NCBI GenBank assembly: GCA_021801525.1
Contig: JAJYXW010000040.1
Coordinates: 1-61,546 of the forward strand
DNA from: Actinomycetes bacterium
Lineage (GTDB): Bacteria; Actinomycetota; Acidimicrobiia; Acidimicrobiales; JAJYXR01
Direction of reading: 5' to 3'
Length of the DNA stretch: 61,546 bases
The position numbers and the translations under genes are program-made. Positions 1 through 61,546 of the stretch are shown piece by piece. Numbering within the stretch: the first letter of the stretch is position 1; the number at the start of each line of letters is the position of its first letter. The notes under the pieces are model-generated. The model was given only the letters and a program-made list of their open reading frames with translations. It had not been told where the DNA came from and made no database searches.

Positions 1-25
1 CGGGCGGCTCGCTGACCATGGCTCC

Positions 26-1399
26 TTGCGGCCCCTGCCTGTGGACAGGCCGGTGAGCACCCGGATCCTCGTCCTCGCGACGGACTTCCCGTGGCCTGCG
101 AACACCGGCTACCGCCGGCGCCTCGCGATGCAGGTCGAGGCCCTCGCTGAAATGGGCGACGTCGAGCTGTTCGCGATCACCCCCCCGGGGCGGCGCGAGC
201 CCTGCGAGCTGCCGGAAGCGTCAGGGGTCGTCGCGAGCGCCGCGCTTTCGAGAGCGCGGGTAGTGCCCGGTCCCCTCACCCGCCTCCTCGTCCGCCCACC
301 AGGCCCGGCGGCCAAAGCGATCGAGAGTGAGCGGCTCGGGAGCGAGTGGCTCGCGAAGGCTGTGGCCCGGGCCGAGTTCGCCACCCGTCGCGCATGGAGC
401 CTGGTCACAGCGCCGCTGCCAGCCGACCTGCCCGCGCCCAACGCCGCGGCGCTGCGCGACGGGCTCCGCCGGTTCGCGAGGCCGCCGTACGACCTCCTCT
501 GGTGCTCGCGCCCCGAGGCATTCATCGACCTCGGCTGCCCCCGGCTCGGCCGGACGGTACTCGACCTCGAGGACCTCGAGTTCGTAAAGCTCGAGGCCAT
601 GCGCGCGCATCTCGTGGAAGCTGCAAAGGCCACCGGTCTCCTCAGCTCGCGTGGGCTGCACCTGCGCGCAGCCTGGGCCGCATCCGAGGCGCGCCGCTGG
701 CGCCACGCGATCTCCTTGGCTGTGTCCCGGGTGGACCTTGCAGCGCTCTGCAGCGAGGAGGACGCCGCTCGCCTCGCCCTGCTCGGTTGTGCAGCCGAGC
801 TGCGCGTAGTGCCCAACGGCTACCCAGCGCCGAGGGCGCCCGCTGGGAGCTCTGCCCTGCACGACCCACCGGTCGTAGCACTTCACGGGCACCTGTGGTA
901 CGGCCCGAACCGCGATGCCGCCCTCGTCCTCGTGAACGAGGTCGGGCCGCGCCTCAGGCGCCTCGTGCCCGGCGTGCAGGTGCGCCTGATCGGTGAGGCC
1001 CCTCCCGAGCTCCACGCGCTCCACGACCCCCCGAGGGTGGTGGTGACCGGAGGGGTAAAGGACATGGCGGCGGCGTTGGCCGAGGTAGACCTCGTCGCGG
1101 CACCCATCCCGTACGGGAGCGGCACCCGTACGAAGCTGGTGGAAGCCTTTGCCCACCGCATCCCGGTCGTGTCGAGCACCGTTGGGGCAGAAGGCCTAGG
1201 AGCAGAGCACGGACAGCATCTCCTCCTGGCGGACGCCCCCGGCGCTTTCGCCGTGGCCTGCTCCCGCCTGCTAGGTGACGCCGCACTGCGAAGGGATCTA
1301 GCCGGAGCCGCCCAGGCCCTCTTCGAAGAGCGCTTCGAAGCGGCCTCGGTGAAGCGAGCCGTCAGCGAGGCTGCCGCTTCGGTTCTCTCCAATCGATAG
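26..1399 (+). CDS. glycosyltransferase, GT4-like (GT-B fold)
   Basis: 457-aa ORF. The C-terminal half carries a group-1 GT region (VVSSTVGAEGLG..HLLLADAP..LRRDLAGAAQALFEERF). TTG start at 26; the alternative GTG at 53 (VSTRILVLATD) gives a more typical N-terminus. Confidence 0.8.
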   Translation: MRPLPVDRPVSTRILVLATDFPWPANTGYRRRLAMQVEALAEMGDVELFAITPPGRREPCELPEASGVVASAALSRARVVPGPLTRLLVRPPGPAAKAIESERLGSEWLAKAVARAEFATRRAWSLVTAPLPADLPAPNAAALRDGLRRFARPPYDLLWCSRPEAFIDLGCPRLGRTVLDLEDLEFVKLEAMRAHLVEAAKATGLLSSRGLHLRAAWAASEARRWRHAISLAVSRVDLAALCSEEDAARLALLGCAAELRVVPNGYPAPRAPAGSSALHDPPVVALHGHLWYGPNRDAALVLVNEVGPRLRRLVPGVQVRLIGEAPPELHALHDPPRVVVTGGVKDMAAALAEVDLVAAPIPYGSGTRTKLVEAFAHRIPVVSSTVGAEGLGAEHGQHLLLADAPGAFAVACSRLLGDAALRRDLAGAAQALFEERFEAASVKRAVSEAAASVLSNR

Positions 1400-1839
1400 C
1401 GCACCGACTTCTGCCGCACTATGTGCTCTGGTGCCCACGTCAGGTGTCTATCGAAGCGCCCGCCTGCCACTGTGTCCCCCATCTATCACGCCGGCCTGGA
1501 CATACCGGCCAGGCCGCTGCCTGTTTAGCCACTACCCGTAAGTACATAGGTGCATATTGGCAGGCATATCGCGAGCACATTTCCTACATGAGCGCGAATA
1601 AGTGCGGGGCCTCATTCGTCCATATAGTGCCGAGCGAGCTTAGTGACATTGTGGCCTCTGGATTTCGCCACATTGATCATTGACAAGGGCATGCAATCCG
1701 TGTTCTCTTGTCGGTAGCATCACCCCGGCGAGGGGCTGTGCGCGCCGCGGAGGGGAGGGGTTTTCCGCTTGACGGTAACCGCAGTGTCCCTGAAGCGGGA
1801 CCACATACACGACCAGTAACGAAAAAGGAGAATCACCGT

Positions 1840-2328
1840 ATGATGAAGAAACTCATCCTAAGCAGTGTGGCAGCTGCCACCCTCGCCGGAGGGATGGCCG
1901 TCGCGTTCGCCGCGCCGGCCTTTGCCGAGGCGAGCGGCCCGAACCTCGACGCGTGCTCTACTAACGGAGCGCCTATCGCGGTGAACGGGGTCAACCCGGG
2001 CAGCCCGTCGGCGACCGGCGGAGCCCAGGTCTGCCTCGCTCCGAACAGCGCGAACCCGGTCCTGCCGAACGGCGGGTCCGTCACCGCAAGCGGCAGCGCG
2101 ACGAACCAGTCCGGCTACGTCATCGCCCAGGGCGGGGATCACAACAAGGGCGCGCTCGCCGGCTACATCGGCGTGAGCGGCAGCGCTACGGGCGGCTTCA
2201 ACGTGGTCGGCTGCAACCACGGCGACTTCACGAACAGCAATGCTGACAACGTGATCGTCGGGACCAGTGGGCCTGGCCCGCAGAACCCGGTGACGGGTAG
2301 CTGCAGCGCGGTTCCGGCAGTTCCCTGA
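1840..2328 (+). CDS. small secreted Gly/Asn/Ser-rich protein, unknown function
   Basis: In-frame ATGATG at 1840, 9 nt after AAAAAGGAG. Sec-type signal peptide MMKKLILSSVAAATLAGGMAVAFAAPAFA/EA. Four Cys residues. The upstream part of ORF 1708..2328 lacks an RBS and looks non-coding. Confidence 0.6.
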   Translation: MMKKLILSSVAAATLAGGMAVAFAAPAFAEASGPNLDACSTNGAPIAVNGVNPGSPSATGGAQVCLAPNSANPVLPNGGSVTASGSATNQSGYVIAQGGDHNKGALAGYIGVSGSATGGFNVVGCNHGDFTNSNADNVIVGTSGPGPQNPVTGSCSAVPAVP

Positions 2329-2387
2329 GCCCGTCATGACCCAAGCTCACCGGGGCTGACACAACGGCGCAACCCGGTGAGGAGTGA

Positions 2388-2426
2388 GAAGCCGGAGGGA
2401 TCCTCGTGCTCCCTCCGGCTTCTTCG
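2388..2426 (+). terminator. putative intrinsic terminator hairpin after the small secreted protein gene
   Basis: GAAGCCGGAGGGA (2388-2400), a 9-nt loop, TCCCTCCGGCTTC (2410-2422), then TTCG. This is a perfect 13-bp stem but the T-tract is weak. Confidence 0.45.
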
Positions 2427-2569
2427 CGTCTCGTGCCGGAGCGACCACTCAGTTCGCCACGCTCATCGCATTGGCCGTGATTAGCGGCGCTCTGGAGCGT
2501 TACCCAGCCATGGTGAACGCGACAGCCCTCCCGGGCACCCACAGGAGGCCGAGGCGGCGCACACGCCCC

Positions 2570-3580
2570 ATGGGGCGCCCCGAGCGCTCTGTACGCCCTG
2601 TGCTCGGCGTGCTCAGTGCCCTGGCTGCCACGGCGCTAGTCGCGACATCTTGCGGGTCGAGCACGCCTCGGGGTGGGGCCGCGAAGTCCGCGTCCAGCGC
2701 GTCAGGCAACGCCGGCGCCAGGTCCGCTGCCATTGCCAAGGGATCGCCGGGCACGAAGCCAGGCAGCAGCTCCTCCCAGGCCGCCACTAGCTCCAAGCCA
2801 TCTCAGGGACGATACGCTACCCCTGGCGGCGGCACGAGCACGGGCTCTGTGGGCCAAGGCGCTGGCAGCTCCTCCACCAGGCAGGCCGAGGTGGCCGCTG
2901 CAGACCATGCGCTCTCCTCGTACTTCGCCGCGCTCTCCTCCCACAACGCGAGTGCGCTCGGGTCAGTCTCCACCGGCCCCGCACAGGACTACGGCGTGGT
3001 GCTCGTGGACATCGCCTCTATCGACCAGAAGAAGGGCGCGACGGTATCCACCAGGACCTCGCCTTCCTTCACGGTCAGCTCAGCTACCCCCACGCAGGTC
3101 GTCTTCGGAGGTTCTGGGACCGTCACCGGCACGGTGTCGGGCCCGAAAGGATCCAACACCTCCACCGACACCCTCTCGGGCCCGCTCGTCGTGGTGAGAG
3201 GCAGCTCCGGTTGGCTCGTCTCCTCGTTCCTCGTGAACGCGAAGCCAATGGTCGAATGGGTGGAGGCGCAGACGCAATCGGAGGGGGGCATCACAGTCGA
3301 GGTTGGCAGCATCCTCTCCTACGGCGACATCACCATGGTGCTCATAGCCCTCGGAGCCCCCTCGGGCAGCTCGCACGTGGTGCTCCAGAGCGCAGTGCTC
3401 ACGAGCCCGTCCGGCAGCGAGACCGGAACCGGCAACTTCACCGCCCCGCCCACTCCTGTCGGCGTGCTCCGCTTTGCGAGGATTGGCGGCAATCCGAGCG
3501 CCCTCGCCCTCTCCTTCTCGACCTCGAGCGGGTCCACCCTCTCCTACCACTTCGGGCTGAGCGCCGGTCCCACCTCCTGA
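2570..3580 (+). CDS. putative lipoprotein, Ser/Gly/Thr-rich linker plus globular domain, unknown function
   Basis: The internal ATG at 2570 gives MGRPERSVRPVLGVLSALAATALVATSCGSS, a signal peptide plus lipobox-like ATSC. The ORF-track start at 2384 lies inside the upstream hairpin, so it was rejected. ATG 2510 is also possible. Confidence 0.55.
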   Translation: MGRPERSVRPVLGVLSALAATALVATSCGSSTPRGGAAKSASSASGNAGARSAAIAKGSPGTKPGSSSSQAATSSKPSQGRYATPGGGTSTGSVGQGAGSSSTRQAEVAAADHALSSYFAALSSHNASALGSVSTGPAQDYGVVLVDIASIDQKKGATVSTRTSPSFTVSSATPTQVVFGGSGTVTGTVSGPKGSNTSTDTLSGPLVVVRGSSGWLVSSFLVNAKPMVEWVEAQTQSEGGITVEVGSILSYGDITMVLIALGAPSGSSHVVLQSAVLTSPSGSETGTGNFTAPPTPVGVLRFARIGGNPSALALSFSTSSGSTLSYHFGLSAGPTS

Positions 3581-3603
3581 GGAGCCGACCTCCTGAGGAG
3601 GCA
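3572..3603. repeat. 16-bp tandem duplication spanning the lipoprotein stop codon
   Basis: ACCTCCTGAGGAG occurs at 3572-3584 and 3588-3600. Each copy contains the CCTCC-TGA-GGAGG palindrome. Confidence 0.8.
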
Positions 3604-3656
3604 GCGCCGGCTCGTGTCAATCATCCGGCTCGCCTGAGCCAGCCGGACAGGCGCCC

Positions 3657-5474
3657 TCAGCCGGCTGCCTCGACCTCTTCCAAGGGAGCATCGTCCGCCG
3701 CGTGCGGCGTGCCGTCCGCGGACGGCACCCCGAAGCCGGCGCCAGGAGCGGAGATCGTCCCTTCCTCTCCGGTACGGGCCGGAGCGTGGAGCAACCTCGG
3801 CGACTCCGGGGCGAAGGCGGGTCGACCGAGCCCGTGCAGGCGCAAGAAGCGCGCCATGCTCCTGAAGTGCCAGATGGTGGCACGCGTGAGGAACCGCTTT
3901 GACGTGAGCGCGCCCAGGTCGTGCTCCGCCAGGGCGCCCGGTACGTAAGCGACTGCGTAACCCGCGTCCCAGGCCCGCCGGCAGAGGTCGATGTCCTCGC
4001 AGTAGAGGCGGTACCCCTCGTCGAGACCGCCGAGGTCGTCCCATACCTGACGCCGGACGGCCATGGCCGCCCCGAGCACCCAGTCGACGCTGCATGGGCG
4101 CTTCAGGCGTGCGAGGTGATCCGCCTCCATCATGTGTCGCCGCTCTCCCTCGAATCCTCCTGGGAAAGCCCAGCGCAGAGGCGTCCTCCGCACCAGCGAT
4201 ACCCAGCCTGTCGGGAAGCGCCGTGCCGAGTGCTGGTCGGAGCCGTCGGGGTACACGAGGCGCGGCCCGCAGATCCCGACCTCGGGGTGAGCGTCGAGCA
4301 CTTCGATCAGGGTCGCGAGCGCGCCCTTGCGAAGCCTTGCATCGGGGTTCAACAGCACGATCACCTCGCCCAGCGCCAGGCGCGCGCCGAGGTTCGCGTT
4401 AGCTGCAAATCCCCGGCGGCGCGCAGAGCGCACCACCCTCGCCTTGGGGTACGCCTCTGCCGCAACGTCCGCAGAGGCATCCCTCGACGCGTTGTCGACC
4501 ACCACGACCTCGAGCGAACAAGCGGCCGCCTCGCCCCTGACGGCGGCCAGGCATGCGCCTATGTCGTCCGCTGAGTCGTGGGTGACGATGACGACGCTGA
4601 CATCAGGGAGCACCTCGCGGCCCGGCTCGGGCTGCAACGAGAGCGACCCTCCGCCTGCGAGCGCGTGCACAGCCTCGCCGGAGGGCTTGGGACGTCCAGG
4701 GTGCCTCCAAAGCGCGACCGCTCTCGACACGGTGCGAAGGGCGATCCGCATGTCGAACCACAGGCTCCAGCGCTCCAGGTACGCGCGGTCGATCTGCCGA
4801 CCCTCCTCCGGGTCGAGCCACCAGCTCCCGGCAACCTGCCACAGGCCGGTGATCCCGGGAAGCGTCGGGAGCCGCCAGCGGAACAGCTCCGGCGCTTCGC
4901 TCATCTCCGAAGGGAGGAAGGGCCTCGGACCAACCAAGCTCATCTGCCCCGCGAGCACGTTCAGGAGCTGCGGCACCTCGTCGAGGCAGGTGCGCCGGAG
5001 GACGCTGCCCACCCTGGTCACCCTGGGATCAGCACTCATCTTGAAGAAGGGCCCTCTCGCCTCGTTCGACGCGGCGAGCCCGGGCAGCATCGCCTCCGCG
5101 CCCGTCACCATCGAGCGGAACTTCCACATCCTGAAGGTTCTCCCCCCGCGCCCGACACGCACCTGGCGGAAGAAGACCGGCCCCGGGCTCTCGACCTTGA
5201 TGGCCAGGGCGACCACGAGCGCGAAGGGTGCGAAGGCCACCAGCGCCGCCAGGGCAAGCAAGTAGTCCGCCACCCGCTTGCAGGCCCACGCGGTGCGTCC
5301 TGGCGCGAACTCCAAGTTCGCGGTGCGTCCTGGCGCGAGCCCGCAGGTCTCGCGGCTTCCCGGTGCGGATCGGGCGGCGTCATCGTGCAGGCTGCCAGTT
5401 CGACCCGACAACTTGCCTCCCCACTGCAAGAGGGCGTCGCTCATCGCCGAGGTCGCCATCTTCACGGCCGGCAC
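3657..5474 (-). CDS. bifunctional phosphoglycosyl transferase (bacterial sugar transferase domain) fused to a GT2 glycosyltransferase
   Basis: N-terminal half: reentrant helix plus VESPGPVFFRQVRVGRGGRTFRMWKFRSM..DEVPQLLNVLAGQMSLVGPRP (WbaP/PglC-type). C-terminal half: VSVVIVTHDSADD..VVVVDNASRD..GFAANANLG..LNPD..CEDIDLCRR (GT2). Confidence 0.8.
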   Translation of the reverse strand: MPAVKMATSAMSDALLQWGGKLSGRTGSLHDDAARSAPGSRETCGLAPGRTANLEFAPGRTAWACKRVADYLLALAALVAFAPFALVVALAIKVESPGPVFFRQVRVGRGGRTFRMWKFRSMVTGAEAMLPGLAASNEARGPFFKMSADPRVTRVGSVLRRTCLDEVPQLLNVLAGQMSLVGPRPFLPSEMSEAPELFRWRLPTLPGITGLWQVAGSWWLDPEEGRQIDRAYLERWSLWFDMRIALRTVSRAVALWRHPGRPKPSGEAVHALAGGGSLSLQPEPGREVLPDVSVVIVTHDSADDIGACLAAVRGEAAACSLEVVVVDNASRDASADVAAEAYPKARVVRSARRRGFAANANLGARLALGEVIVLLNPDARLRKGALATLIEVLDAHPEVGICGPRLVYPDGSDQHSARRFPTGWVSLVRRTPLRWAFPGGFEGERRHMMEADHLARLKRPCSVDWVLGAAMAVRRQVWDDLGGLDEGYRLYCEDIDLCRRAWDAGYAVAYVPGALAEHDLGALTSKRFLTRATIWHFRSMARFLRLHGLGRPAFAPESPRLLHAPARTGEEGTISAPGAGFGVPSADGTPHAADDAPLEEVEAAG

Positions 5475-7072
5475 CGGGCCCGGCCGCCCTGTCCCGCCAG
5501 AGCAGCGCTCGACAGCTCGTGGGCTCGGAGCGCGAGGGCGACGAGCAGCGTGTCGTCGGGGTCGTCGAACACCAGGCCGGTAAGGCGCTCGAAGCGCTCC
5601 AGGCGCGTCGAGAGGGTGTGGCGGTGCACGCCGAGACGCCTGGCGGCGCCAAGCACGTTGCCGCCCTGCGCGATGAACGCTGACGCGGCGGCCAGCAGGC
5701 TCGCCGCTTCCTCGGAGGGCGCACGACCCGCCTGGACACCGAGCGGGCCCAGTACAGCAGCCTCTATCTCCGCAGCGCGCGCCGAGTCACCGAGCAGCAG
5801 CAGGGGCACGAGCGCCCTGCGATGGCCGATTACCATGAGCCCCTCCGAGCCCGGTCGCCACCCGGGCCGCTCCGAAGAGAGGCAAGCGACTCGAAGCGAC
5901 TCGAGCGCCTGCTCGTAGCTCGCCCTGATGCCCGCAGGACCGGTTCCCGCGAGGCCCACGCCGGCCGCGACCCGCGTGCCCTCGGGGAGCACCAGACCCG
6001 AGAGTGCCTTCGAGAGGAAGGCTTCCACCTTGTCGCAAGCATGCTCGCCGGCGCTGTCCTCATCACCACGGACCGGGAACGCCGCAACCAGCCCCCGGTC
6101 GCGCCCGGAATCGTGATCCACATCGATCTCGAGGACTCGCCCGGTATCGCGTCCGGTATCGCGTCGGCCTAGCGCGTCCCTGGCGAGCCGGCTGACGCGC
6201 CTCGAGCACATCGGCGGGCCGGCTCCGATGTCCGCACTCTCGATCTCCGACAGCAGTTTGTCGAGGAGAACCCCCGGGTCCTCGACCCCACGCGCCAGGG
6301 TGCTGAGCGCCACCACTGCGAGCACATAGAGGCCTCCTGCAAGCCAGGCCGGCTCTGGCACCTGGCCCGACCCGGGGCCTGATGCGGCAGGGGCGGCGTC
6401 CAGCAGCTCGTCAAGCGCGTTGCCGCCCGGCAACGGATCCTGCGCCTGGAGGTTCTCGTGAAATCCTTCGGTGAGCGCAGCCGTGCTGCGCCCGCTGCCC
6501 ATCACCGCGGCCTTCGCGAGCATGGCGAGCATCGTCCTGGCGCTCTGCGGATCCCCGACCTCCCCGTCGAGCCCTGCGATGAGGGTCTCGAATGCGGCGC
6601 GGCAGGCCGCCTCGTGGCAGGCGAGGACAGTGTCGAGGCCAAGGCCCTCACGGCGGAGGATGCGACCGAGCGCGCGGTGGCAGCCGAATGGCGCTCCGGG
6701 ATGCGGCGGCTCACCCTGGAGGGCGGCGCTCAACAGGTAGCCCGCGTACTCGCGCCCGGCCGCGTGCAACATCGATACGCAGGACTCACCGAGTGGCGTA
6801 GTCCCCCCGGCGCCGTAAGCCCCGAGGAAGGCGTCGCGCAGGGTCGCAGCCAGCTCGTCTAGCCGCTCGATCAAGCCGCCCGGCGCGCCATGAGCAGAGC
6901 CCCCGCTGGAATCGGGATCGGGCCCCCAGGTGTCCGTAGCCGCGATCTGCCCATCCGAGTCATCCATCACGACGAGAGCCGGCACCGCCAGGTTGCCTCG
7001 AGTGCCGCCGGTTCCGGCGTCACCAAGACGACTGGGGCTTGCTGCCACGGCTCCTCCCGAACTCGCAACCAT
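5462..7072 (-). CDS. PucR/CdaR-like transcriptional regulator
   Basis: C-terminal HTH NVLGAARRLGVHRHTLSTRLERFERLTGLVFDDPDDTLLVALALRA, typical of the PucR C-terminal domain. The gene overlaps the downstream transferase gene by 13 nt. Confidence 0.7.
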   Translation of the reverse strand: MVASSGGAVAASPSRLGDAGTGGTRGNLAVPALVVMDDSDGQIAATDTWGPDPDSSGGSAHGAPGGLIERLDELAATLRDAFLGAYGAGGTTPLGESCVSMLHAAGREYAGYLLSAALQGEPPHPGAPFGCHRALGRILRREGLGLDTVLACHEAACRAAFETLIAGLDGEVGDPQSARTMLAMLAKAAVMGSGRSTAALTEGFHENLQAQDPLPGGNALDELLDAAPAASGPGSGQVPEPAWLAGGLYVLAVVALSTLARGVEDPGVLLDKLLSEIESADIGAGPPMCSRRVSRLARDALGRRDTGRDTGRVLEIDVDHDSGRDRGLVAAFPVRGDEDSAGEHACDKVEAFLSKALSGLVLPEGTRVAAGVGLAGTGPAGIRASYEQALESLRVACLSSERPGWRPGSEGLMVIGHRRALVPLLLLGDSARAAEIEAAVLGPLGVQAGRAPSEEAASLLAAASAFIAQGGNVLGAARRLGVHRHTLSTRLERFERLTGLVFDDPDDTLLVALALRAHELSSAALAGQGGRARCRP

Positions 7073-7225
7073 CCGAGCCGACCAGGTGTGGTCAGCCGGT
7101 CACTGCGTGCCCCCACGACGCGGCCCCCGCCGGTCCTCGGCGCCCTGTCATCGAGGGCAACGGGACGAAGCGCCACACCTTGCGGTGGAATGACCATCCC
7201 TGCGCTCCGACGCTCGCAATGAGCC

Positions 7226-8479
7226 TTGCGTTCGGGCGTTCCCGCTTTGATGACCTCACGAAGCCTCACGCCTCGGCACGCGGACCTCGCCGAGGCCTCC
7301 TCTTCCTCTGACGGGATCGCCTCTGACGGGATCGCCTCTGACGGGATCGCCTCTGACGGGCTCTCCACCGCTGGGCAGTCGCCGATCGGCCACGTCGTTG
7401 CCGTGTGCGCCACAGCCGGCTGGCTCGCCGCAGGTGCAGGTGACACCCGCGTGCTCTGGGACAGCCGCGTGCTCTACCAGTCACTTCTCAGGTGGGGAGC
7501 GGGGTCGGTAGTGCCGCTGGCCCGCTTCGCCCGCTGGCAGGCACCGTTGGTACCGGCGGCGAGGCTGGCGTCGCACCCGCCCGGCAGCACGTCGCGCTGG
7601 AGGTCCACGACGCTGGCAAGGAGCATTCGCGACCTCGCCCAGGTACGCCACGTGGTGCCACCGGCCGGCACCGAGGTCCTCTACGGCCATATCGCATTTC
7701 CGGCCTGCGGCGGGCTCCCGACCATATGGAGCACCCAGGGAGTGCTGGACACCTATCCGGGCGTCTGGTTCCCCGAGCAGTCTGCCCGCACCCACGAGCG
7801 ATTCGCCCAGCGCGCAGCGGTCGTCCAGTGCTGGTCCGAGCTCGGTCGCCGCGGCATGCTCGAGCGCTGCGAGCACCTCGAGCAGTCCCGCGTCCTTGTG
7901 GTCCCTCCCCTCGTGTACGTCGACCTCGACTTGGCGGACGGCACCGGCCAGCCGTCGCGAAATCGCGAGCCCGGCGACGTGAAGGCGATCTTCGTCGGTG
8001 CCGAGGGCGCCCGAAAAGGGCTGCGGGAGCTCGTCTCCGCCGTGGATCGCACCGGTCCGGGCCTCCGCTTGGAAGTGGTTACCGCAGATCCCCGGCCGGA
8101 GCAGCTCCCTTCGTCAGTGGACTGGCTCGGACCGCTCCCCCGTGCCGAGGTGCTGCGCCGTTTCACAGAGAGCGACATCCACGTGCTGCCGAGCCTTACG
8201 GAGTCCTTCGGCGGCGTATGCGTGGAGGCGCTCGCGGCGGGCATTCCCCAGGTGCTGGCTCCCGGCACCGTGCCGGCCGAGATAGCCGGGGACAGCGCAA
8301 TCCTGGCGGACCCCTCCGACCCGGCGGCAATTGCCGGTGCACTCGCTAGGCTTGCCGGGGACGCCTCGTTGCGCGCACGACTCGGCCGTCTCGCCCGGCA
8401 GCGCTTCGAGAGCTTCTACTGCCCCGAGGCCGTGGGCCCGAGAATGGCCGAGCTCGTCGAGCAAGCTTGCGCCAGCTGA
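7226..8479 (+). CDS. glycosyltransferase, GT4-like
   Basis: C-terminal motif VLPSLTESFGGVCVEALAAGIPQV..DPSDPAAIAGAL..LRARLG. The start is uncertain. The first ~85 codons contain two tandem repeats and may be leader sequence rather than coding. Confidence 0.7.
   Translation: MRSGVPALMTSRSLTPRHADLAEASSSSDGIASDGIASDGIASDGLSTAGQSPIGHVVAVCATAGWLAAGAGDTRVLWDSRVLYQSLLRWGAGSVVPLARFARWQAPLVPAARLASHPPGSTSRWRSTTLARSIRDLAQVRHVVPPAGTEVLYGHIAFPACGGLPTIWSTQGVLDTYPGVWFPEQSARTHERFAQRAAVVQCWSELGRRGMLERCEHLEQSRVLVVPPLVYVDLDLADGTGQPSRNREPGDVKAIFVGAEGARKGLRELVSAVDRTGPGLRLEVVTADPRPEQLPSSVDWLGPLPRAEVLRRFTESDIHVLPSLTESFGGVCVEALAAGIPQVLAPGTVPAEIAGDSAILADPSDPAAIAGALARLAGDASLRARLGRLARQRFESFYCPEAVGPRMAELVEQACAS
7306..7363. 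repeat. 15-bp tandem repeat, about 3.8 copies (CTCTGACGGGATCGC)
   Basis: Read directly. If translated in the frame of ORF 7226 it gives SDGIASDGIASDGIASDG. Confidence 0.9.
7447..7482. repeat. 18-bp tandem duplication (CCGCGTGCTCT core)
   Basis: CCGCGTGCTCT occurs at 7447 and 7465. Each copy carries a candidate GTG start (..RVLWDS RVLYQS..). Confidence 0.7.
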
Positions 8480-8506
8480 GGAGAGCAAGCCTGCGGAACC
8501 TGCGGA
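8459..8506. repeat. 24-bp tandem duplication spanning the stop codon of the GT4 gene
   Basis: GAGCAAGCTTGCGCCAGCTGAGGA followed by GAGCAAGCCTGCGGAACCTGCGGA. Confidence 0.7.
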
Positions 8507-8535
8507 GAGAGACGGAGACGTGAGAGGCCCGGCGG

Positions 8536-9732
8536 ATGGGCGAGGTGAACAAGGCACGCGAGGTATCGTCGATGCCGGTGGCACCAACCGGGACGGTAGC
8601 AGTCATTGCACAAGCCCGGTGGTCGGGATTTCGCCTGAGCAAGCAGTTCATCGCCCTCGCGTTCGCCGAGCTCGGCTGGCACGCGCTCTACGTCGATCCC
8701 CCCCTCAGCCCGATGTCGGTCGTCCGCCACCGCGAACGTGTGGCAGACCTGCTCGCCCCCCGCAGTGAGCGCCACTCGGAAAGGCTCTCGATCTGGCGGC
8801 CGGTGGCCATTCCGGGCCAGAACGCACGCTTGGGCCAACGCTCGAACGCCGGGCACCTGGCTCGCGGCATCCTCCGGCGGCTCGGCCAACCCGACCTCAC
8901 CGTCGCCTTCTCACTCGAGTCCCGGGCGACGCTGCCCCGACTGGATGGTCGGAGCATCTACCACTGCACCGACAGTGACGAGGACCTGCCGGGAGCCGAC
9001 GCCGAGCGTATCCGCCGCTACGTGCGCGAGATTGCGTCGATAGCCGGCACGGTGACAGCTTGCTCCGTGCCGCTCGTGCAGCAGCTGCGCGAACGTGGCA
9101 TCCGCGCCACATACGTGCCTCACGGATGTGACGGCGAATCGCTGGCGCCGGCGGTCCCGGCGGCAGAGCTCGAGCACCTGCCTCGGCCGCTGCTCGGCTA
9201 CGTGGGAAGCGTCAACTTCCGGGTAGACCCTGCCTTGCTCGGGGCCGCCCTCGACTCGGCCCACGAGGTATCCGGGAGTGGCACGCTGGTGCTCATCGGC
9301 GGATCGTTCGGCCCGAGAGCGCCCGCTTCCCTCGCGTCGCTCCTCGGGCGTCGTCACGTCGTGCGCCTTCCCCAGCAGTCCCCGAAGGCTCTGCGGTCCT
9401 ACATGGCCGCGCTGGACATAGCCCTCGTCCCCTACAGCGCACACCCGTTCAACCGCAAGTCCTTTCCCATAAAGATCCCGCAGTACCTCGGGGCGGGCTT
9501 GCCTGTCGTCTCCACGCCCAACGGTGCCACCGACGAGCTTGGCAGGCACCTCTACGTCGCCGAGGGCACCGACGGCTTCGCCGCCGCCGTAGCTCGGGCG
9601 CTCGAAGACGACACGCCGCAGCTTCACCAGGAGCGGCGCCAAGCGGCGCTCGCGCGCCCGTGGAGCCAGGTGGCCGAAGACCTCGTCGCAGCAGCCTGCG
9701 GAGGAGAACCTTCCCTCGGAGAGCAGCCGTAG
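8536..9732 (+). CDS. glycosyltransferase, GT-B fold (TuaH-like/group 1), tentative
   Basis: 398-aa ORF. The C-terminal half (LLGYVGSVNFRVD..LVLIGG..ALDIALVPY..FPIKIPQYLGAGLPVVSTP) resembles the nucleotide-sugar-binding half of a GT-B enzyme. It sits inside a GT cluster. Confidence 0.55.
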   Translation: MGEVNKAREVSSMPVAPTGTVAVIAQARWSGFRLSKQFIALAFAELGWHALYVDPPLSPMSVVRHRERVADLLAPRSERHSERLSIWRPVAIPGQNARLGQRSNAGHLARGILRRLGQPDLTVAFSLESRATLPRLDGRSIYHCTDSDEDLPGADAERIRRYVREIASIAGTVTACSVPLVQQLRERGIRATYVPHGCDGESLAPAVPAAELEHLPRPLLGYVGSVNFRVDPALLGAALDSAHEVSGSGTLVLIGGSFGPRAPASLASLLGRRHVVRLPQQSPKALRSYMAALDIALVPYSAHPFNRKSFPIKIPQYLGAGLPVVSTPNGATDELGRHLYVAEGTDGFAAAVARALEDDTPQLHQERRQAALARPWSQVAEDLVAAACGGEPSLGEQP

Positions 9733-9754
9733 CGCAATCGATCCAGAGGCCCGT

Positions 9755-9805
9755 TCCCCGAGGAGGCCGGCTATGGCTCTTCCCCGAGGACGCCGGCTAT
9801 GGCTC
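9755..9805. repeat. 26-bp tandem duplication spanning the stop codon of the minus-strand GT4 gene
   Basis: TCCCCGAGGA(G/C)GCCGGCTATGGCTC occurs at 9755-9779 and 9781-9805. The unit is not a multiple of 3, so the TAG is in frame only in the distal copy. Confidence 0.85.
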
Positions 9806-10991
9806 CGGCGAGCAGCTCGGCTCCCATGTCCTCGCAGAAACGCTCCTCCACGATCCGCCTGCCCAGCTTGCCCATGGCCGACCGCTCCTCGGGCGGACTG
9901 CGCAGCACTGCGGCCAGGGCTCCTGCCAACGCCTCCGGTTCGCCCGGAGGAACGAGCACCCCGCTCCCGGGTTCCACTAGCTCGGGTATTCCGAACGCGT
10001 CGCTCGCCACGACCGGCAGCTCCATCGCCATCGCCTCCTTCAGGACCACTGGCATCGAATCGCGGTCGCCCCACGACGCGATCCTGCAGGGAGCTGCGAG
10101 CACGTCGGCCCCGGCCAAGAGCTCCATGACATCCCCCGGGGAGATGTCCCCGATCAGCTCCACGCTCTCTGTCAGGCCAAGCCTTGCAATCAGCTTTCGG
10201 AGTGGTTCCTCCTCGCTGCCCGAACCTGCTATGCGGCAGCGCACCCCTGGGTCGTGCGTGAGCGAGAGCAGTCCTACGGCCCTCACCAGGACGTCGAAGC
10301 CCTTCTTTTCCTCGAGCCTGCCGACGCCCACGATCACCTTTCCCGGGCGCGCAGGCCGCGGCTCCTCGAGTCGTACTCGGGCTGTATCTACGCCCGCGTA
10401 TTTCACGAGGACGTCGCCGGCAGCAATCCCCGGGCACCTCTCTACGATCTGCTCCACGTTGTAGCGGCACACGGTGACCCTGAGCGCAGCCGAGCCGAGA
10501 ACACGCCGGAGGGTCCCCTGCCTCACGTACAGGTCCGCACCGTGGACGGTGACGCCGAAGGGAACACCGGCAAGGCGCGACGCGAAGTACGCCACCTCCC
10601 CCGCTACGTCGGCGAAATGGGCGTGCAGGTAGCGGATCTCGCGCTTTGCGACCAGGTGCGCCACGACGAGCGCCCTGCCGAGGTCAACCAATGCCAGCCT
10701 GCTCGGATGGCGGGCCACGACTGCCGCGCACGCGAGGCTGCGCCACGGATGGCGGGTGATCGTCGCCAAAACGGCCGCCAGACGCGCCCTCCTGGTGAGT
10801 TCCTCGATCCAGAGCGCGCGATCGACGAGCGCCTGCACGCCCGGATGCTCAACCGAGTCCTCCTGACGCTGACAGGCGATGATGGCCGGGGAGATCCCCC
10901 GGCGCTCCAGAGCCAGGAGCTCTTCCACGATGAACGTCTCCGACAGCTTCGGGAACTTCCAGAGAACATATGCGATCGGCCCGAGCGTCAC
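9771..10991 (-). CDS. glycosyltransferase, GT4-like (WcaL-like N-terminus)
   Basis: IAYVLWKFPKLSETFIVEELLALERRG at the N-terminus. EEKKGFDVLVRAV..PCRIASWGDRDSMPVVLKEAMAMELPVVASDAFGIPELV in the C-terminal half. GTG start. Confidence 0.8.
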   Translation of the reverse strand: MTLGPIAYVLWKFPKLSETFIVEELLALERRGISPAIIACQRQEDSVEHPGVQALVDRALWIEELTRRARLAAVLATITRHPWRSLACAAVVARHPSRLALVDLGRALVVAHLVAKREIRYLHAHFADVAGEVAYFASRLAGVPFGVTVHGADLYVRQGTLRRVLGSAALRVTVCRYNVEQIVERCPGIAAGDVLVKYAGVDTARVRLEEPRPARPGKVIVGVGRLEEKKGFDVLVRAVGLLSLTHDPGVRCRIAGSGSEEEPLRKLIARLGLTESVELIGDISPGDVMELLAGADVLAAPCRIASWGDRDSMPVVLKEAMAMELPVVASDAFGIPELVEPGSGVLVPPGEPEALAGALAAVLRSPPEERSAMGKLGRRIVEERFCEDMGAELLAGAIAGVLGEEP

Positions 10992-10992
10992 A

Positions 10993-12024
10993 GTGGTCGT
11001 CCCCGTTCACGGCCGTCTGGAGCTTGCACAGCGGTGCATCGCGTCGATACCGCAGTGGGCAGAGGTGGTCGTGGTAGACGACGGCTCGCCGCAGGATGCG
11101 CGTTCCCGGCTCCAGCCGACCTGCCCCCGGGCTCGGTTCATCGTCCACGAGGAGGCCAAGGGCTTTGCCGGTGCCGCCAACGCCGGGCTCGAGGCTGCCG
11201 GCGGCGAGGTACGCGTGGTCCTGAACAGCGATGCCCGGCTGATGCCCGGTGCGCTCGAGGCCCTGACTGCTGCGTTCGCGGACCCCTCGATAGGCATAGC
11301 CGGACCACGCCTCGTCTTCCCCGACGGCAGCCACCAAACCTCTGCTTCGAGGTTCCCGACTCCCCTGCGCCTTCTCACGGGCTCCTTTGCATTGAACGAA
11401 GCCTACAGGGCGATCAGGCCCCGCTCCCGCTTTCCTTTCGAGCTAGGCATGGCACGCGCCGAGCATCGTAGCGACCGCGACGTGGACTGGGTGATCGGCG
11501 CCTGCATAGCGCTGCGCGACACCTGCCTGGTCGAGCTCGGTGGCTACGACGACGAATACCCCTTCTACGTCGAGGAGACCGACCTCTGCTGGCGAGCGCG
11601 CCAGCGAGGCTGGAGGGTCCGCTACGTCGCTTCTGCCACCGTGGTCCACGAAGGCGGAGCGTCGAGCGCACCCCCGGCTCTGCTCGCGGAACACCTGCTC
11701 CAGGGCGAGGCGCGCTTCATGGTGCGGGCCTACGGTGAGCGGTCGCTCCCCCGATGGTGGGCAAGCCGGGTGTTGGGAAGCGCCATCAAGGCTTCCGCGT
11801 TCGGGGCACTGGCGCCGTTCGACTCCAGGATGCGTAACCATGCTCAGTGGCAACGTTCCGCCCTCGCGCACCTCATAGGCACGGCGAAGGAGAATTTCGG
11901 CCGACGTAGCGCGCAAGGTCTCGCGGAGCGGGGCGTTATCAACCTGACGGACTGCATGGGGCGCCGGCTCGGCGCCCAAGCAGAGCGGGTGGCGTCACAG
12001 GGTACGCAGGCCAAGGGGGGCTGA
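10993..12024 (+). CDS. glycosyltransferase, GT2 family
   Basis: VVVPVHGRLELAQRCIASI..VVVVDDGSPQD..GFAGAANAGL..LNSDA..VEETDLCWRARQRGW. The GTG at 10993 is preferred because ORF-track start 10879 overlaps the divergent gene by 113 nt. ATG 10930 is also possible. Confidence 0.7.
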   Translation: MVVPVHGRLELAQRCIASIPQWAEVVVVDDGSPQDARSRLQPTCPRARFIVHEEAKGFAGAANAGLEAAGGEVRVVLNSDARLMPGALEALTAAFADPSIGIAGPRLVFPDGSHQTSASRFPTPLRLLTGSFALNEAYRAIRPRSRFPFELGMARAEHRSDRDVDWVIGACIALRDTCLVELGGYDDEYPFYVEETDLCWRARQRGWRVRYVASATVVHEGGASSAPPALLAEHLLQGEARFMVRAYGERSLPRWWASRVLGSAIKASAFGALAPFDSRMRNHAQWQRSALAHLIGTAKENFGRRSAQGLAERGVINLTDCMGRRLGAQAERVASQGTQAKGG

Positions 12025-12036
12025 GAGGAGAGCCCG

Positions 12037-13539
12037 ATGGCCACGAAGCAGCTTCGTACTGCGTTCTTCCCCATTAGGGAAGCGCTCGCGCGAGCCGCGC
12101 GACATAGCGTACGCGGCATTGCGGCGTCGCTCCTGGCCGGGGGTGTCCTCGTGGCAGTGATGCTGGCAGGTGTCCAGAGCGCGTCGGCGCAGGTGGGATC
12201 GAACCCTTTCTCCACGGACGGCAGCGTGGTGTCGAGCGGGCAGCCAGTCCCGAACGTCCCCGGAACCACCGGCAGCTTCGTCCTCGGCAGCCTCACCAAC
12301 ACTACCGGGTACATATCGCCGGCCGAGAACGCGAGTGGGCAGGTGACGATCGACGAGACAAGCTCCACTTCGTACTACTCGTGTAACTCCGCCGGTAAGA
12401 GCTGCACTGTCTCGAGCGCGGCCAGCGTGGTCGCACCCGGGAACGAGCTGTTCGTGTCCGGCCACTATTTCGTCGAGAACGGCACCTACGAGCTGATCGC
12501 CGAGTATGTCTTCAGCCCGCCGCCGGCATCTTCGACGGCGCCGCCCGCGCCTCCGGCGCCGCAACCCACCGGCTTCTACGACTACATACCGGCCAACGCC
12601 TTCGGCGTCACGGGTTATGTCACGTCACCGGGCACCTACCTCGTCAACCAGCTCCTGTGGAGCCCGCTGTGGGGGTTCACGCTCGGCCACTTCGGGAGGT
12701 TCCCGAACGGCTACGGATGCGGATCTGCGAGCAACTGTACGACTGAGCAGATCGCGCTCTCCAACTCCAACCATCTATTCATCGACGCGACCTCCTTGAC
12801 GACCACGTTCTGGCTGGCCAGCGCCACGGCCACCACTTCGAGCGGCGAGGTTGTGGGCTGCAGCTACAGCCAGAGCACGGACACCTTCGCCGTCATCGAC
12901 TACTACGGATCGAAGGACGGTCTGACCGCCACCGGGAGGTTCCTCTACAGCGGGAACCAGTGGCGCTTCACAGCGTCCAATGTGTTCTCGCCGCCGCCGG
13001 CGCCGCCAAGCGCCTACGCGGCGGGAGGTGTCTGCGCCTCGACTCCCCAGAGGATCGGCCCGGTGAGCGCCTCGTCTCCTGCCGTGTCGGAGTCCTCGCA
13101 TGGAACCGCCCAGCCGGGAGGCACCGGCTACGACAACACGACCTGGCAGGGCACGTTCGGCACAGGGTTCGGGCCCGAGGGCGGGGTCTTCTCGGACGGA
13201 ACGATCCAGCTCACGCTCGACTGGGCACTCGTTCCCGCCGCCGGAAACCTGCCGGAGCACTGGCACTTCTATGGCACCTATACCGCATCCAACCAGTCAG
13301 GGTCGACAACCCTGGCAGGACAGATAAGTGGCTCGGCGGGGGTGGCGTCCACTGGCGCGGGGACCGAGCCTGTCAACGCGACCATGACCATGGACCAGGG
13401 AACCGGCCAGTTCGCCGGATTCAGCGGGTACGGGACCGTCTCCGGTGACGCCGCTTACAGCGCCGGCCAGCCGCTCCCCGTGCTCCAGAGCCTCGACTTC
13501 GTCTGGAACATTCAGTCGACGTCGAGCTCCGGCACGTAG
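12037..13539 (+). CDS. secreted protein of unknown function with internally duplicated segment and Pro-rich linkers
   Basis: RBS GAGAGGAGAG lies upstream of the start. N-terminal TM/signal sequence GIAASLLAGGVLVAVMLAGVQSASAQ. The motif (Y/N)VFSPPPA(S/P).. occurs twice, about 155 aa apart. Confidence 0.6.
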   Translation: MATKQLRTAFFPIREALARAARHSVRGIAASLLAGGVLVAVMLAGVQSASAQVGSNPFSTDGSVVSSGQPVPNVPGTTGSFVLGSLTNTTGYISPAENASGQVTIDETSSTSYYSCNSAGKSCTVSSAASVVAPGNELFVSGHYFVENGTYELIAEYVFSPPPASSTAPPAPPAPQPTGFYDYIPANAFGVTGYVTSPGTYLVNQLLWSPLWGFTLGHFGRFPNGYGCGSASNCTTEQIALSNSNHLFIDATSLTTTFWLASATATTSSGEVVGCSYSQSTDTFAVIDYYGSKDGLTATGRFLYSGNQWRFTASNVFSPPPAPPSAYAAGGVCASTPQRIGPVSASSPAVSESSHGTAQPGGTGYDNTTWQGTFGTGFGPEGGVFSDGTIQLTLDWALVPAAGNLPEHWHFYGTYTASNQSGSTTLAGQISGSAGVASTGAGTEPVNATMTMDQGTGQFAGFSGYGTVSGDAAYSAGQPLPVLQSLDFVWNIQSTSSSGT

Positions 13540-13598
13540 AAAGAACCACCGAGAGGTCCGCCAGCACGGGGAGCGTTGCGGAAAGGGGGGCAGGCTGC

Positions 13599-14690
13599 AT
13601 GCGGATACTACTCACTCACCCCACCTCGTGGCCGGCTGTGCGCCGCGGGATGGAGCGGCTCTTCGCGGACCTCGAGCGATACCTTCGCGACGAGGGGCAC
13701 GAGGTTCACACCGTAACGGCCCGGCGGAGCTCGGGCTCCCGGCCGGTCCATGGTCGGCTCGCTCGCAGGATCCCCGATCCCGCTGTCACTTACCAGCTCC
13801 GGGTCGCGCTCGCTATTAGGAGACACCGGCCGGATATCGTCCACGGCCTCCACTATCTCGACGGCGCCGGGCACAGGCTTGCCGGTCGGGCAGGCGAGGT
13901 CGCTCCGCTGGTGTTGCACATTCCTGGCATCCCCAGTGCAGCCGCACTCGCCTGGCGCCCGTACCATGGGACCATCTTCCGCGCCTCCTCCAGGCGCGCC
14001 ACTGCGGTGATAGCGATGAGCAGGGCTGCCCAGTCCGCGCTGGCTCGCGACTTCGGCCGCCGTGCCGTCGTCGTTCCGAACGGGGTCTTCACCTCGGAGA
14101 TGGCGGCACTCGCCTGCAGGGTCGAGCGCTCCGAACGTCCCACCGTCCTCTTCCCGGGGGACGCGACCGATTCGCGCAAGCGCGTCCACCTCCTTGCCGA
14201 CGCGTTGGCGTTGCTCCGGGAAAGCTTCCCCGGCCTGCGGATGCTGGTGGCCTGGCCGATAGACGAGAACACGCGGCTAACTCTCCAAGCGCGATCGGGC
14301 GTCCCGGTGGAGGTGCGCGACGTACCCGAGCCGGCGATGATGGCGGCTCTCTACGCCGAGGCTTGGGTCACCTGCCTACCCTCTGTCGACGAGGCGTTCG
14401 GGCTCGTGCTCGTCGAGTCTCTTGCGTGTGGCACGCCGGCCGTCGGTGCCCGCCACGGCGGGGTTCCCGAGGTTCTCGGTGAACCCGCCTGGCTGGCTGA
14501 GCCCGATGACGCACGGGACTTGGCCCGGACGCTCGAGCGGGCCCTGGCTGATTCGAGCACGCCGCAGTCGCCGACCCACTGCAGCGAGCTTGCCGCACCC
14601 TTCGACTGGTCGGCTGTCGGGCCGCGTCTGGTCACTCTGTACGAGGAGGTCCTGGAGTCGAGACCGCGTCTCGCCTGGGCGCGGTCATGA
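13599..14690 (+). CDS. glycosyltransferase, GT4 family
   Basis: MRILLTHPTSWP..; LPSVDEAFGLVLVESLACGTPAVGARHGGVPEVL. Confidence 0.85.
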   Translation: MRILLTHPTSWPAVRRGMERLFADLERYLRDEGHEVHTVTARRSSGSRPVHGRLARRIPDPAVTYQLRVALAIRRHRPDIVHGLHYLDGAGHRLAGRAGEVAPLVLHIPGIPSAAALAWRPYHGTIFRASSRRATAVIAMSRAAQSALARDFGRRAVVVPNGVFTSEMAALACRVERSERPTVLFPGDATDSRKRVHLLADALALLRESFPGLRMLVAWPIDENTRLTLQARSGVPVEVRDVPEPAMMAALYAEAWVTCLPSVDEAFGLVLVESLACGTPAVGARHGGVPEVLGEPAWLAEPDDARDLARTLERALADSSTPQSPTHCSELAAPFDWSAVGPRLVTLYEEVLESRPRLAWARS

Positions 14691-15871
14691 CTCACACCAC
14701 CGGCAGCCACACCACCGGCAGCCACACCACCGGCGCGCGCGGTGGTGACAGTAGGAAGGTCGTGCTCGCCAACCCTTGGCTGCCCCCCGATGTCCGCCGG
14801 GGAAGCGAGGTAGTCATGTCCGAGCTCGCCGGCTGGCTGAGCAGGCATGGCTGGGAACCGGAGCTACTCGGCGGGGCCTTGCCCCAGGCCCGCTCCCGCC
14901 CCGCGTCGCGCCCGCGCGGAGAAGATCCGATCGAGGGGGTTGCGTCACGGCGTGTCAAGGCTCCCATCGAGCGAAGCTGGCCCGGAGGGCTCGATCGCGA
15001 CGCATCGCTTGTGCCGGTCATGGCGCGAGAGATGCGGCGTGTACGGCCAGCGGTAGTCCACTCTTTCCACTACACGGACGCCGCTGCCGCTCGCCTCGCC
15101 CGCCTGCCCTACATCGCCACCTGCGAGGGCATACCCCTCCGCTGCTCGTTCTCGGGCAAGCCTCTGCACAGGGCCCTGCTCGCCATGGGCTGGTCGGGCG
15201 CAGCCATCCTGGTCAGCCCGAGCCGGGCAGTTGCCGACCACTTGCGGATCACGTTCGCCCTGGCTTCCGAGGTCGTCCCCAACGGGATCGACATCTCGCG
15301 CTACGAAGGTCTCAGCGAGCAGCGCATCCCTGGGATGATCGTCTGCGCGGCGGCACCCGAGGACCGCCGCAAGCGAGCCGAGGTTCTCGTCGACGCGTTC
15401 GGCATCCTCGGGACGCGCATGCCAGAGGCTCAGCTCGTCTTCGTGGCAGGCCCGGTGAGCAAAGTGCGCGAGGAAGCGCTGCTCGCGCGGCTCGATGCAC
15501 GCCGGCGTGAGCGCGTCCGCTTCCTCGGCCAAGTGGAGCGTGCCGAGCTCCTACGCTGGTACGCGCGCGCCTCGGCGACGTGCCTGCCCAGCGTGAACGA
15601 GGCGTTCGGCATGGTGCTCGTCGAGTCCATGGCGGCGGGCACCCCTGTCGTCGGCGCCCGTCACGGAGCCATCCCCGAGATCGTGACGGACTCGACCGGC
15701 GCGACCTTCGCGCCCGACGACCCGTCCTCGTGCGCGAGAGCTCTGGAGGAGGTCCTCTCGTGGGACGACGAGCGCTGCGTCGCCGAAGCCTGCCGTGCCC
15801 GCGCTGCCTGCTACGACTGGTCCTGCGTAGGCCGGCTCGTCGCCGAGCTCTACACCCGTGCTGCCCCATGA
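14687..15871 (+). CDS. glycosyltransferase, GT4 family
   Basis: ATGA overlap with the preceding GT4 gene. LPSVNEAFGMVLVESMAAGTPVVGARHGAIPEIV. Confidence 0.85.
   Translation: MTHTTGSHTTGSHTTGARGGDSRKVVLANPWLPPDVRRGSEVVMSELAGWLSRHGWEPELLGGALPQARSRPASRPRGEDPIEGVASRRVKAPIERSWPGGLDRDASLVPVMAREMRRVRPAVVHSFHYTDAAAARLARLPYIATCEGIPLRCSFSGKPLHRALLAMGWSGAAILVSPSRAVADHLRITFALASEVVPNGIDISRYEGLSEQRIPGMIVCAAAPEDRRKRAEVLVDAFGILGTRMPEAQLVFVAGPVSKVREEALLARLDARRRERVRFLGQVERAELLRWYARASATCLPSVNEAFGMVLVESMAAGTPVVGARHGAIPEIVTDSTGATFAPDDPSSCARALEEVLSWDDERCVAEACRARAACYDWSCVGRLVAELYTRAAP
14693..14735. repeat. 15-bp tandem repeat, about 2.9 copies (CACACCACCGGCAGC), in frame at codons 3-16 of the GT4 gene
   Basis: Encodes HTTGSHTTGSHTTGA directly after the ATGA junction. 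Confidence 0.9.
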
Positions 15872-15940
15872 GACTGGGCTGCCCATGAGACTGGGCTGCC
15901 CATGAGACTGGGCTGCCCATGAGACTGGGCTGCCCATGAC
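15860..15940 (+). repeat. 17-bp tandem repeat, about 4.7 copies (GCTGCCCATGAGACTGG), forming four ATGA-linked 6-codon mini-ORFs between the GT4 gene and the flippase gene
   Basis: ATGs at 15868, 15885, 15902, 15919 and 15936. Each ATG AGA CTG GGC TGC CCA TGA ends on the A of the next ATGA. The first ATGA contains the GT4 stop and the last ATG is the flippase start. Confidence 0.95.
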
Positions 15941-18584
15941 GCCTATCCTTCCGAGCACCGACACTGCGTCCCCCGAGGGCGCCCGGCCTTCGCTCGTGAC
16001 CCTCGCCGGGCGTGGCGCGCTCGTCAGCTTCGGCTTCAGTGTCGCGATGCAGTTGCTTTTTTCCGTACAGGGCATCGTGCTCGCGCGCATGCTCGGACCG
16101 GCCGTCCTCGGCCTGTACGCGATCGCCGTCGCCGTAGTCGGCATCGCTGGAGCGCTGAAGAACACCGCTATCGCGCAGAAGCTGGTCCAAGAGCGCGACG
16201 TCGACCTGTTCACCGCCTACCGGGTGGCTCTCACCCTCGAGCTCCTGCTCTCGAGTGCCTGTGCCGGCGTCCTCCTGGTGGCGTCTCCGATCCTGGCAGC
16301 GGTGTACCACCGCCCGCAGCTTTGGCCGGTCACCAGCGCGCTCGCCGCGTCGCTGCTCGCTACATTGCTCGTGGAGCTGCCCGTCGCGCTCTTGTACCGC
16401 CAGATGCGCTTTGCGCGCCGCGCAACCCTGCTCGCCGTCGCCCCCGTGTCCGGAGCCGCGACGAGCCTCGTAGCTGCGTACCTCGGAGCTGGCATATGGA
16501 GCCTGGTCGCCGGCGACCTGACCGGGCTTGCAGTCGCAGCTGCCGTGGTCGGCTTCGCGGCACCGATGCGTCCGGGGCTGTGCTTGGACCGGCGCGTGCT
16601 ACGGCGCTACCTCAGCTTCGGATGGCCGTACTGGGGCAGTGGGATGCTCTCGGCAGCAGCGGGGTGGGGAGCCATAGCAGCTGTGTCCGCGACAATGGGG
16701 ATATCGGTTGTCGCCTTCTTCGAGCTCGCCCTCGCTTGGAGCCGGCAGGTGCTGAAGGTCGATACCGCTCTCGCCGATGCCGCATATCCTGCGCTCTGCG
16801 CGCGCCCTGCCGCTTCTGATAGCACGATACGCGCGTTCTCGCTGACTAACCGCATCTCCATGCTGTTCGCGGCGCCCGCGGGCCTAGGGCTGGCCGTGCT
16901 TTCAGGGCCGGCGGTCGCGGTGCTTCTCGGTCCCCCCTGGATGCCGGCCGTACCTCTCGTCGCCGCCGCGGCTATTGCCGTCACGCTCGACGCCCTCGGA
17001 CACAACTGGCACGTCTTTCTTGCATCTCGTGGAATCACCTGGCCGCGTCTCGTGACCACTGCCCTCGCGGTCGCGTGGACGGGCCTGGTGCTCGTGCCCG
17101 CGCTGGTCACCTTCGGCATAATCGGTGCGAGTGCCGCCATTGCCGGCATGGGAGCCGTCTCCCTGGTGGTGAGGCAGCACTTCGTCCGCCGCTTCGTCGG
17201 TCCTGTCAACCTGGTGCATATGGTGAGGCGCGAAACCTTCGCCGCTGCGATCGCCGCCGGTATCCTCCTCGCTGCTCGGATCCTCGGCTGGGACCCGGGC
17301 GGTGCCGTGGGCCTGGTGGAGCAGGGTGCGTTTTACCTTGCGATCTTCGGCGCAACGGCGCTCCTCGTCAGCCGGGACCTCATCGCGCTGGCCATCTCCA
17401 TCCTGCGCGTTCCCCCCCAACCCATCTCCGCAACTCCTCCCCAGCCCTCTCCTTCCCGCACGCCGACCGGCGTCGCCTGGCGCCGCGAGCTAGAGCTCAC
17501 AGCTCGCATGACAACCCCCGAGCCGATGGCCTTCCCGTTGCTCGTGGCAGCTGACCAAGCAGGTGGAGCCATGTGGGTCACCACGCGCGACTGGCCGGCG
17601 CTGGGCCGCCTGGACTTGGCGACAGGCACGTGGCGCTGGACACGCCTTCCCGCGTTTCCCCACGCCCCGACTCCCGACGGGTATGGCGGGTGCTGGAGCG
17701 CCCTCACACGCTCGAGTGCACTAGCCCACGTCGGCGCGGACGGCAACGCCTACCTGGTGAGATTGCCGCGTACTAGGGAGCTCCTCGTGACGGCAATCTC
17801 CGCGGAGCGCCTGTTCGCCGTGGACGCGGATCGCAAGCTGCTCTGGAGCCTTCCGGCGATCCGCCCCGAGGCTCCGCACAACCTGCCAGGTGCCCTGGAG
17901 CCCACTGAACCCCTGGCCCTCGTGCTCCCAGAGGAAATGGTCCGCCCGGATTTCGCCGTGCGCGCCATCGGCGGCGAGGTATGGGTTGGCGACACCCAGA
18001 GCGCTGTCATCGCGGTCTTCGAGCTCGGAATGTCGGGAGTGCCCCGAGCCTCGGGAGCCGCGGGAGCCGCCCCCGAGGCCTCCCTGCGCACCCTCGCTGG
18101 GCCCCACCCCTGCAGGGCGATGGTCGCCGACGAGCGCCGGGGAGGAGTATGGCTCGGCGCGTCGGAGCGCAATGCGCTCAGCCTGGTCGACCCGGCAGGC
18201 CGGGTGCTCTCCAGCATCGAGCTGCCATCCACACCCTTCGGCATCGCCCTACTAGCCGACGGGAGGCTTGCCGCCGCACTCAGAGAAAGCGATGCCGTCG
18301 TCCTCGCCGATCCCGAGCTAGGCAAGCTCGAGATGCTCGACCTGCCCGATGGCTCCGCGCCACTTGGGTGCGCCGCGGGCGTCGTGCCTGGGATCCACGC
18401 CGGCGAGGAGCGCGCACAAGGCTCTGTCTACGTCACGCTGTCCGGGCGCTCCGAGATAGCCGTGCTCGCGACTCCTCCGCCCTGCAGCGAAGGCGAGCCC
18501 GGAAGCCTCAGGCGCCCCGGGGCGATCCAGCCACAGGTTCCGTCGCTTGGCCTGCCGCACCAGGCAAGCGCACATCTTCGTTGA
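15936..18584 (+). CDS. Wzx/MOP-family polysaccharide flippase fused to a ~380-aa C-terminal extracytoplasmic domain (beta-propeller-like, tentative)
   Basis: The first ~490 aa are polytopic and match a polysaccharide-biosynthesis-protein layout. A Pro-rich linker (PPQPISATPPQPSPSRTP) follows. The soluble region after it has repeated strand-like segments (..MWVTTRD..LGRLDL.., ..VWVGDTQSAVIAVFE.., ..VWLGASERNALSLVD..). Confidence 0.7.
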   Translation: MTPILPSTDTASPEGARPSLVTLAGRGALVSFGFSVAMQLLFSVQGIVLARMLGPAVLGLYAIAVAVVGIAGALKNTAIAQKLVQERDVDLFTAYRVALTLELLLSSACAGVLLVASPILAAVYHRPQLWPVTSALAASLLATLLVELPVALLYRQMRFARRATLLAVAPVSGAATSLVAAYLGAGIWSLVAGDLTGLAVAAAVVGFAAPMRPGLCLDRRVLRRYLSFGWPYWGSGMLSAAAGWGAIAAVSATMGISVVAFFELALAWSRQVLKVDTALADAAYPALCARPAASDSTIRAFSLTNRISMLFAAPAGLGLAVLSGPAVAVLLGPPWMPAVPLVAAAAIAVTLDALGHNWHVFLASRGITWPRLVTTALAVAWTGLVLVPALVTFGIIGASAAIAGMGAVSLVVRQHFVRRFVGPVNLVHMVRRETFAAAIAAGILLAARILGWDPGGAVGLVEQGAFYLAIFGATALLVSRDLIALAISILRVPPQPISATPPQPSPSRTPTGVAWRRELELTARMTTPEPMAFPLLVAADQAGGAMWVTTRDWPALGRLDLATGTWRWTRLPAFPHAPTPDGYGGCWSALTRSSALAHVGADGNAYLVRLPRTRELLVTAISAERLFAVDADRKLLWSLPAIRPEAPHNLPGALEPTEPLALVLPEEMVRPDFAVRAIGGEVWVGDTQSAVIAVFELGMSGVPRASGAAGAAPEASLRTLAGPHPCRAMVADERRGGVWLGASERNALSLVDPAGRVLSSIELPSTPFGIALLADGRLAAALRESDAVVLADPELGKLEMLDLPDGSAPLGCAAGVVPGIHAGEERAQGSVYVTLSGRSEIAVLATPPPCSEGEPGSLRRPGAIQPQVPSLGLPHQASAHLR

Positions 18585-19515
18585 CGCCCTGGCCCGTGCT
18601 CTTCTGCCCCGTGCTGTTCTGCCCCGTGCTGTTCTGCCCCGTGCTGTTCTGCTGGGCCTGCCCTGTCTCCGGAGCGCCACCGCCCCCGATGCCGTCAGCG
18701 GGTACGCCCGGTAAATCGCCCGCACCCGTGCCGGTGATACCGGCCGCCCGGAGCGCCACCTCGCGCAGAGTGTCCAACGCCTGCCTGCGTATCTCCAAGA
18801 AAGCGGGCTCGAGCATCATCTGCTCGGTCCTCGGCCGCGGCAGCTCGATCGGCAGCTCCAGGGCTATGCAGCCCGGGCGAGTCCCCATGACGAGCATCCG
18901 GTCTCCGAGGAGGATCGCCTCCTCCACGTCGTGAGTGATGAACATCACCGCGACCTGGAGCCTCTCCCAGAGCGAGAGCAGGAACTCCTGCAGGTCCTGG
19001 CGCGTCTGGGCGTCGAGCGCGCCGAAGGGCTCGTCCATGAGGAGGATCTTCGGCGACATGACGAGCGCCCGGGCGAGCGCCGCGCGCTGCTGCATGCCCC
19101 CGGACAGCCGATAAGGCGGGTAGCTGCTGAATCCTGAAAGGCCGACGACGTCGATCATCTCGTCGACCCTCTTCCAGTCGACCCGGCCGCCCTGCAGCTC
19201 GAGGCCGAAGGCGACGTTCTTCCTGACGCTCAGCCACGGATAGAGCCAGGGTTGCTGGAACACCATGACACGCTCGGACCCGGGCGCCTTCACCTCCGAG
19301 CCGTCGAAGAGCACTCGGCCGCTCGTCGCCTTCTCGAAGCCCGCGACGATGCGCAGGAGCGTGGTCTTCCCGCACCCGCTCGGACCGAGCACCGTGAGGA
19401 ACTCGTTGTCGCCCAGCTCGAGGCTCACACGCTCGATGGTGGCCGGCCCGGCGTCACCGCCGGACCGGCCCTCACCGAAGCGAAGGGTGACGTCTCTCAT
19501 CTCGAGGATTGCCAT
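18508..19515 (-). CDS. ABC transporter ATP-binding protein, NitT/TauT family (TauB/SsuB-like)
   Basis: Walker A GPSGCGKTT, signature LSGGMQQR, Walker B LLMDEPFGALD. The C-terminal ~70 aa form a low-complexity tail that includes the QNSTG repeat. Confidence 0.85.
   Translation of the reverse strand: MAILEMRDVTLRFGEGRSGGDAGPATIERVSLELGDNEFLTVLGPSGCGKTTLLRIVAGFEKATSGRVLFDGSEVKAPGSERVMVFQQPWLYPWLSVRKNVAFGLELQGGRVDWKRVDEMIDVVGLSGFSSYPPYRLSGGMQQRAALARALVMSPKILLMDEPFGALDAQTRQDLQEFLLSLWERLQVAVMFITHDVEEAILLGDRMLVMGTRPGCIALELPIELPRPRTEQMMLEPAFLEIRRQALDTLREVALRAAGITGTGAGDLPGVPADGIGGGGAPETGQAQQNSTGQNSTGQNSTGQKSTGQGVNEDVRLPGAAGQATEPVAGSPRGA
18592..18651. repeat. 15-bp tandem repeat, 4 copies (CCCCGTGCTGTTCTG)
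   Basis: Lies just 3' of the flippase stop (18582-18584). On the other strand it falls inside the C-terminal tail of the ATPase ORF (QNSTGQNSTGQNSTGQKSTG). Confidence 0.9.
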
Positions 19516-19541
19516 GGCGCTCGTCCCCTTACGTGCTTGTC

Positions 19542-19568
19542 CAGACGCCTCGGACGCCTCGGACGCCT
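19542..19568. repeat. 9-bp tandem repeat, 3 copies (C(A/G)GACGCCT), between the binding-protein stop and the ATPase start
   Basis: Read directly. It abuts the TAG stop at 19567-19569. Confidence 0.85.
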
Positions 19569-20652
19569 AGCCGAGCGCGCTCTGCGCCGGTACGGGGTCG
19601 ACGTAGGCGGCCATGTCCGAGGGCGGAGCGCTCGAGAGGAATCCCTGGCTGTGGAGCTCCTTCCAGTTGTTCGTGAGCGACTCGGTCGTACCGGAGGTCG
19701 CCACGCCGGAGCCGGATCCGAGCACCGCGGACGTCACCTGGTCGGCCAGGTTGTAGATGTCGTAGCCGGCCAGCTCCTCCTTGGCGGTGGCCGTGGTGAT
19801 GCCAGCTTCCTTCACCATGAGGGCGATGGCCTGCGACGGGTTGGTGTGGTAGTAGTGCACGCCCGCCTCCATGGCCTTCTCGAAGTTCACTGCGGCACTC
19901 GGGTGGGCAGACACGAAGCTCTTGTTGGCCACGCAGATGTTGAAAGACGTGCCGGTGGACGGAAGGCTTGCATCGGTGGCGAGGATCCGTCCGCCGTGTG
20001 AAGCCAGGTAGCCGAAGGCAGGGTCCCAGACGATTGCAGCGGAGATCTCCCCGTCGGCCCAGGCGCTCTCCATGGTAGCCGGGCTCGACATATTAAGCTG
20101 ACTCACAGTAGACAGCGGAAGCCCCTTTTGCGCGAGCAGGGCAGGCAGCTCGAAGGATGACTCGGAGCCGGTGACTATACCGATCTTCTGCCCCTTCAGC
20201 CCTGCGAGGGTGGTAATCCCGGTGGACGCCTTCACCACTATCCCGGCATCCGTAGTATAGCGCTCCTGGTTCCAGATGACTTCGAGCGGGATGCCCTTGG
20301 CCATTGCCGAGATGACCGGCGGGAGACCTATGCCGCACATGAACTGGAGCGAGTCCGAGGCAATGGCGCCGAGTGCCACGGGTCCCGAGCTGAAGAGCTT
20401 CAGCGTGACGTTCGATCCCAGGTACTTCTGGAAGTAGTTGTTGGCGATCGTCACCATAGAGGGATCCGCACCGTTGTTCTCGTAACCGATCACCACCGGC
20501 ACGCTCGTCGGCGGCTTCGACACGGCTTTCTTCGGAGCGGGAGTCGAGCTGCTGCACGCCGCCAGCGTGATCGCGCCAGCGCACAGGAACGCCACGGCGC
20601 CGAAAGCCCGTCTCGCCGGCAACTTTCCCCCAATTCGCGTATGGAACATCAT
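19567..20652 (-). CDS. ABC transporter substrate-binding lipoprotein, NMT1/TauA/SsuA-like
   Basis: ATG at 20652 is preceded by GGGAGGAG. Signal peptide plus lipobox (AITLAACSSS). The mature part resembles taurine/sulfonate/nitrate-family binding proteins. Confidence 0.75.
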   Translation of the reverse strand: MMFHTRIGGKLPARRAFGAVAFLCAGAITLAACSSSTPAPKKAVSKPPTSVPVVIGYENNGADPSMVTIANNYFQKYLGSNVTLKLFSSGPVALGAIASDSLQFMCGIGLPPVISAMAKGIPLEVIWNQERYTTDAGIVVKASTGITTLAGLKGQKIGIVTGSESSFELPALLAQKGLPLSTVSQLNMSSPATMESAWADGEISAAIVWDPAFGYLASHGGRILATDASLPSTGTSFNICVANKSFVSAHPSAAVNFEKAMEAGVHYYHTNPSQAIALMVKEAGITTATAKEELAGYDIYNLADQVTSAVLGSGSGVATSGTTESLTNNWKELHSQGFLSSAPPSDMAAYVDPVPAQSALG

Positions 20653-20742
20653 CTGTATTGTCTCCTCCCTTTCGGTGGACTTGCCTTTCGATGAACTAAC
20701 CAGCATGGAACGTCCTTGTCGTGACCCAATGCCCGACACCGA

Positions 20743-21621
20743 CTACACGTTTCCCCGCCAGGGGATCACCGCACGTTCGACCAACCTTATACCGAGCTCC
20801 ATCAGGTAGCCGAGGATGCCGATCACGATTATCCCGGCTATCACTATCCCGGTACGCAGCTGGGTGGCCGCCTGCTCGACGAGCCATCCCAGGCCGACGC
20901 TAGCTGCGATCAGCTCTGCTGCCACGAGGGTACTCCAGGCAATCCCTATACCAACCTTCATCCCTGTGAAGATCTCCGGTAGGGTCGAGGGAAGCGTCAC
21001 CCTCGCGAATATCTGCCGGCGCTTAGCACCCAGGCAGCGCGCCACCTCGTAGCGCTGCTGGGGGATGCTACGCACCCCGCCGATCGTCGAGATGATCATG
21101 ATCGGTATCGTGCCGACGAGGATGAGGAGGATCTTCGGCAGCTCGCCGAGTCCGAACCACACCACGAAGAGCGGAATGTACGCAAGTGGAGGAACAGGCC
21201 GGCCGAGCTGCAAGAACGGGTCAACCACCCGGTGCACGAGAGCGCTCTCCGCCATGAGGAGCCCTATGGGCACCCCGAGCACTACGGCGCCGAGGAAGCC
21301 GATACCCACCCGGACCACGCTGTAGAGGATGTCCTGGCCGAGCGTCTTGCCCAGGTAGCCCTTCGTGGCGGTCTTCGCGAAGGAGTGCAGGACGTGAACC
21401 GGCGATGGGAGCGCTACCGCGGGGAACAGGTGAGCCGCCACTATCAGCTCCCAGAGCGCGAGCGCGCCCAGCATCACGAGCACGTAGCTGCCACGCCGCC
21501 CCCACCTCTTCACACGCGATTCCCTGCCTGGCGTGTGGCTCTCAGCACCAGCTGGCTCGCTCCCAGCTGCGCGCCGGTCCTCGGTCGCCTCGAGCAATGC
21601 CGTCTGCGGCTCTACTGCCAT
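20743..21621 (-). CDS. ABC transporter permease, TauC/SsuC-like
   Basis: Six-TM binding-protein-dependent permease with an EAA-like loop (..YEVARCLGAKRRQIFARVTLPSTLPEIFTGMK..). Confidence 0.85.
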   Translation of the reverse strand: MAVEPQTALLEATEDRRAAGSEPAGAESHTPGRESRVKRWGRRGSYVLVMLGALALWELIVAAHLFPAVALPSPVHVLHSFAKTATKGYLGKTLGQDILYSVVRVGIGFLGAVVLGVPIGLLMAESALVHRVVDPFLQLGRPVPPLAYIPLFVVWFGLGELPKILLILVGTIPIMIISTIGGVRSIPQQRYEVARCLGAKRRQIFARVTLPSTLPEIFTGMKVGIGIAWSTLVAAELIAASVGLGWLVEQAATQLRTGIVIAGIIVIGILGYLMELGIRLVERAVIPWRGNV

Positions 21622-21630
21622 GCAGCCTCC

Positions 21631-21675
21631 CCTCCGGTCGTTCGGGCCCCTCCAGTCGTTCGGGATCCTCCACTC
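21631..21675. repeat. 18-bp tandem repeat, about 2.5 copies, each carrying a GGAGG Shine-Dalgarno-like motif upstream of the permease start
   Basis: Minus-strand reading: GGAGGATCCCGAACGACT GGAGGGGCCCGAACGACC GGAGGGGAGGCTGC ATG. Confidence 0.85.
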
Positions 21676-21707
21676 CTACGGAACCCTCTCCTCCCCAAGA
21701 CCCCTCC

Positions 21708-22733
21708 CTAGGACCCCGCACCAGCTGCCAGTGCCGGAACGCGCCGTCTCGCCAGTACAGCGGCAACCCTCACCATGGATACCACCTCTTCGACTCCCGC
21801 ACCTCGCGAGAGGTCGTGCATCGAGCCCGCGAGCCCCTGTATGACCGGCCCGATGGCTCGCGCGCCTGCGAGACGCTCCGCGAGCTTGTACGCGATGTTC
21901 CCTGATCCGAGGTCCGGGAACACGAGCACATTGGCAAGCCCTGCGACAGGCGAGCCGGGCGCCTTGATCGCTGCCACGCCGGGTGCGAGCGCAGCATCTG
22001 CCTGGAGCTCCCCGTCGAACACGACGCCCTCGAGCCGCTCCGCAGCCAGGCGTGTCGCGGAGCGCACCACCTCGACGCGCGGATGTACGGCGCTGCCCTT
22101 GGTGGAGAAGGACAGGAAGGCCACGCGTGCCGCCTCGCCCGTGAGCACCTCGAAGGTCGCAGCCGACGCCGAGGCGATCTCCGCGAGCTGCGCAGCGTCG
22201 GGCTCGGGGATGACGGCACAGTCTCCGAAGCAAAAGGCCCTGCCATCAGGCATCACCATGAGGAAGCAGCTCGTCACCCATCGGGACCCTGCTGCCAGCC
22301 CGATCACACGGATTCCGGCCCGGATTACCTCTCCGCTCGGCCTGGTTGCGCCGGCAACCGCTGCGCCCGCGTAGCCCGCGGCTACCGCTGCCGCCGCCAC
22401 GTACAAAGGGTCGGACTCGAGCGCTGCGCTCCCCGGATCGCCCGACCCGTGCGACAGCACGGTTCCCTCGAGCGCAGACCTCACTCCTGCCTCGGCGAGG
22501 AGGTCCTCCGGCTCCACGATGCTCAGACCTGCTGGAAGGCCCACACCGGCTTCGCCGGCCACCCGGGACACATCGGTGGGGTTGCCGACCAGCATCGGGA
22601 TGACTCCTTCGAGGTGGGCGAGCCTCGCCGCGGCAGCGATCACGCGCGGATCCCCGGACTCGGGCAGCACGACGGTGACCGGCTCCCCTGCCAGCTCGCG
22701 CTCCCAACGATCCTCCAGCTCTGCGAGTGTCAT
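21708..22733 (-). CDS. pta: phosphate acetyltransferase (PTA_PTB family)
   Basis: VVLPESGDPRVIAAAARL..PMLVGNP..; C-terminal ..ANVLVFPDLGSGNIAYKLAERLAGARAIGPVIQGL, typical of Pta. Confidence 0.8.
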   Translation of the reverse strand: MTLAELEDRWERELAGEPVTVVLPESGDPRVIAAAARLAHLEGVIPMLVGNPTDVSRVAGEAGVGLPAGLSIVEPEDLLAEAGVRSALEGTVLSHGSGDPGSAALESDPLYVAAAAVAAGYAGAAVAGATRPSGEVIRAGIRVIGLAAGSRWVTSCFLMVMPDGRAFCFGDCAVIPEPDAAQLAEIASASAATFEVLTGEAARVAFLSFSTKGSAVHPRVEVVRSATRLAAERLEGVVFDGELQADAALAPGVAAIKAPGSPVAGLANVLVFPDLGSGNIAYKLAERLAGARAIGPVIQGLAGSMHDLSRGAGVEEVVSMVRVAAVLARRRVPALAAGAGS

Positions 22734-22754
22734 CGCTCCTTCACCTGGGAGAGC

Positions 22755-23870
22755 TCATGCCAGTGCCTCGGCCAAGGTAGTCGGCTCCATGCCGTGGGCT
22801 TCGGCCACTGCAGGGTAGACGACCTTCCCGCCGACCACGTTCACACCGAGGGCGAGGGAGGCATCACGCCCCACGGCCGCTTTCAGGCCGCGATCGGCGA
22901 TCTCGAGCACGTATGGAAGCGTGACGTTCGTGAGCGCGTACGTGGAGGTGTGCGGCACTGCCCCCGGCATGTTGGCCACGCAGTAGAAGACGCTGTCGTG
23001 GACCCTGAAGGTGGGCTCCGAATGCGTCGTCGGGCGGCTGTCCTCGAAGCAGCCACCCTGGTCGATCGAGATGTCCACGAGCACCGAGCCAGGCCGCATC
23101 TGGCGGACGAGGTCGTTGCCCACGAGCTTCGGAGCCTTTGCCCCAGCCACGAGGACAGCCCCGATGACGAGGTCCGCGTCGAGCACGGCCCGCTCCACCT
23201 CGTAGGTGTTCGACGCCACCGTCTGGAGCCGGCCCTGGTACATGCGGTCCAGCCGCCTCAGCTTGTCGATGTCACGGTCGAGCACGCACGTGGTCGCGCC
23301 CATGCCGAGCGCGACCGCCGCTGCGTTCATCCCGGTCACCCCGGCTCCGAGGATCACCACGCGCGCGTCACGAGCACCCGACACCCCGCCCATCAGCACA
23401 CCGCGCCCGCCCGCCTCGCGCTCCAAGCAATGGGCGCCGACCTGAGGGGCCATCCGTCCTGCCACCTCCGACATCGGGTACAACAAGGGAAGCATGCCGT
23501 CTGCTCGCTGGACGGTCTCGTACGCGATAGCCGTAGTGCCCGACGCCACGAGCGCGTCGGTGCACTCCTTGGAGGCCGCCAGGTGCAGGTACGTGAAAAG
23601 CACCTGGTCGCGCCGGAGAAAACCGTACTCCGCGGCGATCGGTTCCTTCACCTTCAGCAGCAGCTCCGCCTCCCCCCAGACCTCGGGTGCACCGGGTAGG
23701 GTCTTCGCCCCGGCCGACAGGTACTCCGCGTCGGTTATCGAGGAGCCCTCCCCGGCACCTGTCTCGACGTACACCTGGTGCCCGGCCCGGACGAGCTCGT
23801 GCACGCCCGCAGGAGTTATCGCTACCCGGTACTCGTTGTCCTTCACCTCACGAGGCACACCTATCCGCAT
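22755..23870 (-). CDS. ald: alanine dehydrogenase
   Basis: MRIGVPREVKDNEYRVAITPAGVHELV..; Rossmann motif VVILGAGVTGMNAA; full length of 371 aa. Confidence 0.9.
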   Translation of the reverse strand: MRIGVPREVKDNEYRVAITPAGVHELVRAGHQVYVETGAGEGSSITDAEYLSAGAKTLPGAPEVWGEAELLLKVKEPIAAEYGFLRRDQVLFTYLHLAASKECTDALVASGTTAIAYETVQRADGMLPLLYPMSEVAGRMAPQVGAHCLEREAGGRGVLMGGVSGARDARVVILGAGVTGMNAAAVALGMGATTCVLDRDIDKLRRLDRMYQGRLQTVASNTYEVERAVLDADLVIGAVLVAGAKAPKLVGNDLVRQMRPGSVLVDISIDQGGCFEDSRPTTHSEPTFRVHDSVFYCVANMPGAVPHTSTYALTNVTLPYVLEIADRGLKAAVGRDASLALGVNVVGGKVVYPAVAEAHGMEPTTLAEALA

Positions 23871-23904
23871 TCTTCATACCTCCTTGCGGCGTAGAGCACC
23901 CTGC

Positions 23905-25278
23905 TCAGCCATTCACGAACCGTCCTGCCTCGTCGAGCACGGCGTCGACCTGCCCGAGCAGCTCGTCGACAACGGCAGCGTCAGCTATGAGCGGTGGCGC
24001 GAGCACGAGCATCGTCGCACCCCTGTCGTCGGGCCTGGTCAGGAGGTTCACCTTGCGCATGGCGGCCGGGAGCACGGAGCGCAGCAGCGATGTCGACTGG
24101 TCGTGCGTGAGCTCGCGCCCCGTCTCACTGTCGGCCATGAGCTCCAGTGCGTAGAAGTAGCCCGTCCCCCGCACTTCCTTCAGAACCCTGTGGCGCCCGA
24201 CGAGCTCGTTCAGACCCGCCGCCAGCCGAGGGGCATTGGCCTGGACGTTGTCGAGCACGTGCTCGTCGGCGAGGGCGTGGATGTTCGCGATGGCGACCGT
24301 CGTGGAAACAGGATGCCCGCCCCAGGTCGCTCCGTGCGAGAACATCCCATCCGGCGCCTCGAAGAGCCTGTCCACGAGCGGGCGGCGGGCGATGAGACCG
24401 CCCAGGGGCGCGTAACCCGATGTCGACCCCTTGGCAAAGGTGAGGAGGTCCGGCACGACCCCCTCTCGTTCCACCCCGAACCAGCGGCCGAGACGCCCGA
24501 AGGAGTTGATCACCTCGTCGGCTACGAGGAGGATGCCGTGGCGGTCGCAAATGGCCCGCAGCTCGGCCCAATAGCCCTCCGGCGGCACGAGCGCGCCGCG
24601 ACCGTTCTGCACCGGCTCCGCGAATATCGCGGCAATCGTGTCCGCCCCCTCGCGCTCGATCACCTCCTCGATCGCCTCGACGCACGCGAGGTCGCGAGCG
24701 GATCCCCCTGGTGGCACGGTGGCCCCGAGCGTGTTCGGCACGTGGAAGACACCCGGCAGGAGCGGCTCGAACGGCTCGCGATACGACGGAAGGCCGGTCA
24801 CCGAAAGCGCCCCCATCGTAGTGCCGTGGTAGGACATCTCCCGCGAGATGACCTTCGTCCGCCCCGCCTGGCCCTGGCTTCGATGGTACTGGCGGGCGAA
24901 CTTTATTGCGGACTCCACGGCCTCCGAGCCAGAGCTCACGAAGAAGACCGCGTCGAGGTCACCGGGTGCCAGCCCCGCGATCAGCGATGCGGCCTCGATC
25001 GAGGCCGGGTGCGCTGCCGACCAGTTGGTCGCGTACGCGAGCGTCTCCATCTGCTTGGCCGCGGCCGCTGCTATGTCGCTACGGCCGTGGCCTATGTTCA
25101 CGCAGAAGAGGCCAGAAAGCCCGTCGAGGAACCTTCGCCCCTGGTCGTCGTAGACGTAGCAGCCCTCGCCGCGGACGATTACGGGTAGATCGGGGCTCTG
25201 CCACGCAGAAGCCCGGGTGAAATGCGGCACGAGATGAGCTCTGGCTGCCTCACGTATGTCCTCGCCCATCGGCGCCAC
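23905..25278 (-). CDS. class-III (omega) aminotransferase, taurine/beta-alanine:pyruvate aminotransferase-like
   Basis: 457 aa. ..FFVSSGSEAVESAIKFARQY..DEVINSFGRLGRWFG..TFAKGSTSGYAPLG. The PLP-lysine context is typical of class III. Confidence 0.85.
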   Translation of the reverse strand: MAPMGEDIREAARAHLVPHFTRASAWQSPDLPVIVRGEGCYVYDDQGRRFLDGLSGLFCVNIGHGRSDIAAAAAKQMETLAYATNWSAAHPASIEAASLIAGLAPGDLDAVFFVSSGSEAVESAIKFARQYHRSQGQAGRTKVISREMSYHGTTMGALSVTGLPSYREPFEPLLPGVFHVPNTLGATVPPGGSARDLACVEAIEEVIEREGADTIAAIFAEPVQNGRGALVPPEGYWAELRAICDRHGILLVADEVINSFGRLGRWFGVEREGVVPDLLTFAKGSTSGYAPLGGLIARRPLVDRLFEAPDGMFSHGATWGGHPVSTTVAIANIHALADEHVLDNVQANAPRLAAGLNELVGRHRVLKEVRGTGYFYALELMADSETGRELTHDQSTSLLRSVLPAAMRKVNLLTRPDDRGATMLVLAPPLIADAAVVDELLGQVDAVLDEAGRFVNG

Positions 25279-25310
25279 CTCCTCGGCTGCTTCGGTATGT
25301 GCGCTACGGC

Positions 25311-25360
25311 TGCTGGCCGCTGCTGGCCGCTGCTGGCGGTTGCTGGCGGTTGCTGGCGGC
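25311..25360. repeat. 10-bp tandem repeat, 5 copies (TGCTGGC(C/G)G(C/T)), in the divergent promoter region
   Basis: Read directly between the aminotransferase start (25278) and the regulator start (25447). Confidence 0.9.
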
Positions 25361-25369
25361 GCCTTCGAT

Positions 25370-25393
25370 TACCACGTTAGGTACCACGTTAGG
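25370..25393. promoter_or_regulatory. direct repeat TACCACGTTAGG, 2 copies; candidate MocR-family operator
   Basis: Two exact 12-bp direct repeats, plus a third GTACCAG at 25438-25444. MocR/GabR-type regulators are known to bind direct repeats containing ACCA-type half sites in divergent promoters. Confidence 0.4.
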
Positions 25394-25446
25394 AGGCAAC
25401 TGGTCGCATCACAAGGGCCAGTCATGGTGTATCTTTTAGTACCAGA

Positions 25447-26907
25447 ATGGCTACCCAAGTGGACCGCGAGTCCCCGGAGCCTCTTTACCGCCAGCTCCGC
25501 AAGGTCATCGAGGAAGGCATCGTCGCCGGCCGCTACGAACCCGATGCTCCCCTTCCGTCTTCCCGTGGTCTCGCGCTCGAGCTGGGTGTCTCGCGAAACA
25601 CGGTGAACCTCGCCTACCAGGAGCTGATGGCCGAGGGGTTCGTGGTGAGCCGCCCCCGCAGCGGCCTCTACCTGAATGACGAGCTCCACCCTGGCCCCCC
25701 AGGCAGTCGTGAAGCAGGCCCTGGCCGGAACCCGAGCCGTGTGGACTGGAGCTCGCGCCTCACGGCTGCCTTGGACTCGGGCCTCCCTTCCATAGAGAAG
25801 ATCCCCGACTGGCAGCGCTACCCCTACGTCTTCGTAGCAGGCCAGGTCGATCCAAGCGCCTTTCCCACCCTCGCATGGGCGCGCGTGCTGAGAGAGGCGC
25901 TCTACCAGCCGCACGCCCACTTCAGCCTGCGCGACGGCGTCTCCTCCGACGACCCGCTCCTGGTCGACCTGCTCTGCCGGAAGATCCTCCCTGCGCGCGG
26001 CATCGACGTGTCACCTGCCGAAGTGCTCCTCACCATGGGCTCCCAGGAGGGTCTCTCGCTGCTCGCAAGGACCCTCCTCGGAATGGGCCATCTCGTCGCG
26101 GTGGAGGATCCCGGCTACCTCGACGCGCGCCACATCTTCGTCCGCGCCGGTGCCCAGCTCGTGCCCCTCGCGGTGGACGGCTCCGGAGTCGTGCCAGCAG
26201 GGGATCTGGCGGATATCGCGCTCTTGCACCTGACCCCCAGCCATCACCACCCCACCAACGTGACCTTGTCCATCGGCAGGCGCCGGCAGCTGCTCGCCCA
26301 GGCCGCGGCGAGTGGCACGATAGTCGTGGAGGACGACTACGACAGCGAACTTCGCTACCAGGGAAGCCCGAGCCCCGCCCTGAAGGGGCTCGACGAGGAA
26401 GGCCGTGTCGTCTACCTCGGCACGTTCTCGAAGTTCCTCGCCCCCGGGCTCCGGCTCGGATACATAGTTGCCGATCCGGAGCTAATCGAAGCGCTGCGCG
26501 AGGACCGCCGCTACGACATCCGCCACCCCCCGGGACACGTGCAACGCGCCATGGCATTGTTCATCGAGTCAGGCCAGTACCAGCGTTCGGTACGCCAGCA
26601 CCGGGGCGCTCTCCGCCGCAAGTGGGAGGCCATGTGCGAGGCGATAGAGCGCTACTTCGACTGGCCTGTCCCGGTGCCGCCCGGAGGGGTGAGCATCTGG
26701 GTCGAAGGGCCCGCCGGCTTGGACGCCCCGCTGCTCGCCCGTGACCTCATGGGCAAGGGCGTGATCATCGAGCGCGGTGACATCTGCTTCCTCGATGCCG
26801 CCGCGCACCGGCACTGCTTCCGTCTCGGCTTCGCCGCCACCCGCCTCGAGTCCGTGGATACAGGGGTTCGCCTGATCGCCGAGGCTGTGGCGGACCAGCT
26901 CGAGTGA
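25447..26907 (+). CDS. MocR/GabR-subfamily GntR regulator (wHTH plus aminotransferase-like domain), TauR-like by context
   Basis: LYRQLRKVIEEGIVAGRY..LPSSRGLALELGVSRNTVNLAYQELMAEGFV, followed by a ~350-aa fold-type-I aminotransferase-like domain. Confidence 0.85.
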   Translation: MATQVDRESPEPLYRQLRKVIEEGIVAGRYEPDAPLPSSRGLALELGVSRNTVNLAYQELMAEGFVVSRPRSGLYLNDELHPGPPGSREAGPGRNPSRVDWSSRLTAALDSGLPSIEKIPDWQRYPYVFVAGQVDPSAFPTLAWARVLREALYQPHAHFSLRDGVSSDDPLLVDLLCRKILPARGIDVSPAEVLLTMGSQEGLSLLARTLLGMGHLVAVEDPGYLDARHIFVRAGAQLVPLAVDGSGVVPAGDLADIALLHLTPSHHHPTNVTLSIGRRRQLLAQAAASGTIVVEDDYDSELRYQGSPSPALKGLDEEGRVVYLGTFSKFLAPGLRLGYIVADPELIEALREDRRYDIRHPPGHVQRAMALFIESGQYQRSVRQHRGALRRKWEAMCEAIERYFDWPVPVPPGGVSIWVEGPAGLDAPLLARDLMGKGVIIERGDICFLDAAAHRHCFRLGFAATRLESVDTGVRLIAEAVADQLE

Positions 26908-26979
26908 GACTGTGCTCAGGGCGTCTCTACAGACTTTGCTCAGGGCGTCTCCAAAGACTGTGCTCAGGGCGTTTCCACG
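26908..26979. repeat. 24-bp tandem repeat, 3 copies (GACTGTGCTCAGGGCGTCTCTACA-like), at a convergent gene junction
   Basis: Starts 1 nt after the regulator stop. The last copy overlaps the 3' end of the rfbG-like gene. Confidence 0.9.
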
Positions 26980-27968
26980 ACCCCGCGCTCCAGCCACGAG
27001 CGGTACCACGAGACTGTGCGCCCGAGTCCCTCGGCACGACTCGTGGCCGGCTTCCATCCGAGCCGTTCCCGCGCCCTCCCGGCCGAGAGGAACTGCCGCG
27101 AGATCTCTGATGTCGCCCTGGACTCCACGAGCGGCTCCAAGCTCGAGCCGGCAGCCTCGAGGATCTCGCCCACGAGGTCGAGGACGCTCACGGGGCTTTC
27201 GTCGGAGATGTTGAACGCCTCCCCCCCCACCCTGCCTGCATGGATCGCACCCGCGAGAGCGAGGTACGCGGCGGCGGCGTCGCCCACGTAGAGGTAATCG
27301 CGCACAGGGCTACCGTCCGACCGCACCACCGGGCGCGTACCGTCAATGATCGATCGGATCGTGCCGGGGACTATGCGGCTCCAGTTGCGGTCCCCCGGCC
27401 CGTAGAGGTTCCCGCAGCGCGTGACGCACGCGGGCAGGCCGTAAGTCTCGGCATACCCGAGGGTGATCATGTCGGCGCAAGCCTTCGAGATGTCGTATGG
27501 GTGGCGGGCGAGGAGCGGCGCTTCCTCGGGGGTCGGGAGCTCGCTCTGCTCACCATAGGCCTTGTCCGATGATGCCACCACCACCGCCTTCACCCACGGG
27601 CTGCGGCGGCAGGCCTCGAGCAGGTTGTACGTTCCGCGGATGTTCGACTCGAACGTGGCTATCGGGTTCCGATTCGCGAGCGGCACTATCGCCTGCGCCC
27701 CGACGTGCATCACCGTCGATATCTCGTGCTCGTTCAGCACTCGCTCCAGCAGGGCCAGGTCTTCGAGAGATCCCTGCACGCAGGTCGCGCCGTCGATGCG
27801 CGCGCTCGGCCAGAGGTGGTCCTGGACGACCGAGTCGCGTACCAGCGCAACCACTCCTGCTCCTGCCTCACGTAGCAGGCTGAGAAGCCAGCCGCCCAGG
27901 AACCCCGTGGCACCTGTGACGAGGACGCTGGCGCCGGCCCAGTCGAGCTCCTCCAAACGCTCTCTCAC
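26964..27968 (-). CDS. rfbG: NAD-dependent sugar 4,6-dehydratase (CDP-glucose 4,6-dehydratase-like)
   Basis: VLVTGATGFLGGWL, SSDKAY, YDISK catalytic motif. The GTG at 27968 forms a GTGA overlap with the rfbF stop. The gene symbol is assigned from context with rfbF. Confidence 0.6.
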   Translation of the reverse strand: MRERLEELDWAGASVLVTGATGFLGGWLLSLLREAGAGVVALVRDSVVQDHLWPSARIDGATCVQGSLEDLALLERVLNEHEISTVMHVGAQAIVPLANRNPIATFESNIRGTYNLLEACRRSPWVKAVVVASSDKAYGEQSELPTPEEAPLLARHPYDISKACADMITLGYAETYGLPACVTRCGNLYGPGDRNWSRIVPGTIRSIIDGTRPVVRSDGSPVRDYLYVGDAAAAYLALAGAIHAGRVGGEAFNISDESPVSVLDLVGEILEAAGSSLEPLVESRATSEISRQFLSAGRARERLGWKPATSRAEGLGRTVSWYRSWLERGVVETP

Positions 27969-28816
27969 GACGGCCCACCCGCCATCTTCGCTCCCCGGCT
28001 CCAAGCCGCCCAGCGCCGCGCCCAGGGCGCGCCCTGCGCCCAGGCGTCCTCCAGCTGCTCGCGGTCGTGGACGGTGTCCATGCATTGCCAGAACCCACGG
28101 TGGCGGTAAGCAGCCAGCCGCCCTTCCTTCGCGAGCCTCTCCAGGGGATCACGTTCGAGAACGCAGGAGTCGTCGTCGTCGAGGTACTCGAATATCTCCG
28201 GTTCGCAGACGAAGAACCCGCCGTTCACCCAGCTGGCGTCGTGGCGCTCCTTTTCGGCGAAGCGACGCACGAGTGGCCCCTCGAGATCCAAGTCGCCGAA
28301 TCGCGGTGTCGGGGACACGGCAGTGAGCGTCACTACCGCTCCGGCCGACTCGTGAAAGGCGACCAGCTCGTCGATATCCACGTCGGAAAGGCCATCCCCG
28401 TAGGTGAGCAAGAAGCGCGAGCCTTCGACGAGACAGCGCACCCTGGCGAGCCTTGCGCCGGTCATTGCACGCTCGCCGGTGTCCACGCACGAGATGCTCC
28501 AGCCGTCGGCGAAGCTGGCCTCGGCCGATCCTGTAACCCCTTCGCCCAGGTGGACACGCTCCACCCGACCCGAGGAGACGTCGAGTGTGAAGGAGCTGTC
28601 CATCAGCTCGAAGTCGAGCACGAAGCGCTTGATCGCCTCGCCCATATATCCGAGGCACAGCACGAAGCGGTTGCAGCCGAAGGATCCGTACGCCCGCATC
28701 AGGTGCCACAGGATCGGCTTGCCACCTATCGTGACGAGGGGCTTGGGCCGGCTCGACGTCTCCTCTACGAGCCGCGTGCCGAAGCCGCCGCAGAGCACCA
28801 CCACGGGCAGCTGCAC
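27965..28816 (-). CDS. rfbF: glucose-1-phosphate cytidylyltransferase
   Basis: VVVLCGGFGTRLVEETSSRPKPLVTIGGKPILWHLM..GYMG..TGERAMTGARL..LTYGDGLSDVDI..VNGGFFV..GFWQCMDTVHD. GTG start at 28816. The 160-aa N-terminal extension in the ORF track was rejected. Confidence 0.85.
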   Translation of the reverse strand: MQLPVVVLCGGFGTRLVEETSSRPKPLVTIGGKPILWHLMRAYGSFGCNRFVLCLGYMGEAIKRFVLDFELMDSSFTLDVSSGRVERVHLGEGVTGSAEASFADGWSISCVDTGERAMTGARLARVRCLVEGSRFLLTYGDGLSDVDIDELVAFHESAGAVVTLTAVSPTPRFGDLDLEGPLVRRFAEKERHDASWVNGGFFVCEPEIFEYLDDDDSCVLERDPLERLAKEGRLAAYRHRGFWQCMDTVHDREQLEDAWAQGAPWARRWAAWSRGAKMAGGPS

Positions 28817-28908
28817 CGCCAGACCGGCCTGTGCAGCCAGACCAGCCGGGACCGGCTGAGCGGCTTGTGTATCGTGCTCCGCCGCAGCAGCACCCGAGCG
28901 AGCCGCGA

Positions 28909-29877
28909 TCACAGCGGACCTCCGGCTGTCCCCAAAGCCGGCTTGGCAAGCACCGCCACCGTTGGAACTCCCCTTCCTCGGCACATCAGATCTCCGAGGA
29001 CCCGGCCAAGGCTCTGGCGTACCGGTGGGTGCGCGCTCCCGAACGGCGTGGCATACGGGCGTGTGGACTCGACGACGTCGAAACCTGCCACCTCGATCAT
29101 CCTGCTCACACCGAGGCGACTCGGCACGAGCCACTGGCCTATCTCGCCCCTCAGGCTGAAGGCACCTCGACGCCGGTCGAGGAGGGTGAGGCGTGGATCG
29201 ATCTGCTCTATGGACAAGAACCATTTCCGGCAAACGCCACGGATCGCCTCGAGGGCCCTGAACGGGTCTCGAAGGTGGAGCATGAGCCACCCGCAAACGA
29301 CCACGTCGAAGGTGCCCAGGCTCGCAGGGCTCAGGTCGTAGACGCTCGTGACGCGCCTCTTCACCGACGAGCCCAGAGCTGCAGCCGCCACTTCGAAGCT
29401 GCGACCCTTGGCCCCCGACAAGGCGCTCAGCCCCGCCGGCCCGCTCTCGCGCTCGCGCGGGAGCCAGTCCCAGTCCTCGTGGTCGGCGATGTCCACGGAC
29501 ACCACCTCGGCCGCTCCCCGCCGTTCGAGCTCGAACGCTAGGAAGCCGTCGGAGCTCGCGACGTCTAAGCAGCGAAGGCCCCGTACGTCAGGCCAGGGAG
29601 CCCGCGCGGCCACCGTGCGCAAGTCGAACCACCCGGGCGTGACCACACCGGGAGCCAGCTCGATCGTGTGGTACCACAATGGCACCTCGGCGACGGCGCG
29701 CCGAAGGTCACCTCTTGTTCCTGGGGTCAGGTTGCCTGCCGCCTCGATCACCACCTCGTCGTTCTCCCCCGTGCTCGGGTATTGCTCGCGAACGCCGCCC
29801 TCGGAGAGGTCTCCCGTGGAGGCTCTCTCCGGCAGGTGGCCGCGCGATGCGTGGCTGTCCGTACAGGAAACCGCCAC
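28909..29877 (-). CDS. class I SAM-dependent methyltransferase (CmoB/DUF1698-like)
   Basis: WYHTIELAPGVVTPGWFD..RCLDVASSDGFLAFELERRGA..VVSVDI..FDVVVCGWLMLHLRDP. Confidence 0.7.
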   Translation of the reverse strand: MAVSCTDSHASRGHLPERASTGDLSEGGVREQYPSTGENDEVVIEAAGNLTPGTRGDLRRAVAEVPLWYHTIELAPGVVTPGWFDLRTVAARAPWPDVRGLRCLDVASSDGFLAFELERRGAAEVVSVDIADHEDWDWLPRERESGPAGLSALSGAKGRSFEVAAAALGSSVKRRVTSVYDLSPASLGTFDVVVCGWLMLHLRDPFRALEAIRGVCRKWFLSIEQIDPRLTLLDRRRGAFSLRGEIGQWLVPSRLGVSRMIEVAGFDVVESTRPYATPFGSAHPPVRQSLGRVLGDLMCRGRGVPTVAVLAKPALGTAGGPL

Positions 29878-30018
29878 GGGCGGTCGAACTTGCGGCCCTC
29901 ACCGCTGCGCCTGCAATACGGTCCACTGCCTCGCTCGATCTCTGCACAGGTCGCCCTCCACGCAGTTCACCCTCTGCACAGCGAGCTTCAACAAGAACAG
30001 GTTCCGGGGCGGCGTCGC

Positions 30019-31257
30019 TCAGCCGAGAACGGCCTCCCAGCGCGGACGGAGGGCTTCTGGCGCGAAGCAGGCCTCGTAGCGCCGGCGAGCGGCGGCACGC
30101 AGTCGCTCGAGATCGCCGCGGTCGGCTGCCAGCCCCCGCAACACCTCTCCGAGCGCTCCGGCGTCTCCCGGCTCCACGAGAAGCGCGGCATCGCCCGTGA
30201 TCTCCTTCACCGTTCCGATCGTCGAGCCGACTATGGCGACGCCTGCCCGCATCGCTTCGATGAACGTCACACCGAGCGTCTCGTATCGTGCGGGCATCAC
30301 GAGCACGTCAGCTCCGGCAAGGAGGGTGGCCACACTGCGGGGGGGCATGCTCGGGTGCCAAACCACTCGCGGAGAGAACGCGCCGACCGGTTCATGGCCG
30401 ACCACGTGGAGCACCATCCCCTCGACTGCCTCTACTGCCTGGAGCACCTCGGGCAGGCCCTTCAGCCAGCCCCACGAGCCCACGTGCACTGCCACCAGCG
30501 AGGCGCCGCTCTTCCGAGTCGCCTCGCCCCCCCCTGGGAATCTCAGCTTCGCAGGTGGCTCGCCTTCAGGGTCGGCAAGGTCGAGGATCGGCGGGATGAC
30601 CACGACCTTCCCGCTGTCCACGCCCGCCCGCAGCAGGTTGTCAGCGCCATAGTCGCTCCAGCAGACGACGAGGTCCGCTCGTCGGGCAAGGTCACACTGG
30701 AGTCTCGTGTGCAAGTCGCGGACGCGCTCGGCCTCGCCGCCCTGTCGCCAGTTCCAGATCTCGGGAATGACCCCGTTCGTGCTCCAGACAACCGGGGGAC
30801 GCGATGGCCAGGTGAGCACTCCGCGCAGGTGGCTGTAGACGACGTCTACCTCGCGCTTCGCCCATATCGGATCGACGTGCGCAAGTGCCCGCGCATGCCG
30901 CCCTGCACGCGAGCCGATAGACCTACCAAGCTGCACGGGATCGGCCCAGGTCGCACGTGCCCGGCTCGCTGTTGCCCGGCTCGCTGTTGCCCGGCTCGCT
31001 GTTGCCCGGCTCGCTGTTGCCCGGCTCGCATCACGTGGCTCTGGCGTCTTTCGAGCTGCGAGGTCTCGAGCACTTCGCAGAGCCCGGATCACTACCTCGT
31101 CGGCGTGTGGCACCAGCCTTGCCGTGAGCAGACGCGCCTCTAGGTTCTCCCATCGTGTCCACGCCATCGCTCCATGGACTGCGACGTCCCAGGCCACCGG
31201 GCCCACCCGTGCTCGCTCGACCTCGCGTGCGGTCGCGTTCAGGAGAACCTGGCGCAC
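30019..31257 (-). CDS. glycosyltransferase, GT4-like, with an in-frame repeat insertion
   Basis: C-terminal ..VLVMPARYETLGVTFIEAMRAGVAIVGSTIGTVKEI..LLVEPGD. Confidence 0.75.
   Translation of the reverse strand: MRQVLLNATAREVERARVGPVAWDVAVHGAMAWTRWENLEARLLTARLVPHADEVVIRALRSARDLAARKTPEPRDASRATASRATASRATASRATASRARATWADPVQLGRSIGSRAGRHARALAHVDPIWAKREVDVVYSHLRGVLTWPSRPPVVWSTNGVIPEIWNWRQGGEAERVRDLHTRLQCDLARRADLVVCWSDYGADNLLRAGVDSGKVVVIPPILDLADPEGEPPAKLRFPGGGEATRKSGASLVAVHVGSWGWLKGLPEVLQAVEAVEGMVLHVVGHEPVGAFSPRVVWHPSMPPRSVATLLAGADVLVMPARYETLGVTFIEAMRAGVAIVGSTIGTVKEITGDAALLVEPGDAGALGEVLRGLAADRGDLERLRAAARRRYEACFAPEALRPRWEAVLG
30961..31029. repeat. 15-bp tandem repeat, about 4.6 copies (CCGGCTCGCTGTTGC), in frame in the GT4 gene
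   Basis: Encodes (SRATA) about 4 times near residue 80. Confidence 0.9.
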
Positions 31258-31263
31258 GACCGA

Positions 31264-32748
31264 TCACGAGGTCGCTTCGTCGGGCCAGCCCCTGCGAATC
31301 GCTGCAAGGGCTGCGAGCAGCACGAAGAAGAGCTCCGGCGGTGCATAGAACGTGTAGACGTCTGCAACCCCACCCATGAGCGCCCATGCCTCTACGACCG
31401 CGATCAACCCAAGCACGAGGACCCGGTCACGCTGCTCGCGTGCGGCCGCGAAGGCCTTCCAGCCGGTGCCATATGCACGCACGAGCAGGAGCACGATCGC
31501 GCCCAGGCCGAGGATCCCCATGCTGCCGAGCGTCCCGAGGTAGGAGTCGTCGAGCGTCGCATGGGGGGTCATCACCTTTGTCAGCTCGCCGTATCCGAAG
31601 GTACGCGGCCCGTAACCGAGCAGGGGACGCTTGGAAACCGCGTGGAGTACCGGCCCGACCTCCTGCAGGCGGTGGTTGACGGTGTTGCTCGCCTGGGACC
31701 CCGGTTTCAGGACCCACATGGCAAAGACGATGTGGCGCACTCCTGGCTGGGTCGCCAAGAGTAGGAGGCCCCCGACCGCCACCGCCAGAGCGAGGGTTAT
31801 TCTCATACGGCGCGTTGGAGCGAAGAGCATGAACGTGACCAATGTGCTGGCCGCGAGCACGAGCGTGGAGCGCGCGAAGGTGAAAAGCATCGCAAGCACG
31901 TCCAGGCCGGACACGAGCACCCAGCCGAGGCGCGAACTGCCCCGCTCGCGCAGGGCAAATGCGATCGCCAGTGGCAGGCCCATCCCGAGCACCACCCCGA
32001 AGGAGAGGGGCTGCGCGAAAGTGGAGTGTGCTCGGGCCTCTCCCCGGTAGAGCGCGCTCGCCTGGCTGAGCGCGTTGATCGTCGCGTTCACATGCGCGGG
32101 AAGCACCGGAGCGAGGTATTGGAAGATGTTGCGCCCGGTGAAGTGCTCTATGACACCGAACACCGCCGTCACGCCAACCAGCAGCGCGACGAAGCGCAGT
32201 AGCTTCTCGGCCCTCTCCCGGGTGTCGAGGACGCTCGCGACGATCCAGAAGAGCAAGAAGAAGTCCACGCCGAAGACGAGCGTCCTCCGGAACATCCCGA
32301 CCAGCTCGTAGTGGTCGAGGAGGGGCGCGTTCAATGCCGTAGACGCGGCCAGCACGCCGAGCACGGCGACCATCGGCACGTCGAGCTTCGTCCGCCTGAA
32401 GCGGATATTCGTTCCGGGTCGCCGGAGAGCGACAAGCCAGCCTGCAGCCAGGACGAACAGGAAGAAGCGCCCGATCGTGATGGTCGATCCGCCCACGTAG
32501 AGGGCGAACGGCGTTGGGAACAGCAACGTGAGCGCGATCACCAGCAGGGTCCCGTGCCATGGACTCCCGAGGCACAGGGCGATCCCCGCCAGCACCAGCA
32601 CAACAGCGACTACGGCGGCCGGCAGCGCAGCTCCCACCACCACGCAGAGCGCGACGACGCCGAGGACCGTTATCACCGCGCCGATCCGGCGTTTCCTCGT
32701 AGGTTCGAAAGCTGCGAGCTCCGGCGTCTCGAGCACGCCTTTCAGCAC
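31264..32748 (-). CDS. O-antigen ligase/polymerase-family membrane protein (Wzy-like)
   Basis: 494 aa with about 10-12 TM segments. A large loop is followed by ..FTFARSTLVLAASTLVTFMLF.. as in Wzy_C-type proteins. It sits in a polysaccharide gene context. Confidence 0.6.
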   Translation of the reverse strand: MLKGVLETPELAAFEPTRKRRIGAVITVLGVVALCVVVGAALPAAVVAVVLVLAGIALCLGSPWHGTLLVIALTLLFPTPFALYVGGSTITIGRFFLFVLAAGWLVALRRPGTNIRFRRTKLDVPMVAVLGVLAASTALNAPLLDHYELVGMFRRTLVFGVDFFLLFWIVASVLDTRERAEKLLRFVALLVGVTAVFGVIEHFTGRNIFQYLAPVLPAHVNATINALSQASALYRGEARAHSTFAQPLSFGVVLGMGLPLAIAFALRERGSSRLGWVLVSGLDVLAMLFTFARSTLVLAASTLVTFMLFAPTRRMRITLALAVAVGGLLLLATQPGVRHIVFAMWVLKPGSQASNTVNHRLQEVGPVLHAVSKRPLLGYGPRTFGYGELTKVMTPHATLDDSYLGTLGSMGILGLGAIVLLLVRAYGTGWKAFAAAREQRDRVLVLGLIAVVEAWALMGGVADVYTFYAPPELFFVLLAALAAIRRGWPDEATS

Positions 32749-32816
32749 CGTGCCGGCTCCTCAGCCCCGGTACTGGCCGCCAGGCGGCCCTATCCTCCCG
32801 AGGGGCGCGAGCGTCA

Positions 32817-33485
32817 TCACGAGCGGTCGAGCACGACGGCTGCCGCGACCGAGAAGAGGAGCCCTATCACCAAGGCGAGGAGGATCGTCCGGGACGCGTG
32901 CGAAGCGACCTTGGTCGCCACCGGACGCTGGAGCGTGATCGCCGCAAAACGCGTTGCACCCGTCGCCACCCCCTGGCTGAGCACTCCGAGCGCTCCGTTC
33001 AACTGGGCGACAAGATCGTTGGCCACGGCCGTGGTGTCGTGGGCGCTCGGCATGTGGACGGCGATATCGAGCGTGATTGTCGACGTGACGGTCGTCACTT
33101 GGACCGCCGAGCGCAGCGCAGACACCGGCTCGGAAAGTCCCACCTGTCGACGCACCGCCGCGAGCACCGAATGGCTCACAGCCAGCGCAGCAATGGTCGG
33201 CATGAGGCTCGAGATCTCCTGGACGCTGGCCAGACCTGCCGTGGGGACGCCGCCAAGGGCAGGCTGATCGATGAGCACAACTGCCGTCGCGTCATAGCCG
33301 GTCGGCGCTCCGGCGGAGGCGAATATACCCACCAGCAGCGCCACTACGACACACCCAGCCACTAGCAGCCTCCAGCGCCGCAGGATCCCGAAGAATCGCC
33401 GCATGCCACCAGCGACGTCGCTCATGACGGAGTCCGAAGCGCCGGCTCGTTCACCTTCTATCACTGGATCACTGTAGATAGTCAT
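32817..33485 (-). CDS. Wzz-like chain-length-determinant protein (two TM, short), tentative
   Basis: ATG at 33485. N-terminal TM (LLVAGCVVVALLVGIFA) followed by ..YDATAVVLIDQP... C-terminal TM (ILLALVIGLLFSVAAAVVL). Confidence 0.45.
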   Translation of the reverse strand: MTIYSDPVIEGERAGASDSVMSDVAGGMRRFFGILRRWRLLVAGCVVVALLVGIFASAGAPTGYDATAVVLIDQPALGGVPTAGLASVQEISSLMPTIAALAVSHSVLAAVRRQVGLSEPVSALRSAVQVTTVTSTITLDIAVHMPSAHDTTAVANDLVAQLNGALGVLSQGVATGATRFAAITLQRPVATKVASHASRTILLALVIGLLFSVAAAVVLDRS

Positions 33486-33719
33486 GTTGGCCTCAGCTGC
33501 CCCTGGCACCCGCACAGCCGGCAGAGGTCGCCCGCGGGCCGCGACGAGAGCGCGCCGTAGTGCGATCCGGTTCTCTCCACGACCTGCACTGCCGGCAGCC
33601 GGCACGACGTCGCCACCCTGAGCGGCGGGTATTTCCCGCTGTGACAGGTAACGCCCTGGAAGCAGTTATCTTGCGCCACGAATAGTGATCCACCGACACG
33701 TGAAGCCAGTTCGAGCTCG

Positions 33720-35516
33720 TCAGACCCGGCGGCCTCGCAGGCGACGATAGGCGCCAACCAGCCCGTTCGTCGAGCCGTCGTGCCGGGCGGCAGGTGGGGC
33801 CTCCGAGGAAAGGTCGGGTGCAAGGTCTCTGGCCATCTCCTTGCCGAGCTCCACCCCCCACTGGTCGAAGGAGTCGATGCCCCAGAGCGCCCCCTCCGTG
33901 AACACCGTGTGCTCGTAGAGCGCAACGAGCTGGCCGAGCACCGACGGGCTGAGCCTCGGCGCGAGGATGGTGTTGCTCGGCCTATTGCCCGGCATGACCT
34001 TGGGAGCGATAAGCGGAGCTGGCACTCCTTTGCTCGCGAGCTCCGCCGCGTCTCGTCCGAAGGCAAGGGCTGCAGACTGAGCGAAGCAGTTTGCGACCAG
34101 AAGGTCGTGCTGGTCTCCCTCGTCGTGAGCCGGCTCCGCGAAGCAGATGAAATCCGCGGGCACCAGTCGCGTGCCCTGGTGTAGAAGCTGATAAAAGGCA
34201 TGCTGGCCGTTTGTGCCGGGCTCGCCCCAGAAGACCTCGCCCGTGTCGTAGTCGACGGGCCGACCGTCGGAGCGCACCGACTTGCCGTTGGACTCCATCG
34301 TGAGCTGCTGTAGGTACGCGGGGAAACGAGCGAGGCGTTGAGCATAGGGCAGCACTGCGTGGGACTGTGCTCCGAAGAAGTTGGAATACCATGCGTTCAG
34401 CATCCCGAGGACGACAGGCATGTTCTCGGCAAGCGGGGAGCTGCGGAAGTGCTCGTCGAGGGTATGAAACCCTGTGAGCATCTCCCCGAAGCGCTCCCGG
34501 CCTATCGCCACCATCAACGTGAAGCCGATTGCCGAGTCGACCGAATAGCGTCCTCCGACCCAGTCCCAGAACTCGAGCATGTTGGCAGTATCTATGCCGA
34601 ACGCCCCAACCTCCCTGGCATTGGTCGACACAGCGACGAAGTGGCGCGCAACCGCCTCGCTACCCGCTCCGATGCCATCGAGCAGCCACCTGCGCGCGGC
34701 GGCCGCGTTCGTGAGGGTCTCCAGGGTGGTGAAGGTCTTGGACGAGACGACGAAGAGCGTCTCGGCTGGGTCCAGGCCCTCCGTCTTCGAGCGGAGGTCT
34801 ACCGGGTCCACGTTCGAGACGAAACGCACGCTGAGCGCCGGATCTGCAAAGTCCCGGAGTGCCTCGTATGCCATGGCAGGCCCGAGGTCGGAGCCGCCTA
34901 TGCCTATGTTGACGACGTTTCTGATCGGCTTTCCCGTATGGCCGAGCCAGGCTCCGCCGCGGATCGAGTCCGAGAGCCGACCCATGCGGTCGAGCACCTC
35001 GTGCACATCGGCGACCACGTCGCGGCCGGCTATGTAGAGGTGAGTACCCCTGGGCATCCGGAGGGCCACGTGCAGGGCAGGCCTGTCCTCGGAGGTGTTC
35101 ACGTGCTCGCCCGCGAACATCGCCGCGACGCGCTCCTCCAAGCCGGCTCGCCTAGCCAGAGCCATGAGCAGGCCTAGCGTCTCGCTCGTGGCGCGGTGCT
35201 TCGAGTAGTCGAGCAGGAGGTCGCCAGCCGCGACCCGCATTTCCTCGGCGCGGCCGGGTTCCTCTGCGAAGAGCTCCCGAAGGTGCCTGGGCGCGATCCG
35301 CCTCTGGTGGGCCTCGAGTGCCCTCCACTCCTCCGTCTGCGAGATCACCAGGGTCTTGGTGCTGCCATTGGCCTCTGTGCTGCCATTGGCGTCTTTGCTC
35401 CCCCCCGAGTCGGTGTTGCCATTGGGATCGTTCACGGCAACACCTTCGCACACGAGCGGGCGAGGCTTCGCAATCCGAGAGGCCCCGGGGCGACGCTCCA
35501 GGTTCTCCCCGTACAA
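33720..35516 (-). CDS. pgi: glucose-6-phosphate isomerase
   Basis: Conserved Pgi sequence from ..[13 protein letters not shown].. through ..GIGGSDLGP.. and ..[10 protein letters not shown]... The first ~55 codons are low-complexity ([22 protein letters not shown]). The GTG at 35348 is an alternative start. Confidence 0.9.
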
Positions 35517-35545
35517 TTGCTCGAGTGCGACAGGAACCTCTATTG

Positions 35546-36352
35546 GTGAGCAGAGACAGCGGCCCGGTGGACCTCCGGGGGGTGAGGGTAGTAGTCACCG
35601 GCGCAACCAGCGGGCTCGGCGCCGCGATGGCCGATGCCCTGCTCGAAGCGGGCGCCACCGTTGCGATGGCGGCGCGACCCGGCCCCCGGCTCGACGAAGC
35701 AGTCCGCCGCCGGAGCGCCGCCGGGCTCAGCGCGCAGGCGATGCCACTCGACGTACGCGTCGCGGCCTCCGTGGAAGAAGCAGCTCGGAGCATCCTCGAT
35801 CAATGGGGGGGCGTAGACCTTGTAGTCAACAACGCCGGCATCGGCATGCGGACGGTGAACCCCCGCTTCTTCGACGACCCGCGGCCGTTCTTCGAGGTCT
35901 CACCCGAGGGCTTTGCCGACGTTATTGCCACCAACTTGACCGGCTACTTCCTGGTGGCCCGTGCCTTCGCTACCGCTTTCGTCGAGCAGCGCCAAGGGCG
36001 CTTCGTGAACATCTCCATGAACCACGAGACCATGCGGCGAAGAGGATTCGTTCCCTACGGTCCCTCGCGTGCCGGAGCCGAGGCGCTGAGCCTCATAATG
36101 ACCGCGGATCTGGAACCATACGGGATCACGGTGAACATGCTGCTCCCCGGGGGCGCCACGGACACGGGGATGATCCCCGACACCATGGAGGACGCGACCA
36201 GGCGCTCCCTACTCCGTCCTCAGGTCATGGGACCACCGGTGGTGTTCCTCGCCTCGTCCGAAGCAACAGGCGTCACTGGCGAGCGCATCGTCGCGAAGGA
36301 CTTCGACGCCTGGCTCGCCGCCTTCCGGTCCCGAGCACGAGCCGACGGGTGA
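35546..36352 (+). CDS. SDR-family oxidoreductase
   Basis: The GTG at 35546 gives ..[17 protein letters not shown]..; NNAG motif; classical SDR length. Confidence 0.8.
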
Positions 36353-36405
36353 AGCGCTGAATGACAAATCTTGTCGATCCCAACGGTCACGTCGCCGGCA
36401 AGCCA

Positions 36406-36666
36406 CTACCGGTCATAGACCTCGCGGCGATTTCCAAGAGCCACGACCACGATCAAGAGCACGTCATCGGCAATGGTGTAGATGATGCGGTAGTCGCCTA
36501 CGCGCACCCGGTAACCAGGGCGGCCTCGCAGAGGTCGGGACGCTGGCGGCCTCGGGTCGTCGGCAAGTAACCCGATTACGCCTTGGATACGGGGACGAAC
36601 TACCGGGTCCAGTTCCCGCAGTGCCCGGGCCGCAGCGGGACGCAACTCAATGCGGTAGGTCGTCAC
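36406..36666 (-). CDS. RelE/ParE-family toxin
   Basis: ..RPLRGRPGYRVRVGDYRIIYTIADDVLLIVVVALGNRREVY. GTGA overlap with the upstream antitoxin gene. Confidence 0.85.
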   Translation of the reverse strand: MTTYRIELRPAAARALRELDPVVRPRIQGVIGLLADDPRPPASRPLRGRPGYRVRVGDYRIIYTIADDVLLIVVVALGNRREVYDR

Positions 36667-36911
36667 TTCCAGCCGAGATCGGCCTTCACCTCATCCCAGG
36701 GAATACTGGGACCTTCCTCTGCCATCGCTGCGTCGAAAGCCTGGGCGTCTTCGGCATCCTCGAGCGCCTCGATCAACTCCTCATACCGTTCGGGGCTGAC
36801 CAGCACCGCTGCAGGCCGGCCATAGCGCTCCAGGAACACCGCTTCGGTGTGGGCCGTCTCCACCGCCTCGGAGAGTCGTTCCCGAGCTTCGCTCACTGCC
36901 ATCTTTGCCAT
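36663..36911 (-). CDS. Phd/YefM-family antitoxin
   Basis: ..VSEARERLSEAVETA..EAVFLERYGRPAAVLVSPERYEEL.. Confidence 0.85.
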   Translation of the reverse strand: MAKMAVSEARERLSEAVETAHTEAVFLERYGRPAAVLVSPERYEELIEALEDAEDAQAFDAAMAEEGPSIPWDEVKADLGWK

Positions 36912-36918
36912 GCACTCT

Positions 36919-36947
36919 ATTGTACAAGAGCTCTATGGAGTTGTACA
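36919..36947 (-). promoter_or_regulatory. putative leaderless promoter/operator of the phd-relE module
   Basis: Minus strand: TGTACA-N15-TGTACAAT. The -10-like TACAAT ends 7 nt before the ATG (36911). The two TGTACA palindromes are spaced 21 bp apart. Confidence 0.45.
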
Positions 36948-36995
36948 GATCGCCGGCAAGAATCGTACTGGCGGTTCGCGCACCGGTCCGATGAT

Positions 36996-37049
36996 GGTGC
37001 GAACCTGTAGGTCACGGAGTCGGTGGGCCGTAGGCGCTCGTATTCGAAC
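36996..37049 (+). repeat. degenerate copy (R0) of the inter-cassette repeat, tentative
   Basis: GGTGC..AGGTC..GTGGGC..GCGCT CGTATTCGAAC has the same block order as R2/R3 and the tRNA junction, but is much diverged. Confidence 0.3.
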
Positions 37050-37199
37050 TTCGATGACATGCACCTTCGCGTGACTCGACTTCACTCAGCGGCGTACCTC
37101 CGTTCGTAGGGACGGATGGCCGGCAATGCTTTCTGCGGGGCGGCGGCGAAGCGGGCTGTGTCGCCCCTCTTGACAAACCTGGCTCGTACTGCCATTGTG

Positions 37200-37484
37200 A
37201 TGCCAATGACTACGACGAAGGAAGACCGGCTCCAGATCCGGGTGGAGCCCAAGGCCAAGCGCCTCCTCGAGGAGGCGGCAGCCGCCAGCCACCTGACCGT
37301 CTCGGCATTCGTCCTTCAAGCAGCTGGAATGAGAGCCGACCAGGTGCTCTTGGACCGCGAGACGATCCGACTGAGCCCGCGAGCAGCGGCCACCTTCGCC
37401 AGCGCTCTCGCGGAGCCCGCAACGGTGAATGAACGCCTGGCCAAGGCATTGACTCGACCCCGCGGCTTCACTTGGGCCGATTAA
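37200..37484 (+). CDS. DUF1778 (TacA-like, RHH) antitoxin
   Basis: ..RLQIRVEPKAKRLLEEAAAASHLTVSAFVLQAA.. Confidence 0.8.
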   Translation: MPMTTTKEDRLQIRVEPKAKRLLEEAAAASHLTVSAFVLQAAGMRADQVLLDRETIRLSPRAAATFASALAEPATVNERLAKALTRPRGFTWAD

Positions 37485-37996
37485 AGCTCTGCCGCCCCGA
37501 GCTCCTCGACGTCGATCGGCACGATCGAGGAAGCTTCGCGTCCACCGACGGGGCCATGAACGAGTGGCTGCGCCGGTACGCGAGGCAGAGCCGGCGAGAC
37601 GACACGGCGGCTACCTGGATCATCGCCACGCCCGAGGGTCGGATCGCGGCGTTTGCCTCACTGAGCATGACGGGCATCGACCGGTCCGAAGCCCCTGCGA
37701 GTCTTGGGAAGGGATCACCCAATCCGGTTCCGGGACTGCTCATTGGGCGGTTGGCGGTCGACCAGGACTTCGAGGGCCGGGGCGTCGGAACCGCCCTCGT
37801 GCAGCATGCCCTGGCCTTGGCCGTCGGGCTGAACATCTCTGCCGCCTGCAAGGCAGTCGTTGTCGTGGCGCTCAATGCCGAGGCCAAGGCTTGGTGGCTA
37901 CGTCTCGGCTTTCACTGCTTCGATGAAGAGGACGACGACTGCTTCGACCTATTCCTCCTGACGGCCGAAATCGAAGAGACGTTCGGTGCAACGTGA
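37472..37996 (+). CDS. GNAT-family acetyltransferase toxin (TacT-like)
   Basis: 13-nt overlap with the DUF1778 gene. ..LIGRLAVDQDFEGRGVGTALVQHAL.. acetyl-CoA-binding motif. Confidence 0.8.
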   Translation: MGRLKLCRPELLDVDRHDRGSFASTDGAMNEWLRRYARQSRRDDTAATWIIATPEGRIAAFASLSMTGIDRSEAPASLGKGSPNPVPGLLIGRLAVDQDFEGRGVGTALVQHALALAVGLNISAACKAVVVVALNAEAKAWWLRLGFHCFDEEDDDCFDLFLLTAEIEETFGAT

Positions 37997-38018
37997 GAGC
38001 GGTGTGGTTGTGGCGGGC

Positions 38019-38053
38019 GGGTTCTGGTGGACCTTGGGTCACACAATACGAGC
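38019..38053 (+). repeat. inter-cassette repeat R1 (core TGGGTCACACAATACGAGC at 38035-38053)
   Basis: The core is shared with R2 and R3. A looser shared tail extends to about 38100. Confidence 0.7.
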
Positions 38054-38144
38054 CGCTCCCCGATCATCGAGGGTCCGGTCGTCGGCCTCGAGCCGGCGGT
38101 CGGTACGCACGCCGCTCACTCGCGAGGTCCAACCTTCACCATAA

Positions 38145-38166
38145 GTAGCACTACTCATGCTACAAT
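38145..38166 (+). promoter_or_regulatory. putative leaderless promoter/operator of phd-vapC module 1
   Basis: Palindrome GTAGCA-N7-TGCTAC overlaps TACAAT (38161-38166), 6 nt before the ATG at 38173. Confidence 0.45.
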
Positions 38167-38172
38167 CACTCC

Positions 38173-38451
38173 ATGACGAGGATCGGCGTACGAGAGTTGC
38201 GCCAGCACGCGAGCCGTTACCTTGAGCAGGTGAAGGCCGGGGAAGTCGTCGAGGTCACCGAGCGGGGAACACTCGTCGCCCTGCTGGTGTCCCCCACTCC
38301 GGCCGTGGCCGAGCGGGACCGCCTAATTGCGTCCGGTCGGCTCGTGCCGGCGAAGAGCGCATTCCGCCTGCCAGAGCGCCGTCATGCCGCCCGTGGAGAG
38401 CAGACCGCGTCTGAAGTCCTAGCTGAGCTCCGCCGGGACCGAATTGCGTGA
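38173..38451 (+). CDS. Phd/YefM-family antitoxin
   Basis: MTRIGVRELRQHASRYLEQVKAGEVVEVTERGTLVALLVSP. Confidence 0.8.
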   Translation: MTRIGVRELRQHASRYLEQVKAGEVVEVTERGTLVALLVSPTPAVAERDRLIASGRLVPAKSAFRLPERRHAARGEQTASEVLAELRRDRIA

Positions 38452-38840
38452 TCTACTTCGACACGTCCGCGCTCGTGAAACTGGTGTTCGAAGAGGCCGA
38501 GAGCTCCGCCTTGGCGGCGTGGCTGACCGAGAGAGCAGACGTTCCCAAAATCAGTAGCGACCTGTCGATGGTTGAACTGCTCCGTACGTGCCGGCGAATC
38601 GACGAGGAGGCGGTCAGGGACGCAGCGCTGCTTCTTGGGGGGATCGACCTTCTTCCCATCGATCGTCCCATCGTCGAACGGGCTGCAACCCTCTTCCCGC
38701 ACGAGCTCCGGATCCTTGACGCGATCCACCTGGCAAGTGCGTTGTCGGTGAGGGCGGATCTGACCACCTTTGTCGTCTACGACAGCCGACTCCGCTCGGC
38801 CGCGACGGAAGCAGGCATCGACGTGGAGTCGCCCGCCTGA
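38448..38840 (+). CDS. vapC: PIN-domain toxin VapC
   Basis: GTGA overlap. IYFDTSALVKL.. plus downstream acidic residues (..DAIHLASAL..). Confidence 0.85.
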   Translation: MIYFDTSALVKLVFEEAESSALAAWLTERADVPKISSDLSMVELLRTCRRIDEEAVRDAALLLGGIDLLPIDRPIVERAATLFPHELRILDAIHLASALSVRADLTTFVVYDSRLRSAATEAGIDVESPA

Positions 38841-38964
38841 TCCGGCTCCTGGCCGGCGAACCACGCCTGTTCCATGGAACTCGGCGGGAACGACCGACGC
38901 ACCACGCTCAGAACCTTCCGTCGAACCGGATCTGGCCCACGCGAATGACGACTGGGTGGCAACA

Positions 38965-39012
38965 GGTTCGTGCAGGTCGAATTTGTGGGCGCTGGTTCAC
39001 ACAATACGAACC
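38965..39012 (+). repeat. inter-cassette repeat R2
   Basis: GTGCAGGTC (38970-38978), GTGGGCGCTG (38985-38994), GGTTCACACAATACGAACC (38994-39012). The tail extends to about 39052. Confidence 0.8.
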
Positions 39013-39113
39013 TCTCTCCGGTGGTTGCCGGATCGCTCATCGACCTTGGCTAAGGGCATCATTTGCCGTAGAACAGCTACACGGTATTGCGGAATGCCTG
39101 CTATGCTGCGTCC

Positions 39114-39401
39114 ATGGCAGACGATCAGACGTTCGTCACTGTGCAAGGCCGGGGTCTCATCGCCATCCCGACCGCCATCCGGCGCCACTTCGGTTTGGAC
39201 CAGCCCGGAGCGCAGCTCGAGGTCATCGAGCGAGAAGGAGAGATCGTGCTGCGCCCACACGTTGCAGTGCCAGCCGACCAGGCGTGGTTCTGGACCGAGC
39301 GCTGGCAGCAGATGGAACGCGAGGCTGACGACGCCATCGCCGCAGGGCAAATCATGACCGTCGAAGGTCTCGAGGAGCTCTTGGCCGACCTCGACTCGTG
39401 A
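39114..39401 (+). CDS. AbrB/MazE/SpoVT-type antitoxin
   Basis: MADDQTFVTVQGRGLIAIPTAIRRHFGL..GAQLEVIEREGEIVLRP. Confidence 0.7.
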   Translation: MADDQTFVTVQGRGLIAIPTAIRRHFGLDQPGAQLEVIEREGEIVLRPHVAVPADQAWFWTERWQQMEREADDAIAAGQIMTVEGLEELLADLDS

Positions 39402-39724
39402 GGTTCGAGCGGACCGAACCATTCAAGGCTGACTACCAGCGACTGTCCGAGGACGAACGCGAGAAGTTCCGCACCGCGGCCCGTGCCTTCAACGCGGCCT
39501 GTGATCACTTCGTCGAGACCAAGGACCCGTCGTCATGGCCAGGCAACCTGCGGGTCAAGGCGGTCGCGAGCGCTCCGGGTATCTTCGAAATGACTTGGAA
39601 CTTCAGCGGGCCTGACGGCCGAGCCACCTGGGAGTGGGTCACGGTCATCGACACTGATGGACGCCATTGGCCGGCGGTGCGCTGGCGCAGACTGGGAGCT
39701 CACCGGATCTTTCGCGAACCATGA
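39398..39724 (+). CDS. putative RelE/ParE-superfamily toxin
   Basis: GTGA overlap with the AbrB-like gene. ..GNLRVKAVASAPGIFEMTWNFSGPDGRATWEW.. resembles RelE-fold toxins. The family assignment is tentative. Confidence 0.5.
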   Translation: MRFERTEPFKADYQRLSEDEREKFRTAARAFNAACDHFVETKDPSSWPGNLRVKAVASAPGIFEMTWNFSGPDGRATWEWVTVIDTDGRHWPAVRWRRLGAHRIFREP

Positions 39725-39835
39725 CCGCCCCAGCCACTCGTCGTGACCTCGATGGCGTTCCGCGAACGCAGACTCACCCCGGTGCCCTCCGGTTCGTATG
39801 GCGTGAACCATGCTCCGCGTTGTTGCTGCTCAGGG

Positions 39836-39879
39836 GTGCCAGTCTACGTGTGTGGGCGCTGGGTCACACAATACGAACT
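39836..39879 (+). repeat. inter-cassette repeat R3
   Basis: GTGCCAGTC (39836-39844), GTGGGCGCTG (39852-39861), GGGTCACACAATACGAACT (39861-39879). The tail extends to about 39918. An inverted imperfect copy of the core lies at 39791-39809. Confidence 0.8.
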
Positions 39880-39965
39880 GTGCCCCCACGATCGCCGGCC
39901 CCAACATCGACCTCGGCTGACAGGGCGACGGGGGCGTTCGATCAGTCTGAGGCCACCCAGAGACT

Positions 39966-39996
39966 CGTAGCTGATCGTAGCTCTGTATGCTACAGT
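39966..39996 (+). promoter_or_regulatory. putative leaderless promoter/operator of phd-vapC module 2
   Basis: CGTAGCT occurs twice (39966, 39976). The GTAGC-N7-GCTAC palindrome overlaps TACAGT (39991-39996), 6 nt before the ATG at 40003. The layout parallels 38145-38166. Confidence 0.45.
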
Positions 39997-40002
39997 CATC
40001 TC

Positions 40003-40251
40003 ATGACAAAGACCATCGCGCAGCGTGAGCTGCGGAACGACAACGCCAAGGTGATCGAGGCCGTCGCCGCTGGCGAGAGCTTCGTCGTCACTCGCAATGG
40101 CGTGCCCGTGGCAGAACTACGTCCGATCCAGCAGACGCGCCGGACCTTTGTGCCTACGGCTGAGCTTCTGGTGCTCGCCGCCACCGGGCCACGGGTCGAC
40201 CGAAAACGATTCAGAGCGGATCTCGACCGGGTCGTCGACCAAGGCCTGTAG
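40003..40251 (+). CDS. Phd/YefM-family antitoxin
   Basis: MTKTIAQRELRNDNAKVIEAVAAGESFVVTRNGVPVAELRP. Confidence 0.8.
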   Translation: MTKTIAQRELRNDNAKVIEAVAAGESFVVTRNGVPVAELRPIQQTRRTFVPTAELLVLAATGPRVDRKRFRADLDRVVDQGL

Positions 40252-40647
40252 ATGCCAACGGGCCTACTCGACACCTCGGTTGTCATTGACTGGGACGATC
40301 CGACGGTTGCTGCTGCCCTTCCAGAAGAGGTCGCTGTGTGTGCGATCACCCTCGCCGAGCTGGCTGCTGGGCCACACCTCGCTACCTCCAGTTCCGAGGG
40401 CGCACGCCGTCAGGCTCGTCTCCAACAGGTAGAGGCGGCCTTCGAGCCACTTCCCTTCGATGCCACCGCGGCTCGGAGCTACGGACAGATCGTGGCCGCC
40501 GTCGCAGAGACGGGTCGGTCACATCGACGGCGCGTTGCCGGCCTGCTCATCGCCGCCACCGCGCACGCCAACGGCTTGGCGCTCTACACCCGAAATCCCG
40601 ACGACTTCGCCGGGCTTAGCGATCTCGTCCACGTCGTCGGCATCTGA
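40252..40647 (+). CDS. vapC: PIN-domain toxin VapC
   Basis: The start codon immediately follows the antitoxin TAG. LLDTSVVID..; ..LLIAATAHANGLALYTRNPDDF. Confidence 0.85.
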   Translation: MPTGLLDTSVVIDWDDPTVAAALPEEVAVCAITLAELAAGPHLATSSSEGARRQARLQQVEAAFEPLPFDATAARSYGQIVAAVAETGRSHRRRVAGLLIAATAHANGLALYTRNPDDFAGLSDLVHVVGI

Positions 40648-40735
40648 CCGCCGAACGGTCACCCCTCTGGTGGAGGAGTACGCGGTTCGCGCAGCGTTCC
40701 GATCACCGACGCGAAGGTGCAGGTCAGGATCCTCG

Positions 40736-40809
40736 TGGGCGCTGCCGGACTCGAACCGACGGCCTGCTGGTTGTAAGCCAGCTGCTCTGACCAACTGAGC
40801 TAAGCGCCC
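40736..40809 (-). tRNA. tRNA-Val (anticodon TAC)
   Basis: Manual cloverleaf: GGGCGCT-TA-GCTC-AGTTGGTCA-GAGC-A-GCTGG-CTTACAA-CCAGC-AGGCC-GTCGG-TTCGAGT-CCGGC-AGCGCCC-A. 74 nt. CCA is not encoded. Confidence 0.9.
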
Positions 40810-40956
40810 GATCTGTGGCTCCTTCTCGGCTGACCATCTTTGCACCAGGTGGCCCCGCGCACCCACGAGCTAGCCTGAGAGAGCCCCGAGAGTCGCGCGC
40901 ACACGCCTGAGCCGGGCAGCTTTCGCCACGCACCCTCCTTCCGCTAGACCAGCACC

Positions 40957-43155
40957 GTGACGACAGGGCGGAACGATCGAGGACGAGCAGCGAGGCCGGG
41001 CCCAGCGGGGCCGGCACACGGCCCCCGGCGCGCCAAGAGCTCCAGGCGGCATCGCTCCCTTCGCTACCGGCGAATCCGCTCGCTCGGGTTCCTCACCGCA
41101 CTCGTCGCCGGCGTGCTCGTCGCTCTCCTGCTCAGCTCAGGCGGGCCGCCTGCCACCGGGCACCGTGCCACAGAATCCCGCCCCCGTGCGATATCCACAG
41201 GTGAATCCAACGTCGGCGCCTCGGGCATACCTGCCGCTGAGTCCGGGCAGCTCCCCTGGTCGCTGCCCAACCCCATCAGCCGCCTGACGCTGCTCCCAGG
41301 TCCGGCTCCCAACCAGCTCGTCATCCTCGGAGGCCTACTGCCTTCGGGCAGCTCTGCGAGCGGTGTCTACACGCTCGGCACAGCAAATGGGCGCCTGACT
41401 TGGGTCGCGAACCTCAGCGCACCGTCGCACGACGCCTCCGGGGTCGCCCTGGCAGGAACGGACATCCTCTTCGGCGGCGGTAACGCCTCTGGATCGGTGG
41501 CGACAGTCCAGTCGCTCCCCGCCGCCGCTTACCCGGCCACGAACCCGACGGCAACCCGGCCGGGGCTCACAGCTCGAGTGACGGGTCAGCTGCCGCAGCT
41601 TCGGTCGGACTCGTCTTCCCTCGTCATGGGTTCCACCGCATACGTGATCGGCGGCTACAACGGCACCACGGGCGACCGCTCCGTACTGGCTATCGACTTG
41701 GCGAGCACAAGCCCGAGCACCAGCGGCATGAGCTTCCGCACCGTGGCGACCCTGCCTGTCGCCGTCCGCTACGCGGGCGTTGCCGCGCTCGGCGGGAAGA
41801 TCCTCGTATTCGGAGGACTCGGCGTGAGCGGGCCTGACGCCGGCAAGCCGATAGCGAGCATCCAGGAGGTGGACCCGGCGACCGGAAAGGCGAGCATCGT
41901 GGGCACCCTCCCGGAACCCCTCTACGGGGCAGCCGCAGCCAACCTTGGCGGCGTCGTGTACCTGGCCGGTGGGATGACCGGCGCCAGTGGCGCGACCGGA
42001 TCGGGCTTGCATCCCGTCGCGACGATTTGGGCGTACGACCCCTCCACCCGCCAAGTGCTTCGCGCCGGGCAGCTTCGCGTACCCGTAGCCCACGCGGGCG
42101 CAGCGGTCATCGGCAACCGGATGTGGCTGATCGGGGGCAAGTCAACCGGTGGGACCGCGGTTGCAGCAGCGCAGATGGTCGAGCCCAACCGCACCTTCGG
42201 AACCGCAGGCGCACCCGGGGCAGGATCGCCATACTTCGGCGAGAAGCTGCTCGTGGCCGACGAGGGCAACAACCGCCTCCTCCTGCTGTCCGACACCTCC
42301 AGGATCCTATGGACCTACCCTTCGCAAAGCGCGCCTGCTCCCCCCGGGGGATTTAGCGCGGACGACGCCTTCTTCGCTCGCCACGGCACCATGATCGTCA
42401 CCAACGAGGAGACCAAGGACGTCCTCGCGGAGGTCGCGTACCCCTCGGGGAAGATCCTCTGGACCTACGGTCACTTCGGCGTGCGCGGCAGCGCGCCCGG
42501 TTATCTCAATACCCCCGACGACGCGTACCTCCTGCCCGACGGCAACGTCGTGACAGCGGACATCGCCAACTGCCGAGTAATCGTGATTGATCCCAAGACC
42601 GACCAGATCGTCACCCAGATCGGCACGACGGGCCGCTGCATCCACGACATGGACAAGCCCATAGCGCTCGGTTCACCGAACGGTGACACACCGCTCCCGA
42701 ACGGCAACATCCTCGTTTCGGAGATAAACGGCTCCTACGTGGACGAGTTCACCCCTCAGGGCAAGCCGCTCTGGTCGGTCCACCTTCCGATCTCCTACCC
42801 TTCAGACCCCCAGCAGATCGGGCCGAACCGCTACCTCATCGCCGGCTACACCAAGCCCGGCAGCCTGCTCGAGTTCAACCGCCAGGGCCAGGTGCTGTTC
42901 CGATACCAGCCGACTTCGGGACCTGGCATGCTCGACCACCCGTCGCTCGTCGAGATGCTCCCGAACGGGATACTGATGTTGAACGACGACCACAACGACC
43001 GCATGATCGCCATCGACCCGGCAACCGGCGCACTCGTGTGGCAGTACGGCGTCACCCATACTCCGGGCATCGCGCCCGGGATGCTGAACGAGCCCGACGG
43101 GTTCGACATCCTTGCACCGGGAGGGCTGACCCCGACCCACACCGGCACCGGCTGA
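40957..43155 (+). CDS. membrane-anchored/secreted protein with two predicted beta-propeller regions (Kelch-like, then ASST/NHL-like), unknown function
   Basis: N-terminal TM LGFLTALVAGVLVALLL. Repeated ..(F/I/A)GG.. blades (ILFGGGN, YVIGGYNGT, LVFGGLG, YLAGGMTG, WLIGGKS). These are followed by ..LLVADEGNNRLLLL.., ..VTADIANCRVIVID.., ..MLNDDHNDRMIAID... Non-ATG start. Confidence 0.55.
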   Translation: MTTGRNDRGRAARPGPAGPAHGPRRAKSSRRHRSLRYRRIRSLGFLTALVAGVLVALLLSSGGPPATGHRATESRPRAISTGESNVGASGIPAAESGQLPWSLPNPISRLTLLPGPAPNQLVILGGLLPSGSSASGVYTLGTANGRLTWVANLSAPSHDASGVALAGTDILFGGGNASGSVATVQSLPAAAYPATNPTATRPGLTARVTGQLPQLRSDSSSLVMGSTAYVIGGYNGTTGDRSVLAIDLASTSPSTSGMSFRTVATLPVAVRYAGVAALGGKILVFGGLGVSGPDAGKPIASIQEVDPATGKASIVGTLPEPLYGAAAANLGGVVYLAGGMTGASGATGSGLHPVATIWAYDPSTRQVLRAGQLRVPVAHAGAAVIGNRMWLIGGKSTGGTAVAAAQMVEPNRTFGTAGAPGAGSPYFGEKLLVADEGNNRLLLLSDTSRILWTYPSQSAPAPPGGFSADDAFFARHGTMIVTNEETKDVLAEVAYPSGKILWTYGHFGVRGSAPGYLNTPDDAYLLPDGNVVTADIANCRVIVIDPKTDQIVTQIGTTGRCIHDMDKPIALGSPNGDTPLPNGNILVSEINGSYVDEFTPQGKPLWSVHLPISYPSDPQQIGPNRYLIAGYTKPGSLLEFNRQGQVLFRYQPTSGPGMLDHPSLVEMLPNGILMLNDDHNDRMIAIDPATGALVWQYGVTHTPGIAPGMLNEPDGFDILAPGGLTPTHTGTG

Positions 43156-43181
43156 CAGCACTGTTGGGCAGATCACCCTGG

Positions 43182-43226
43182 CTCCTACCACCAACGGCTC
43201 CTGCCACCAACGGCTCCTGCCAGCCA
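43182..43226. repeat. 16-bp tandem repeat, about 2.8 copies (CTCCT(A/G)CCACCAACGG), in a convergent intergenic region
   Basis: Read directly between the stop at 43155 and the dapE stop at 43270. Confidence 0.85.
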
Positions 43227-43269
43227 TCCTGGCTGCAACCTAGGAGCATCTGCGGATCTGCCTGGGTGG

Positions 43270-44346
43270 TTATGCGGAGATCAGCGCCGCCAGCACCCCG
43301 CGGGCCTCGGCGAGCTCCGCTTCGCTCACGTGCTCGTCCGGAGAATGCGCAAGCGAAGGGTCGCCAGGCCCGAAGTTGGCTGCTGGCACGCCTGCGGCGA
43401 AGAACGTCGCCACGTCAGTCCAACCGACCTTGGCCTCAGGAGGGCGACCGGTGGCCCCGACGAGCTTCGCTATCAGCGGGTGGCGGAGAAAGGGCGGCGC
43501 GCCAGGCGCGATGTCCAGGACCTCCACTCTGTCGCCGATTACTTCGTCGAGCACAGGGGAAAGCAGGCGGCGCAACTCGGCTTCGGCCTCAGCTTCGGAG
43601 CGGTCCGGCGCGAAGCGATAGTTCAGGGTGAGCTCTGCCTCTCCGGGCACGACGTTACCTGCCACTCCCCCCTCGACGCGCACTGCCTGGAGCTGATCGG
43701 CATACTCGCAGCCGTCGAGCTCCACCCTGCGTGAGTCGTAGGACCCGAGCAGCGCGAGCAGGGGGGCCATGCGGTGGATGGCGTTCGTGCCCATCCAAGG
43801 GCGTGCAGTGTGCGCCGGACGCCCGCTGAGCCTCACGCGAGCACGCATTGTGCCCTGGCACCCGGCCTGCACGACTCCGCCTGTCGGCTCACAGAGCACG
43901 GCTGCGTCCGCGGCGATCACCTCGGGGCTCTCCACGGCGATGCGGCCGAGAGCGTTCTCGGAATGGTCGATCTCCTCGCAGGCGTAGAACACGTAGGTGA
44001 GGTCCACGACCGGCTCCTCAACAGTGCGCGCCAGGTCCAAGAGGACCGCTATGCCACCCTTCATGTCGACCGAGCCCACGCCCCAGAGTGTGCCCTCCTC
44101 CACTCGTGCGCGCTCGTTGCCGGCGGGACGCACGGTGTCCATATGGCCGGCCAAACAGACTCTCTCAGCACGGCCGAGCCCCGTCCGTGCCACCACTGAG
44201 TCACCCACTCTCAGCACGTCCAGATGTGAGCACGAGCGCAGGTCCGCCTCGAGGATCCCGGCCAGCCGGCCCTCCTTCCGGCTCTGCGAGGGGATGTCCA
44301 CGAGGGCAGCCGCCAAGTCGAACAGGTCATCGGGCAGCTCCTTCAC
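43270..44346 (-). CDS. dapE: succinyl-diaminopimelate desuccinylase (M20 peptidase)
   Basis: ..LVDIPSQSRKEG..LAGHMDTV..GSVDMKGG..; actinobacterial DapE layout; GTG start. Confidence 0.85.
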   Translation of the reverse strand: MKELPDDLFDLAAALVDIPSQSRKEGRLAGILEADLRSCSHLDVLRVGDSVVARTGLGRAERVCLAGHMDTVRPAGNERARVEEGTLWGVGSVDMKGGIAVLLDLARTVEEPVVDLTYVFYACEEIDHSENALGRIAVESPEVIAADAAVLCEPTGGVVQAGCQGTMRARVRLSGRPAHTARPWMGTNAIHRMAPLLALLGSYDSRRVELDGCEYADQLQAVRVEGGVAGNVVPGEAELTLNYRFAPDRSEAEAEAELRRLLSPVLDEVIGDRVEVLDIAPGAPPFLRHPLIAKLVGATGRPPEAKVGWTDVATFFAAGVPAANFGPGDPSLAHSPDEHVSEAELAEARGVLAALISA

Positions 44347-44408
44347 GACCGGCGCGCCTTCACGAGCTGTGCGCCTTCACGAGCAGTGCTTCTTCACGGG
44401 ACGTGATC
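44341..44408 (-). repeat. 17-bp tandem repeat, 4 copies, forming three GTGA-linked 6-codon mini-ORFs that end on the dapE start codon
   Basis: Minus-strand GTGs at 44397, 44380, 44363 and 44346. The mini-ORFs are GTG AAG AAG CAC TGC TCG TGA, GTG AAG GCG CAC AGC TCG TGA and GTG AAG GCG CGC CGG TCG TGA. Each TGA overlaps the next GTG, and the last GTG is the dapE start. Confidence 0.95.
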
Positions 44409-44458
44409 CCTGACGAACAGTGCTCGAGTCCAGATGATCTCTTGAGCACGGGAGGCGC

Positions 44459-45340
44459 CTACGTGGCTACGCCGTGGTCGCGAAGCAGCGACTCGAGCTG
44501 TGTCTTGTCGTGGCGCTCGCCTTCTTCGAGGTACCTCAAGACGAGAACGCACGGGAGGAAGAACTCCCCTCCTGGCAAGACACGGCGTCGGGAGGCGCTC
44601 ACCGCAACACACCACGGCGGGACCTCGCCTCGGGCAAGCTCATCACCGGTCTCGGCGTCGATGACGGGAATGGACGGGTTCAAGATGGTGCCCGCCCCGA
44701 GCACGGCCCCCTCTCCCACCCGGGCACCGTCGGTCACCATGCATCGGCTCCCGATGAAGGCGTCGTCACCCACCACGACCGGCTTGGCCCCAGGGGGCTC
44801 GAGCACACCACCGATACCTACACCGCCCGACAGGTGAACGCGCTCGCCGATCTGCGCGCAACTCGCTACCGTCGCCCAGGTGTCGACCATGCTGCCGGCG
44901 CCGACTCGGGCGCCGATGTTCACGTAGCTAGGCATGAGCACCACCCCCGGCCCCAGATAGGAGCCCCAGCGTGCGGAGGCACCGGGCACCACCCTCACAC
45001 CTGCGCGTGCGAAGCCTCTCTTCAGCGGGAGCTTGTCGGCATACTCGAAAGGACCTACCTCGGTCGTTGCGATCTCCTTCAGGCGGAACAGGAGCAATAT
45101 CGCGTACTTGAGCCACAGGTTCACCTTCACCGTGCCGCTTCCCGACACCCCGCCGCCACCAGGCATCGCGTCGCCACCGTGCGCCCCGGCGTCTACGGGC
45201 TCCACGTACGCGACACGCGCCTCTCCTGCGTCAAGGAGCTCGATGGCCTCGGTCACGCTCCCGAGCGCGTCCTCGTCGCCGGGCCGGAGCTCGCCTGCCC
45301 GCTCCCACAACTCCTCTATCCTCTCCTGCAAGCCGGGCAT
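44459..45340 (-). CDS. dapD: 2,3,4,5-tetrahydropyridine-2,6-dicarboxylate N-succinyltransferase
   Basis: Hexapeptide-repeat C-terminal half (..IGARVGAGSMVDTWATV..GVGIGGVLEP..VGDDAFIGSRC..). The N-terminal domain is typical of actinobacterial DapD. Confidence 0.85.
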   Translation of the reverse strand: MPGLQERIEELWERAGELRPGDEDALGSVTEAIELLDAGEARVAYVEPVDAGAHGGDAMPGGGGVSGSGTVKVNLWLKYAILLLFRLKEIATTEVGPFEYADKLPLKRGFARAGVRVVPGASARWGSYLGPGVVLMPSYVNIGARVGAGSMVDTWATVASCAQIGERVHLSGGVGIGGVLEPPGAKPVVVGDDAFIGSRCMVTDGARVGEGAVLGAGTILNPSIPVIDAETGDELARGEVPPWCVAVSASRRRVLPGGEFFLPCVLVLRYLEEGERHDKTQLESLLRDHGVAT

Positions 45341-45364
45341 CTCCCGAGGCTAGCAAGCCTGGCC

Positions 45365-46615
45365 TCAGCGCTTGCCGGGTCCCAGGGTCCCTACTGCCTC
45401 GAGGCGCCTGCAGGCTTCCTCGATGCGCTCGTCTGGCTGGACCGCGGCCACCCGCACGTACTTCGACCCTGCTTCACCATAGAAGTCGCCCGGGCTCACG
45501 AGGATGCCTGCTGCTTCGGCGAGCGCTTCGGCAAGCACCCATGCGGGCATGGAACCAGCGCTATCGCGTGCCCATTCGGGAGCCTCGACCCACAGGTAGA
45601 ACCCCCCGTCGGGCAGCCCGCAGGCGACCCCCGCGGATCCGAGAGCCCCGGCGAGCCGTTCCAGACGATGCCGGTAGCGCCCGCGCTGCTCGGCGACGTG
45701 ACGGTCGTCCACTAGTGCGTGTACTCCCGCGAGCTGGGCCGGGCCCGGGACCATCAGGCCGGCGTGCTTTCGCACCTCCGACAGGTAGCCGACCAGCTCG
45801 GCGTCCCCGGCATAGAACCCCACCCGTACGCCTGCGAGATTGGAGCGCTTGGAGAGTGAATGGACGGCAAGCAGCCCCTCCAGGCCGTGCTGGAGGATGC
45901 TCTCGGGTGGCCTGGCCCAGGTGAGCTCCACGTAACACTCGTCCGAGAACACCGGTACGCCGTTCTCCCGACCCCAAGCTGCAGCCGCTCCGAGGTCGGT
46001 GAGCCTACCCGTAGGGTTGGCGGGGCTGTTCACCCATAGGACCAGCGCCCGCCCGGCATCATCGGGGTCGATCGCACCGAGGTCTACACCGCCCCCAGGG
46101 GCCTCGGGCACCCCGACCGAACGGCAACCGGCGAGCGTCGCGCTCATGGCGTAGGTCGGGTACGAGAGTGCCGGATGGAGCACGGTGTCGCGGCCCGGCG
46201 AACGCAGCCTGAGGTACCAGGCGCTCGAGGCCACCATCTCCTTGGTGCCTATGCAGGCGGCGATGGAATCTGCCGGGAGCTCGACCCCGAATCGCCTCGA
46301 CATCCAAGACAGCGCCGCCTGGCGAAGCTGCAGGCTGCCGGCCGACGGCGGGTAGCCACGCTCTGCCCCCGATGATCCAAGAGCCGCCAGCACGTCCGGC
46401 GGAGGAGGATCGCATGGATTTCCCACCGACAGGTCGATCAGGCCAGCGCCACCCGCGTGCAGGATCCGGGCGCGCTCTGCAAGTGCCGCTAGGCGGTCGT
46501 AGGGATACGGCGGCGGGACGAACCCGGGCGCGACACCTGCCGGGCACCCTGGTCCAGCACCATTCACAGGACCGCTCGCGGGAGCATTTACGGGATCACT
46601 CGCTAGACCACTCAC
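45365..46615 (-). CDS. dapC: succinyldiaminopimelate aminotransferase (class I/II aminotransferase)
   Basis: ..SVGNPCDPPP..; PLP-lysine motif SLSKRSNLAGVRVGF. GTGA overlap with the hflX stop. Confidence 0.75.
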   Translation of the reverse strand: MSGLASDPVNAPASGPVNGAGPGCPAGVAPGFVPPPYPYDRLAALAERARILHAGGAGLIDLSVGNPCDPPPPDVLAALGSSGAERGYPPSAGSLQLRQAALSWMSRRFGVELPADSIAACIGTKEMVASSAWYLRLRSPGRDTVLHPALSYPTYAMSATLAGCRSVGVPEAPGGGVDLGAIDPDDAGRALVLWVNSPANPTGRLTDLGAAAAWGRENGVPVFSDECYVELTWARPPESILQHGLEGLLAVHSLSKRSNLAGVRVGFYAGDAELVGYLSEVRKHAGLMVPGPAQLAGVHALVDDRHVAEQRGRYRHRLERLAGALGSAGVACGLPDGGFYLWVEAPEWARDSAGSMPAWVLAEALAEAAGILVSPGDFYGEAGSKYVRVAAVQPDERIEEACRRLEAVGTLGPGKR

Positions 46616-47874
46616 GGGAGCGCGAACTCCGCGAAACGGCCGGCGGCTGCGTCGTCTAGCACCACGTCCACCATCGTCGCACCTTCGGACATGGCAGTGC
46701 CTATGACCTCTCCTTCCCGGTGCAATGCGGCAAGGACGTCACCGCGGCCGAAGGGAACCACCAGGCGCATCACCTTGTCAGACCGCCGCAGCCGAGCCGC
46801 GAGGGCCGCCACGAGCTCCTCTGCCCCCTCGCCGGTCGCCGCCGAGACGACGACCGATCCGTCCTCAGCGCGTGCCAGGCGCGACGCCGATACGCGGTCC
46901 CGATCGGACTTGTTCACCACGAGGATCTCCGGCACTTCCCCGGCCCCGATCTCCGCCAGGACGATGCGAACAGCCCCCATGCGCTCGGCAGCATCTTCCG
47001 CGCTGCCGTCCACTACGTGGAGCAGCAGGTCCGCGTCACGCACGACGTCGAGCGTCGACTTGAACGCCTCCACCAGCTGGTGAGGCAGCTTGCGCACGAA
47101 CCCGACCGTGTCGGAGAGGAGCACTGTCTCCCCCCCGGGCATCGCAAGGCGCCTTGTCCTCGGGTCGAGAGTCGAGAACAGTCGGTCCTCCACTAGCACC
47201 CCTGCGCCCGTGAGCATGTTCAGCAGCGTGGACTTGCCGGCGTTGGTGTACCCGACGAGCGAGACTGACCTCTGGCGCGAGCGCCTCCTCGCGCGGGCCT
47301 GTGTCTGGCGGGTGCGCCCGACATCGCGCAGCTCACGTTCCAGGCGGGCGACACGCTCGAGCAGTCTCCGACGGTCCACCTCGAGCCGGGTCTCGCCCGG
47401 GCCCCGCGTGCCGATCCCACCCGCCTGCTGGCTGAAGCTCGCTCCCCTGCCGCGCAGCCTGGGCAGCCGGTAGCGGAGCAGGGCCAGTTCGACCTGTGCC
47501 TTTCCCTCCTCGGAGCGGGCGTTCTGGGCGAATATGTCCAGGATCACGGCGGTCCGGTCGATAGCCGTTCTACCCAGTATCTTCTCGAGGTTGCGCTGCT
47601 GGGCAGGGCTCAGCTCGTCGTCGAACACGACCGTGTCCGCGTCCTCGCTCTCGGATCGCTCACGCAGCTCCTCCACCTTGCCCCGGCCGACGAAGGTAGC
47701 GGGGTCGGGCCGGTCGCGCCTCTGCACGACGCGGTCCACCACGTCGGCCCCGGCAGTGTCGACAAGCAGGGCCAGCTCGTCGAGCCCCCGTTCGACCTCG
47801 TCGAGGGAGCTCCAGGGGAAGGCTACGCCCACGAGGACTATGCGCTCCCTGAAGCGCCTCTCGATGAGAGTCAC
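46612..47874 (-). CDS. hflX: GTPase HflX
   Basis: ..DELSPAQQRNLEKILG..DRTAVILDIFAQNA..LRYRLPRL..; G1 motif GYTNAGKST. The GTG at 47874 forms a GTGA with the dapF stop. A start further upstream through the GHEAH(R/G) repeat cannot be excluded. Confidence 0.8.
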   Translation of the reverse strand: MTLIERRFRERIVLVGVAFPWSSLDEVERGLDELALLVDTAGADVVDRVVQRRDRPDPATFVGRGKVEELRERSESEDADTVVFDDELSPAQQRNLEKILGRTAIDRTAVILDIFAQNARSEEGKAQVELALLRYRLPRLRGRGASFSQQAGGIGTRGPGETRLEVDRRRLLERVARLERELRDVGRTRQTQARARRRSRQRSVSLVGYTNAGKSTLLNMLTGAGVLVEDRLFSTLDPRTRRLAMPGGETVLLSDTVGFVRKLPHQLVEAFKSTLDVVRDADLLLHVVDGSAEDAAERMGAVRIVLAEIGAGEVPEILVVNKSDRDRVSASRLARAEDGSVVVSAATGEGAEELVAALAARLRRSDKVMRLVVPFGRGDVLAALHREGEVIGTAMSEGATMVDVVLDDAAAGRFAEFALP

Positions 47875-49016
47875 CGGCTGCCTCCCGTGCGCCTCATGTC
47901 CCCTGTGCGCCTCGTGTCCCCCGTGCGCCTCATGTCCCCTGTGCGCCTCGTGTCCCCCGTGTGAAGCTCTCCTTGCAGGCTCTGGTCCCTGAGTGCGTCG
48001 GCTGGGGGCAGCTCTGCCAGGATCTCGCCTACTCGCACGCTCGGACCCCCGAGGCGCGCCCGGTATGCGGGGCTTACTTCCGGGCCGCTCCCCTGCCCGC
48101 CAACCTCGCCAGGCTCCAGGTGGACCTCCAGGACGCCACCGGGGTTTCGCACCCGCACGTCGCTCGCGCACATACCTGCGTCGTGCACGACCGCGACGGC
48201 AGCGCAGGTGCCTGTGCCGCAGGCAAGAGTCGCGCCGGCACCGCGCTCCCACACGACGAGCTCCAGGTCGCCGCACTCCAGAGGCGAGCCGGCGCTTACA
48301 GCAGGCCACACGAGCTCGAGATTGGTCCCACCCGGCAGGCACTTTTCTATGGCCGGACCGTGGGCATAGAGAACATCTGCGTCGGGTCGGGAGGCGAGCA
48401 CTACCACGAGGTGAGGGTTTCCGACGCTCGCCAACCGGGCCATCAGGAACGGTACGGCATCGGGGAGGATGGCCTCTCCCACCCGCGGCCAGCGATCGTC
48501 CGAGGCGTCCCATGTCCCCCCGAGCGACACCTCGCCCATGTCCACGCTGGCGAAGCCACTCGCCCTCCCCGTAACCCGGTAATCCACGAGGCGCAGACCT
48601 GCCGCTGTCGACACTCCAATGCTCCCCGGTTCGACAATCCCCACATCGACCGCCGCCTGGACGAGGCAGCGGATCCCATTCCCGCTCATCTCCGCCACCG
48701 AGCCGTCCGCGTTGCGAAGCTCCATGCAAAGTGCAGCGCCGCCAACCGCTGCACGCGACCGAGCACTCGCGCGCGACAGCGCAGTGGCCGGCGACCCAGC
48801 GCTCGCGCGCGCTCCCACGGCAGCTCCCCCCGGGCTGACCCTCATCACGCCGTCGGCCCCGATGCCGTGGTGGCGGTCACAGAGCCAGCGCACCTCGTCC
48901 GGGTCGAGGGCATGGTCCCCAGTCATGTCGACGATGACGAGGAAGTCATTGCCTGCTCCTTGGTACTTGGTCAGGCGGAGCGTGCCGGAGGGTTGGGTTG
49001 GTGGGCTTTCGCTCAC
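47871..49016 (-). CDS. dapF: diaminopimelate epimerase
   Basis: LRLTKYQGAGNDFLVI..; ..SGNGIRC..; ..ACGTGTCA... GTG 49016 forms a GTGA with the miaA stop. The C-terminal ~45 aa tail runs through the 18-bp repeat. Confidence 0.8.
   Translation of the reverse strand: MSESPPTQPSGTLRLTKYQGAGNDFLVIVDMTGDHALDPDEVRWLCDRHHGIGADGVMRVSPGGAAVGARASAGSPATALSRASARSRAAVGGAALCMELRNADGSVAEMSGNGIRCLVQAAVDVGIVEPGSIGVSTAAGLRLVDYRVTGRASGFASVDMGEVSLGGTWDASDDRWPRVGEAILPDAVPFLMARLASVGNPHLVVVLASRPDADVLYAHGPAIEKCLPGGTNLELVWPAVSAGSPLECGDLELVVWERGAGATLACGTGTCAAVAVVHDAGMCASDVRVRNPGGVLEVHLEPGEVGGQGSGPEVSPAYRARLGGPSVRVGEILAELPPADALRDQSLQGELHTGDTRRTGDMRRTGDTRRTGDMRRTGGSR
47887..47958. repeat. 18-bp tandem repeat, 4 copies (GTGCGCCTC(A/G)TGTCCCC(T/C)), at the dapF/hflX junction
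   Basis: Translates as TGD(T/M)RR in the dapF frame and GHEAH(R/G) in the hflX frame. Confidence 0.9.
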
Positions 49017-50014
49017 CGGGCTCCCCCCGCAGGCACGGCCCGGACCGGCTGCGCGTCCGCGGACGCGTCGTAGGCCTGGAGGAGCTGCGCCAGCAGATCG
49101 CCACTCGGGTCGAGCCAGGTGATCCGGGGATCGCGCCTGAACCACGCCCATTGGCGGCGGGCGAATGCTTTCGTCCGGCGCTTGGCCTCGGCGATCGCGC
49201 GCTCTAAGGCAGCCTTGCTCCCTTCGCCTCCCTCGACGTAAGCGAGCAGCTCCCTGTATCCGAGCGCCTGGCGGGCGGTTCGTGAGAGCCCACCGGGCCT
49301 CCTCGCCAGCGCCCTCACTTCGTCCAGCAGGCCGAGATCCATCATGGCGTCGAAACGTTCGTCGATGAGCCTCCCGTGGAGCTCCGGGTCGAAGCGGATG
49401 CCGACCATGTGCACCTTCGTCACGGGGAACGAGCCGAGCCCGGGGCCATAGGAGGAGAAGGGCCTGCCCGAACCGATCGTCACCTCGAGGGCCCTCACCA
49501 GGCGCCTGCGATTGCCTGGCTCCATCCTCGCGGCCGCGATCGGGTCCAGGCGCTGCAGGCGGGCGTAGAGCTCGGCAAGACCGCCTCGACGATCGGCCTC
49601 CGACTCCAGTGATGCCGCGACGACCGGGTAGCGACCCGGCAGCTCCAGGCAGTCCACGACCGCCCTCAGGTAGAGACCCGTTCCCCCCACGAGGAGCGCC
49701 TTGTGCCCCCGGTCCTCGATTGCTGCGAGCGCCGCGCTCGCCCACGCCTGGAAGTCCCGGACCGACACCTCCTCGTCAGGATCGACCATGTCGACGAGAT
49801 GCATCCTCACCTCGCCGAGCTCCCCGGCAGCCGGTTTCGCAGTCCCGATGTCCATACCCCGGTATAGAGCCATCGAGTCCACCGAGACGAGCTCGATCTC
49901 GGGACGGGGCCGAGCGCGGCACAGCGCCAGCGAGAGCGATGTCTTGCCCGAAGCGGTCGGTCCCACGAGAGCGAAGGGGTCCACGGCCTGGCAGCTACCT
50001 CCACGCGGCAGCAA
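49013..50014 (-). CDS. miaA: tRNA dimethylallyltransferase
   Basis: ..LVGPTASGKTSLSLAL..VSVDSMALYRGMDIGTAKP.. Confidence 0.9.
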   Translation of the reverse strand: MLPRGGSCQAVDPFALVGPTASGKTSLSLALCRARPRPEIELVSVDSMALYRGMDIGTAKPAAGELGEVRMHLVDMVDPDEEVSVRDFQAWASAALAAIEDRGHKALLVGGTGLYLRAVVDCLELPGRYPVVAASLESEADRRGGLAELYARLQRLDPIAAARMEPGNRRRLVRALEVTIGSGRPFSSYGPGLGSFPVTKVHMVGIRFDPELHGRLIDERFDAMMDLGLLDEVRALARRPGGLSRTARQALGYRELLAYVEGGEGSKAALERAIAEAKRRTKAFARRQWAWFRRDPRITWLDPSGDLLAQLLQAYDASADAQPVRAVPAGGAR

Positions 50015-51473
50015 CCGGAATGGCCCGCCGGCGGGCCGGTGTGCTCACGAGCTCGACGGGCACGCCCGTCAGGTGGTGAGGAGCCGCTCCGGTGACGCGT
50101 ACTTTCAAGTACGACCCGGGGTGGCTCTCGGCCACCTCCTCGGCGCGGAAATGCACCAGCTTGCCCTGGCGCGTCCTGCCGCTCAGAAGTGCCGGGTTCC
50201 TCTTGGAGGGACCCTCGACCAATACCTCCTCCTCGCGTCCCACCCTGGCCCGGTGGCAGGCGAGGGCAGAGCGCTGGACCACCTCCGCGAGGCGAGCGAA
50301 GCGCTCGGAGACGATCTCGGGCGCAACGAAATCCGCCTCCATCGTGGCCGCCCTGGTGCCTGGCCTGGGAGAGAAAACGAAGGTGTAGGCGCTGTCGAAA
50401 CCGGCCTCGGCTACCACCTCGAGGGTCCTCTCCGCGTCGTCGTCGGTCTCACCGGGGAAGCCCACGATGAGGTCCGTGGTGACCGCCAGGTCTGGTATGG
50501 CCTTCCGTGCAGCCGCCAGGCGCTCGAGGTAGCGCTCCGCGCTATAGCCACGTCGCATCCGCGCTAGCACCCGGTCGCTCCCCGACTGCAAAGGAAGGTG
50601 CAACTGCTCGCAGATCGCCGGGGTCGTCGCCATTGCCTCGATCGTCTCCGGACGCAGGTCTTTGGGATGGGGGCTGGTGAAGCGAACACGCCGGATACCC
50701 TCCACCGACCCCACCTGGCGCAGCAGGTCCGCGAACAAAGGGCGGCGGCGCGTGATGTCGCGCCCGTAGGAGTTGACGTTCTGGCCGAGCAGCGTCACCT
50801 CGGTGACGCCTCGGCGCGAGAGAGCACTGACCTCGGCGAGGATCGCCGATAGAGGCCGGCTCACCTCCGCACCCCGGACCATGGGAACTGTGCAGAACGT
50901 GCAGGAGTTGTCACAGCCCCGTTGGATGGTCACGTACGCCGACGGCGCTGCCCCCCGAAGCGACCCGGGCGCGCCCTCACCAGCCTGGCCACTCGAGCCC
51001 ACCAGGGCCCACTCTTCGCTCTCCAGATCTACATCCCGGGGGTCGTCGCTCGGGGGACCGTCCAGCACCTCCACCACCGGTTCGTCACCTACCTGATCGA
51101 GCAATCGCGCCAGGCTCGCGATGTTGTGGGTGCCAAACACGACGTCGACGTGGCTTGCACGATCGAGCAGGCTGTGACGCTCGCGCTGGGCGAGGCAGCC
51201 TCCGACCGCGATCACGAGACCGGGCCGGCTCTCCTTCAGCGACTTCAGATGACCCAGGTGCCCGTAGAGCTTGTTGTCGGCGTTCTCCCGGATGCAGCAG
51301 GTGTTCAGGACCACCACGTCGGCGTGCTCGGCGTCATCCGCAGGCTCCATGCCCTCCCGGGCCAAAAGCGCCGCGATCTGCTCCGAGTCATGGTCGTTCA
51401 TCTGGCACCCGAAGGTGCGGACGAAGAAGCTTCGGGGCACCGCCCAAGTGTAGACACCGCGCCGGCTGGGCAC
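49995..51473 (-). CDS. miaB: tRNA-i6A37 methylthiotransferase (radical SAM)
   Basis: FFVRTFGCQMNDHDSE..; radical-SAM motif CDNSCTFC; TRAM domain at the C-terminus. Confidence 0.9.
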   Translation of the reverse strand: MPSRRGVYTWAVPRSFFVRTFGCQMNDHDSEQIAALLAREGMEPADDAEHADVVVLNTCCIRENADNKLYGHLGHLKSLKESRPGLVIAVGGCLAQRERHSLLDRASHVDVVFGTHNIASLARLLDQVGDEPVVEVLDGPPSDDPRDVDLESEEWALVGSSGQAGEGAPGSLRGAAPSAYVTIQRGCDNSCTFCTVPMVRGAEVSRPLSAILAEVSALSRRGVTEVTLLGQNVNSYGRDITRRRPLFADLLRQVGSVEGIRRVRFTSPHPKDLRPETIEAMATTPAICEQLHLPLQSGSDRVLARMRRGYSAERYLERLAAARKAIPDLAVTTDLIVGFPGETDDDAERTLEVVAEAGFDSAYTFVFSPRPGTRAATMEADFVAPEIVSERFARLAEVVQRSALACHRARVGREEEVLVEGPSKRNPALLSGRTRQGKLVHFRAEEVAESHPGSYLKVRVTGAAPHHLTGVPVELVSTPARRRAIPVAAAWR

Positions 51474-51484
51474 GGGCGGAGTCA

Positions 51485-51504
51485 GCTGGGACCGGCTGGG
51501 ACCG
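51485..51504. repeat. 10-bp tandem duplication (GCTGGGACCG), 2 copies, upstream of miaB
   Basis: Read directly. Confidence 0.7.
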
Positions 51505-51564
51505 TCCTAGGCCGGAGCCGCCTTCAGGATATGCCGGGCGTGTGGCGAATCCCGGGACGGTGGT

Positions 51565-52431
51565 TCACGGATCGATCGTGAGCCCCTGTAGGTCGGGATG
51601 AACTTCGAGCGCGCGACCCGGAGTGCCGAAATACTCGAGGATGCCCTCGGCCTCGTCCCTGACGCGCTCGGATTCGGCTCCGTCGCAGATGGCAAGCAGG
51701 CTCGGACCGGCTCCGGACCAGCAAGCCGCCAGCGCCCCCTTCTCGACCAGCCGGGCGAGTATCTGTGGGGCCTCCGGGAAGAGGGGGATCCGGTAGTCCT
51801 GGTGAAGCCGGTCCTCTGTCGCCTCGTGCACCAGCACGTTACGGTCCGCGAGCCCAGCTAGGAGCAACGCGAGGCGACCCAGGTTGAACGTGGCATCGCT
51901 ACGGCTCACCTGGTGGGGAAGCAACTGGCGCGCTCGGGCAGTCGGGAGCGGCCGCTCGGGGACCACCACCACGAAGCCGAGCCGCATGTCGAGCGGCAGC
52001 CGCACCGCACGCACCGCACCCCGCACGAGCGTGGCCGCTACCAGCCCCCCGACGACCGATGCGGCAGCGTTCTCGGGATGGCCGTCGACCCTTGCCGCTA
52101 CGGCCAGGGGATCGCGCGAGCCCGCCGCAGCCGCAGCAGCTACGGCCAGCGACGCGGAGGAGCCGAGTCCTCGGGCGACCGGGATCTCCGAGGTCACGCT
52201 CACTGCAAGGCGCTCGTGCCCGGCCACGTCGATAGCAACACGTGCAGCGAGGTGCGAGGCGTCGTCGGCCAATCCTGCCCCCTCCCCTTCGGTGCGAACG
52301 ATCAGGCGGTTCGCCGGACGTACGTCCACCTCCACGTAGAGCGACATGGCCAGCGCGAGCACGTCGAAACCGGGTCCGAGGTTTGCACACGAGGCAGGGG
52401 CGCGGGCACGCACGCTGACACGGTAATGCAC
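51565..52431 (-). CDS. thrB: homoserine kinase (GHMP kinase)
   Basis: ..APASCANLGPGFDVLA..; GHMP motif ..IPVARGLGSSAS.. Confidence 0.8.
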   Translation of the reverse strand: MHYRVSVRARAPASCANLGPGFDVLALAMSLYVEVDVRPANRLIVRTEGEGAGLADDASHLAARVAIDVAGHERLAVSVTSEIPVARGLGSSASLAVAAAAAAGSRDPLAVAARVDGHPENAAASVVGGLVAATLVRGAVRAVRLPLDMRLGFVVVVPERPLPTARARQLLPHQVSRSDATFNLGRLALLLAGLADRNVLVHEATEDRLHQDYRIPLFPEAPQILARLVEKGALAACWSGAGPSLLAICDGAESERVRDEAEGILEYFGTPGRALEVHPDLQGLTIDP

Positions 52432-52523
52432 GCGCGCCCTCTTCTGCCCGAGAAGCCACGACGGAGCACGCAGGCGCCGGCGCGTTCAGTGATCGCTTCC
52501 GCCGCCGTTGGTAGTCTTTCGCG

Positions 52524-53162
52524 ATGGCTGGGGGTGACCTCGATGACCTCTACGGAGGCGACGTAGAAGCGGAAGAAGAGCGCGAAGAAGAGGCAGAAGT
52601 GGCGCGGATCCGTTGGAGCATTCCTGAGATGGCGGTCGTTGTCGCGCTGGTGACAACTGGTGCGTTGGCCGTGAGCGGTGTGGTCGGCGGAGTGGCGGTC
52701 GCCCTGACCGTGAACCCCCTCGCCATGGGTCCGGGTTTCTCGATCACGGCGGACGCCATGACGGCAGCATCGTGGTGGGCCAGCTTCGTGCTGGCACTCG
52801 TGCTTCTCGGTGCCCTATGGGTATGCCTGCACGAGGTCGACGCCGGATCGGTGGCCCTGCCAGATGAGGGCACGGCAGGTGAGGGAACCGGTCAGGGCGT
52901 CCTCCAACCCGATCCCATGGAGCGGGTGCGGCGGGCCGCCTTGCTCTCGGCGTGGGTGCGGGCCGCGCTAGCTCTCATCGCGCTCGGAGCCGCGGCCTCG
53001 TTCGCTGGCACGGTCATCATGGAGACCGGCCCCGCGTCGCGAGGAGCGTCGTGGGTCGGCTTCATCCCAGGCCTCTCCAGCGACGTCGTGACCATCGCGC
53101 TCGGCGTCACGGGGATCATTGCCTGGAACCTCGTTGGCCGTCCCCCTGCGCGCGAGGCCTAG
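52524..53162 (+). CDS. membrane protein of unknown function (acidic N-terminus, about 4 TM)
   Basis: The ORF has hydrophobic segments (MAVVVALVTTGALAVSGVVGGVAVAL.., ..WWASFVLALVLLGALWV..). No recognisable family. Confidence 0.4.
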   Translation: MAGGDLDDLYGGDVEAEEEREEEAEVARIRWSIPEMAVVVALVTTGALAVSGVVGGVAVALTVNPLAMGPGFSITADAMTAASWWASFVLALVLLGALWVCLHEVDAGSVALPDEGTAGEGTGQGVLQPDPMERVRRAALLSAWVRAALALIALGAAASFAGTVIMETGPASRGASWVGFIPGLSSDVVTIALGVTGIIAWNLVGRPPAREA

Positions 53163-53181
53163 CTCCGCCCCGCCACACTGT

Positions 53182-54039
53182 CTAGGCCGCACCTGCACCT
53201 ATGGCGTGCCCGATGGACCACGTGACTGCCGCGGCGAGCACCGCTATGGCGAGCTGGCGGATCGCCGACCACACACGTGGTCGATCAGTGAAGAACGACA
53301 GCGCGAAGCCGATCACGAGGGCGGAGGCACCCCCGGCCGAGACCGACGCCACCGTCGCCGCCTCGCCTCCGGTGAAGAGCCAAGGCACCAGGGGCACCAG
53401 GGCGCCGACGGCAAATGTGACGAACGAGGAGGTTGCCGCCTGGAACGGTCGGCCCAGGGAGCCCGGGTCTATGCCGAGCTCCTCGCGGGCGTGCGTCTCG
53501 AGCGCCTTCTCCGGATCGCTCATCATCGCGTCGGCGAGCTTCCGGGCGAGGTCCGGGGCAAGCCCGCGCGCCTCGTAGATATGGACCAGCTCTCGCCGCT
53601 CGCCTTCGGGGCGGTGCCTTATCTCATGACGCTCCAGTGCGAGCTCGCGCTCGAGGAGCTCGCGCTGGGCTCGCATGGAGACGTACTCACCTGCCGCCAT
53701 CGAGAACGCGCCCCCGACAAGGCCGGCGAGCCCGGCGAGGCGCACCACGCCCTGCGCGGGATGAGCCCCGGCCATACCGAGGATCAGAGACACGTTAGTA
53801 ACCAGGCCGTCGCTCACGCCGAAGACGGCAGCCCGGGCCCACCCGCCTGTCAGGTTCCGGTGATGGTGGTCCGGGAGCGCCGTCTCACCGCCTGGGCGCT
53901 TGGCGGCCCCAGGAGCACCAGCGCGCCTGGCTCTGCGAGCCGCGTCCGCTCGCTCGGCGCGACTGCTTGCCGGGGCACGCGGCGAGGGCCTGCCAGCCGG
54001 CTTCCCCCCTTGCGGTCGTCGCCTCGGAGCGCTGCTCAT
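53182..54039 (-). CDS. VIT1/CCC1-family iron/manganese transporter
   Basis: ..AAVFGVSDGLVTNVSLILGMAGA..; ferritin-like linker ..RELLERELALERHEI..; C-terminal TM bundle. ATG at 54039. Confidence 0.75.
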   Translation of the reverse strand: MSSAPRRRPQGGKPAGRPSPRAPASSRAERADAARRARRAGAPGAAKRPGGETALPDHHHRNLTGGWARAAVFGVSDGLVTNVSLILGMAGAHPAQGVVRLAGLAGLVGGAFSMAAGEYVSMRAQRELLERELALERHEIRHRPEGERRELVHIYEARGLAPDLARKLADAMMSDPEKALETHAREELGIDPGSLGRPFQAATSSFVTFAVGALVPLVPWLFTGGEAATVASVSAGGASALVIGFALSFFTDRPRVWSAIRQLAIAVLAAAVTWSIGHAIGAGAA

Positions 54040-54097
54040 TGCTTGGAGCCTAGCTGGGCGCCCTGCCAGCCAGGCGAGTAGGTGCAACAATGGGCGG

Positions 54098-54448
54098 ATG
54101 GAACAGCGCCGCTGGCTGGACTCGAGCCAGCCCCAGACGTTGCAACTCGCCTCGTTGCTCCAGTACTTCAACGCGGCGATAGCCCTCCTCTTCGTGCTCA
54201 TCGGCGCCTATCCCGCGTGGTTCCTGCTGCTCGTGGCAGAGGGACCGGCAGCGTTCGGGATGGCCAACGACCGGAGGTGGGGCTACTACCTCGCTGTAGG
54301 AGCTTCAGTCCTTTACCTGCTGGTCAGCCTGGTTGCGATGCTGAGCGGACAGGGCGCGAGCATCCTGACGCTCATCTTCTCCGTCGCCCTGGTGGCGCTA
54401 CTGCTCCACCCGATGAGCCGCAGCTACCAGCGAATCTGGTACCACTGA
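54098..54448 (+). CDS. small membrane protein (3 TM), unknown function
   Basis: The ATG at 54098 gives MEQRRWLDSSQPQTLQLASLLQYFNAAIALLFVLIG... The upstream part of ORF 53900 overlaps the VIT gene on the opposite strand. Confidence 0.45.
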   Translation: MEQRRWLDSSQPQTLQLASLLQYFNAAIALLFVLIGAYPAWFLLLVAEGPAAFGMANDRRWGYYLAVGASVLYLLVSLVAMLSGQGASILTLIFSVALVALLLHPMSRSYQRIWYH

Positions 54449-54470
54449 TCCAGGGCATTCTCTAGCCAGC

Positions 54471-55715
54471 TCAAAGCGGCAGGTCCCCGGTGGCGGCACG
54501 AGTGGTCCCGCTTGCCCGCCAGGCTTCGATCGCAGCCTCTGCCACACGCCATTTGTGGACCTCGTCGGCGCCATCGGCGAAGCGGCTCCAGCGCGCTTGG
54601 AGGAGCATCTCCGAGAGCGGGGAGTCCCTGGAGTAGCCGAGCGCGCCATGCACCTGGACTGCGCGGTCGCAGATCCTCCACAGCGTGTTAGCCACATGGT
54701 GCTTGGCCATGGAGACCTCGGTCAGGAACGGTAAAGAAGCCTCGATACGGTACGCGGCGTGGAGCACCATCAGCTTCGCCTGGTAGAGCTCTATGGCCGA
54801 CTCGCTTATCAACCACTGGATACCCTGCTTGTCCGCCAGGTACGAGCCATGCGCGTACCGAGAGGTAGCCCGCTCGACCATCATGTCGAGCGCGGCCTCG
54901 GCTTGCCCGATCCAGCGCATGCAATGGGCCAGCCGCGCGGGTCCGAGCCGGTACTGCCCGAGCCGGTGCCCCTGGCCGCGTCCTCCGAGCAGCGCTTCCT
55001 CGGGCACCCTCACGCCCGACATGCGGATCTCGCAGTGGTTGTGGCTCCCAGACATCGTCTCCACGTCGCGGACTATCTCGAACCCTCCGGTCGGTATGTC
55101 GACCAGGAATGCCGAAGTAGCGGCCTGGGGGACGGGAGGCTCGTCCTCGGTACGCGCTATGACAATGGCGAACGACGCACCTCGCGCGCCGGAGACGAAC
55201 CACTTGTGGCCGTCGATAACCCAGTCGCTCCCGTCCCGGATCGCTCGCGACTGCATGAGGGTTGGATCCGACCCAGCGACCTCGGGCTCGGTCATGGCGA
55301 AGCACGATCTCGTGCTGCCCTCGGTGAGCGGACGAAGGTACCTCTCCTTCTGCTCTGCAGTTCCCCAGTGGAGGATCGTGTGCATGTTGCCCTCGTCGGG
55401 CGCGTAGCAGTTCACGACGTAGGGGCCCATCCGCGCCTTGGCCAGCTCAGCCGAAACCGCTGCAAGGGCTGTCGGCCCGAGCCCCATGCCGCCCCACTCC
55501 GCAGGCATGTGCGGCAGCCAGAGCCCCTGGTCGCGCGCTGATGCTCGTAGAGCCTGGAGCGTCGCCCGCCAGTCCGCACGCCCAGCCCCTTCAGCCGCCA
55601 GGCGCTGCTCCCCCGGCCTTACCTCCTCGTCCACGAAGGCCCGGACGCGTTGCCGGACATCCTCCACTTCCGGCGGGAAGCTGAAGTCGATGGCCATCGC
55701 CGGATCTTGCCACAC
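54471..55715 (-). CDS. acyl-CoA dehydrogenase
   Basis: ..CFAMTEPEVAGSD..; ..GHKWFVSG..; C-terminal ..QVHGALGYSRDSPL.. Confidence 0.85.
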   Translation of the reverse strand: MWQDPAMAIDFSFPPEVEDVRQRVRAFVDEEVRPGEQRLAAEGAGRADWRATLQALRASARDQGLWLPHMPAEWGGMGLGPTALAAVSAELAKARMGPYVVNCYAPDEGNMHTILHWGTAEQKERYLRPLTEGSTRSCFAMTEPEVAGSDPTLMQSRAIRDGSDWVIDGHKWFVSGARGASFAIVIARTEDEPPVPQAATSAFLVDIPTGGFEIVRDVETMSGSHNHCEIRMSGVRVPEEALLGGRGQGHRLGQYRLGPARLAHCMRWIGQAEAALDMMVERATSRYAHGSYLADKQGIQWLISESAIELYQAKLMVLHAAYRIEASLPFLTEVSMAKHHVANTLWRICDRAVQVHGALGYSRDSPLSEMLLQARWSRFADGADEVHKWRVAEAAIEAWRASGTTRAATGDLPL

Positions 55716-55777
55716 CGTGGCCTCCGGACCGAGACGACCGGCGCTAAGGCACGGAGCGGCTCTAACATCCCTCTCGT

Positions 55778-56413
55778 ATGTCCAGCCGAGGCCATCCCAT
55801 GTTCGCTCGGGCGTGGCCGCGCATAGCGTCGGCGGCAGAGCGAGCCGGCGCGTCCGAGCACCGCGACGAGGCGCTCCGTGGCCTCGCGGGAAGGGTCATC
55901 GAGCTCGGAGCAGGAGCAGGGACCAACTTCCGCCACTACCCCACGAGCGTCGACACAGTGCTCGCCGTGGAGCCCGAGCCCCACCTGCGCGAGCACGCTG
56001 TGGCTGCAGCCGGCCGAGCCCCGGTGAGGGTGGTAGTCGTCGCGGGCACTGCCGGAGCGCTCCCAGCCTCCGCCGGCAGCTTCGACGCTGCAGTGGTCTC
56101 GCTGGTCCTGTGCTCGGTCCCGGACCAGGCTGAAGCGCTCGCGGAGCTGCACAGGGTGCTGAGGCCCGGAGGCGAGCTGCGACTCTACGAGCACGTACGC
56201 GCCGAGAGCGCCGGCACGGCCCGGCTCCAGCGAGTTGTCGACGTCGTCTGGCCCCTCTTCGCTGCCGGTTGCCACACGTCGCGTGACACCGTCGGCGCGC
56301 TCTCTCCTGCCGGCTTCGACCTGGTGGCAGCCAGGCACTTCCGCTTCGAGCCGTGCGCGCTCGCAGCCCCGGTGGCGCCACATGTGATTGCCACGGCTCG
56401 ACGCAGGCCCTGA
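55778..56413 (+). CDS. class I SAM-dependent methyltransferase
   Basis: Motif I VIELGAGAGTNF; ..LRPGGELRLYEH.. Confidence 0.7.
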   Translation: MSSRGHPMFARAWPRIASAAERAGASEHRDEALRGLAGRVIELGAGAGTNFRHYPTSVDTVLAVEPEPHLREHAVAAAGRAPVRVVVVAGTAGALPASAGSFDAAVVSLVLCSVPDQAEALAELHRVLRPGGELRLYEHVRAESAGTARLQRVVDVVWPLFAAGCHTSRDTVGALSPAGFDLVAARHFRFEPCALAAPVAPHVIATARRRP

Positions 56414-56421
56414 GCCTTCAG

Positions 56422-56473
56422 AGGCCAGGCGGATAGGCCAGGCGGATAGGCCCACCGGACAGGCAAGCCTGCC
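56422..56473. repeat. 13-bp tandem repeat, about 3-4 copies (AGGCCAGGCGGAT; later copies degenerate)
   Basis: Read directly in the intergenic region before the merR-like gene. Confidence 0.8.
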
Positions 56474-56552
56474 TCGTCGCCTCCCATACGGCCATTCGCG
56501 ATCGGCAATCATCTGCTCGGACCGTTGGAGCAACTGCTCGTATAGTTGCGGT

Positions 56553-57383
56553 ATGGAGATGCGGGTAGGTCAGTTGGCCGAGCGGGCCGGTGTGAGTGTG
56601 GACACGGTCCGCTACTACCAAGCCCGGGGCCTGCTCGAGCCTCCCCGGCGTTCCGGAAGGGATGCCTGGTACGGAGCAGCTCATCTGGAGCGCATCGCCC
56701 AAGTGCGAGCCCTGCGGGCGCGGGGCATAACCCTCGCTGCGATCGCACGGATGACCAGTGGCGAGCTCGACGACGCCGACAAGGCCCTGGCAGGTGCCCT
56801 CGCGCTCCGCACGCTGCCGGAGGGCTCCGGAGAGCTCATCGATGTGGAGGAGCTCGCCCTGCGCACGGGTGTGGCCGTGCCCATCCTGGAGGCGCTCGCT
56901 GCGGAGGGTTTCCTCGTGCCTCGCCGCATAGGCACGAAGGAGGGCTACACCGCCGAGGACGTGGAACTGGCTCGTGCAGGGTTCAGGCTGCTTGGATGGG
57001 GCCTGCCGCTGCCCGAGCTCCTCGAGCTCGCCCGGGCGCACGACCACGCCACCAGGGACTTCGCGGAGAGAGCTGTGGCCCTCTTCGACGAATACGTACG
57101 CAAGGGAACGCGCGTCAACGCCGCCGGCCCAGAGGCGAGCGTGAACCTGGTCACCGCCTTCGAGGAGATCCTCCCCGCGACGATCGCACTCGTCACACAC
57201 CACTTCACGCGAGTCCTCCTCGAGACTGCAATGACCCACATGGAGCACGTCGGGAGCCCTGACGAGCTCGAGGCAGTCCGCCGCGCCGCTGCCGGGGAGC
57301 CGGCCGGAGGTGGCCTTGCACGGGACACCAGCGCCAGCCAGAGGCGTGCCGGAGAGCCGGCCAGGCAACGGAGCGGGCAGTGA
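56553..57383 (+). CDS. MerR-family transcriptional regulator with an extended C-terminal domain
   Basis: MEMRVGQLAERAGVSVDTVRYYQARGLL..HLERIAQVRALRARGITLAAI. Confidence 0.8.
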   Translation: MEMRVGQLAERAGVSVDTVRYYQARGLLEPPRRSGRDAWYGAAHLERIAQVRALRARGITLAAIARMTSGELDDADKALAGALALRTLPEGSGELIDVEELALRTGVAVPILEALAAEGFLVPRRIGTKEGYTAEDVELARAGFRLLGWGLPLPELLELARAHDHATRDFAERAVALFDEYVRKGTRVNAAGPEASVNLVTAFEEILPATIALVTHHFTRVLLETAMTHMEHVGSPDELEAVRRAAAGEPAGGGLARDTSASQRRAGEPARQRSGQ

Positions 57384-58159
57384 GCATATCCACTGGCCAG
57401 GACAGCAGGCCGGCCCGGACCGGCCTGCCTGCGGGCCAGGAGAAAGCGATGATGGTCGAGCACATGTTCGACTCGATATCGGGTCGATACGACCTCGTCA
57501 ACCGGCTGATCACCTTCGGTCTCGACATACGCTGGCGGCGCTCGTGCGTGTCGGCCCTCGGTCTGCCGGCAGGCTCGGTTGTGATCGACCTCGCCTGCGG
57601 CACCGGCGACTTCTGCCGCGTGCTCGCTCGCCGCGCAATGCGTCCGCTCGGAGTCGACTTCTCCGCAGGCATGCTCGCCGCCCACAAGTCCCCGGCGCCC
57701 CTGGTTCGCGCGGATGCGCTCACCCTGCCACTCCGGGACGCGAGCATGGACGGCGCCACCTCCGGGTTCGCTCTGCGGAACTTCTCCGACCTCGCGGCTG
57801 TCATCGGAGAGCTCGGAAGGGTCGTGCGCCCCGGGGGACGGATAGCGCTCCTCGAGGTGTCGACTCCAAGGTCCAAGCTTCTGCGACTGGGGCACTCGGT
57901 GTGGTTCAACCGCTGCGTACCCGTCATCGGATCTGCGCTCTCGAACGGCGACGCGTACCGGTACCTTCCGCGCTCCGTCGCGTACCTGCCTGGAGCACGC
58001 GAGCTTGCCGGTCTGGTACGCGACGCGGGCTTCTCCGGCGTGCAGCGCCGCGAGCTCGCCGGCGGCGTAGCCCAGATAATCACGGCCACCCGGTGCGGCA
58101 TCCCGCCCTCCGCCCATGCCAATGGCGCCGGAGCCGGTGCCAGCTTTCCCCAGCCATGA
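57380..58159 (+). CDS. menG: demethylmenaquinone methyltransferase (UbiE/MenG)
   Basis: ..MFDSISGRYDLVNRLITFGLDIRWRR..VIDLACGTGDF..FALRNF... GTGA overlap with the merR-like gene. Confidence 0.85.
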   Translation: MSISTGQDSRPARTGLPAGQEKAMMVEHMFDSISGRYDLVNRLITFGLDIRWRRSCVSALGLPAGSVVIDLACGTGDFCRVLARRAMRPLGVDFSAGMLAAHKSPAPLVRADALTLPLRDASMDGATSGFALRNFSDLAAVIGELGRVVRPGGRIALLEVSTPRSKLLRLGHSVWFNRCVPVIGSALSNGDAYRYLPRSVAYLPGARELAGLVRDAGFSGVQRRELAGGVAQIITATRCGIPPSAHANGAGAGASFPQP

Positions 58160-59526
58160 AGAGCGCCCTCACAGACCGGGGACTGCGTGCTGTTTGCGTC
58201 CAGCTTCCTCCGGGGCGCCCGCTCGATCCGGCAAGACTCGCCCTCGGGGAGAGCCGGGCTGTCGGAGCTCTGTTCGCGAGCTCATGGCGCACGTTGGCGG
58301 GTATAGGCAGCGTTCTCGACATACCACTGCACGAGGGGCTCGAAGGCGAAGCCCGAGCCCCACACGTGCTTGCCACGCTCGAGGCGATACCGTGCACCGG
58401 TGACCTTTCCGTGCCCGGGAGCGGGCCGGTAGCCCTGGGTGCCATTCCATTCGATAGGAGAGCGCCTACCCGTTTGACGGTGCCCGAGGTCATCTACGGC
58501 TCCGAACCGGGCGGCACCGAATGGGTGACCTTCGTAGGCGACGGACGCCTACCGGTCCCAAGGGACGAGCTGCGCGACCACCTCGCGGCGCTCGCAGCCA
58601 GCTCCCCTCGGAGCGAGCTGTCCCCGGTGCCGGTGGTCCGCGAGCTTCGCCTCGACGTAGACGATCGTGACCTGGGCCGGCGCGTGGCGCATGCACTCTC
58701 CTCGATAGCGGCCGGCCATTTGCAGAAGGTGGTGCTGGCAAGGTCGCTGCAGATCGTGCTCGAGGCACCCGTGGACCCCTACGCAGTTCACTGCAGGCTG
58801 GCAGGGGTCGAGCCGACTGCCATGCAGTTCGCTTTCGTGTCGGGTAAATCCTCCTTCCTCGGCGCCAGCCCCGAGCTGCTGGTCCGGCTGGAGCGGGGTG
58901 CCGTGACGTCGGAGCCTCTGGCCGGCACCGTGCGCCTGTCCGGGGATCGGGCCGGGGACGCCGCAGCGCTCGAAGCTCTACAGCGCTCGGCCAAGGAGGC
59001 CCACGAGCACAGACTCGTAGTCGACGCTGTTGCAGACGCACTTCGCGAGCATTGCTCGTCGGTGCTGGTACCGAGCAGAGCGCGTACGGTGCGCCTTCGC
59101 GATCTCGCGCATCTCGCCACTCGGATCGAAGGCACGCTCCGGGCCGATGCGGGTACGGGCGTCCTCTCCCTCGCGGCAGCCCTGCATCCCACCCCGGCCG
59201 TCGCGGGCAGCCCGAGGCAGGCCGCGCTGGCGCTGATCGAGGCCATAGAGCCCGATGGAAGGGGCCTCTACGCGGGGCCTGTCGGCTGGATGGACTCCAG
59301 GGGCGACGGTGAAATGGCCGTCGCTATCCGTTCACTCAGCGTCTCTTCGAACCGTGTCCGGGCGCTGGCGGGAGCGGGGGTCGTGGCAGGCTCCGACCCC
59401 ACTTCCGAGGCTAGGGAGACCGCCGTGAAGCTGGCCACCGCTCTGGCTGGCTTGGGCCTATCGAGCTCCTTCGCGCTCGACCCGCCTCACGGCGAGAGCG
59501 ATCGCCTCGGGGGCGTCGCGAGTTAG
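58156..59526 (+). CDS. menF: isochorismate synthase
   Basis: ATGA overlap with menG. ..GASPELLV..; ..KEAHEHRLVVDAV..; ..LHPTPAVAG.P..; ..GLYAGPVGW..GDGEMAVAIRS.. Confidence 0.8.
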   Translation: MKSALTDRGLRAVCVQLPPGRPLDPARLALGESRAVGALFASSWRTLAGIGSVLDIPLHEGLEGEARAPHVLATLEAIPCTGDLSVPGSGPVALGAIPFDRRAPTRLTVPEVIYGSEPGGTEWVTFVGDGRLPVPRDELRDHLAALAASSPRSELSPVPVVRELRLDVDDRDLGRRVAHALSSIAAGHLQKVVLARSLQIVLEAPVDPYAVHCRLAGVEPTAMQFAFVSGKSSFLGASPELLVRLERGAVTSEPLAGTVRLSGDRAGDAAALEALQRSAKEAHEHRLVVDAVADALREHCSSVLVPSRARTVRLRDLAHLATRIEGTLRADAGTGVLSLAAALHPTPAVAGSPRQAALALIEAIEPDGRGLYAGPVGWMDSRGDGEMAVAIRSLSVSSNRVRALAGAGVVAGSDPTSEARETAVKLATALAGLGLSSSFALDPPHGESDRLGGVAS

Positions 59527-60261
59527 CAGGTGCCCAGCCCTCGGCAGCGTGACAAGCCTGGCCCCCGGGATGGCATCCGCAACGGCTGCTGCCGACCAGG
59601 GCCGGACCACCAGGTCCCAAGTGCCCGACAAGACCTCGGTCGGCACCCTCACCGCTGCAAGCGACTCCTCGACGGCACGGATCTCGTCCAGGAGGAAACG
59701 CTGCTCGGCCACGAAGCTCCTCCAGACCCTGCGCCCGGCGGCCGCGGCAACCTCACGGTAGCGCTCGTCGGGGAGGGTCGCCGACAGCCATTCTCCAAGG
59801 GGAGCCGGAGCGCGGGCACCTGCCCGCCTGAGCGGCGGCAGCAGGACCCCGAAACTGCTGAGCGCCCCCATCGCCATGACCTCGCCCGCCCCCCGAAGGG
59901 CAACCAGGCGGTCGGGCACGCCGAGCGCCCTTGCCACGCCGACAGGCGCCACGAGGACCAGGCCCCTCACAGAGGAGGGATATGTGGCCGCCAGTAGTGA
60001 GGCGATCCCCGCGCCGAAGCTGTGGCCCACCACCACCGCGGGTGCCAATGCGCGCTCCTCGACGAAGGCGGCGAATCGCCGTGCAGCTTCTGCAATCCCG
60101 ATCGCCTCTTCACCTGATGCGCCATATCCGGGGCGATCAGGGGCTATTACCAGGTGGTCGCGCTCGAGCAATCCCGCTAGCTCGCTGAAGTCCGAACCCA
60201 GTCCGGGCTGGCCGTGAAGTGCTAGGACCGCAGGCCCAGCGCCACACTCAAGGGCGTGCAT
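59458..60261 (-). CDS. alpha/beta-fold hydrolase (MenH-like by context, tentative)
   Basis: ..LALHGQPG..; nucleophile elbow VGHSFGAG; convergent with menF. Confidence 0.65.
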   Translation of the reverse strand: MHALECGAGPAVLALHGQPGLGSDFSELAGLLERDHLVIAPDRPGYGASGEEAIGIAEAARRFAAFVEERALAPAVVVGHSFGAGIASLLAATYPSSVRGLVLVAPVGVARALGVPDRLVALRGAGEVMAMGALSSFGVLLPPLRRAGARAPAPLGEWLSATLPDERYREVAAAAGRRVWRSFVAEQRFLLDEIRAVEESLAAVRVPTEVLSGTWDLVVRPWSAAAVADAIPGARLVTLPRAGHLLTRDAPEAIALAVRRVEREGAR

Positions 60262-61546
60262 TGCCTACCTCATTACCTACCTTATTGCCTACACCGCGGC
60301 CTACACCATGGCCTACACCGTGGCCTACACGCTCGCGACCACCCCGATCGAGGCTCCTGGGCGCCGGGTGCGAGCCAGAAGGCTCGCCTGCAGGGAAGCT
60401 CGCGAGAGGAAGCTCGATCTCGAAGGCGGCACCCCTCGAAGCGCTGCGCACGACACGCGCGCTGCCTCCGTGCGCCTCGGCGATTGCGGCCACGATTGCA
60501 AGACCGAGACCGCTGCCCTCGCGAGCCGGGGCGCCGGGTGCGCGGTAGAAGCGGTCGAAGACTCGCTCGGCTTGATCGTCGCTGAGCCCCGGGCCCTCGT
60601 CCTCGACCCTCAGAAACACCCGGCCGCCGTCCGCTCTCAATCCCACGTGAACCGGGGTACCGGACTGGGTGTGCACGCGCGCGTTGGACAGCAGGTTTCC
60701 CACTGCCTGGCGCAGCCTGTCGGAGTCTCCGAGCACGACGAGCGGACCAGGGGAGTCGAAGGTGTGAGGGCGATCGGGAGAGGCCACGGCGGCATCTTGG
60801 ACTGCCTCGCCCACGAGCTCGGTGAAGTCCACCGGCGCCAGGTCGAGCGGACGCCCCTGGTCGAGGCGAGCAAGTAGAAGGAGGTCGTCCACCAGGACGC
60901 CCATCCGTGCGGCTTCACGCTCGATGCGATCTGCCGCGCTCTGGCGATCCTCTTCGCTCTCCAGCGCACCCTTGCGCAGAAGCTCCGCGTAGCCCCGGAT
61001 GGAGGTGAGCGGCGTGCGGAGCTCGTGGGACGCGTCAGCGACGAAGTGCCTCAGGCGCGCTTCGGACGCGGTCCGGCCACGGAAGGCCGCCTCGATCTGC
61101 GCGAGCATCCCGTTCAGCGCCCGGCCGAGCCGCCCCACCTCGCTGCGCTCGTCGGCATACGCGACCCTCCTCGACAGGTCCCCGTCCGCTATCGCACCTG
61201 CGGTGGCTGCCATCTCCTCGAGGGGTCGGAGGCCGGCCCGGGTGATCCACCACGTGAGCCCGATCAGCGCAAGCACCACCAGCAACGAGACCAGGATCTC
61301 CACATGGTCGAGGGATTCGATCGTCTGGCTGGACGGACTTCGCGCGACGAGCGTAACCAGCGTCCCGCCGGGGAGCGCCAGCGCGGCAGCCTCGTAGTGA
61401 GGGCCCCCCCGAGTGGCTGCCTTCACCATGAAGAACGAGGCGCCGGGGGTGTAAACGCCGTGGCGTGCTCCGAAGCGGTAGTGCCTCGGGTGCGACTGCA
61501 CGGGGAGGTGCGCCGGGAGCAGCGGGGGCGGATCCTGCTGGTCACG
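60248..61546 (-). CDS. sensor histidine kinase (HAMP-HisKA-HATPase), 5' end outside the window
   Basis: ..FVADASHELRTPLTSIRGYAELL..; N/G boxes ..GNLLSNARVHT.., ..DEGPGL.., ..GSGLGLAIV... The reading frame stays open upstream of 61501 to the window edge. The C-terminal tail is repeat-encoded. Confidence 0.85.
   Translation of the reverse strand, partial: RDQQDPPPLLPAHLPVQSHPRHYRFGARHGVYTPGASFFMVKAATRGGPHYEAAALALPGGTLVTLVARSPSSQTIESLDHVEILVSLLVVLALIGLTWWITRAGLRPLEEMAATAGAIADGDLSRRVAYADERSEVGRLGRALNGMLAQIEAAFRGRTASEARLRHFVADASHELRTPLTSIRGYAELLRKGALESEEDRQSAADRIEREAARMGVLVDDLLLLARLDQGRPLDLAPVDFTELVGEAVQDAAVASPDRPHTFDSPGPLVVLGDSDRLRQAVGNLLSNARVHTQSGTPVHVGLRADGGRVFLRVEDEGPGLSDDQAERVFDRFYRAPGAPAREGSGLGLAIVAAIAEAHGGSARVVRSASRGAAFEIELPLASFPAGEPSGSHPAPRSLDRGGRERVGHGVGHGVGRGVGNKVGNEVGNARP
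60261..60332. repeat. 12-bp tandem repeat, about 6 copies (GCCTACAC-type), in the kinase 3' end next to the hydrolase start
   Basis: Encodes GHGVGHGVGRGVGNKVGNEVGN at the kinase C-terminus. The array begins at the hydrolase ATG (60261). Confidence 0.9.

Follow-up and report, generated by a model that had tools for sequence, protein, structure and literature searches.

The window analyzed here is a 61.5-kb stretch of the genome of one uncultured Acidimicrobiia bacterium (Actinomycetota). The original prediction had listed 23 positions in it as dense short tandem repeats. TRF analysis of the whole window reported arrays at 20 of these (6141, 7305, 8459, 9754, 14693, 15860, 18589, 19544, 21629, 25307, 25370, 26907, 30958, 35359, 43180, 44340, 47884, 51485, 56422, and 60259/60287), and reading of the sequence revealed imperfect or interrupted direct repeats at the other three (3572, 5289, and 7447). 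The first of these three, a plus-strand array at 3565..3600 below the TRF threshold (~16 bp x 1.8; ACCTCCTGAGGAGCCG), duplicates the TGA of the gene ending at 3580. The second is a 20-bp repeat with an 11-bp spacer, and the third an imperfect repeat of ~18 bp x 1.9.

The array at 6141..6165 (12 bp x 2.1, perfect) lies in frame in the middle of a PucR-like regulator gene (5462-7048, minus strand). On the plus strand, the perfect array at 7305..7360 (15 bp x 3.7) is located 55 nt inside the called start of a GT1 gene (7250-8479) and encodes an N-terminal (ASDGI)n stretch. The TGA of the same gene falls in copy 1 of an old plus-strand array at 8459..8509 (24 bp x 2.1, 81% matches), which ends 27 nt upstream of the ATG of the next gene. 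The minus-strand array at 9754..9805 (26 bp x 2.0) lies across the TAG stop of the GT1 gene 9771-10928 (minus); its period is not a multiple of three, so the copies are read in different frames, and the in-frame TAG occurs only in the downstream copy. Two GT4 genes meet at an ATGA junction (14687-14690), and 6 nt past it a perfect plus-strand array (14693..14734, 15 bp x 2.8) encodes an (HTTGS)n N-terminus. At 15860..15939 (plus strand, 17 bp x 4.6), every unit contains ATGA. Copy 1 contains the GT4 stop, the last copy contains the flippase ATG (15936), and the interior holds four 6-codon mini-ORFs (MRLGCP-stop), each with a 4-nt overlap onto the next ATG. Five nucleotides past the convergent flippase gene's stop, the minus-strand array at 18589..18652 (15 bp x 4.3) is in frame in the C-terminal part of an ABC ATPase gene (18508-19515, minus).

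The perfect minus-strand array at 19544..19568 (9 bp x 2.8) is intergenic and runs into the stop of a substrate-binding protein gene (19567-20652, minus). Two adjacent minus-strand arrays at 21629..21717 (18 bp x 2.4 and 13 bp x 2.2) occupy the spacer separating the PTA_PTB stop (21708) from the ABC permease start (21621), and their units contain GGAGG(G) on the minus strand. The pair at 25307..25393 (10 bp x 5.4, CGGCTGCTGG; 12 bp x 2.0, TACCACGTTAGG) lies in a divergent promoter region flanked by the starts of an aminotransferase gene (25269, minus) and a GntR-family gene (25447, plus). Between convergent genes, the array at 26907..26977 (24 bp x 3.0) starts at the final base of the TGA of the GntR-family gene and carries the epimerase stop (26964-26966) in its third copy. 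The perfect minus-strand array at 30958..31029 (15 bp x 4.8) is associated with a GT4 gene; with a start at 31257 it encodes (ASRAT)n, whereas a start at 30936 would place it 22 nt upstream of the gene. The coding signal is weaker in the N-terminal extension covering this array.

The minus-strand array at 35359..35399 (18 bp x 2.3) is in frame, 36 nt inside the called PGI start (33720-35435, minus). The array at 43180..43222 (16 bp x 2.7) is intergenic between convergent genes, 25 nt past the stop of a Kelch-repeat gene. Each unit of the minus-strand array at 44340..44398 (17 bp x 3.5, 85% matches) includes the GTG start of a dapE-like M20 gene (44346, minus) and its context. A minus-strand array (47884..47961, 18 bp x 4.3) is in frame in the DapF C-terminal tail, 13 nt short of the GTGA junction where dapF stops and hflX starts, and its two variants alternate to give a 36-bp super-unit. 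The array at 51485..51504 (10 bp x 2.0) is located 12 nt upstream of the miaB start, and that at 56422..56464 (13 bp x 2.4-3.3) is intergenic, 9 nt past a methyltransferase stop and upstream of a merR-family gene. Finally, two adjoining 12-bp arrays at 60259..60330 (x 2.8 and x 3.7, minus strand) are in frame in the C-terminal tail of a histidine kinase and overlap or adjoin the start (60261) of the hydrolase gene downstream.

Occurrence above chance and position relative to gene boundaries

Exact arrays, defined by a period of 10-40 and at least two copies, numbered 13 in the window, against a mean of 0.30 and a maximum of 3 in 100 third-order Markov simulations. At a TRF score of ≥50 and a period of ≥9, there were 19 arrays compared to 0.8 in the simulations. 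These results confirm that the repeats are real and far above chance.

Position was examined for the 17 arrays with TRF scores of ≥60, using gene calls from conspecific contigs. Fifteen were no more than 60 nt from the start or stop of a CDS (3.9 expected) and 10 within 15 nt (2.1 expected), and these counts were reached in 0 of 5000 permutations. The claim that most repeats lie near start or stop codons therefore held, as did most of its details. Stop codons proposed to be duplicated at 3572, 8459, and 9755 were found in the 3572 repeat and within the 8459 and 9754 units; they also occur within the units at 26907, and array 19544 adjoins a stop. Duplicated start codons at 15860 and 44341 correspond to the ATGA and GTG in the units described above, and a duplicated Shine-Dalgarno region at 21631 to an SD-like GGAGG motif present three times. 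Of two arrays described as mid-gene, 6141 was as stated; that at 30961 is mid-gene only if the long gene call holds.

Copy-number variation between strains

Independent same-species metagenome assemblies (99.2-99.96% identical; at least 10 samples from three sources), comprising MEGAHIT-style k141 contigs, NCBI MAGs, and a JGI assembly, contained the same arrays. As the original prediction had anticipated, copy number varied: whole-unit differences were observed at seven arrays, all with ~3 or more copies and 90-100% purity. Among 11 contigs, array 7305 showed alleles of -1, 0, and +1 unit, with GT1 called at 404, 409, or 414 aa, and array 15860 showed alleles of -17, -16, 0, and +18 bp. Alleles were -1, 0, and +1 unit at 14693; at both 18589 and 47884 they were 0, -1, and -2 units, with the ABC ATPase called at 335, 330, or 325 aa and DapF at 381, 375, or 369 aa. 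All eight other contigs had two units fewer at 30958; the GT4 lengths of 402 and 305 aa reflect a gene-caller difference, the sequences being near-identical apart from the array and one SNP. One contig had one unit fewer at 60259..60330.

Two-copy or decayed arrays were invariant among conspecific contigs. No variation was found at 6141 (11 contigs), at 21629 and 25307..25393 (14 contigs each), or at 8459, 9754, 19544, 26907, 35359, 43180, and 44340. Of the 17 distinct small-indel alleles found in ~499 kb of pairwise alignment, 13 were whole-unit changes, and the conspecific contigs yielded no example of a de novo duplication. In a microhomology comparison aimed at slippage-type births, decayed terminal copies confounded the bases lying past two exact copies. 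No reading frame was switched by the polymorphic arrays, each of which had a period of 3n in a CDS or lay outside CDSs. Active arrays had undergone 0.5 changes per locus at ~6.6e-4 SNPs per site, only ~10^2.5-10^3 times the rate of a nucleotide site. Classical contingency loci change far faster.

Reading frame and boundary enrichment in control loci

In the window, the period was a multiple of three in 8/8 strong in-CDS arrays versus 5/13 for arrays located outside CDSs or crossing a boundary. Because 3n periods were exclusive within CDSs and not favored elsewhere, this is the signature of purifying selection on the reading frame. Gene-called controls were ~3.3 Mb of Actinomycetota in 20-kb neighbourhoods (Acidimicrobiia, Streptosporangiales, and Pseudonocardiales/Mycobacteriales loci). 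The ratio of 3n to non-3n arrays in the three sets was 63/7, 20/1, and 82/11 in CDSs, compared to 32/26, 10/14, and 21/30 outside. Arrays within 60 nt of a boundary amounted to 44%, 56%, and 36%, against 21%, 22%, and 22% expected. Unrelated arrays also occur in the same miaB-upstream spacer of Acidimicrobiia relatives (L044, L050, L051, L074, L080, and L082; locus positions ~9790-9995). Across 5374 prokaryotic genomes, tandem repeats are commoner upstream of starts and downstream of stops than in coding regions (PMC12418385). Since the controls show the same frame filter and boundary enrichment and the survey agrees, the positional pattern points to a survival filter. The proposal of a mechanism, selected or otherwise, generating variation specifically at gene boundaries is not supported, in view of the 3n filter, the same pattern in control actinomycetes, the survey, and the lack of frame switching.

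With the same crude gene caller, boundary crowding was tighter in the window than in the controls (88% versus 36-56% within 60 nt). This is no obvious consequence of a pure selection filter; a possible reason is that the arrays in the window are younger, the controls containing older in-frame protein repeats.

Array density across lineages

The window contained 2.11 exact arrays per 10 kb, compared to 0.41 and 0.34 in two sets totalling 2.4 Mb of other (mostly) Acidimicrobiia, 1.01 in Streptosporangiales, 0.49 in Pseudonocardiales/Mycobacteriales, and 0.12 in Proteobacteria. The comparison with relatives thus showed this lineage to be richer, at ~5 times the Acidimicrobiia average and ~17 times the proteobacterial controls. 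The excess was present in each 20-kb third (6, 3, and 4 arrays), and only 0-4% of other (mostly) Acidimicrobiia loci of ≥15 kb matched it. Actinomycetota as a whole were 3-8 fold above the proteobacterial controls, and single Planomonospora and Pseudonocardia loci reached 2.8-4.2. The premise that bacterial chromosomes are poor in minisatellites fails in Actinomycetota, where the control loci had 0.3-1.0 exact arrays per 10 kb.

Discussion

We consider it likely that these arrays are minisatellites of the VNTR type, placed at gene boundaries by a selection filter and not by targeting. Each would originate when 9-26 bp of the sequence present at a site was duplicated in tandem, and pure arrays with at least ~3 copies would then expand and contract by whole units via replication slippage or unequal recombination. 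Like the VNTR loci used for MLVA typing in Mycobacterium, Burkholderia, Yersinia, and others, they consist of head-to-tail units of ~10 bp or more, show whole-unit polymorphism among close strains with instability growing with copy number and purity, and are mostly intergenic or in frame in coding DNA. They differ in their density, which is high for a bacterium (about 2-3 per 10 kb), in units that are short for such loci (9-26 bp), in small arrays (2-6 copies), and in the unusually large share straddling start or stop codons. The outside-coding excess matches the 5374-genome survey; that is a median trend over thousands of genomes including diverged repeats, whereas the window is an extreme case whose arrays are young (near-perfect) and have been shown to be polymorphic.

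A peculiarity of replication or repair in this lineage may possibly raise the birth rate of short tandem duplications genome-wide, although we regard this as less probable than not. One candidate would be the loss of ssDNA exonucleases, by which slipped intermediates are aborted; others would be error-prone end joining or fill-in and a lack of loop repair. The excess over other Acidimicrobiia, its presence in all three thirds of the window, and the elevated level of Actinomycetota are consistent with such a peculiarity. However, the Planomonospora and Pseudonocardia loci place the window in the upper tail of a continuum, the density comes from 61.5 kb only and may be unrepresentative, and relaxed selection or a small effective population size would likewise raise it. 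The original prediction of a peculiarity is still viable in this quantitative form but not in its boundary-specific form. It is compatible with the selection filter and bears solely on why the density is high.

Targeted or selected generation of diversity at boundaries, tuning translational coupling, protein termini, and operator spacing in the manner of contingency loci, appears unlikely. In its favor, 15/17 arrays crowd at boundaries more tightly than in the control sets, the SD-like motifs at 21629 are triplicated, five of the seven polymorphic arrays lie in the surface-polysaccharide gene cluster, and the 17-bp array at 15860 keeps its ATGA coupling chain unbroken at all observed copy numbers. 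Against it, that cluster is also the most deeply sampled region, the regulatory-spacer arrays 21629, 25307, 25370, and 44340 were invariant across 8-14 contigs, and the same positional pattern occurs in unrelated actinomycetes and, as an outside-coding excess, across prokaryotes (PMC12418385). The contingency loci of Neisseria, Haemophilus, and Campylobacter share with the window repeats near gene starts, an association with surface-polysaccharide genes, and strain variation. Their units are typically shorter (~1-9 nt), and they switch genes by frameshift or promoter spacing at very high rates, whereas the polymorphic arrays here toggle no frame and are far slower.

It is very improbable that the arrays stem from a dispersed repeat family, mobile or structured (MIRU-, REP- or MITE-like), inserting at gene junctions. 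MIRUs are likewise found in Actinomycetota at co-oriented gene junctions and vary in copy number, and their small ORFs are coupled to flanking genes by 4-nt (ATGA) overlaps as at 15860 (PMC12548453); such an architecture is present in only one window array. MIRUs form a dispersed, presumably mobile family with units of 40-100 bp, whereas the window units measure 9-26 bp, are array-specific, mutually unrelated, and built from the stop, start, or coding sequence at their own site. With correction for multiple testing, neither the window units nor those of 124 arrays from relatives showed an enriched k-mer (k = 4-6), and the lack of a common motif indicates local duplications. Rfam matches in the window comprised nothing beyond the tRNA, and a dispersed family was rejected on these grounds. 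An assembly or binning artefact is hardly conceivable: the sources are short-read MAG contigs, but the arrays measure at most 80 bp, less than typical short reads, the independent assemblies reproduce them and differ by whole units only, and in-CDS arrays obey the reading frame, which an artefact would not.

Under the selection filter, duplications are probably born all along the chromosome, and most would be purged by purifying selection in a genome that is 91% coding. In genes, non-3n duplications would shift the frame, and in-frame ones in folded domains would usually be harmful. Three classes would survive: arrays within short intergenic spacers; duplications straddling a stop or start codon, which would do no damage to either neighboring protein, since the first in-frame stop and the last start remain functional; and in-frame arrays in dispensable N- or C-terminal tails. 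In density, the window is the upper tail of an actinomycete continuum and not a distinct class, and its ~5-fold excess over the class average would imply that duplications are born more often or lost more slowly.

Tandem arrays of the VNTR type

TRF detected arrays at 20 of the 23 positions where the original prediction had placed tandem repeats, and direct reading revealed imperfect or interrupted direct repeats at the other three (3572, 5289 and 7447). The window contained 13 exact arrays (perfect repeats with a period of at least 10 bp and at least two copies), whereas third-order Markov simulations gave 0.30 on average. In the TRF output, the exact arrays and a unit-by-unit display, the copies abutted head-to-tail without unique spacers, unlike a CRISPR array, in which unique spacers of similar length lie between identical repeats. 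Periods ranged from 9 to 26 bp, with one additional 36-bp super-unit. Collapse on re-assembly had been raised as a concern, and the arrays were reproduced in independently assembled contigs from different samples. Because the longest arrays are no more than 80 bp, the same arrays occur in independent assemblies and the contigs differ by whole units, the arrays are not assembly artefacts. The initial observation of dense repeats is correct and well documented.

Direct head-to-tail copies of one unit, a unit of approximately 10–100 bp and whole-unit differences between strains characterize VNTRs (minisatellites). The window arrays show all of these, with periods that fit the unit range and seven arrays that differ between strains. 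They are VNTR-type minisatellites, unusually dense, of an uncultured Acidimicrobiia lineage.

Host and gene content

The 61.5-kb window had a GC content of 68% and a coding density of 91%, as determined from called genes mapped onto the window and each verified as an intact ORF. Proteins identical to those of the window were found on 16–23 contigs per look-up (NCBI MAGs, ENA assemblies and a JGI metagenome), and the fetched conspecific contigs were 99.2–99.96% identical to it. The best MiaB matches in GTDB representative genomes came from Acidimicrobiia/Acidimicrobiales MAGs (65–67% identity), and no relative of the flippase was found in those genomes. These matches indicate that the host is an uncultured member of the Acidimicrobiia (Actinomycetota) without a close GTDB representative.

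A surface-polysaccharide cluster with many GT1, GT2 and GT4 glycosyltransferases, a Wzx-type flippase, Wzy and Wzz occupied approximately 1–35 kb, with genes for an ABC transporter and for amino-acid metabolism scattered among them. In all gene calls, the 3' end of the flippase gene overlapped that of the convergent ABC-ATPase gene by 77 bp (18508–18584), and a 15-bp array began 5 nt past this overlap, at 18589. A housekeeping block (dapE, dapD, hflX, dapF, miaA, miaB, menaquinone genes and a two-component kinase) spanned 41–61.5 kb. Between these lay a toxin-antitoxin island (36400–40810) next to tRNA-Val (40735–40809), where the GC fraction fell to 0.64. The island encoded ParE/PhdYeFM, a TacA/TacT-like acetyltransferase pair and two PhdYeFM/PIN pairs. 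In one conspecific contig (L010) an HTH_7-domain gene replaced a PIN pair, and in two others (L017 and L019) a phage-type integrase adjoined a Kelch-repeat gene in this region. The island looks like a tRNA-associated variable island.

Strain differences were also seen in the housekeeping block. The acyl-CoA dehydrogenase gene (54452–55759) was absent from contig L016, and the called genes suggest its absence from L018, L020 and L021 as well. A 422-bp segment (52588–53009) of a gene for a hypothetical 212-aa protein was missing from L016, L020 and L021, where the product was called at 72 aa. The acyl-CoA dehydrogenase of Nonomuraea gerenzanensis shared 72–86% identity with its counterparts in many Acidimicrobiia MAGs and only 64% with the window copy (L108/L109, L115–L194), which hints at paralogy or transfer between classes. 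At 11.85 Mb, the Nonomuraea record (L108/L109, NZ_LT559118.1), which PLSDB lists as 'Nonomuraea gerenzanensis plasmid I', is evidently chromosomal.

Position and reading frame

The reported crowding at gene boundaries was confirmed. Among 17 arrays with a TRF score of at least 60, 15 lay at most 60 nt from a start or stop codon (3.9 expected) and 10 within 15 nt (2.1 expected), and none of 5000 permutations matched these counts. With our own crude gene caller in place of the mapped calls, the enrichment was 14 of 16 versus 3.5 expected. The duplicated signals were likewise present: stop codons lay within the units of arrays 8459, 9754 and 26907 (named here by start coordinate), array 19544 abutted a stop, start codons lay within the units of 15860 and 44340, and GGAGG occurred three times upstream of the permease start at 21629.

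All eight strong arrays inside coding sequences had periods divisible by three (12, 15, 15, 15, 15, 18, 18 and 12 bp). For intergenic or boundary-crossing arrays the figure was 5 of 13, close to the one-third expected without constraint. The surviving in-frame arrays lay within a few dozen codons of either end of the gene. Array 30958, the one high-scoring array supposed to be mid-gene, falls in an N-terminal extension that is missing from some gene calls and carries a weaker coding signal; the true start may be 22 nt downstream of it.

Start calls differed by assembly for identical or nearly identical sequence. Called lengths were 402 or 305 aa for the GT4 gene with the start region 30937–31257, 281 or 322 aa for the methyltransferase gene (28909–29877) and 528, 533, 507 or 436 aa for the PucR-like regulator gene (5462–7048), the last reflecting only the callers' choice of start. 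Frameshifts were considered for the first two and rejected, as the sequences were near-identical and the callers had chosen different starts. Start annotation is unreliable in this high-GC lineage, which affects any statistic based on distance to a start.

Copy-number variation between strains

The predicted variation in copy number was observed: in 27 conspecific loci taken from independent assemblies, seven arrays were polymorphic. Relative to the window, alleles of −1, 0 and +1 units were found at arrays 7305 and 14693 (both 15-bp units), and of approximately −1, 0 and approximately +1 at 15860 (17-bp unit). Arrays 18589 (15 bp) and 47884 (18 bp) had alleles of 0, −1 and −2, array 60287 (12 bp) had an allele of −1, and array 30958 (15 bp) was two units shorter in all eight other contigs. 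Differences were whole units throughout, except that an 18-bp variant unit at 15860 gave steps of −16 and +18 bp. All variable arrays were pure (90–100% matches) with about three or more copies, and two-copy or decayed arrays showed no variation among the conspecific contigs.

In approximately 499 kb of pairwise alignment (1290 mismatches), 13 of 17 distinct small-indel alleles were whole-unit repeat changes. Contigs differing from the window by approximately 15 SNPs per 22.6 kb already differed at one to three of the four active arrays there. Active arrays had accumulated approximately 0.5 changes per array at approximately 6.6e-4 SNPs per site, a relative rather than absolute figure from consensus contigs. 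The change rate of an active array would thus be roughly 10^2.5–10^3 times that of a nucleotide site, which would be VNTR-like and fall far short of the rates of classical phase variation.

Two further indels were considered as newborn duplications and rejected on reading: that at 14621 was a plain in-frame deletion, and that at 6061 belonged to a divergent, probably recombined patch. This patch (6040–6095, in the PucR-like regulator gene of contigs L002 and L004, otherwise approximately 99.35% identical) combined clustered substitutions with a 15-bp in-frame insertion and looks like a recombined segment, not a tandem duplication.

In a contingency locus, a copy change alters the reading frame or promoter spacing and switches the gene. 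The polymorphic arrays of the window do not behave in this way: they had periods divisible by three inside coding sequences (15, 15, 15, 15, 18 and 12 bp) or lay between ORFs (17 bp, 15860), and both flanking ORFs were intact in all alleles.

Origin of the units and the chain at 15860

No k-mer was significantly shared among the units, either in the window or in 124 arrays from relatives. CTGCC/GCTGCC, picked out by eye, was rejected as a shared motif (CTGCC 5 versus 1.45 expected; uncorrected p = 0.012 with 512 tests) and was not replicated in those 124 arrays. Many units visibly contained the stop, start or ribosome-binding sequence of the adjacent gene, and an Rfam search of the window returned tRNA only. 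From these three results, the units are local sequence and the arrays do not form a dispersed MIRU-, REP- or MITE-type family. REP, BIME and MITE elements are dispersed, conserved and palindromic or TIR-bounded, whereas the arrays had neither a shared motif nor a non-tRNA Rfam family. As a candidate microhomology signature of slippage-type array births, more bases continued past two exact copies than expected without microhomology, but on inspection these were often decayed terminal copies, which confound the measure.

Array 15860, between a GT4 gene and the flippase gene, had ATGA in each 17-bp unit, its first copy containing the GT4 stop and its last the flippase start. The copies between formed four identical six-codon ORFs (MRLGCP*, 15868–15939), with a 4-nt overlap between each ORF and the next ATG, and the ATGA chain was retained in contigs with fewer or more copies. 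Because of these chained 4-nt overlaps, the array would relay the original stop/start translational coupling at any copy number. A similar architecture has been described for MIRUs (PMC12548453). MIRUs differ in having a common unit of approximately 40–100 bp dispersed over many loci, whereas the window units are locally derived and only 9–26 bp; the 4-nt overlap of a unit ORF with a flanking start or stop, typical of MIRUs, was seen at no window array other than 15860. The mini-ORF architecture is the automatic outcome of a period of 2 mod 3, and a single case.

Array 25370 (25370–25393) was a perfect direct repeat, TACCACGTTAGG x 2, invariant in 14 contigs. It lies in a divergent promoter region, 54 nt upstream of a GntR-family/aminotransferase fusion gene, and could be a putative operator rather than a neutral duplication.

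Comparison with other genomes

Control sets were gene-called and scored with the same caller and criteria as the window. Arrays within 60 nt of a boundary made up 44% (21% expected) in Acidimicrobiia (1.6 Mb), 56% (22%) in Streptosporangiales (0.22 Mb) and 36% (22%) in Pseudonocardiales/Mycobacteriales (1.4 Mb). Numbers of arrays with periods divisible and not divisible by three were 63/7, 20/1 and 82/11 inside coding sequences and 32/26, 10/14 and 21/30 outside, respectively. Boundary enrichment and the period filter were thus present in every control set, and the positional pattern is not peculiar to the window's lineage. Across 5374 prokaryotic genomes, tandem repeats are reported to be commoner upstream of starts and downstream of stops and rarer within coding regions (PMC12418385). 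In several relatives, the short spacer that precedes miaB and holds array 51485 in the window was occupied by other, unrelated arrays, as expected if such spacers simply tolerate arrays. The window arrays were nearer to boundaries than those of the control sets (88% versus 36–56% within 60 nt).

The window had 2.11 exact arrays per 10 kb, compared with 0.41 and 0.34 in two Acidimicrobiia neighbourhoods (2.4 Mb, 148 loci), 1.01 in Streptosporangiales, 0.49 in Pseudonocardiales/Mycobacteriales (1.6 Mb), 0.12 in Proteobacteria, 1.0 in a Deinococcus plasmid sample and 0 in Streptomyces and Rhodococcus plasmid samples. Only 0–9% of control loci of at least 15 kb reached the density of the window, where the excess was present in every 20-kb third. 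Single loci of Planomonospora (4.2 per 10 kb) and Pseudonocardia (2.8) were as dense or denser, which places the window in the upper tail of an Actinomycetota continuum, at approximately five times the class average, and not in a separate class. For Actinomycetota, the original view of bacterial chromosomes as poor in such repeats is too strong. The densities suggest a several-fold difference between Actinomycetota and Proteobacteria in this tandem-duplication mutational class. The Deinococcus control, a D. wulumuqiensis plasmid (L114), carried pure 12–17-bp arrays at gene ends and starts (4633–4768, 13318–13440, 30601–30644 and 41879–41919; approximately one exact array per 10 kb), so the phenomenon extends beyond Actinomycetota. 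No publication on Acidimicrobiia tandem repeats turned up in a literature search.

Origin of the pattern and its significance

The arrays are probably best explained by ordinary local tandem duplication, followed in pure multi-copy arrays by slippage or unequal exchange, with purifying selection acting as a survival filter that would concentrate the arrays at boundaries. The least harmful duplications are those straddling a stop or start, which leave both proteins unchanged because the first in-frame stop remains functional, as does the last start. This filter does not obviously account for the closer boundary crowding in the window than in the controls.

A birth rate raised genome-wide by a replication or repair peculiarity is compatible with such a filter, and we regard it as a possible but doubtful addition. 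We consider it improbable that the lineage, and to a smaller extent Actinomycetota generally, has a distinctive process making 10–26-bp tandem duplications at an unusually high rate, perhaps with positive retention of those spanning junctions. The retained duplications would then turn overlapping stop/start junctions into multiplied ribosome-binding sites or into series of coupled mini-ORFs tunable by copy number, and would adjust operon stoichiometry as a functional analogue of MIRUs of local origin. The boundary-specific generator of variation in the original prediction was unsupported, as every control set had the same pattern, and boundary targeting or selection for tunable junctions is an unneeded and improbable explanation, since no polymorphic array switched a frame and the promoter- and SD-spacer arrays were invariant across 8–14 contigs.

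The arrays reveal no new mechanism, and their polymorphism at the population level is informative. With approximately seven polymorphic loci in 61 kb, the arrays are strain-typing markers for an uncultured Acidimicrobiia population represented in many metagenomes. Between MAGs of this kind, trivial causes change the called lengths and starts of the same genes (404/409/414, 369/375/381 and 305/402/412 aa). The arrays also provide a clean natural example of purifying selection influencing where tandem duplications persist.

Follow-up and report, generated by a model that had tools for sequence, protein, structure and literature searches.

Background

The H. influenzae lic1 locus has CAAT repeats with alternative ATG starts, and very short open reading frames (ORFs) are known as the upstream ORFs (uORFs) of yeast GCN4, which lie in series, and, in phage lambda, as the bar minigenes. 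Other related findings are copy-number variation of promoter tandem repeats in Mycobacterium tuberculosis (PMC12817950), the hypothesis of leader-gene reinitiation in bacteria (PMC4833913) and the axe-txe minigene (PMC8708949). With regard to ATGA-overlap coupling, strict coupling was seen in 13 of 14 overlapping gene pairs, removal of the Shine-Dalgarno (SD) sequence lowered reinitiation in four of five E. coli pairs (Huber et al. 2019, PMC6728339), and coupling was nearly lost when stop and start were ~20 nt apart (Huber et al. 2023, PMC10666635); unfolding and reinitiation models are both covered in a review (PMC12548453).

Here we describe a junction in a 61.5-kb window (the whole stretch of DNA that was analysed) from an uncultured Acidimicrobiia-like actinobacterium, where an operon of a surface-glycan gene cluster carries a tandem array of a 17-bp unit between a glycosyltransferase (GT) gene and a flippase gene, wzx. 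Compared with the coupled gene pairs, each junction within the array is a canonical -4 overlap (in relatives, this gene pair simply overlaps) and the wzx start is likewise structured and without strong initiation signals of its own, whereas the gap between the two genes, 65 nt here and 31-83 nt in other strains, is beyond the reported coupling range, and to cross the array ribosomes would have to restart 2-5 times in a row, each time on a 6-codon ORF. As in contingency loci, the repeat is a perfect tandem in a surface-glycan locus, its copy number changes far faster than point substitutions accrue, the changes are reversible and heritable, and expression could be graded by it; however, known contingency loci act by coding frameshift or by promoter spacing or strength, and the array leaves both proteins and any recognisable promoter as they are and changes only the number of stop/start overlaps. 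With leader peptides, uORFs and minigenes it shares very short ORFs that overlap the main start, serial as in GCN4. Unlike leader peptides and uORFs, these ORFs are identical copies of a variable number tandem repeat (VNTR) chained to the stop of the upstream gene and not started in a 5' UTR, and unlike leader peptides there is neither an attenuator terminator nor any evident regulatory-codon logic. The array combines known kinds (VNTR and, putatively, translational coupling); in our literature search, serial overlaps made by a tandem repeat did not turn up, and neither did a device of the form for which the earlier note on this DNA was aware of no description.

Results

The array occupies positions 15860..15939 (plus strand), where TRF returned a period of 17, 4.6 copies (about 4.7 had been counted before), 98% matches and a score of 151, i.e. 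a near-perfect tandem array as expected of a contingency locus, second in the window to a 36-bp array at 47884-47961 (score 156). Read directly, it consists of 18+17+17+17+11 nt, that is GCTGCCCCATGAGACTGG (18 nt), three copies of the unit GCTGCCCATGAGACTGG and then GCTGCCCATGA, with five ATGA motifs whose ATGs at 15868, 15885, 15902, 15919 and 15936 are exactly the path given by the chain finder. The first of these ATGs lies on the stop of the GT gene and the fifth is the start of the 882-aa flippase gene, in agreement with the earlier note, and between the two genes there are (n=4) internal ORFs, each ATG AGA CTG GGC TGC CCA TGA and encoding MRLGCP. Mini-ORF 1 (15868..15888, plus strand as are the others) has its ATG on the GT stop and its TGA on the next ATG, mini-ORF 2 is at 15885..15905, mini-ORF 3 at 15902..15922, and mini-ORF 4 (15919..15939) has a TGA that overlaps the wzx ATG; reading and chain finder alike returned the four identical, ATGA-chained ORFs that had been reported. 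For comparison, a 4-link NTGA chain occurs 0.06 times per composition-matched shuffle of the window. The period of 17 nt does fit a chain of 6-codon ORFs, but the claim that it is exactly what such a chain requires makes it more remarkable than it is, since any period of 2 mod 3 works; the relay geometry is automatic once an ATGA has been duplicated with such a period (prior ~1/3). Periods of 0 mod 3 would likewise preserve coupling, via in-frame extension.

Allowing two mismatches or fewer, the unit matches the 61.5-kb window three times (0.04 expected), in each case at the array and nowhere outside it, and its confinement to one locus of the window speaks against a dispersed REP/MITE-like palindromic repeat. 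In the JGI metagenome collection, neither the right flank nor the 28-nt repeat had an exact match. Neither the flanks in their present state nor the L002 orthologue (see below) offers a source for six nt of the unit, GACTGG.

The upstream gene (14687..15871, plus strand) encodes a GT4-family glycosyltransferase of 394 aa (Pfam Glyco_trans_1_4, 7.7e-25; Glyco_transf_4, 2.5e-15), whose TGA stop (15869-15871) is inside the first repeat unit. The downstream gene (15936..18584, plus strand) encodes an 882-aa Wzx-like flippase with a C-terminal beta-propeller-like domain, the Polysacc_synt_3 domain (3.2e-43) being located at aa 48-340. The wzx frame is stop-free from 15906, ATG 15936 is its first start codon, and the N-terminus was aligned with three relatives; an alternative start at GTG 15996 was rejected, as it leaves four residues before the conserved RGALV motif compared with at least 10 in the relatives, and it has no SD. 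On the minus strand, ORFs at 15312-16310 and 15551-16213 run antisense across the array; we do not regard them as genes because the length differences between strains, 17, 18 and 34 nt, are not multiples of three and would shift any frame that crosses the array. Close relatives of the flippase were not present in the species-representative genome set, where a MiaB query had its best match at 67% identity, which places the organism near Acidimicrobiia, with no intermediate relatives.

The GT4 and wzx genes share a TTGA stop/start overlap in a 56% identical orthologue (L002) and a GTGA overlap in a second one (L004), and in a third (L003) a 10-nt spacer is bridged by a 5-codon GTGA...GTGA ORF. 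In the window, the 4-nt overlap seen in L002 and L004 exists solely at the individual steps of the array, with the GT4 stop (15871) and the wzx start (15936) showing neither a 4-nt nor a 1-nt direct overlap. The GT4 C-terminus aligns with that of L002 ungapped to the last residue and with a conserved stop position; the ancestral gene therefore stopped where the first ATGA now lies. The direct overlaps of these distant orthologues, together with the same GT4 stop residue, support the earlier suggestion that an ancestral stop/start overlap was amplified into the array.

The array is present in 15 other assemblies of the species (divergence ≤0.4%), and is thus not an artefact of one window, with two, three, four or five steps. 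At least nine allele sequences were recovered from the 16 assemblies, with lengths of 46, 63, 64, 80, 97 and 98 nt in the other 15 and all copy numbers derived from short-read assemblies; a single-ATGA allele was not among the 16. The length heterogeneity predicted in the earlier note is accordingly seen in strains separated by no more than 0-32 SNPs over 8537 aligned nt, and we count ~6-7 length changes and 43 variable sites. For example, L008, L009 and L010 have no SNPs over 8537 aligned bases, and the junction allele of L010 differs from that of L008 and L009. Copy number outpaces point substitution in very close relatives, as in contingency loci, and the array is a hypermutable minisatellite exactly at the site of the relatives' 4-nt GT/flippase overlap, where slippage adds or removes units (2-5 steps seen) and leaves both proteins untouched.

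In five of the 16 assemblies one unit has ATGT, the TGA being lost (in L001-type alleles ATGTGACCGG is found at mini-ORF 2), whereby three 6-codon steps are turned into one 23-codon ORF or into an in-frame extension of Wzx; the 6-codon step is therefore dispensable and the exact relay is not required. In all nine alleles, the stop of GT4 and the start of wzx are joined by an unbroken path. We rejected this as a sign of selection because the path breaks only with a defective unit in the last place; two alleles are relevant to such a test, and these are probably one unit deletion apart, which gives a chance of ~1/3.

A second chain, of three GTGA-linked 6-codon mini-ORFs with a 17-nt period (44346..44397, minus strand; sequence, chain finder and Pfam), lies upstream of dapE (M20 peptidase, 43270-44346, minus strand) and ends on its GTG start. 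The units of this array are diverged, with CGTGAAG invariant, and the array is one unit shorter in one of 11 assemblies (L109). NTGA chains were also sought in Acidimicrobiia control loci (546 kb); L081 has a 17-nt TTGA array, which is unrelated and sits between genes in AT-rich DNA that resembles a promoter, and the 17-nt chains of L068 and L088 are non-repetitive and may have arisen by chance.

Discussion

For the hypermutable VNTR at the GT/flippase junction, we propose that the flippase is translated via serial ATGA restarts and that its output is graded by the number of units, a reading that we consider evenly balanced between right and wrong. The internal ATGs had been described as lacking SD sequences, and indeed the anti-SD pairing before these and before the wzx ATG (-4.1 kcal/mol) is close to the window background (mean -3.9), and spaced genes in the window have -8 to -14 kcal/mol; the other overlapped gene in the window (start 14687) is also without SD. 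MFE folding predicts two copies of a 28-nt RNA hairpin, UGGGCUGCCCA-UGAGAC-UGGGCUGCCCA (10 bp, one U-U mismatch), at 15875..15902 and 15909..15936 (plus strand). In the predicted fold the second hairpin has its 3' foot on the A of the wzx start codon, such that it spans the ribosome-binding region from -27 to +1, and the mean P(unpaired) between -20 and -1 is 0.23-0.36 with the array compared with 0.48 in a modelled single-ATGA junction. No sigma-70-like promoter or terminator was detected in the scan of 14400-16400, and direct reading upstream of 15936 revealed no TANNNT motif. With no terminator-like site in the same interval, and with hairpins that lack a U-tract, a leader-peptide transcription attenuator was ruled out. 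As in coupled pairs, the wzx start is predicted to lack efficient independent initiation, and with no SD, a hairpin over the start and no promoter-like site, coupled translation through the relay is plausible.

Our premise is that coupling normally fails when the gap between stop and start exceeds ~20-40 nt. Since the wzx start is SD-less, buried in a hairpin and too distant for one hop, translation of the flippase would most likely still be fed by ribosomes coming from the GT gene, which would stop and reinitiate at one ATGA after another and open the hairpins on the way. If ribosomes are lost at each SD-less restart, flippase output should drop with added units; the copy number could tune the amount of flippase and the array would represent a heritable, reversible dial. 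An argument against the relay is that 3-6 serial SD-less restarts may leave almost no flippase, which would point to some independent initiation.

A strong rival, and one that we take as a serious possibility although short of probable, is that the array is a neutral passenger: slippage amplified the junction without harm to either protein, low flippase levels are adequate at any copy number (through weak independent initiation or through coupling of the unfolding type that does not depend on unit number), and the mini-ORFs are an arithmetic by-product. In favour of this, two flanking in-frame 15-mer arrays are as variable as the 17-bp array in the same strains, one at the GT4 N-terminus (31, 46 or 61 nt) and one at the ABC ATPase C-terminus (39, 54 or 69 nt), with L008, L009 and L010 all differing at one or both; the variability therefore stems from slippage in general rather than from a design particular to this locus. 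Moreover, near-perfect multi-copy arrays are ~5x denser in the window (9.7 per 100 kb) than in Acidimicrobiia control loci (1.8), i.e. array variability is a genome-wide mutational trait, and the location of the window arrays at gene ends and intergenic sites is expected from purifying selection alone. The prior for the relay geometry and the nearly automatic closure of the path, as well as the tolerated loss of TGA in one unit, are also in line with a neutral array. On the other hand, an SD-less wzx start covered by a hairpin of -18 kcal/mol in an SD-using organism leaves no obvious route of initiation that is independent of copy number, and an insert of 48-99 nt should matter according to the published distance dependence (PMC10666635). 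Furthermore, both 17-nt arrays in the window (2/2) are NTGA relays that end on a gene start, for which we estimate a joint chance of ~0.03.

An extension of the relay reading, which we regard as unlikely, is that NTGA arrays whose period is 2 mod 3 constitute a selected class of contingency loci acting on reinitiation, with wzx and dapE as members, in which the downstream output would be graded geometrically and, in the glycan cluster, the export of surface polysaccharide diversified within a population. The overlaps counted in such a class would lie between cistrons or between a leader and a gene, and promoter, transcript identity and protein sequence would be unaltered.

It appears improbable that the array is instead an RNA-structure element, with the hairpins as mRNA stabiliser, processing site or roadblock that sets differential decay of GT4 and wzx, and the codons idle. 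One 28-nt hairpin forms per 1.65 units, with a predicted dG of -18.2 kcal/mol for the isolated hairpin, and the region folds better than its shuffles; however, the z-score (-2.2) is modest, unit variants with T-to-C (GACCGG) are common in spite of their weaker stem, there is no U-tract or terminator, and, in contrast to REP-type elements, the unit has no further copies elsewhere in the window. Rfam returned no family over 15500-16300, two sub-threshold miRNA-model matches on the hairpins (E = 0.71) being dismissed. Finally, it is very hard to believe that the copy numbers were miscalled when short-read metagenomes were assembled: all data are short-read and two Logan contigs (L019 and L020) end inside the array, but the 16 assemblies come from several projects, the alleles (46-98 nt) are below both the usual read length and k=141 and differ by internal point variants too, and in these contigs a further two arrays show variation of their own, independent of this one.

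If copy number grades the flippase as in the relay reading, the array would be a mutational dial purely at termination-reinitiation, a layer not linked before to phase or rheostat variation. If copy number is without effect, the array still shows that ATGA junctions can absorb slippage arrays with the reading-frame logic kept. The natural allele series (2-5 steps, the TGA-less unit and the in-frame fusion allele) provides a ready test of the efficiency of SD-less restart after termination and of the distance that it can bridge, and the many fast-evolving minisatellites in the surface-glycan genes of this lineage could serve as strain markers.

Organization of the repeat array

A 17-bp repeat array at positions 15860-15939 separates two genes, one encoding a GT4-type glycosyltransferase (14687-15871, 394 aa; Glyco_trans_1_4, 7.7e-25, and Glyco_transf_4, 2.5e-15) and the other a Wzx-like flippase (15936-18584, 882 aa; Polysacc_synt_3, 3.2e-43, aa 48-340, plus a C-terminal extension). 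Read directly, the array consists of GCTGCCCCATGAGACTGG, three perfect copies of GCTGCCCATGAGACTGG and GCTGCCCATGA, followed by CGCCTATCC; Tandem Repeats Finder gave a period of 17, 4.6 copies, 98% matches and a score of 151, second in the window to a 36-bp array at 47884-47961 (score 156). The five ATGs (15868, 15885, 15902, 15919 and 15936) all lie within an ATGA. The first ATGA supplies the GT4 stop TGA, each internal ATG starts the 6-codon mini-ORF ATG AGA CTG GGC TGC CCA TGA (MRLGCP), which stops in the next ATGA, and the TGA of the final mini-ORF overlaps the flippase ATG. An earlier note had described the array, the ATG positions, the MRLGCP ORFs and the ATGA overlaps, and it is borne out in every detail. 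The 17-nt unit was not found elsewhere in the window with up to two mismatches allowed, and 0.06 four-link chains of the NTGA type are expected per shuffled window.

The flippase also carries a fused C-terminal domain of ~400 aa (residues ~480-882; 17376-18581) with weak beta-propeller-type matches (Vgb_lyase, 6e-07, under the Pfam cut-off; SGL; and the PDB 1l0q surface-layer propeller, E = 0.005), and this fusion is kept in relatives at 42-56% identity.

Length variation among near-identical strains

Contigs spanning the junction were drawn from the 99%-identical protein cluster of the flippase, giving fifteen assemblies besides the window (several NCBI MAGs, ENA assemblies, one JGI metagenome and Logan runs), and array lengths were counted between the shared flanks CTCTACACCCGT and CGCCTATCC. 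The array measures 46 nt in L015, L017 and L018, 63 nt in L007 and L011, 64 nt in L008 and L009, 80 nt in the window, L001, L010, L012, L013 and L016, 97 nt in L014 and 98 nt in L006; for L111 five steps were deduced from gene spacing. Between the first ATG and that of the flippase there are therefore 2, 3, 4 or 5 steps, a step being the hop from one ATGA to the next. The length heterogeneity that had been predicted is thus present, and the array is a VNTR. Alleles also differ internally (a second unit of 18 nt, a ATGTGACCGG unit, GACCGG units and a synonymous GCC in the first unit), giving at least nine distinct sequences. With the array recurring in fifteen further assemblies and in multiple alleles, it cannot be an artefact confined to one assembly. 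A typical read is longer than any of the alleles, although the sources are short-read assemblies.

The flanking DNA is nearly invariant, with 43 variable sites in 8537 gap-free aligned bases and 0-32 SNPs between pairs of strains; across 14.6 kb the window and L001 share 99.65% identity, with one indel. L008, L009 and L010 have zero SNPs in the 8537-base alignment and yet carry alleles of 64, 64 and 80 nt. By our estimate this single locus has changed length independently at least six or seven times for 0.005 substitutions per site, which would make length change roughly 1000x faster than substitution.

Origin from a stop/start overlap

The fusion flippase has more distant homologues, at 56%, 42% and 43% identity, whose genes directly follow a glycosyltransferase gene. 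The earlier note expected a single ATGA at the orthologous junction; stop and start do overlap in two of these loci, as TTGA in L002, where gene order is the same, and as GTGA in L004, rather than as ATGA. L003 has a 10-nt spacer bridged by a 5-codon ORF (4694-4711) that opens in a GTGA at the upstream stop and closes in another at the flippase start. The GT4 C-terminus aligns without gaps to that of L002 through the last residue and the flippase N-termini of the window and its relatives are similar in length, and hence the first ATGA represents the ancestral stop site and the last the ancestral start. What lies between the two, the array, is purely an insertion. Six nucleotides of the unit, GACTGG, have no counterpart in the flanks, and neither a 0-step nor a 1-step allele occurs among the assemblies spanning the junction.

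In the Acidimicrobiia control locus L088 (5321-5340), a 6-codon ORF spans a 17-nt step from the GTGA stop of the upstream gene to the start of the next, ending on ATGA. The bridging ORFs of L003 and L088 may be due to chance or may represent a non-repeat form of the relay, i.e. of the chain of such steps.

Initiation signals and proposed coupling of the flippase

Genes in the window that follow a spacer have a strong Shine-Dalgarno (SD) sequence (anti-SD pairing of -8 to -14 kcal/mol). The gene starting at 14687 and the flippase gene, which are the two that follow an overlap, have values of -4.1 to -4.6 kcal/mol, as do all internal ATGs, near the background mean of -3.9, in agreement with the suggested lack of SD sequences before the internal ATGs. 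The unit holds GCCCA...TGGGC, and every 1.65 units are predicted to form a hairpin of 28 nt (-18.2 kcal/mol). The last base of the second predicted hairpin is the A of the flippase start codon, leaving the -20 to -1 region mostly paired. We detected no promoter-like or terminator-like site around the junction, no TANNNT motif before 15936, no Rfam match at the junction and no attenuator structure at the locus.

Overlapping gene pairs are mostly strictly coupled, and SD removal reduces reinitiation (PMC6728339); moving the stop ~20 nt away almost abolishes coupling (PMC10666635), and both unfolding and reinitiation models are current (PMC12548453). Given this distance effect, an insertion of 48-99 nt is expected to uncouple the flippase unless it rebuilds the overlaps, which the insert does. 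On the reading we favour, ribosomes ending GT4 would then restart from ATGA to ATGA as far as the flippase start, melting the hairpins en route, and flippase output would be expected to fall with every SD-less restart. We put functional coupling of the flippase through such a relay at about an even chance.

Alternatively, the array is a neutral VNTR that is tolerated, a harmless product of slippage in a slippage-prone genome, which we consider quite possible if short of probable. Once ATGA is duplicated with a period of 2 mod 3 (prior ~1/3) the relay geometry is automatic, and a period of 0 mod 3 would likewise keep coupling through an in-frame flippase extension. The path from the GT4 stop to the flippase start is unbroken in all nine alleles; this has little statistical weight, since only a defective last unit breaks it. 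Most alleles follow 6-codon steps, those with the 18-nt second unit include one 12-codon step, the L001-type allele (TGA to TGT) has a single 23-codon ORF, and in L011 the flippase is extended in frame by 17 N-terminal residues. The alleles do show, however, that a relay of exactly 6-codon steps is dispensable. Moreover, five inefficient restarts in series might yield too little flippase, so that another initiation route would be required.

A second case is found upstream of dapE (M20 peptidase gene, 43270-44346, GTG start), where four 17-nt units on the minus strand (44397-44346; CCCGTGAAGAAGCACTG, CTCGTGAAGGCGCACAG, CTCGTGAAGGCGCGCCG and GTCGTGAAGGAGCTGCC) form three GTGA-chained 6-codon ORFs that feed into the dapE start. 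The units have diverged, with CGTGAAG invariant, and all four GTGA columns fall within the nine invariant columns (chance ~0.05). Ten of 11 assemblies share a single allele; the eleventh, L109, has one unit fewer and keeps the chain. Both 17-nt arrays in the window are hence relay-competent and end on a gene start (estimated joint chance ~0.03), which hints, short of proof, that selection filters such arrays or even that they make up a small class.

Relation to known systems

At every hop the array has the canonical -4 overlap known from coupled gene pairs, while GT4 and the flippase as a pair lack the overlap that defines these. As in contingency loci, a perfect array is combined with variation that far outpaces substitution. 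Within the phylum, the nearest parallel is the copy-number variation of promoter tandem repeats in M. tuberculosis (PMC12817950); there, and in classical phase variation, the repeat changes a promoter or reading frame, whereas here only the number of stop/start overlaps changes. Analogies in function are provided by leader-peptide reinitiation (PMC4833913) and by minigenes (PMC8708949). The literature searched held no description of a repeat-built chain of overlapped mini-ORFs. The earlier interpretation is partly supported: the distant homologues bear out an ancestral overlap and the strain alleles the polymorphism, whereas a setting of the GT:flippase ratio by copy number, through serial termination-reinitiation, is a hypothesis. 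For studies of bacterial reinitiation the alleles of this locus form a clean natural series, and the locus may indicate a new layer of mutational tuning.

Genome context and other repeat arrays

MiaB is at most 67% identical to that of any species representative, and its placement indicates an organism among uncultured Acidimicrobiia-like Actinomycetota. The flippase gene belongs to a glycan-biosynthesis cluster together with a Bac_transf-GT2 fusion and several GT1/GT2/GT4 genes; the window also has a second glycan cluster, with a Wzy_C protein, and housekeeping genes. Near-perfect arrays (period ≥10, copies ≥2.5, matches ≥95%) number 9.7 per 100 kb in the window versus 1.8 in 546 kb of Acidimicrobiia control loci (~5x).

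Two such arrays flank the junction. A perfect 15-mer CACACCACCGGCAGC (HTTGS) x 2.8 occupies codons 3-16 of GT4 (14693-14734), with alleles of 31, 46 and 61 nt giving 389, 394 and 399 aa among the near-identical strains. The other, a 15-mer x 4.3 (18589-18652) in the C-terminal tail of an ABC ATPase (alleles of 39, 54 and 69 nt; 325, 330 and 335 aa), lies 5 nt past the flippase stop; the ATPase gene (18508-19515, minus strand) is convergent with the flippase gene and overlaps it by 77 nt. As both are VNTRs, hypermutability belongs to perfect arrays in this organism and not to the junction array specifically.

Further near-perfect arrays, at gene ends, are a 15-mer x 3.7 encoding SDGIA repeats at a GT1 N-terminus (7305-7360), a 15-mer x 4.8 at the N-terminus of another GT (30958-31029), a 24-mer x 3 spanning a convergent junction (26907-26977), the 18/36-mer array where dapF ends, upstream of hflX (47884-47961), and a 16-mer x 2.7 between convergent genes (43180-43222), the last without variation in 11 assemblies. 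Glycan genes make up ~1/3 of the window and contain or directly adjoin five of six near-perfect arrays (rough binomial p ~0.02), a suggestive association based on small numbers.

Additionally, an aminotransferase gene with a strong AGGAGG SD diverges from a GntR-aminotransferase-type regulator gene, and the region separating them holds, at 25307-25393, a 10-mer in 5.4 copies (CGGCTGCTGG) and a 12-mer in two perfect copies (TACCACGTTAGG), the latter pair looking like an operator. Finally, a 500-aa glycan-cluster protein with no Pfam match (12037-13539) has an N-terminal hydrophobic anchor and is Ser/Thr/Gly/Pro-rich; its DNA matches itself at ~117 nt offset with 77% identity, suggesting internal repeats, and it may be a glycosylated surface protein.

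Follow-up and report, generated by a model that had tools for sequence, protein, structure and literature searches.

A stack of toxin-antitoxin cassettes beside tRNA-Val in an actinobacterial genome, probably derived from a large serine recombinase element and mobilised in trans

Five toxin-antitoxin (TA) modules lie side by side at a tRNA-Val gene in this Actinomycetes genome, and the locus raises the question of what the repeats between them are and how the modules came to be stacked there. We analyzed the whole stretch of 61,546 nucleotides (the window). Pfam, ARAGORN, Rfam and gene calls agreed that 36406-40647 consists of five TA modules of two genes each, the last of which stops 88 nt short of tRNA-Val(tac) (Table 1), and independent gene calls on conspecific contigs gave the same ten genes and none besides. 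An earlier, sequence-only reading had listed these five modules as RelE/ParE+Phd, DUF1778+GNAT, Phd+VapC, AbrB-like+RelE-like and Phd+VapC; its "RelE-like" label for the 108-aa partner of AbrB is unverified because that protein had no family match in Pfam, NCBIfam or PDB.

Table 1. Features of the TA array and the adjoining tRNA gene in window coordinates (LSR, large serine recombinase).
Feature	Position	Strand	Evidence
Cassette 1, truncated 5' head	36353..36405	+	Alignment with L033, L014, L001, L052, L043; blastn
Cassette 1 cargo: ParE toxin 36406-36666, Phd/YefM antitoxin 36663-36911	36406..36911	-	Pfam
Cassette 1 tail (class B left arm), starts GCGGTTCGCGCACCGGTCCGAT	36971..37020	+	Repeat with 40682-40703, 91%; alignment; LSR 3' ends
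Variant (degenerate) junction site GGTGGGCCGTAGGCGCTCGTATTCGAAC	37021..37049	+	Homologous variant in L008, ~2700-2730
Cassette 2 cargo: TacA antitoxin 37200-37484, GNAT (TacT-like) toxin 37472/37556-37996	37200..37996	+	Pfam; gene calls
Site 1: GTGG-ACCT + core TGGGTCACACAATACGAGCC	38027..38054	+	Core search
Cassette 3 cargo: Phd antitoxin 38173-38451, PIN (VapC) toxin 38448-38840	38173..38840	+	Pfam
Site 2: complete 48-bp imperfect palindrome GGTTCGTGCA-N10-GTGG-GCGC-TGGTTCACACAATACGAACC	38965..39012	+	
Cassette 4 head, coding in core frame: GSHNTN-LSPVVAGSLIDLG-stop (TAA 39051-39053)	38994..39053	+	
Cassette 4 cargo: AbrB-family antitoxin 39114-39401, 108-aa unclassified putative toxin 39398-39724	39114..39724	+	TIGR01439 above cutoff (antitoxin)
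Inverted core copy, 2 mismatches, in cassette 4 tail	39792..39810	-	Core search; inverted repeat analysis
Site 3: GTGG-GCGC + core TGGGTCACACAATACGAACT	39852..39879	+	
Cassette 5 head, coding in core frame: GSHNTN-CAPTIAGPNIDLG-stop (TGA 39918-39920)	39861..39920	+	
Cassette 5 cargo: Phd antitoxin 40003-40251, PIN (VapC) toxin 40252-40647	40003..40647	+	Pfam
Cassette 5 tail (class B left arm): GCGGTTCGCGCAGCGTTCCGAT...GTGCAGGTCAGGATCCTC	40682..40734	+	
tRNA-Val(tac)	40735/6-40809	-	ARAGORN; Rfam 73.9 bits

The 19-nt core of the repeat, TGGKTCACACAATACGARC, occurs exactly on the plus strand at 38035, 38993 and 39860, in front of modules 3 to 5 as previously listed, apart from a shift of one position in the second copy, and once more, with 2 mismatches, as an inverted copy at 39792-39810 that the earlier list had missed and that stands in as a remote, left-arm-like counterpart to site 3. 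The rest of the 61.5-kb window held no further core match with up to 3 mismatches; the chance expectation was 0.01, and 4 matches were reached in 0 of 100 shuffles. An extended 68-nt repeat family was confirmed in the window. Two similarities to the tRNA end that had been pointed out before were also confirmed: GTGGGCGCTG has exactly three occurrences (38985, 39852 and 40735, against 0.56 on average and at most 3 in shuffled sequences), and to the left of these GTGCAGGTC is present at 38970 and 40717 and GTGCCAGTC at 39836. The degenerate look-alike noted before module 2 is equal in length to GTGG plus core, has the same variant sequence in the L008 homologue, and its first 12 nt are the tRNA-Val(gac) 3' end in L016.

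The site is not confined to this genome. We collected 52 unique core sites from the window and loci L001-L053, and the conserved form, (GGTTCGYGCA-N10-)GTGG-NNNN-TGGGTCACACAATACGAACC, was found about 50 times, counting unique copies only, in metagenomes and Acidimicrobiia-like MAGs, where it separates cassettes of 0.7-1.8 kb, almost all carrying type II TA genes, that are stacked at tRNA-Val or tRNA-Ala 3' ends. In these arrays the core lies on one strand and is followed 0.7-1.6 kb further on by a convergent tRNA-Val(tac), Val(cac), Val(gac) or Ala(ggc) gene that the array abuts. It is not the generic REP-like element that had been named as a counter-explanation: it is absent from the remainder of the window, and at other loci it lies in cassette arrays whose assignable genes are of TA type, several of them beside tRNA genes. 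Of the cassettes, 21 are closed; they span 671-4626 bp, with a median near 880 bp. In a set of 133 non-redundant six-frame ORFs taken from the small cassettes, Pfam identified Phd (10), RHH (5), PIN (4), ParE (4), Fic/Doc (1), DUF433 (1) and DUF7387 (1), that is, TA-type families only, barring one domain of unknown function, and the cargo was TA only wherever a family was assignable. A cassette consists of a head that begins in or just after the core, one TA operon apparently driven by a separate promoter, a tail with the left arm GGTTCGYGCA, and the junction.

Highly similar strains differ precisely in these units. Contigs that are 99.5-99.9% identical differed by whole cassettes: in conspecific contig L236, window positions 39012-39850, exactly cassette 4, are missing and the join lies inside the repeat, forming a hybrid whose left part comes from site 2 and whose right part comes from site 3, and in L219 different cassettes lie to the left of site 1. 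The presence/absence comparison of single modules that the sequence-only reading had proposed was therefore positive, single modules are the units that vary, and its suggestion that the repeats are cassette-associated recombination sites was supported. Near-identical cassettes were also found at different tRNA genes and in genomes that have diverged from one another, a distribution that requires transfer and site-specific capture. A contig binned to MAG WH5.bin15 has cassette 5 at 98.4% identity followed by another core, not a tRNA; on another contig of this MAG, the Kelch-repeat gene is just 76% identical to that of the window.

It is very improbable that the repeat is instead a regulatory element or small gene of TA operons (a 20-aa micro-ORF, insulator or terminator); strain differences break exactly at the repeat. 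Such a role would agree with its position in the window, always 100-130 nt ahead of the antitoxin start, and with the coding-type conservation and fixed stop of the head: in the core frame the first stop is at codon 18 or 19 in 24 of about 50 sites, with no peak in the other two frames, and the codon-position entropies are 0.94, 0.78 and 1.15, the pattern of a head that is, or was, coding. However, the repeat lies upstream of cassettes with genes on either strand (those of cassette 1 relatives are on the opposite strand), had no Rfam match, shows no consistent start codon or upstream ORF in TA cassettes, and is continuous in frame with large serine recombinase (LSR) ORFs in three loci.

A possibility of more weight, although we consider it unlikely, is that the repeats are remnants of past integrations and that cassettes are gained, lost and reshuffled today by homologous recombination or replication slippage between conserved 28-70-bp repeats without a dedicated recombinase. 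The presence or absence of cassette 4 is the one recent event that can be mapped, and its exchange point, between core positions 4 and 20 inside TCACACAATACGAA, may lie at any point in the 15 bp that are identical between the copies of the 28-nt direct repeat, as a homology-driven deletion would give. Apparent break points differ from comparison to comparison, many sites lack the left arm, the distal site of the window is deleted and no recombinase is nearby, all of which fit this explanation. Against it, 28 bp is very short for RecA-dependent exchange, near-identical cassettes recur across divergent genomes and different tRNA genes, and the spacing to the outer inverted motifs is fixed. In addition, the core is essentially invariant in about 50 sites, synonymous positions included, while the flanking heads diverge freely, which indicates selection on the DNA sequence itself.

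Which enzyme would use such a site? The sequence-only reading had proposed that single modules were added stepwise at tRNA-Val, leaving decayed attachment-site copies, and that the recombinase would act in trans or the array is a fossil. If the enzyme were a tyrosine integrase, the repeats would be decayed tRNA 3' ends (att core) whose overlap region of 6-8 bp lies around GTGGNNNN. We regard this as improbable. Sites 2 and 3 do share GTGGGCGCTG with the tRNA, rare tetramers after GTGG match tRNA acceptor ends (GCGC Val, AGGT Ala(cgc), GGGT Leu(taa)), some junctions show 12-nt tRNA-end stutters, and tRNA 3' ends are described as classic tyrosine-integrase targets in one source (PMC4383910); in L215 a different element has inserted into the anticodon loop of this tRNA. 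However, the repeats do not derive by decay from the attachment site of this tRNA: the identity to the tRNA extends over just 4-10 bp, and the core is not tRNA-derived, being element-specific and the same at different tRNAs. GTGG, which is at a fixed offset before the core in 47/52 sites, is the only part common to core sites and tRNAs generally; a complete match to GTGGGCGCTG belongs to a lineage-specific variant present in 4/52 sites, the usual forms being GTGGACCT and GTGGGCCT. No inverted core-type binding sites flank GTGGNNNN directly, the symmetry residing in outer motifs 24 bp away, and a Pfam sample and a box-II motif search detected no tyrosine recombinase gene in cassettes, array loci or the window.

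The same palindromic symmetry could suggest attC-like sites that fold as single strands and are used by an integron-type integrase, with an attI-like site at the tRNA. Cassette arrays with TA cargo are reported for chromosomal integrons (PMC13108822), the site is an imperfect palindrome, and the mapped exchange leaves most of the core with the cassette on the left. We nevertheless give this very little credence, as the likeness fails on structure: single-strand folds are weak (z-scores -0.1 to -2.3, terminal stem of 5-9 bp only), and sequence rather than structure is conserved. Integron sites have the polarity R''(..AAC)...R'(GTT..), and the order found here, GTTCG...CGAAC, is the opposite. 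Moreover, the cassettes appear to have their own promoters, and no IntI-like gene was seen.

In contrast, an LSR system is a better analogue. LSR genes adjoin tRNA 3' ends in at least 10 loci; full-length 511-aa LSRs have Resolvase, Recombinase and Zn_ribbon_recom domains and, in L020-L031, end convergently inside tRNA-Val, tRNA-Ala or tRNA-Leu 3' ends, and the tRNA-antisense peptide G[LFIV]EP forms the C-terminal end in 86/115 homologues. The last LSR codons, AVRAPSRSV, are GCGGTTCGCGCACCGTCCCGGTCGGTG, which is the left arm of the cassette tails; GCGGTTCGCGCACCGGTCCGAT at the start of the cassette 1 tail is similar to them. In three defective LSR genes (L003, L041 and L253/P0041) the reading frame runs across GTGG and the core and ends at the conserved stop, and we read the head of cassette 4 as the remnant of a recombinase C-terminal tail. 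The geometry of the sites points the same way. The acceptor 3' strand and T-arm of tRNA-Val(tac) (GTGG-GCGCTGCCGGACTCGAACC, plus strand) form a 19-bp tRNA-side half-site, a length found in 11/11 junctions, and the core half is 24 bp long. The left arm measures 24 bp within TA cassettes and 26 bp beside LSR genes. Between cassettes the sites total 48/50 bp; at tRNAs, where the tRNA-side half is shorter by 5 bp, the total is 43/45 bp. These lengths match published LSR architecture, in which attP is about 50 bp and the zinc-ribbon-domain motif is shifted 5 bp inward in attB (PMC3783163).

Several observations weigh against the LSR reading. An LSR would cut at the palindrome centre (GTGG), and the mapped L236 exchange does not lie there; 32/52 sites have no recognisable left arm, and the three LSR-core fusions are all defective, no intact LSR having been found adjacent to a core. 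The four bases after GTGG assort independently from both flanks, and the rare TGGTTC variant accompanies tail 3 into three different contexts of the head. Likewise, in conspecific contigs no LSR was found up to 8 kb from the array, and the distal (P') ends of intact LSR elements have no exact core. Canonical LSRs without a directionality factor do not recombine an attP-like site with an attR-like or another attP-like site (PMC3783163).

Altogether, we favor, with a probability of roughly 0.6, the interpretation that small integrative cassettes, themselves non-autonomous, have been stacked to form the array, and that they derive by deletion from an LSR element and are mobilised in trans. The parent element would encode an LSR, have an attachment site overlapping the 3' end of the recombinase gene, and target the acceptor/T-arm end of tRNA-Val, tRNA-Ala and tRNA-Leu genes. 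As had been noted before, no recombinase gene was found within the 61.5-kb window, so any enzyme acts in trans; an LSR supplied in this way may recombine a cassette site with the tRNA-proximal site, and new units would thus be added next to the tRNA while older ones are shifted outward and decay, the TA cargo presumably making the loss of each unit hard. Cassette 1, at the outer end, directly follows the stop codon (36350-36352) of the adjoining short-chain dehydrogenase gene and lacks the core and ~38 nt of head that precede this cassette in other genomes; its homologue in L001 (81-82% identical) directly adjoins tRNA-Val(tac), and that in L014, an 807-nt locus without a tRNA, has a core in front. 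With this distal site deleted, the left arm of site 1 degenerate, site 2 the only canonical site and no recombinase within 61 kb, the array in the window looks partly fossil. If it is a stack of trans-mobilised, non-autonomous LSR-element derivatives, it would be comparable to SCC composite islands.

To the left of the tRNA-Val 3' end, the window holds ten small genes that form five pairs. Pfam directly assigned four of them (ParE/Phd on the minus strand, TacA/GNAT, Phd/PIN, and a second Phd/PIN pair). Module 4 had been described in the sequence-only reading as AbrB-like plus RelE-like; its antitoxin does belong to the AbrB family (TIGR01439, above cutoff), and the RelE-like label is unverified because the 108-aa partner at 39398-39724 has no match in Pfam, NCBIfam, or PDB. 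Altogether, 9 of the 10 proteins match toxin-antitoxin (TA) families (Pfam; AbrB by TIGR01439), and the array consists of type II TA modules, module 4 being assigned by its organisation alone. Independent gene calls on conspecific contigs gave the same ten genes only, between a short-chain dehydrogenase gene and the tRNA. The five modules, the tRNA-Val, and the core repeats were all recovered (ARAGORN, Rfam, Pfam, and a core search), and the short motifs reported earlier lie where they had been placed. The 19-nt conserved repeat (the core) occurs in three exact copies (sites 1-3) and one inverted copy with two mismatches (Table), and no further copy with up to 3 mismatches was found in the 61.5 kb (chance expectation 0.01). 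An Rfam scan of 36000-41500 returned only the tRNA and its antisense artefact, which rules out the repeat as a known RNA. In the window, cassette 1 lacks the core and ~38 nt of the head (the cassette start in or just after the core), its homology beginning directly after the dehydrogenase stop codon, and the distal end of the array is truncated.

Several smaller features accompany the array. TAnnnT-type -10 boxes lie 7-8 nt upstream of the antitoxin ATG in modules 3, 4, and 5, too close for a Shine-Dalgarno sequence to fit in between. Each TA operon appears to have a promoter of its own and to give a leaderless transcript. There is also an 18-nt inverted repeat with 94% complementarity (Table). 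At the start of cassette 2, immediately to the right of the variant site, a segment of the class B tail, ACGCGAAGGTGCAGGTCA, lies inverted; an inversion, or a unit inserted the opposite way round, may have left it there. In a synteny scan of relatives at up to 80% amino-acid identity, the Kelch-repeat gene found right of the window tRNA had no adjoining tRNA.

Coordinates of features in the window and at loci or contigs elsewhere (L-numbers)
Feature	Sequence	Position	Strand	Remark
tRNA-Val(tac)	window	40735/6-40809	minus	ARAGORN, Rfam
Exact core, sites 1-3	window	38035, 38993, 39860		
Inverted core, two mismatches	window	39792-39810		
Site segments				outer GGTTCG/CGAACC; GTGG; ACACAATAC segment; 24/19-bp spacing
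Left arm GCGGTTCGCGCACCGTCCCGGTCGGTG	window	36971-36992, 40682-40703		
-10 box TACAAT	window	38150-38175		module 3
-10 box TATGCT	window	39095-39116		module 4
-10 box TACAGT	window	39985-40005		module 5
18-nt inverted repeat	window	37055-37072 vs 40709-40726		
Recombinase-tail tblastn match	window	12153-12206		chance match
tRNA-Val(tac) beside array	L001, L042			
tRNA-Val(cac) beside array	L009, L047			
tRNA-Val(gac) beside array	L016			
tRNA-Ala(ggc) beside array	L004			
Multi-core arrays	L006, L008, L010, L013, L016, L035, L039, L042-L045, L050, L051			
135-aa/85-aa gene pair	L002	1524-2185	-	
135-aa/85-aa gene pair	L016	1185-1846	+	
135-aa/85-aa gene pair	L219	433-1094	+	
Defective recombinase-core fusion	L003			decayed
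Defective recombinase-core fusion	L041			remnant
Defective recombinase-core fusion	L253			database protein P0041, 475 aa, without catalytic N-terminus
Stutters (GTGGGCGCTGAG)n	L006	~7200-7250, ~7920-7964		
Stutters (GTGGGCGCTGAG)n	L037	~115-175		
Stutters (GTGGGCGCTGAG)n	L018	~1905-1935		
Stutters (GTGGGCGCTGAG)n	L045	~10540-10580		
Stutters (GTGGGCGCTGAG)n	L039	~150-180		
Left homology boundary	L024	~1090-1140		
Left homology boundary	L025	~990-1040		
Intact recombinase at tRNA-Val(tac)	OY969891 (L021)	~1,839,100		
Core	OY969891 (L018)	~1,881,900		
Broken tRNA-Val(tac)	L215	8484-8530		window 40735-40777
Insertion in VapC3 gene	L245	from 6967		window 38522

The exact core was found at 18 loci in MAGs of Acidimicrobiales or "Actinomycetes" and on 22 metagenome contigs, giving 52 unique core sites once duplicates were removed. 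GTGG stands at a fixed offset before the core in 47 of these sites. The four bases that follow it are ACCT in 26 sites, GCCT in 10, GCGC in 4, AGGT in 3, and ACCC in 3, with six other variants found once each; they assort independently of both flanks and, in the rare variants, copy tRNA acceptor ends. Three exact-pattern matches without GTGG and the usual context (L005, L034, and L053) are probably chance matches. A loose core pattern, GGNNNNACACAATAMGAACC, gave 118 matches in genome contigs, mostly by chance in unrelated phyla, and one plausible extra site (L113). IMG/VR viral contigs had no match to the core and gave no evidence of a phage form. The sequence-only reading had named a generic REP-like repeat as the explanation that would undo its own. 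The core is not a dispersed element of the REP/MITE type: it is absent from the other 57 kb of the window, occurs exactly once in the complete 5-Mb chromosome OY969891, and elsewhere lies in cassette arrays. Two points of that reading did not hold. The motif GTGGGCGCTG, equated with the tRNA end, is a minority variant of a general GTGG-NNNN-T junction and is limited to the window species and MAG WH5.bin15. The repeats are also not true copies of the tRNA 3' end, since identity amounts to GTGG plus 0-6 nt and the core, which has no relation to the tRNA sequence, is the same at four tRNAs.

To see how the array varies among strains, we looked up the window proteins in public assemblies, which gave many contigs 99.5-99.99% identical to the window over 6-10 kb. 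Most of them carry the same five modules and two differ, so that single modules are indeed present or absent between strains, as the sequence-only reading had proposed to check. The first (L236, GCA_054609735.1) aligns to window 35535-39011 and 39851-44000, and because these two alignments overlap by 28 nt, corresponding to the repeat, it lacks exactly cassette 4. The second (L219, GCA_028065315.1) matches the window from 38023 on, where site 1 has its left edge; before this point it carries a different cassette, encoding a 135-aa/85-aa pair, preceded by a core variant and a further cassette. Another contig of the same assembly (L246) has the window-type arrangement up to site 1, so both arrangements co-occur in this sample. 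Cassette 5 is found with 98.4% identity on L013, a short contig binned to MAG WH5.bin15, where it is followed by a core and a ParE/Phd cassette and not by a tRNA. At the DNA level, a Kelch-repeat gene on L054, another contig of this bin, shares only 76% identity with the copy in the window, and this difference points to a recent transfer of cassette 5; mis-binning of the short L013 contig is the alternative. Relatives of cassette 1 (81-82% identical) lie directly at tRNA-Val(tac) on L001 and, with a core before the cassette, on the short locus L014. We put the probability at roughly nine in ten that the array consists of mobile cassettes, each delimited by a dedicated recombination site.

Two further conspecific contigs carry insertions in the same region. 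On L215 (ERZ27237177), tRNA-Val(tac) is broken at the anticodon loop, where identity to the window gives way to unrelated DNA with an ORF called at 1180 aa; this looks like a second, different integrative element on the same tRNA. On L245, an insertion within VapC3, the gene of the module-3 PIN toxin, encodes a 321-aa protein with HTH_7, HTH_23, HTH_28, and HTH_29 domains that looks like a transposase.

In other genomes, where a tRNA is present, the geometry is that of the window, with the core on one strand and a convergent tRNA 0.7-1.6 kb downstream, and several loci carry two to four cores in direct orientation (Table). Closed units, counted from a core to the next core or tRNA, measured 671-4626 bp with a median of ~880 bp (n = 21). 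We scanned 133 non-redundant six-frame ORFs from the small units of these genomes with Pfam and found PhdYeFM (10), PIN (4), RHH_1 (3), ParE (3), RHH_5 (2), and ParE-like, Fic/Doc, DUF433, and DUF7387 (1 each). All are TA-type families, bar one domain of unknown function. Larger units contain Fic/Doc, hydrolase, and TetR genes. The 135-aa/85-aa gene pair recurs as a cassette at three loci (Table), on L002 directly upstream of a recombinase remnant; it has no Pfam or NCBIfam match and could be a novel TA pair or a recombinase accessory factor.

The sites between cassettes are imperfect palindromes of 48 or 50 bp that end in GGTTCG and CGAACC, and the tRNA junctions measure 43 or 45 bp. In cores, CGAACC ends 24 bp beyond the end of GTGG; at the tRNA junctions this distance is 19 bp (11 of 11). 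The distance from GGTTCG to the end of GTGG is 24 bp in TA-type tails (cassette ends with the left arm) and 26 bp beside genes of large serine recombinases (LSRs). The attP half-sites of LSRs span ~25 bp, and the zinc-ribbon-domain motif of attB lies 5 bp closer to the centre (PMC3783163). The geometry of the array sites matches this architecture of an attP of ~50 bp and an attB of ~40 bp. A folded, attC-like hairpin of the integron type was rejected, because the single-strand folds of six sites are weak (-7 to -17 kcal/mol, z-scores -0.1 to -2.3). Translated in the frame T-GGG TCA CAC AAT ACG AAC, all sites give GSHNTN, then x-x-P-x-(I/V)-x-G-P-x-(I/V/F)-x-L-x, before a stop is reached. The first stop falls at codon 18 or 19 in 24 of ~50 sites, with no such peak in the other two frames, and codon-position entropy is 0.94, 0.78, and 1.15, the third position being the most variable. 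The head appears to be, or to have been, coding. The core itself shows no synonymous variation, which argues for a constraint at the DNA level.

The locus L002 links the cassettes to an LSR, as its core-bounded cassette is followed by an N-terminally truncated LSR with Recombinase and zinc-ribbon domains. With this fragment as query we obtained 13 related loci, 6 of them with a full-length LSR (511 aa in five cases; the sixth was called at 527 aa). All six begin with VRIATYTRISTDE, and the one scanned (L025) contains Resolvase, Recombinase, and Zn_ribbon_recom domains. Convergent with tRNA-Val(tac/cac/gac), tRNA-Ala(ggc/cgc), or tRNA-Leu(taa), the LSR ORFs reach into the 3' end of the tRNA gene and close with ..AVRAPSRSVGxxGLEPxT, whose GLEP residues come from the T-loop read on its antisense strand. 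In all, 2003 database proteins belong to the family at E of 1e-50 or better; a C-terminal G[LFIV]EP is present in 86 of the 115 full-length homologues examined (among P0010-P0129), and the clade sits at tRNA-Val, tRNA-Ala, and tRNA-Leu in the loci examined (L020-L031). The DNA for AVRAPSRSV is also the left arm of cassette tails, including two in the window (Table). In ten further sites, the initial GGTTCGYGCA (10 nt) of this arm is placed exactly 24 nt ahead of the GTGG end, and because the reading frame differs there, the left arm is conserved as DNA and not as protein.

Three defective LSR genes (Table) stay open in frame across the left arm, GTGG, and the core, and terminate at the conserved stop in the head of the following cassette. 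Remnants of LSR genes occur in the arrays of L003, L019, and the stitched contig L008+L030. A protein search for an LSR C-terminus joined to a core-type tail returned only nine short LSR remnants, all with tRNA-antisense peptide ends, and a search with the full-length LSR gave a single core-type tail, that of P0041. Intact LSRs adjoin tRNAs and those beside cores are broken, as insertion next to the tRNA followed by outward decay would predict; no intact LSR was found beside a core. As the sequence-only reading had held, the window contains no recombinase (LSR tblastn and box-II motif search; one LSR-tail match is a chance match inside a coding region), and none was found in the gene calls within 8 kb on either side in conspecific contigs.

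A search upstream of the intact LSRs for the distal (P') end of their elements met no core within 6 kb. Two LSR elements of ~5.8 kb (L024 and L025) share a left homology boundary with a motif that is related only (GTAGGACCT.. / GCAGGGCC..). This boundary (GCAGGGCCC.. / GTAGGACCT..) resembles GTGGACCT, and if it were joined to the LSR 3' end, the ORF would run ~9 codons more to an in-frame TGA in both elements; it may perhaps be the P' end of a different LSR subfamily. On OY969891, a core lies ~43 kb downstream of an intact LSR, in matching orientation, and is preceded by a 14-nt copy of the 3' end of the tRNA-Val(tac) that this LSR adjoins. Possibly, a large accreted island extends from the tRNA as far as this core.

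The position of the exchange bears on which process moves the cassettes. The hybrid site of L236 reads tail3-GTGGGCGC-TGGTTCACACAATACGAACT-head5 and combines the T of site 2 at core position 4 with the T of site 3 at position 20, so the exchange took place inside TCACACAATACGAA and not at GTGG. It is the only recent exchange mapped, and it falls within core positions 4-20, at least 12 bp right of the palindrome centre. For this event, a cut at the centre of the 48-bp palindrome (GTGG) is contradicted by the hybrid site, and the crossover was not at the fixed central dinucleotide of an LSR, possibly because homology drove it instead. The rare TGGTTC variant moves with tail 3 into three head contexts (window, L008, and L236), and the CGAGCC and AACT variants move with their heads. 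Core-by-core events may be homology-driven, through 27/28-bp repeats 867 bp apart; alternatively, the acting enzyme may cross over within the core. At the tRNA junctions, however, the exchange must have fallen at GTGG(GC) or to its left. We place little trust in any specific crossover position. At some junctions, tandem 12-nt stutters lie between the left arm and the core (Table). Each unit reads as the final 12 nt of tRNA-Val(tac) in reverse complement, and we could derive no consistent scheme that produces them from a single fixed LSR crossover. The off-centre exchange, the independent assortment of the four bases after GTGG, the stutters, and the lack of an intact LSR next to a core all count against an LSR. 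On balance, we still lean towards this LSR clade as the enzyme.

If an LSR of this clade does act, its gene would span its own attachment site, and the integration state would rewrite its C-terminus. Beside a tRNA, the antisense strand would supply a tail of the form ..GxxGLEPPT..; in the circular or in-array state, the head of a cassette would supply a different one, GSHNTN..xPxIxGPxIxLx-stop. Such a tail swap could provide built-in control of directionality and permit recombination between attP-like and attR-like sites. Canonical serine integrases do not recombine attP-like with attR-like or attP-like sites unless a directionality factor is present (PMC3783163). The TA cassettes would have kept the head and left-arm remnants as internal-deletion derivatives of an LSR element, and intermediate deletion forms are found on L002/L019, L016, L219, and the stitched contig L008+L030. 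The complete scheme, which we regard as doubtful, would be an integron-like cassette-capture platform of Actinomycetota driven by an LSR, with the tRNA 3' end as its "attI", TA cassettes carrying an attP-like site, and the tail swap.

If confirmed, this system would account for the spread and build-up of single TA operons (addiction or defence) in Actinomycetota, and it would be a third cassette platform beside integrons (tyrosine integrase, folded attC) and SCC (Ccr, rlmH). The LSR clade, with ~2000 proteins, appears to target the universally conserved T-arm/acceptor end of tRNAs, and its ORFs terminate inside the tRNA; tRNA targeting is normally attributed to tyrosine integrases. With attB sites that are short, conserved, and tRNA-borne, such recombinases are potentially useful for genome engineering, and a C-terminus that changes with the integration state is a testable regulatory idea. 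For annotation, the 28-nt junction (GTGG-NNNN plus core) is a simple marker to delimit cassettes in Acidimicrobiia MAGs. Within an incomplete coverage of the literature, we found no published description of TA mini-cassettes bounded by LSR-type sites at tRNA genes, of this tRNA-targeting LSR clade, or of the core sequence.

Known targets of phage-type LSRs are mostly protein-coding genes rather than tRNAs. The att sites of phage LSRs (A118/LI, phiC31, and Bxb1) share with the array an attP-like length of ~50 bp, imperfect dyad symmetry, and, on the host side, a half-site reduced by 5 bp in which the same outer motif lies further in (PMC3783163; measured here for the array). The recombinase gene lies beside attP in the phage systems and, at loci related to the array but not in the window, beside tRNA junctions or, in defective form, cores. 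However, canonical phage LSRs accept only an attP-attB pair, so that no attP-like site is left within an array, whereas the array here has such sites, and its one mapped exchange is off-centre.

Small discrete modules bounded by short sites are also found in the pdif modules of Acinetobacter plasmids, which are XerC/D-dependent, often carry TA or resistance genes, and are shuffled between replicons by a recombinase encoded elsewhere. In contrast to the array, these modules use 28-bp XerC/XerD sites in alternating orientation, reside on plasmids, and have no tRNA anchor; no dif-like sequence is present in the array. Among tRNA-linked islands, CIMEs next to ICEs are non-autonomous derivatives flanked by att sites. 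Tycheposons of Prochlorococcus accrete in tandem at one tRNA, with older elements pushed outward and with degenerate integrases and partial att copies scattered in the islands (bioRxiv 10.1101/2020.12.28.424599). Such islands mostly rely on tyrosine integrases, their repeats are true partial tRNA copies, and their elements span kb to tens of kb with replication or cargo modules, whereas the array has an element-specific repeat and minimal TA cassettes. The true copies of the tRNA 3' segment, typically 15-60 bp, that flank each element in tRNA-targeting tyrosine-integrase islands are not found in the array.

Integrons resemble the array in their single-function cassettes, the imperfect palindrome that separates them, and cassette-level strain variation. 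However, the array has no IntI tyrosine integrase, attI, or Pc promoter, it is anchored at a tRNA gene, its sites are conserved in sequence (nearly invariant over ~50 sites) and not in folded structure as attC is, and its cassettes appear to have their own promoters. To our knowledge, integrons have not been described in Actinomycetota. TA modules are frequent cargo of sedentary chromosomal integrons, too (PMC13108822).

Of the known systems, the SCC composite island comes nearest to the array. Its tandem ccr-less cassettes at the rlmH 3' end are moved by Ccr large serine recombinases; a neighbouring element provides the enzyme in trans, and the units that lack one are excised and form circles (PMC11470126). 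SCC/SCCmec and the array share integration at the 3' end of a conserved gene, tandem units split by repeated att-type sequences, a cargo enriched in defence or addiction genes, and, as a probable feature of the array, the involvement of LSRs. Tandem units with the same att sequence lie at one target in the window (sites 1-3 and the tRNA junction, with no recombinase) and in the multi-core arrays elsewhere (Table), LSR remnants being present in some arrays, as would be expected of an SCC-like composite island. The array differs in its phylum (Actinomycetota, Acidimicrobiia-like), in a mobilisation that is predicted from sequence, and in a related recombinase ORF that extends across its own att site and terminates within the tRNA. 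In addition, the target is the 3' end of several tRNA species instead of rlmH, and the units of ~0.7-1 kb hold one TA operon, compared with 5-60 kb in SCC.
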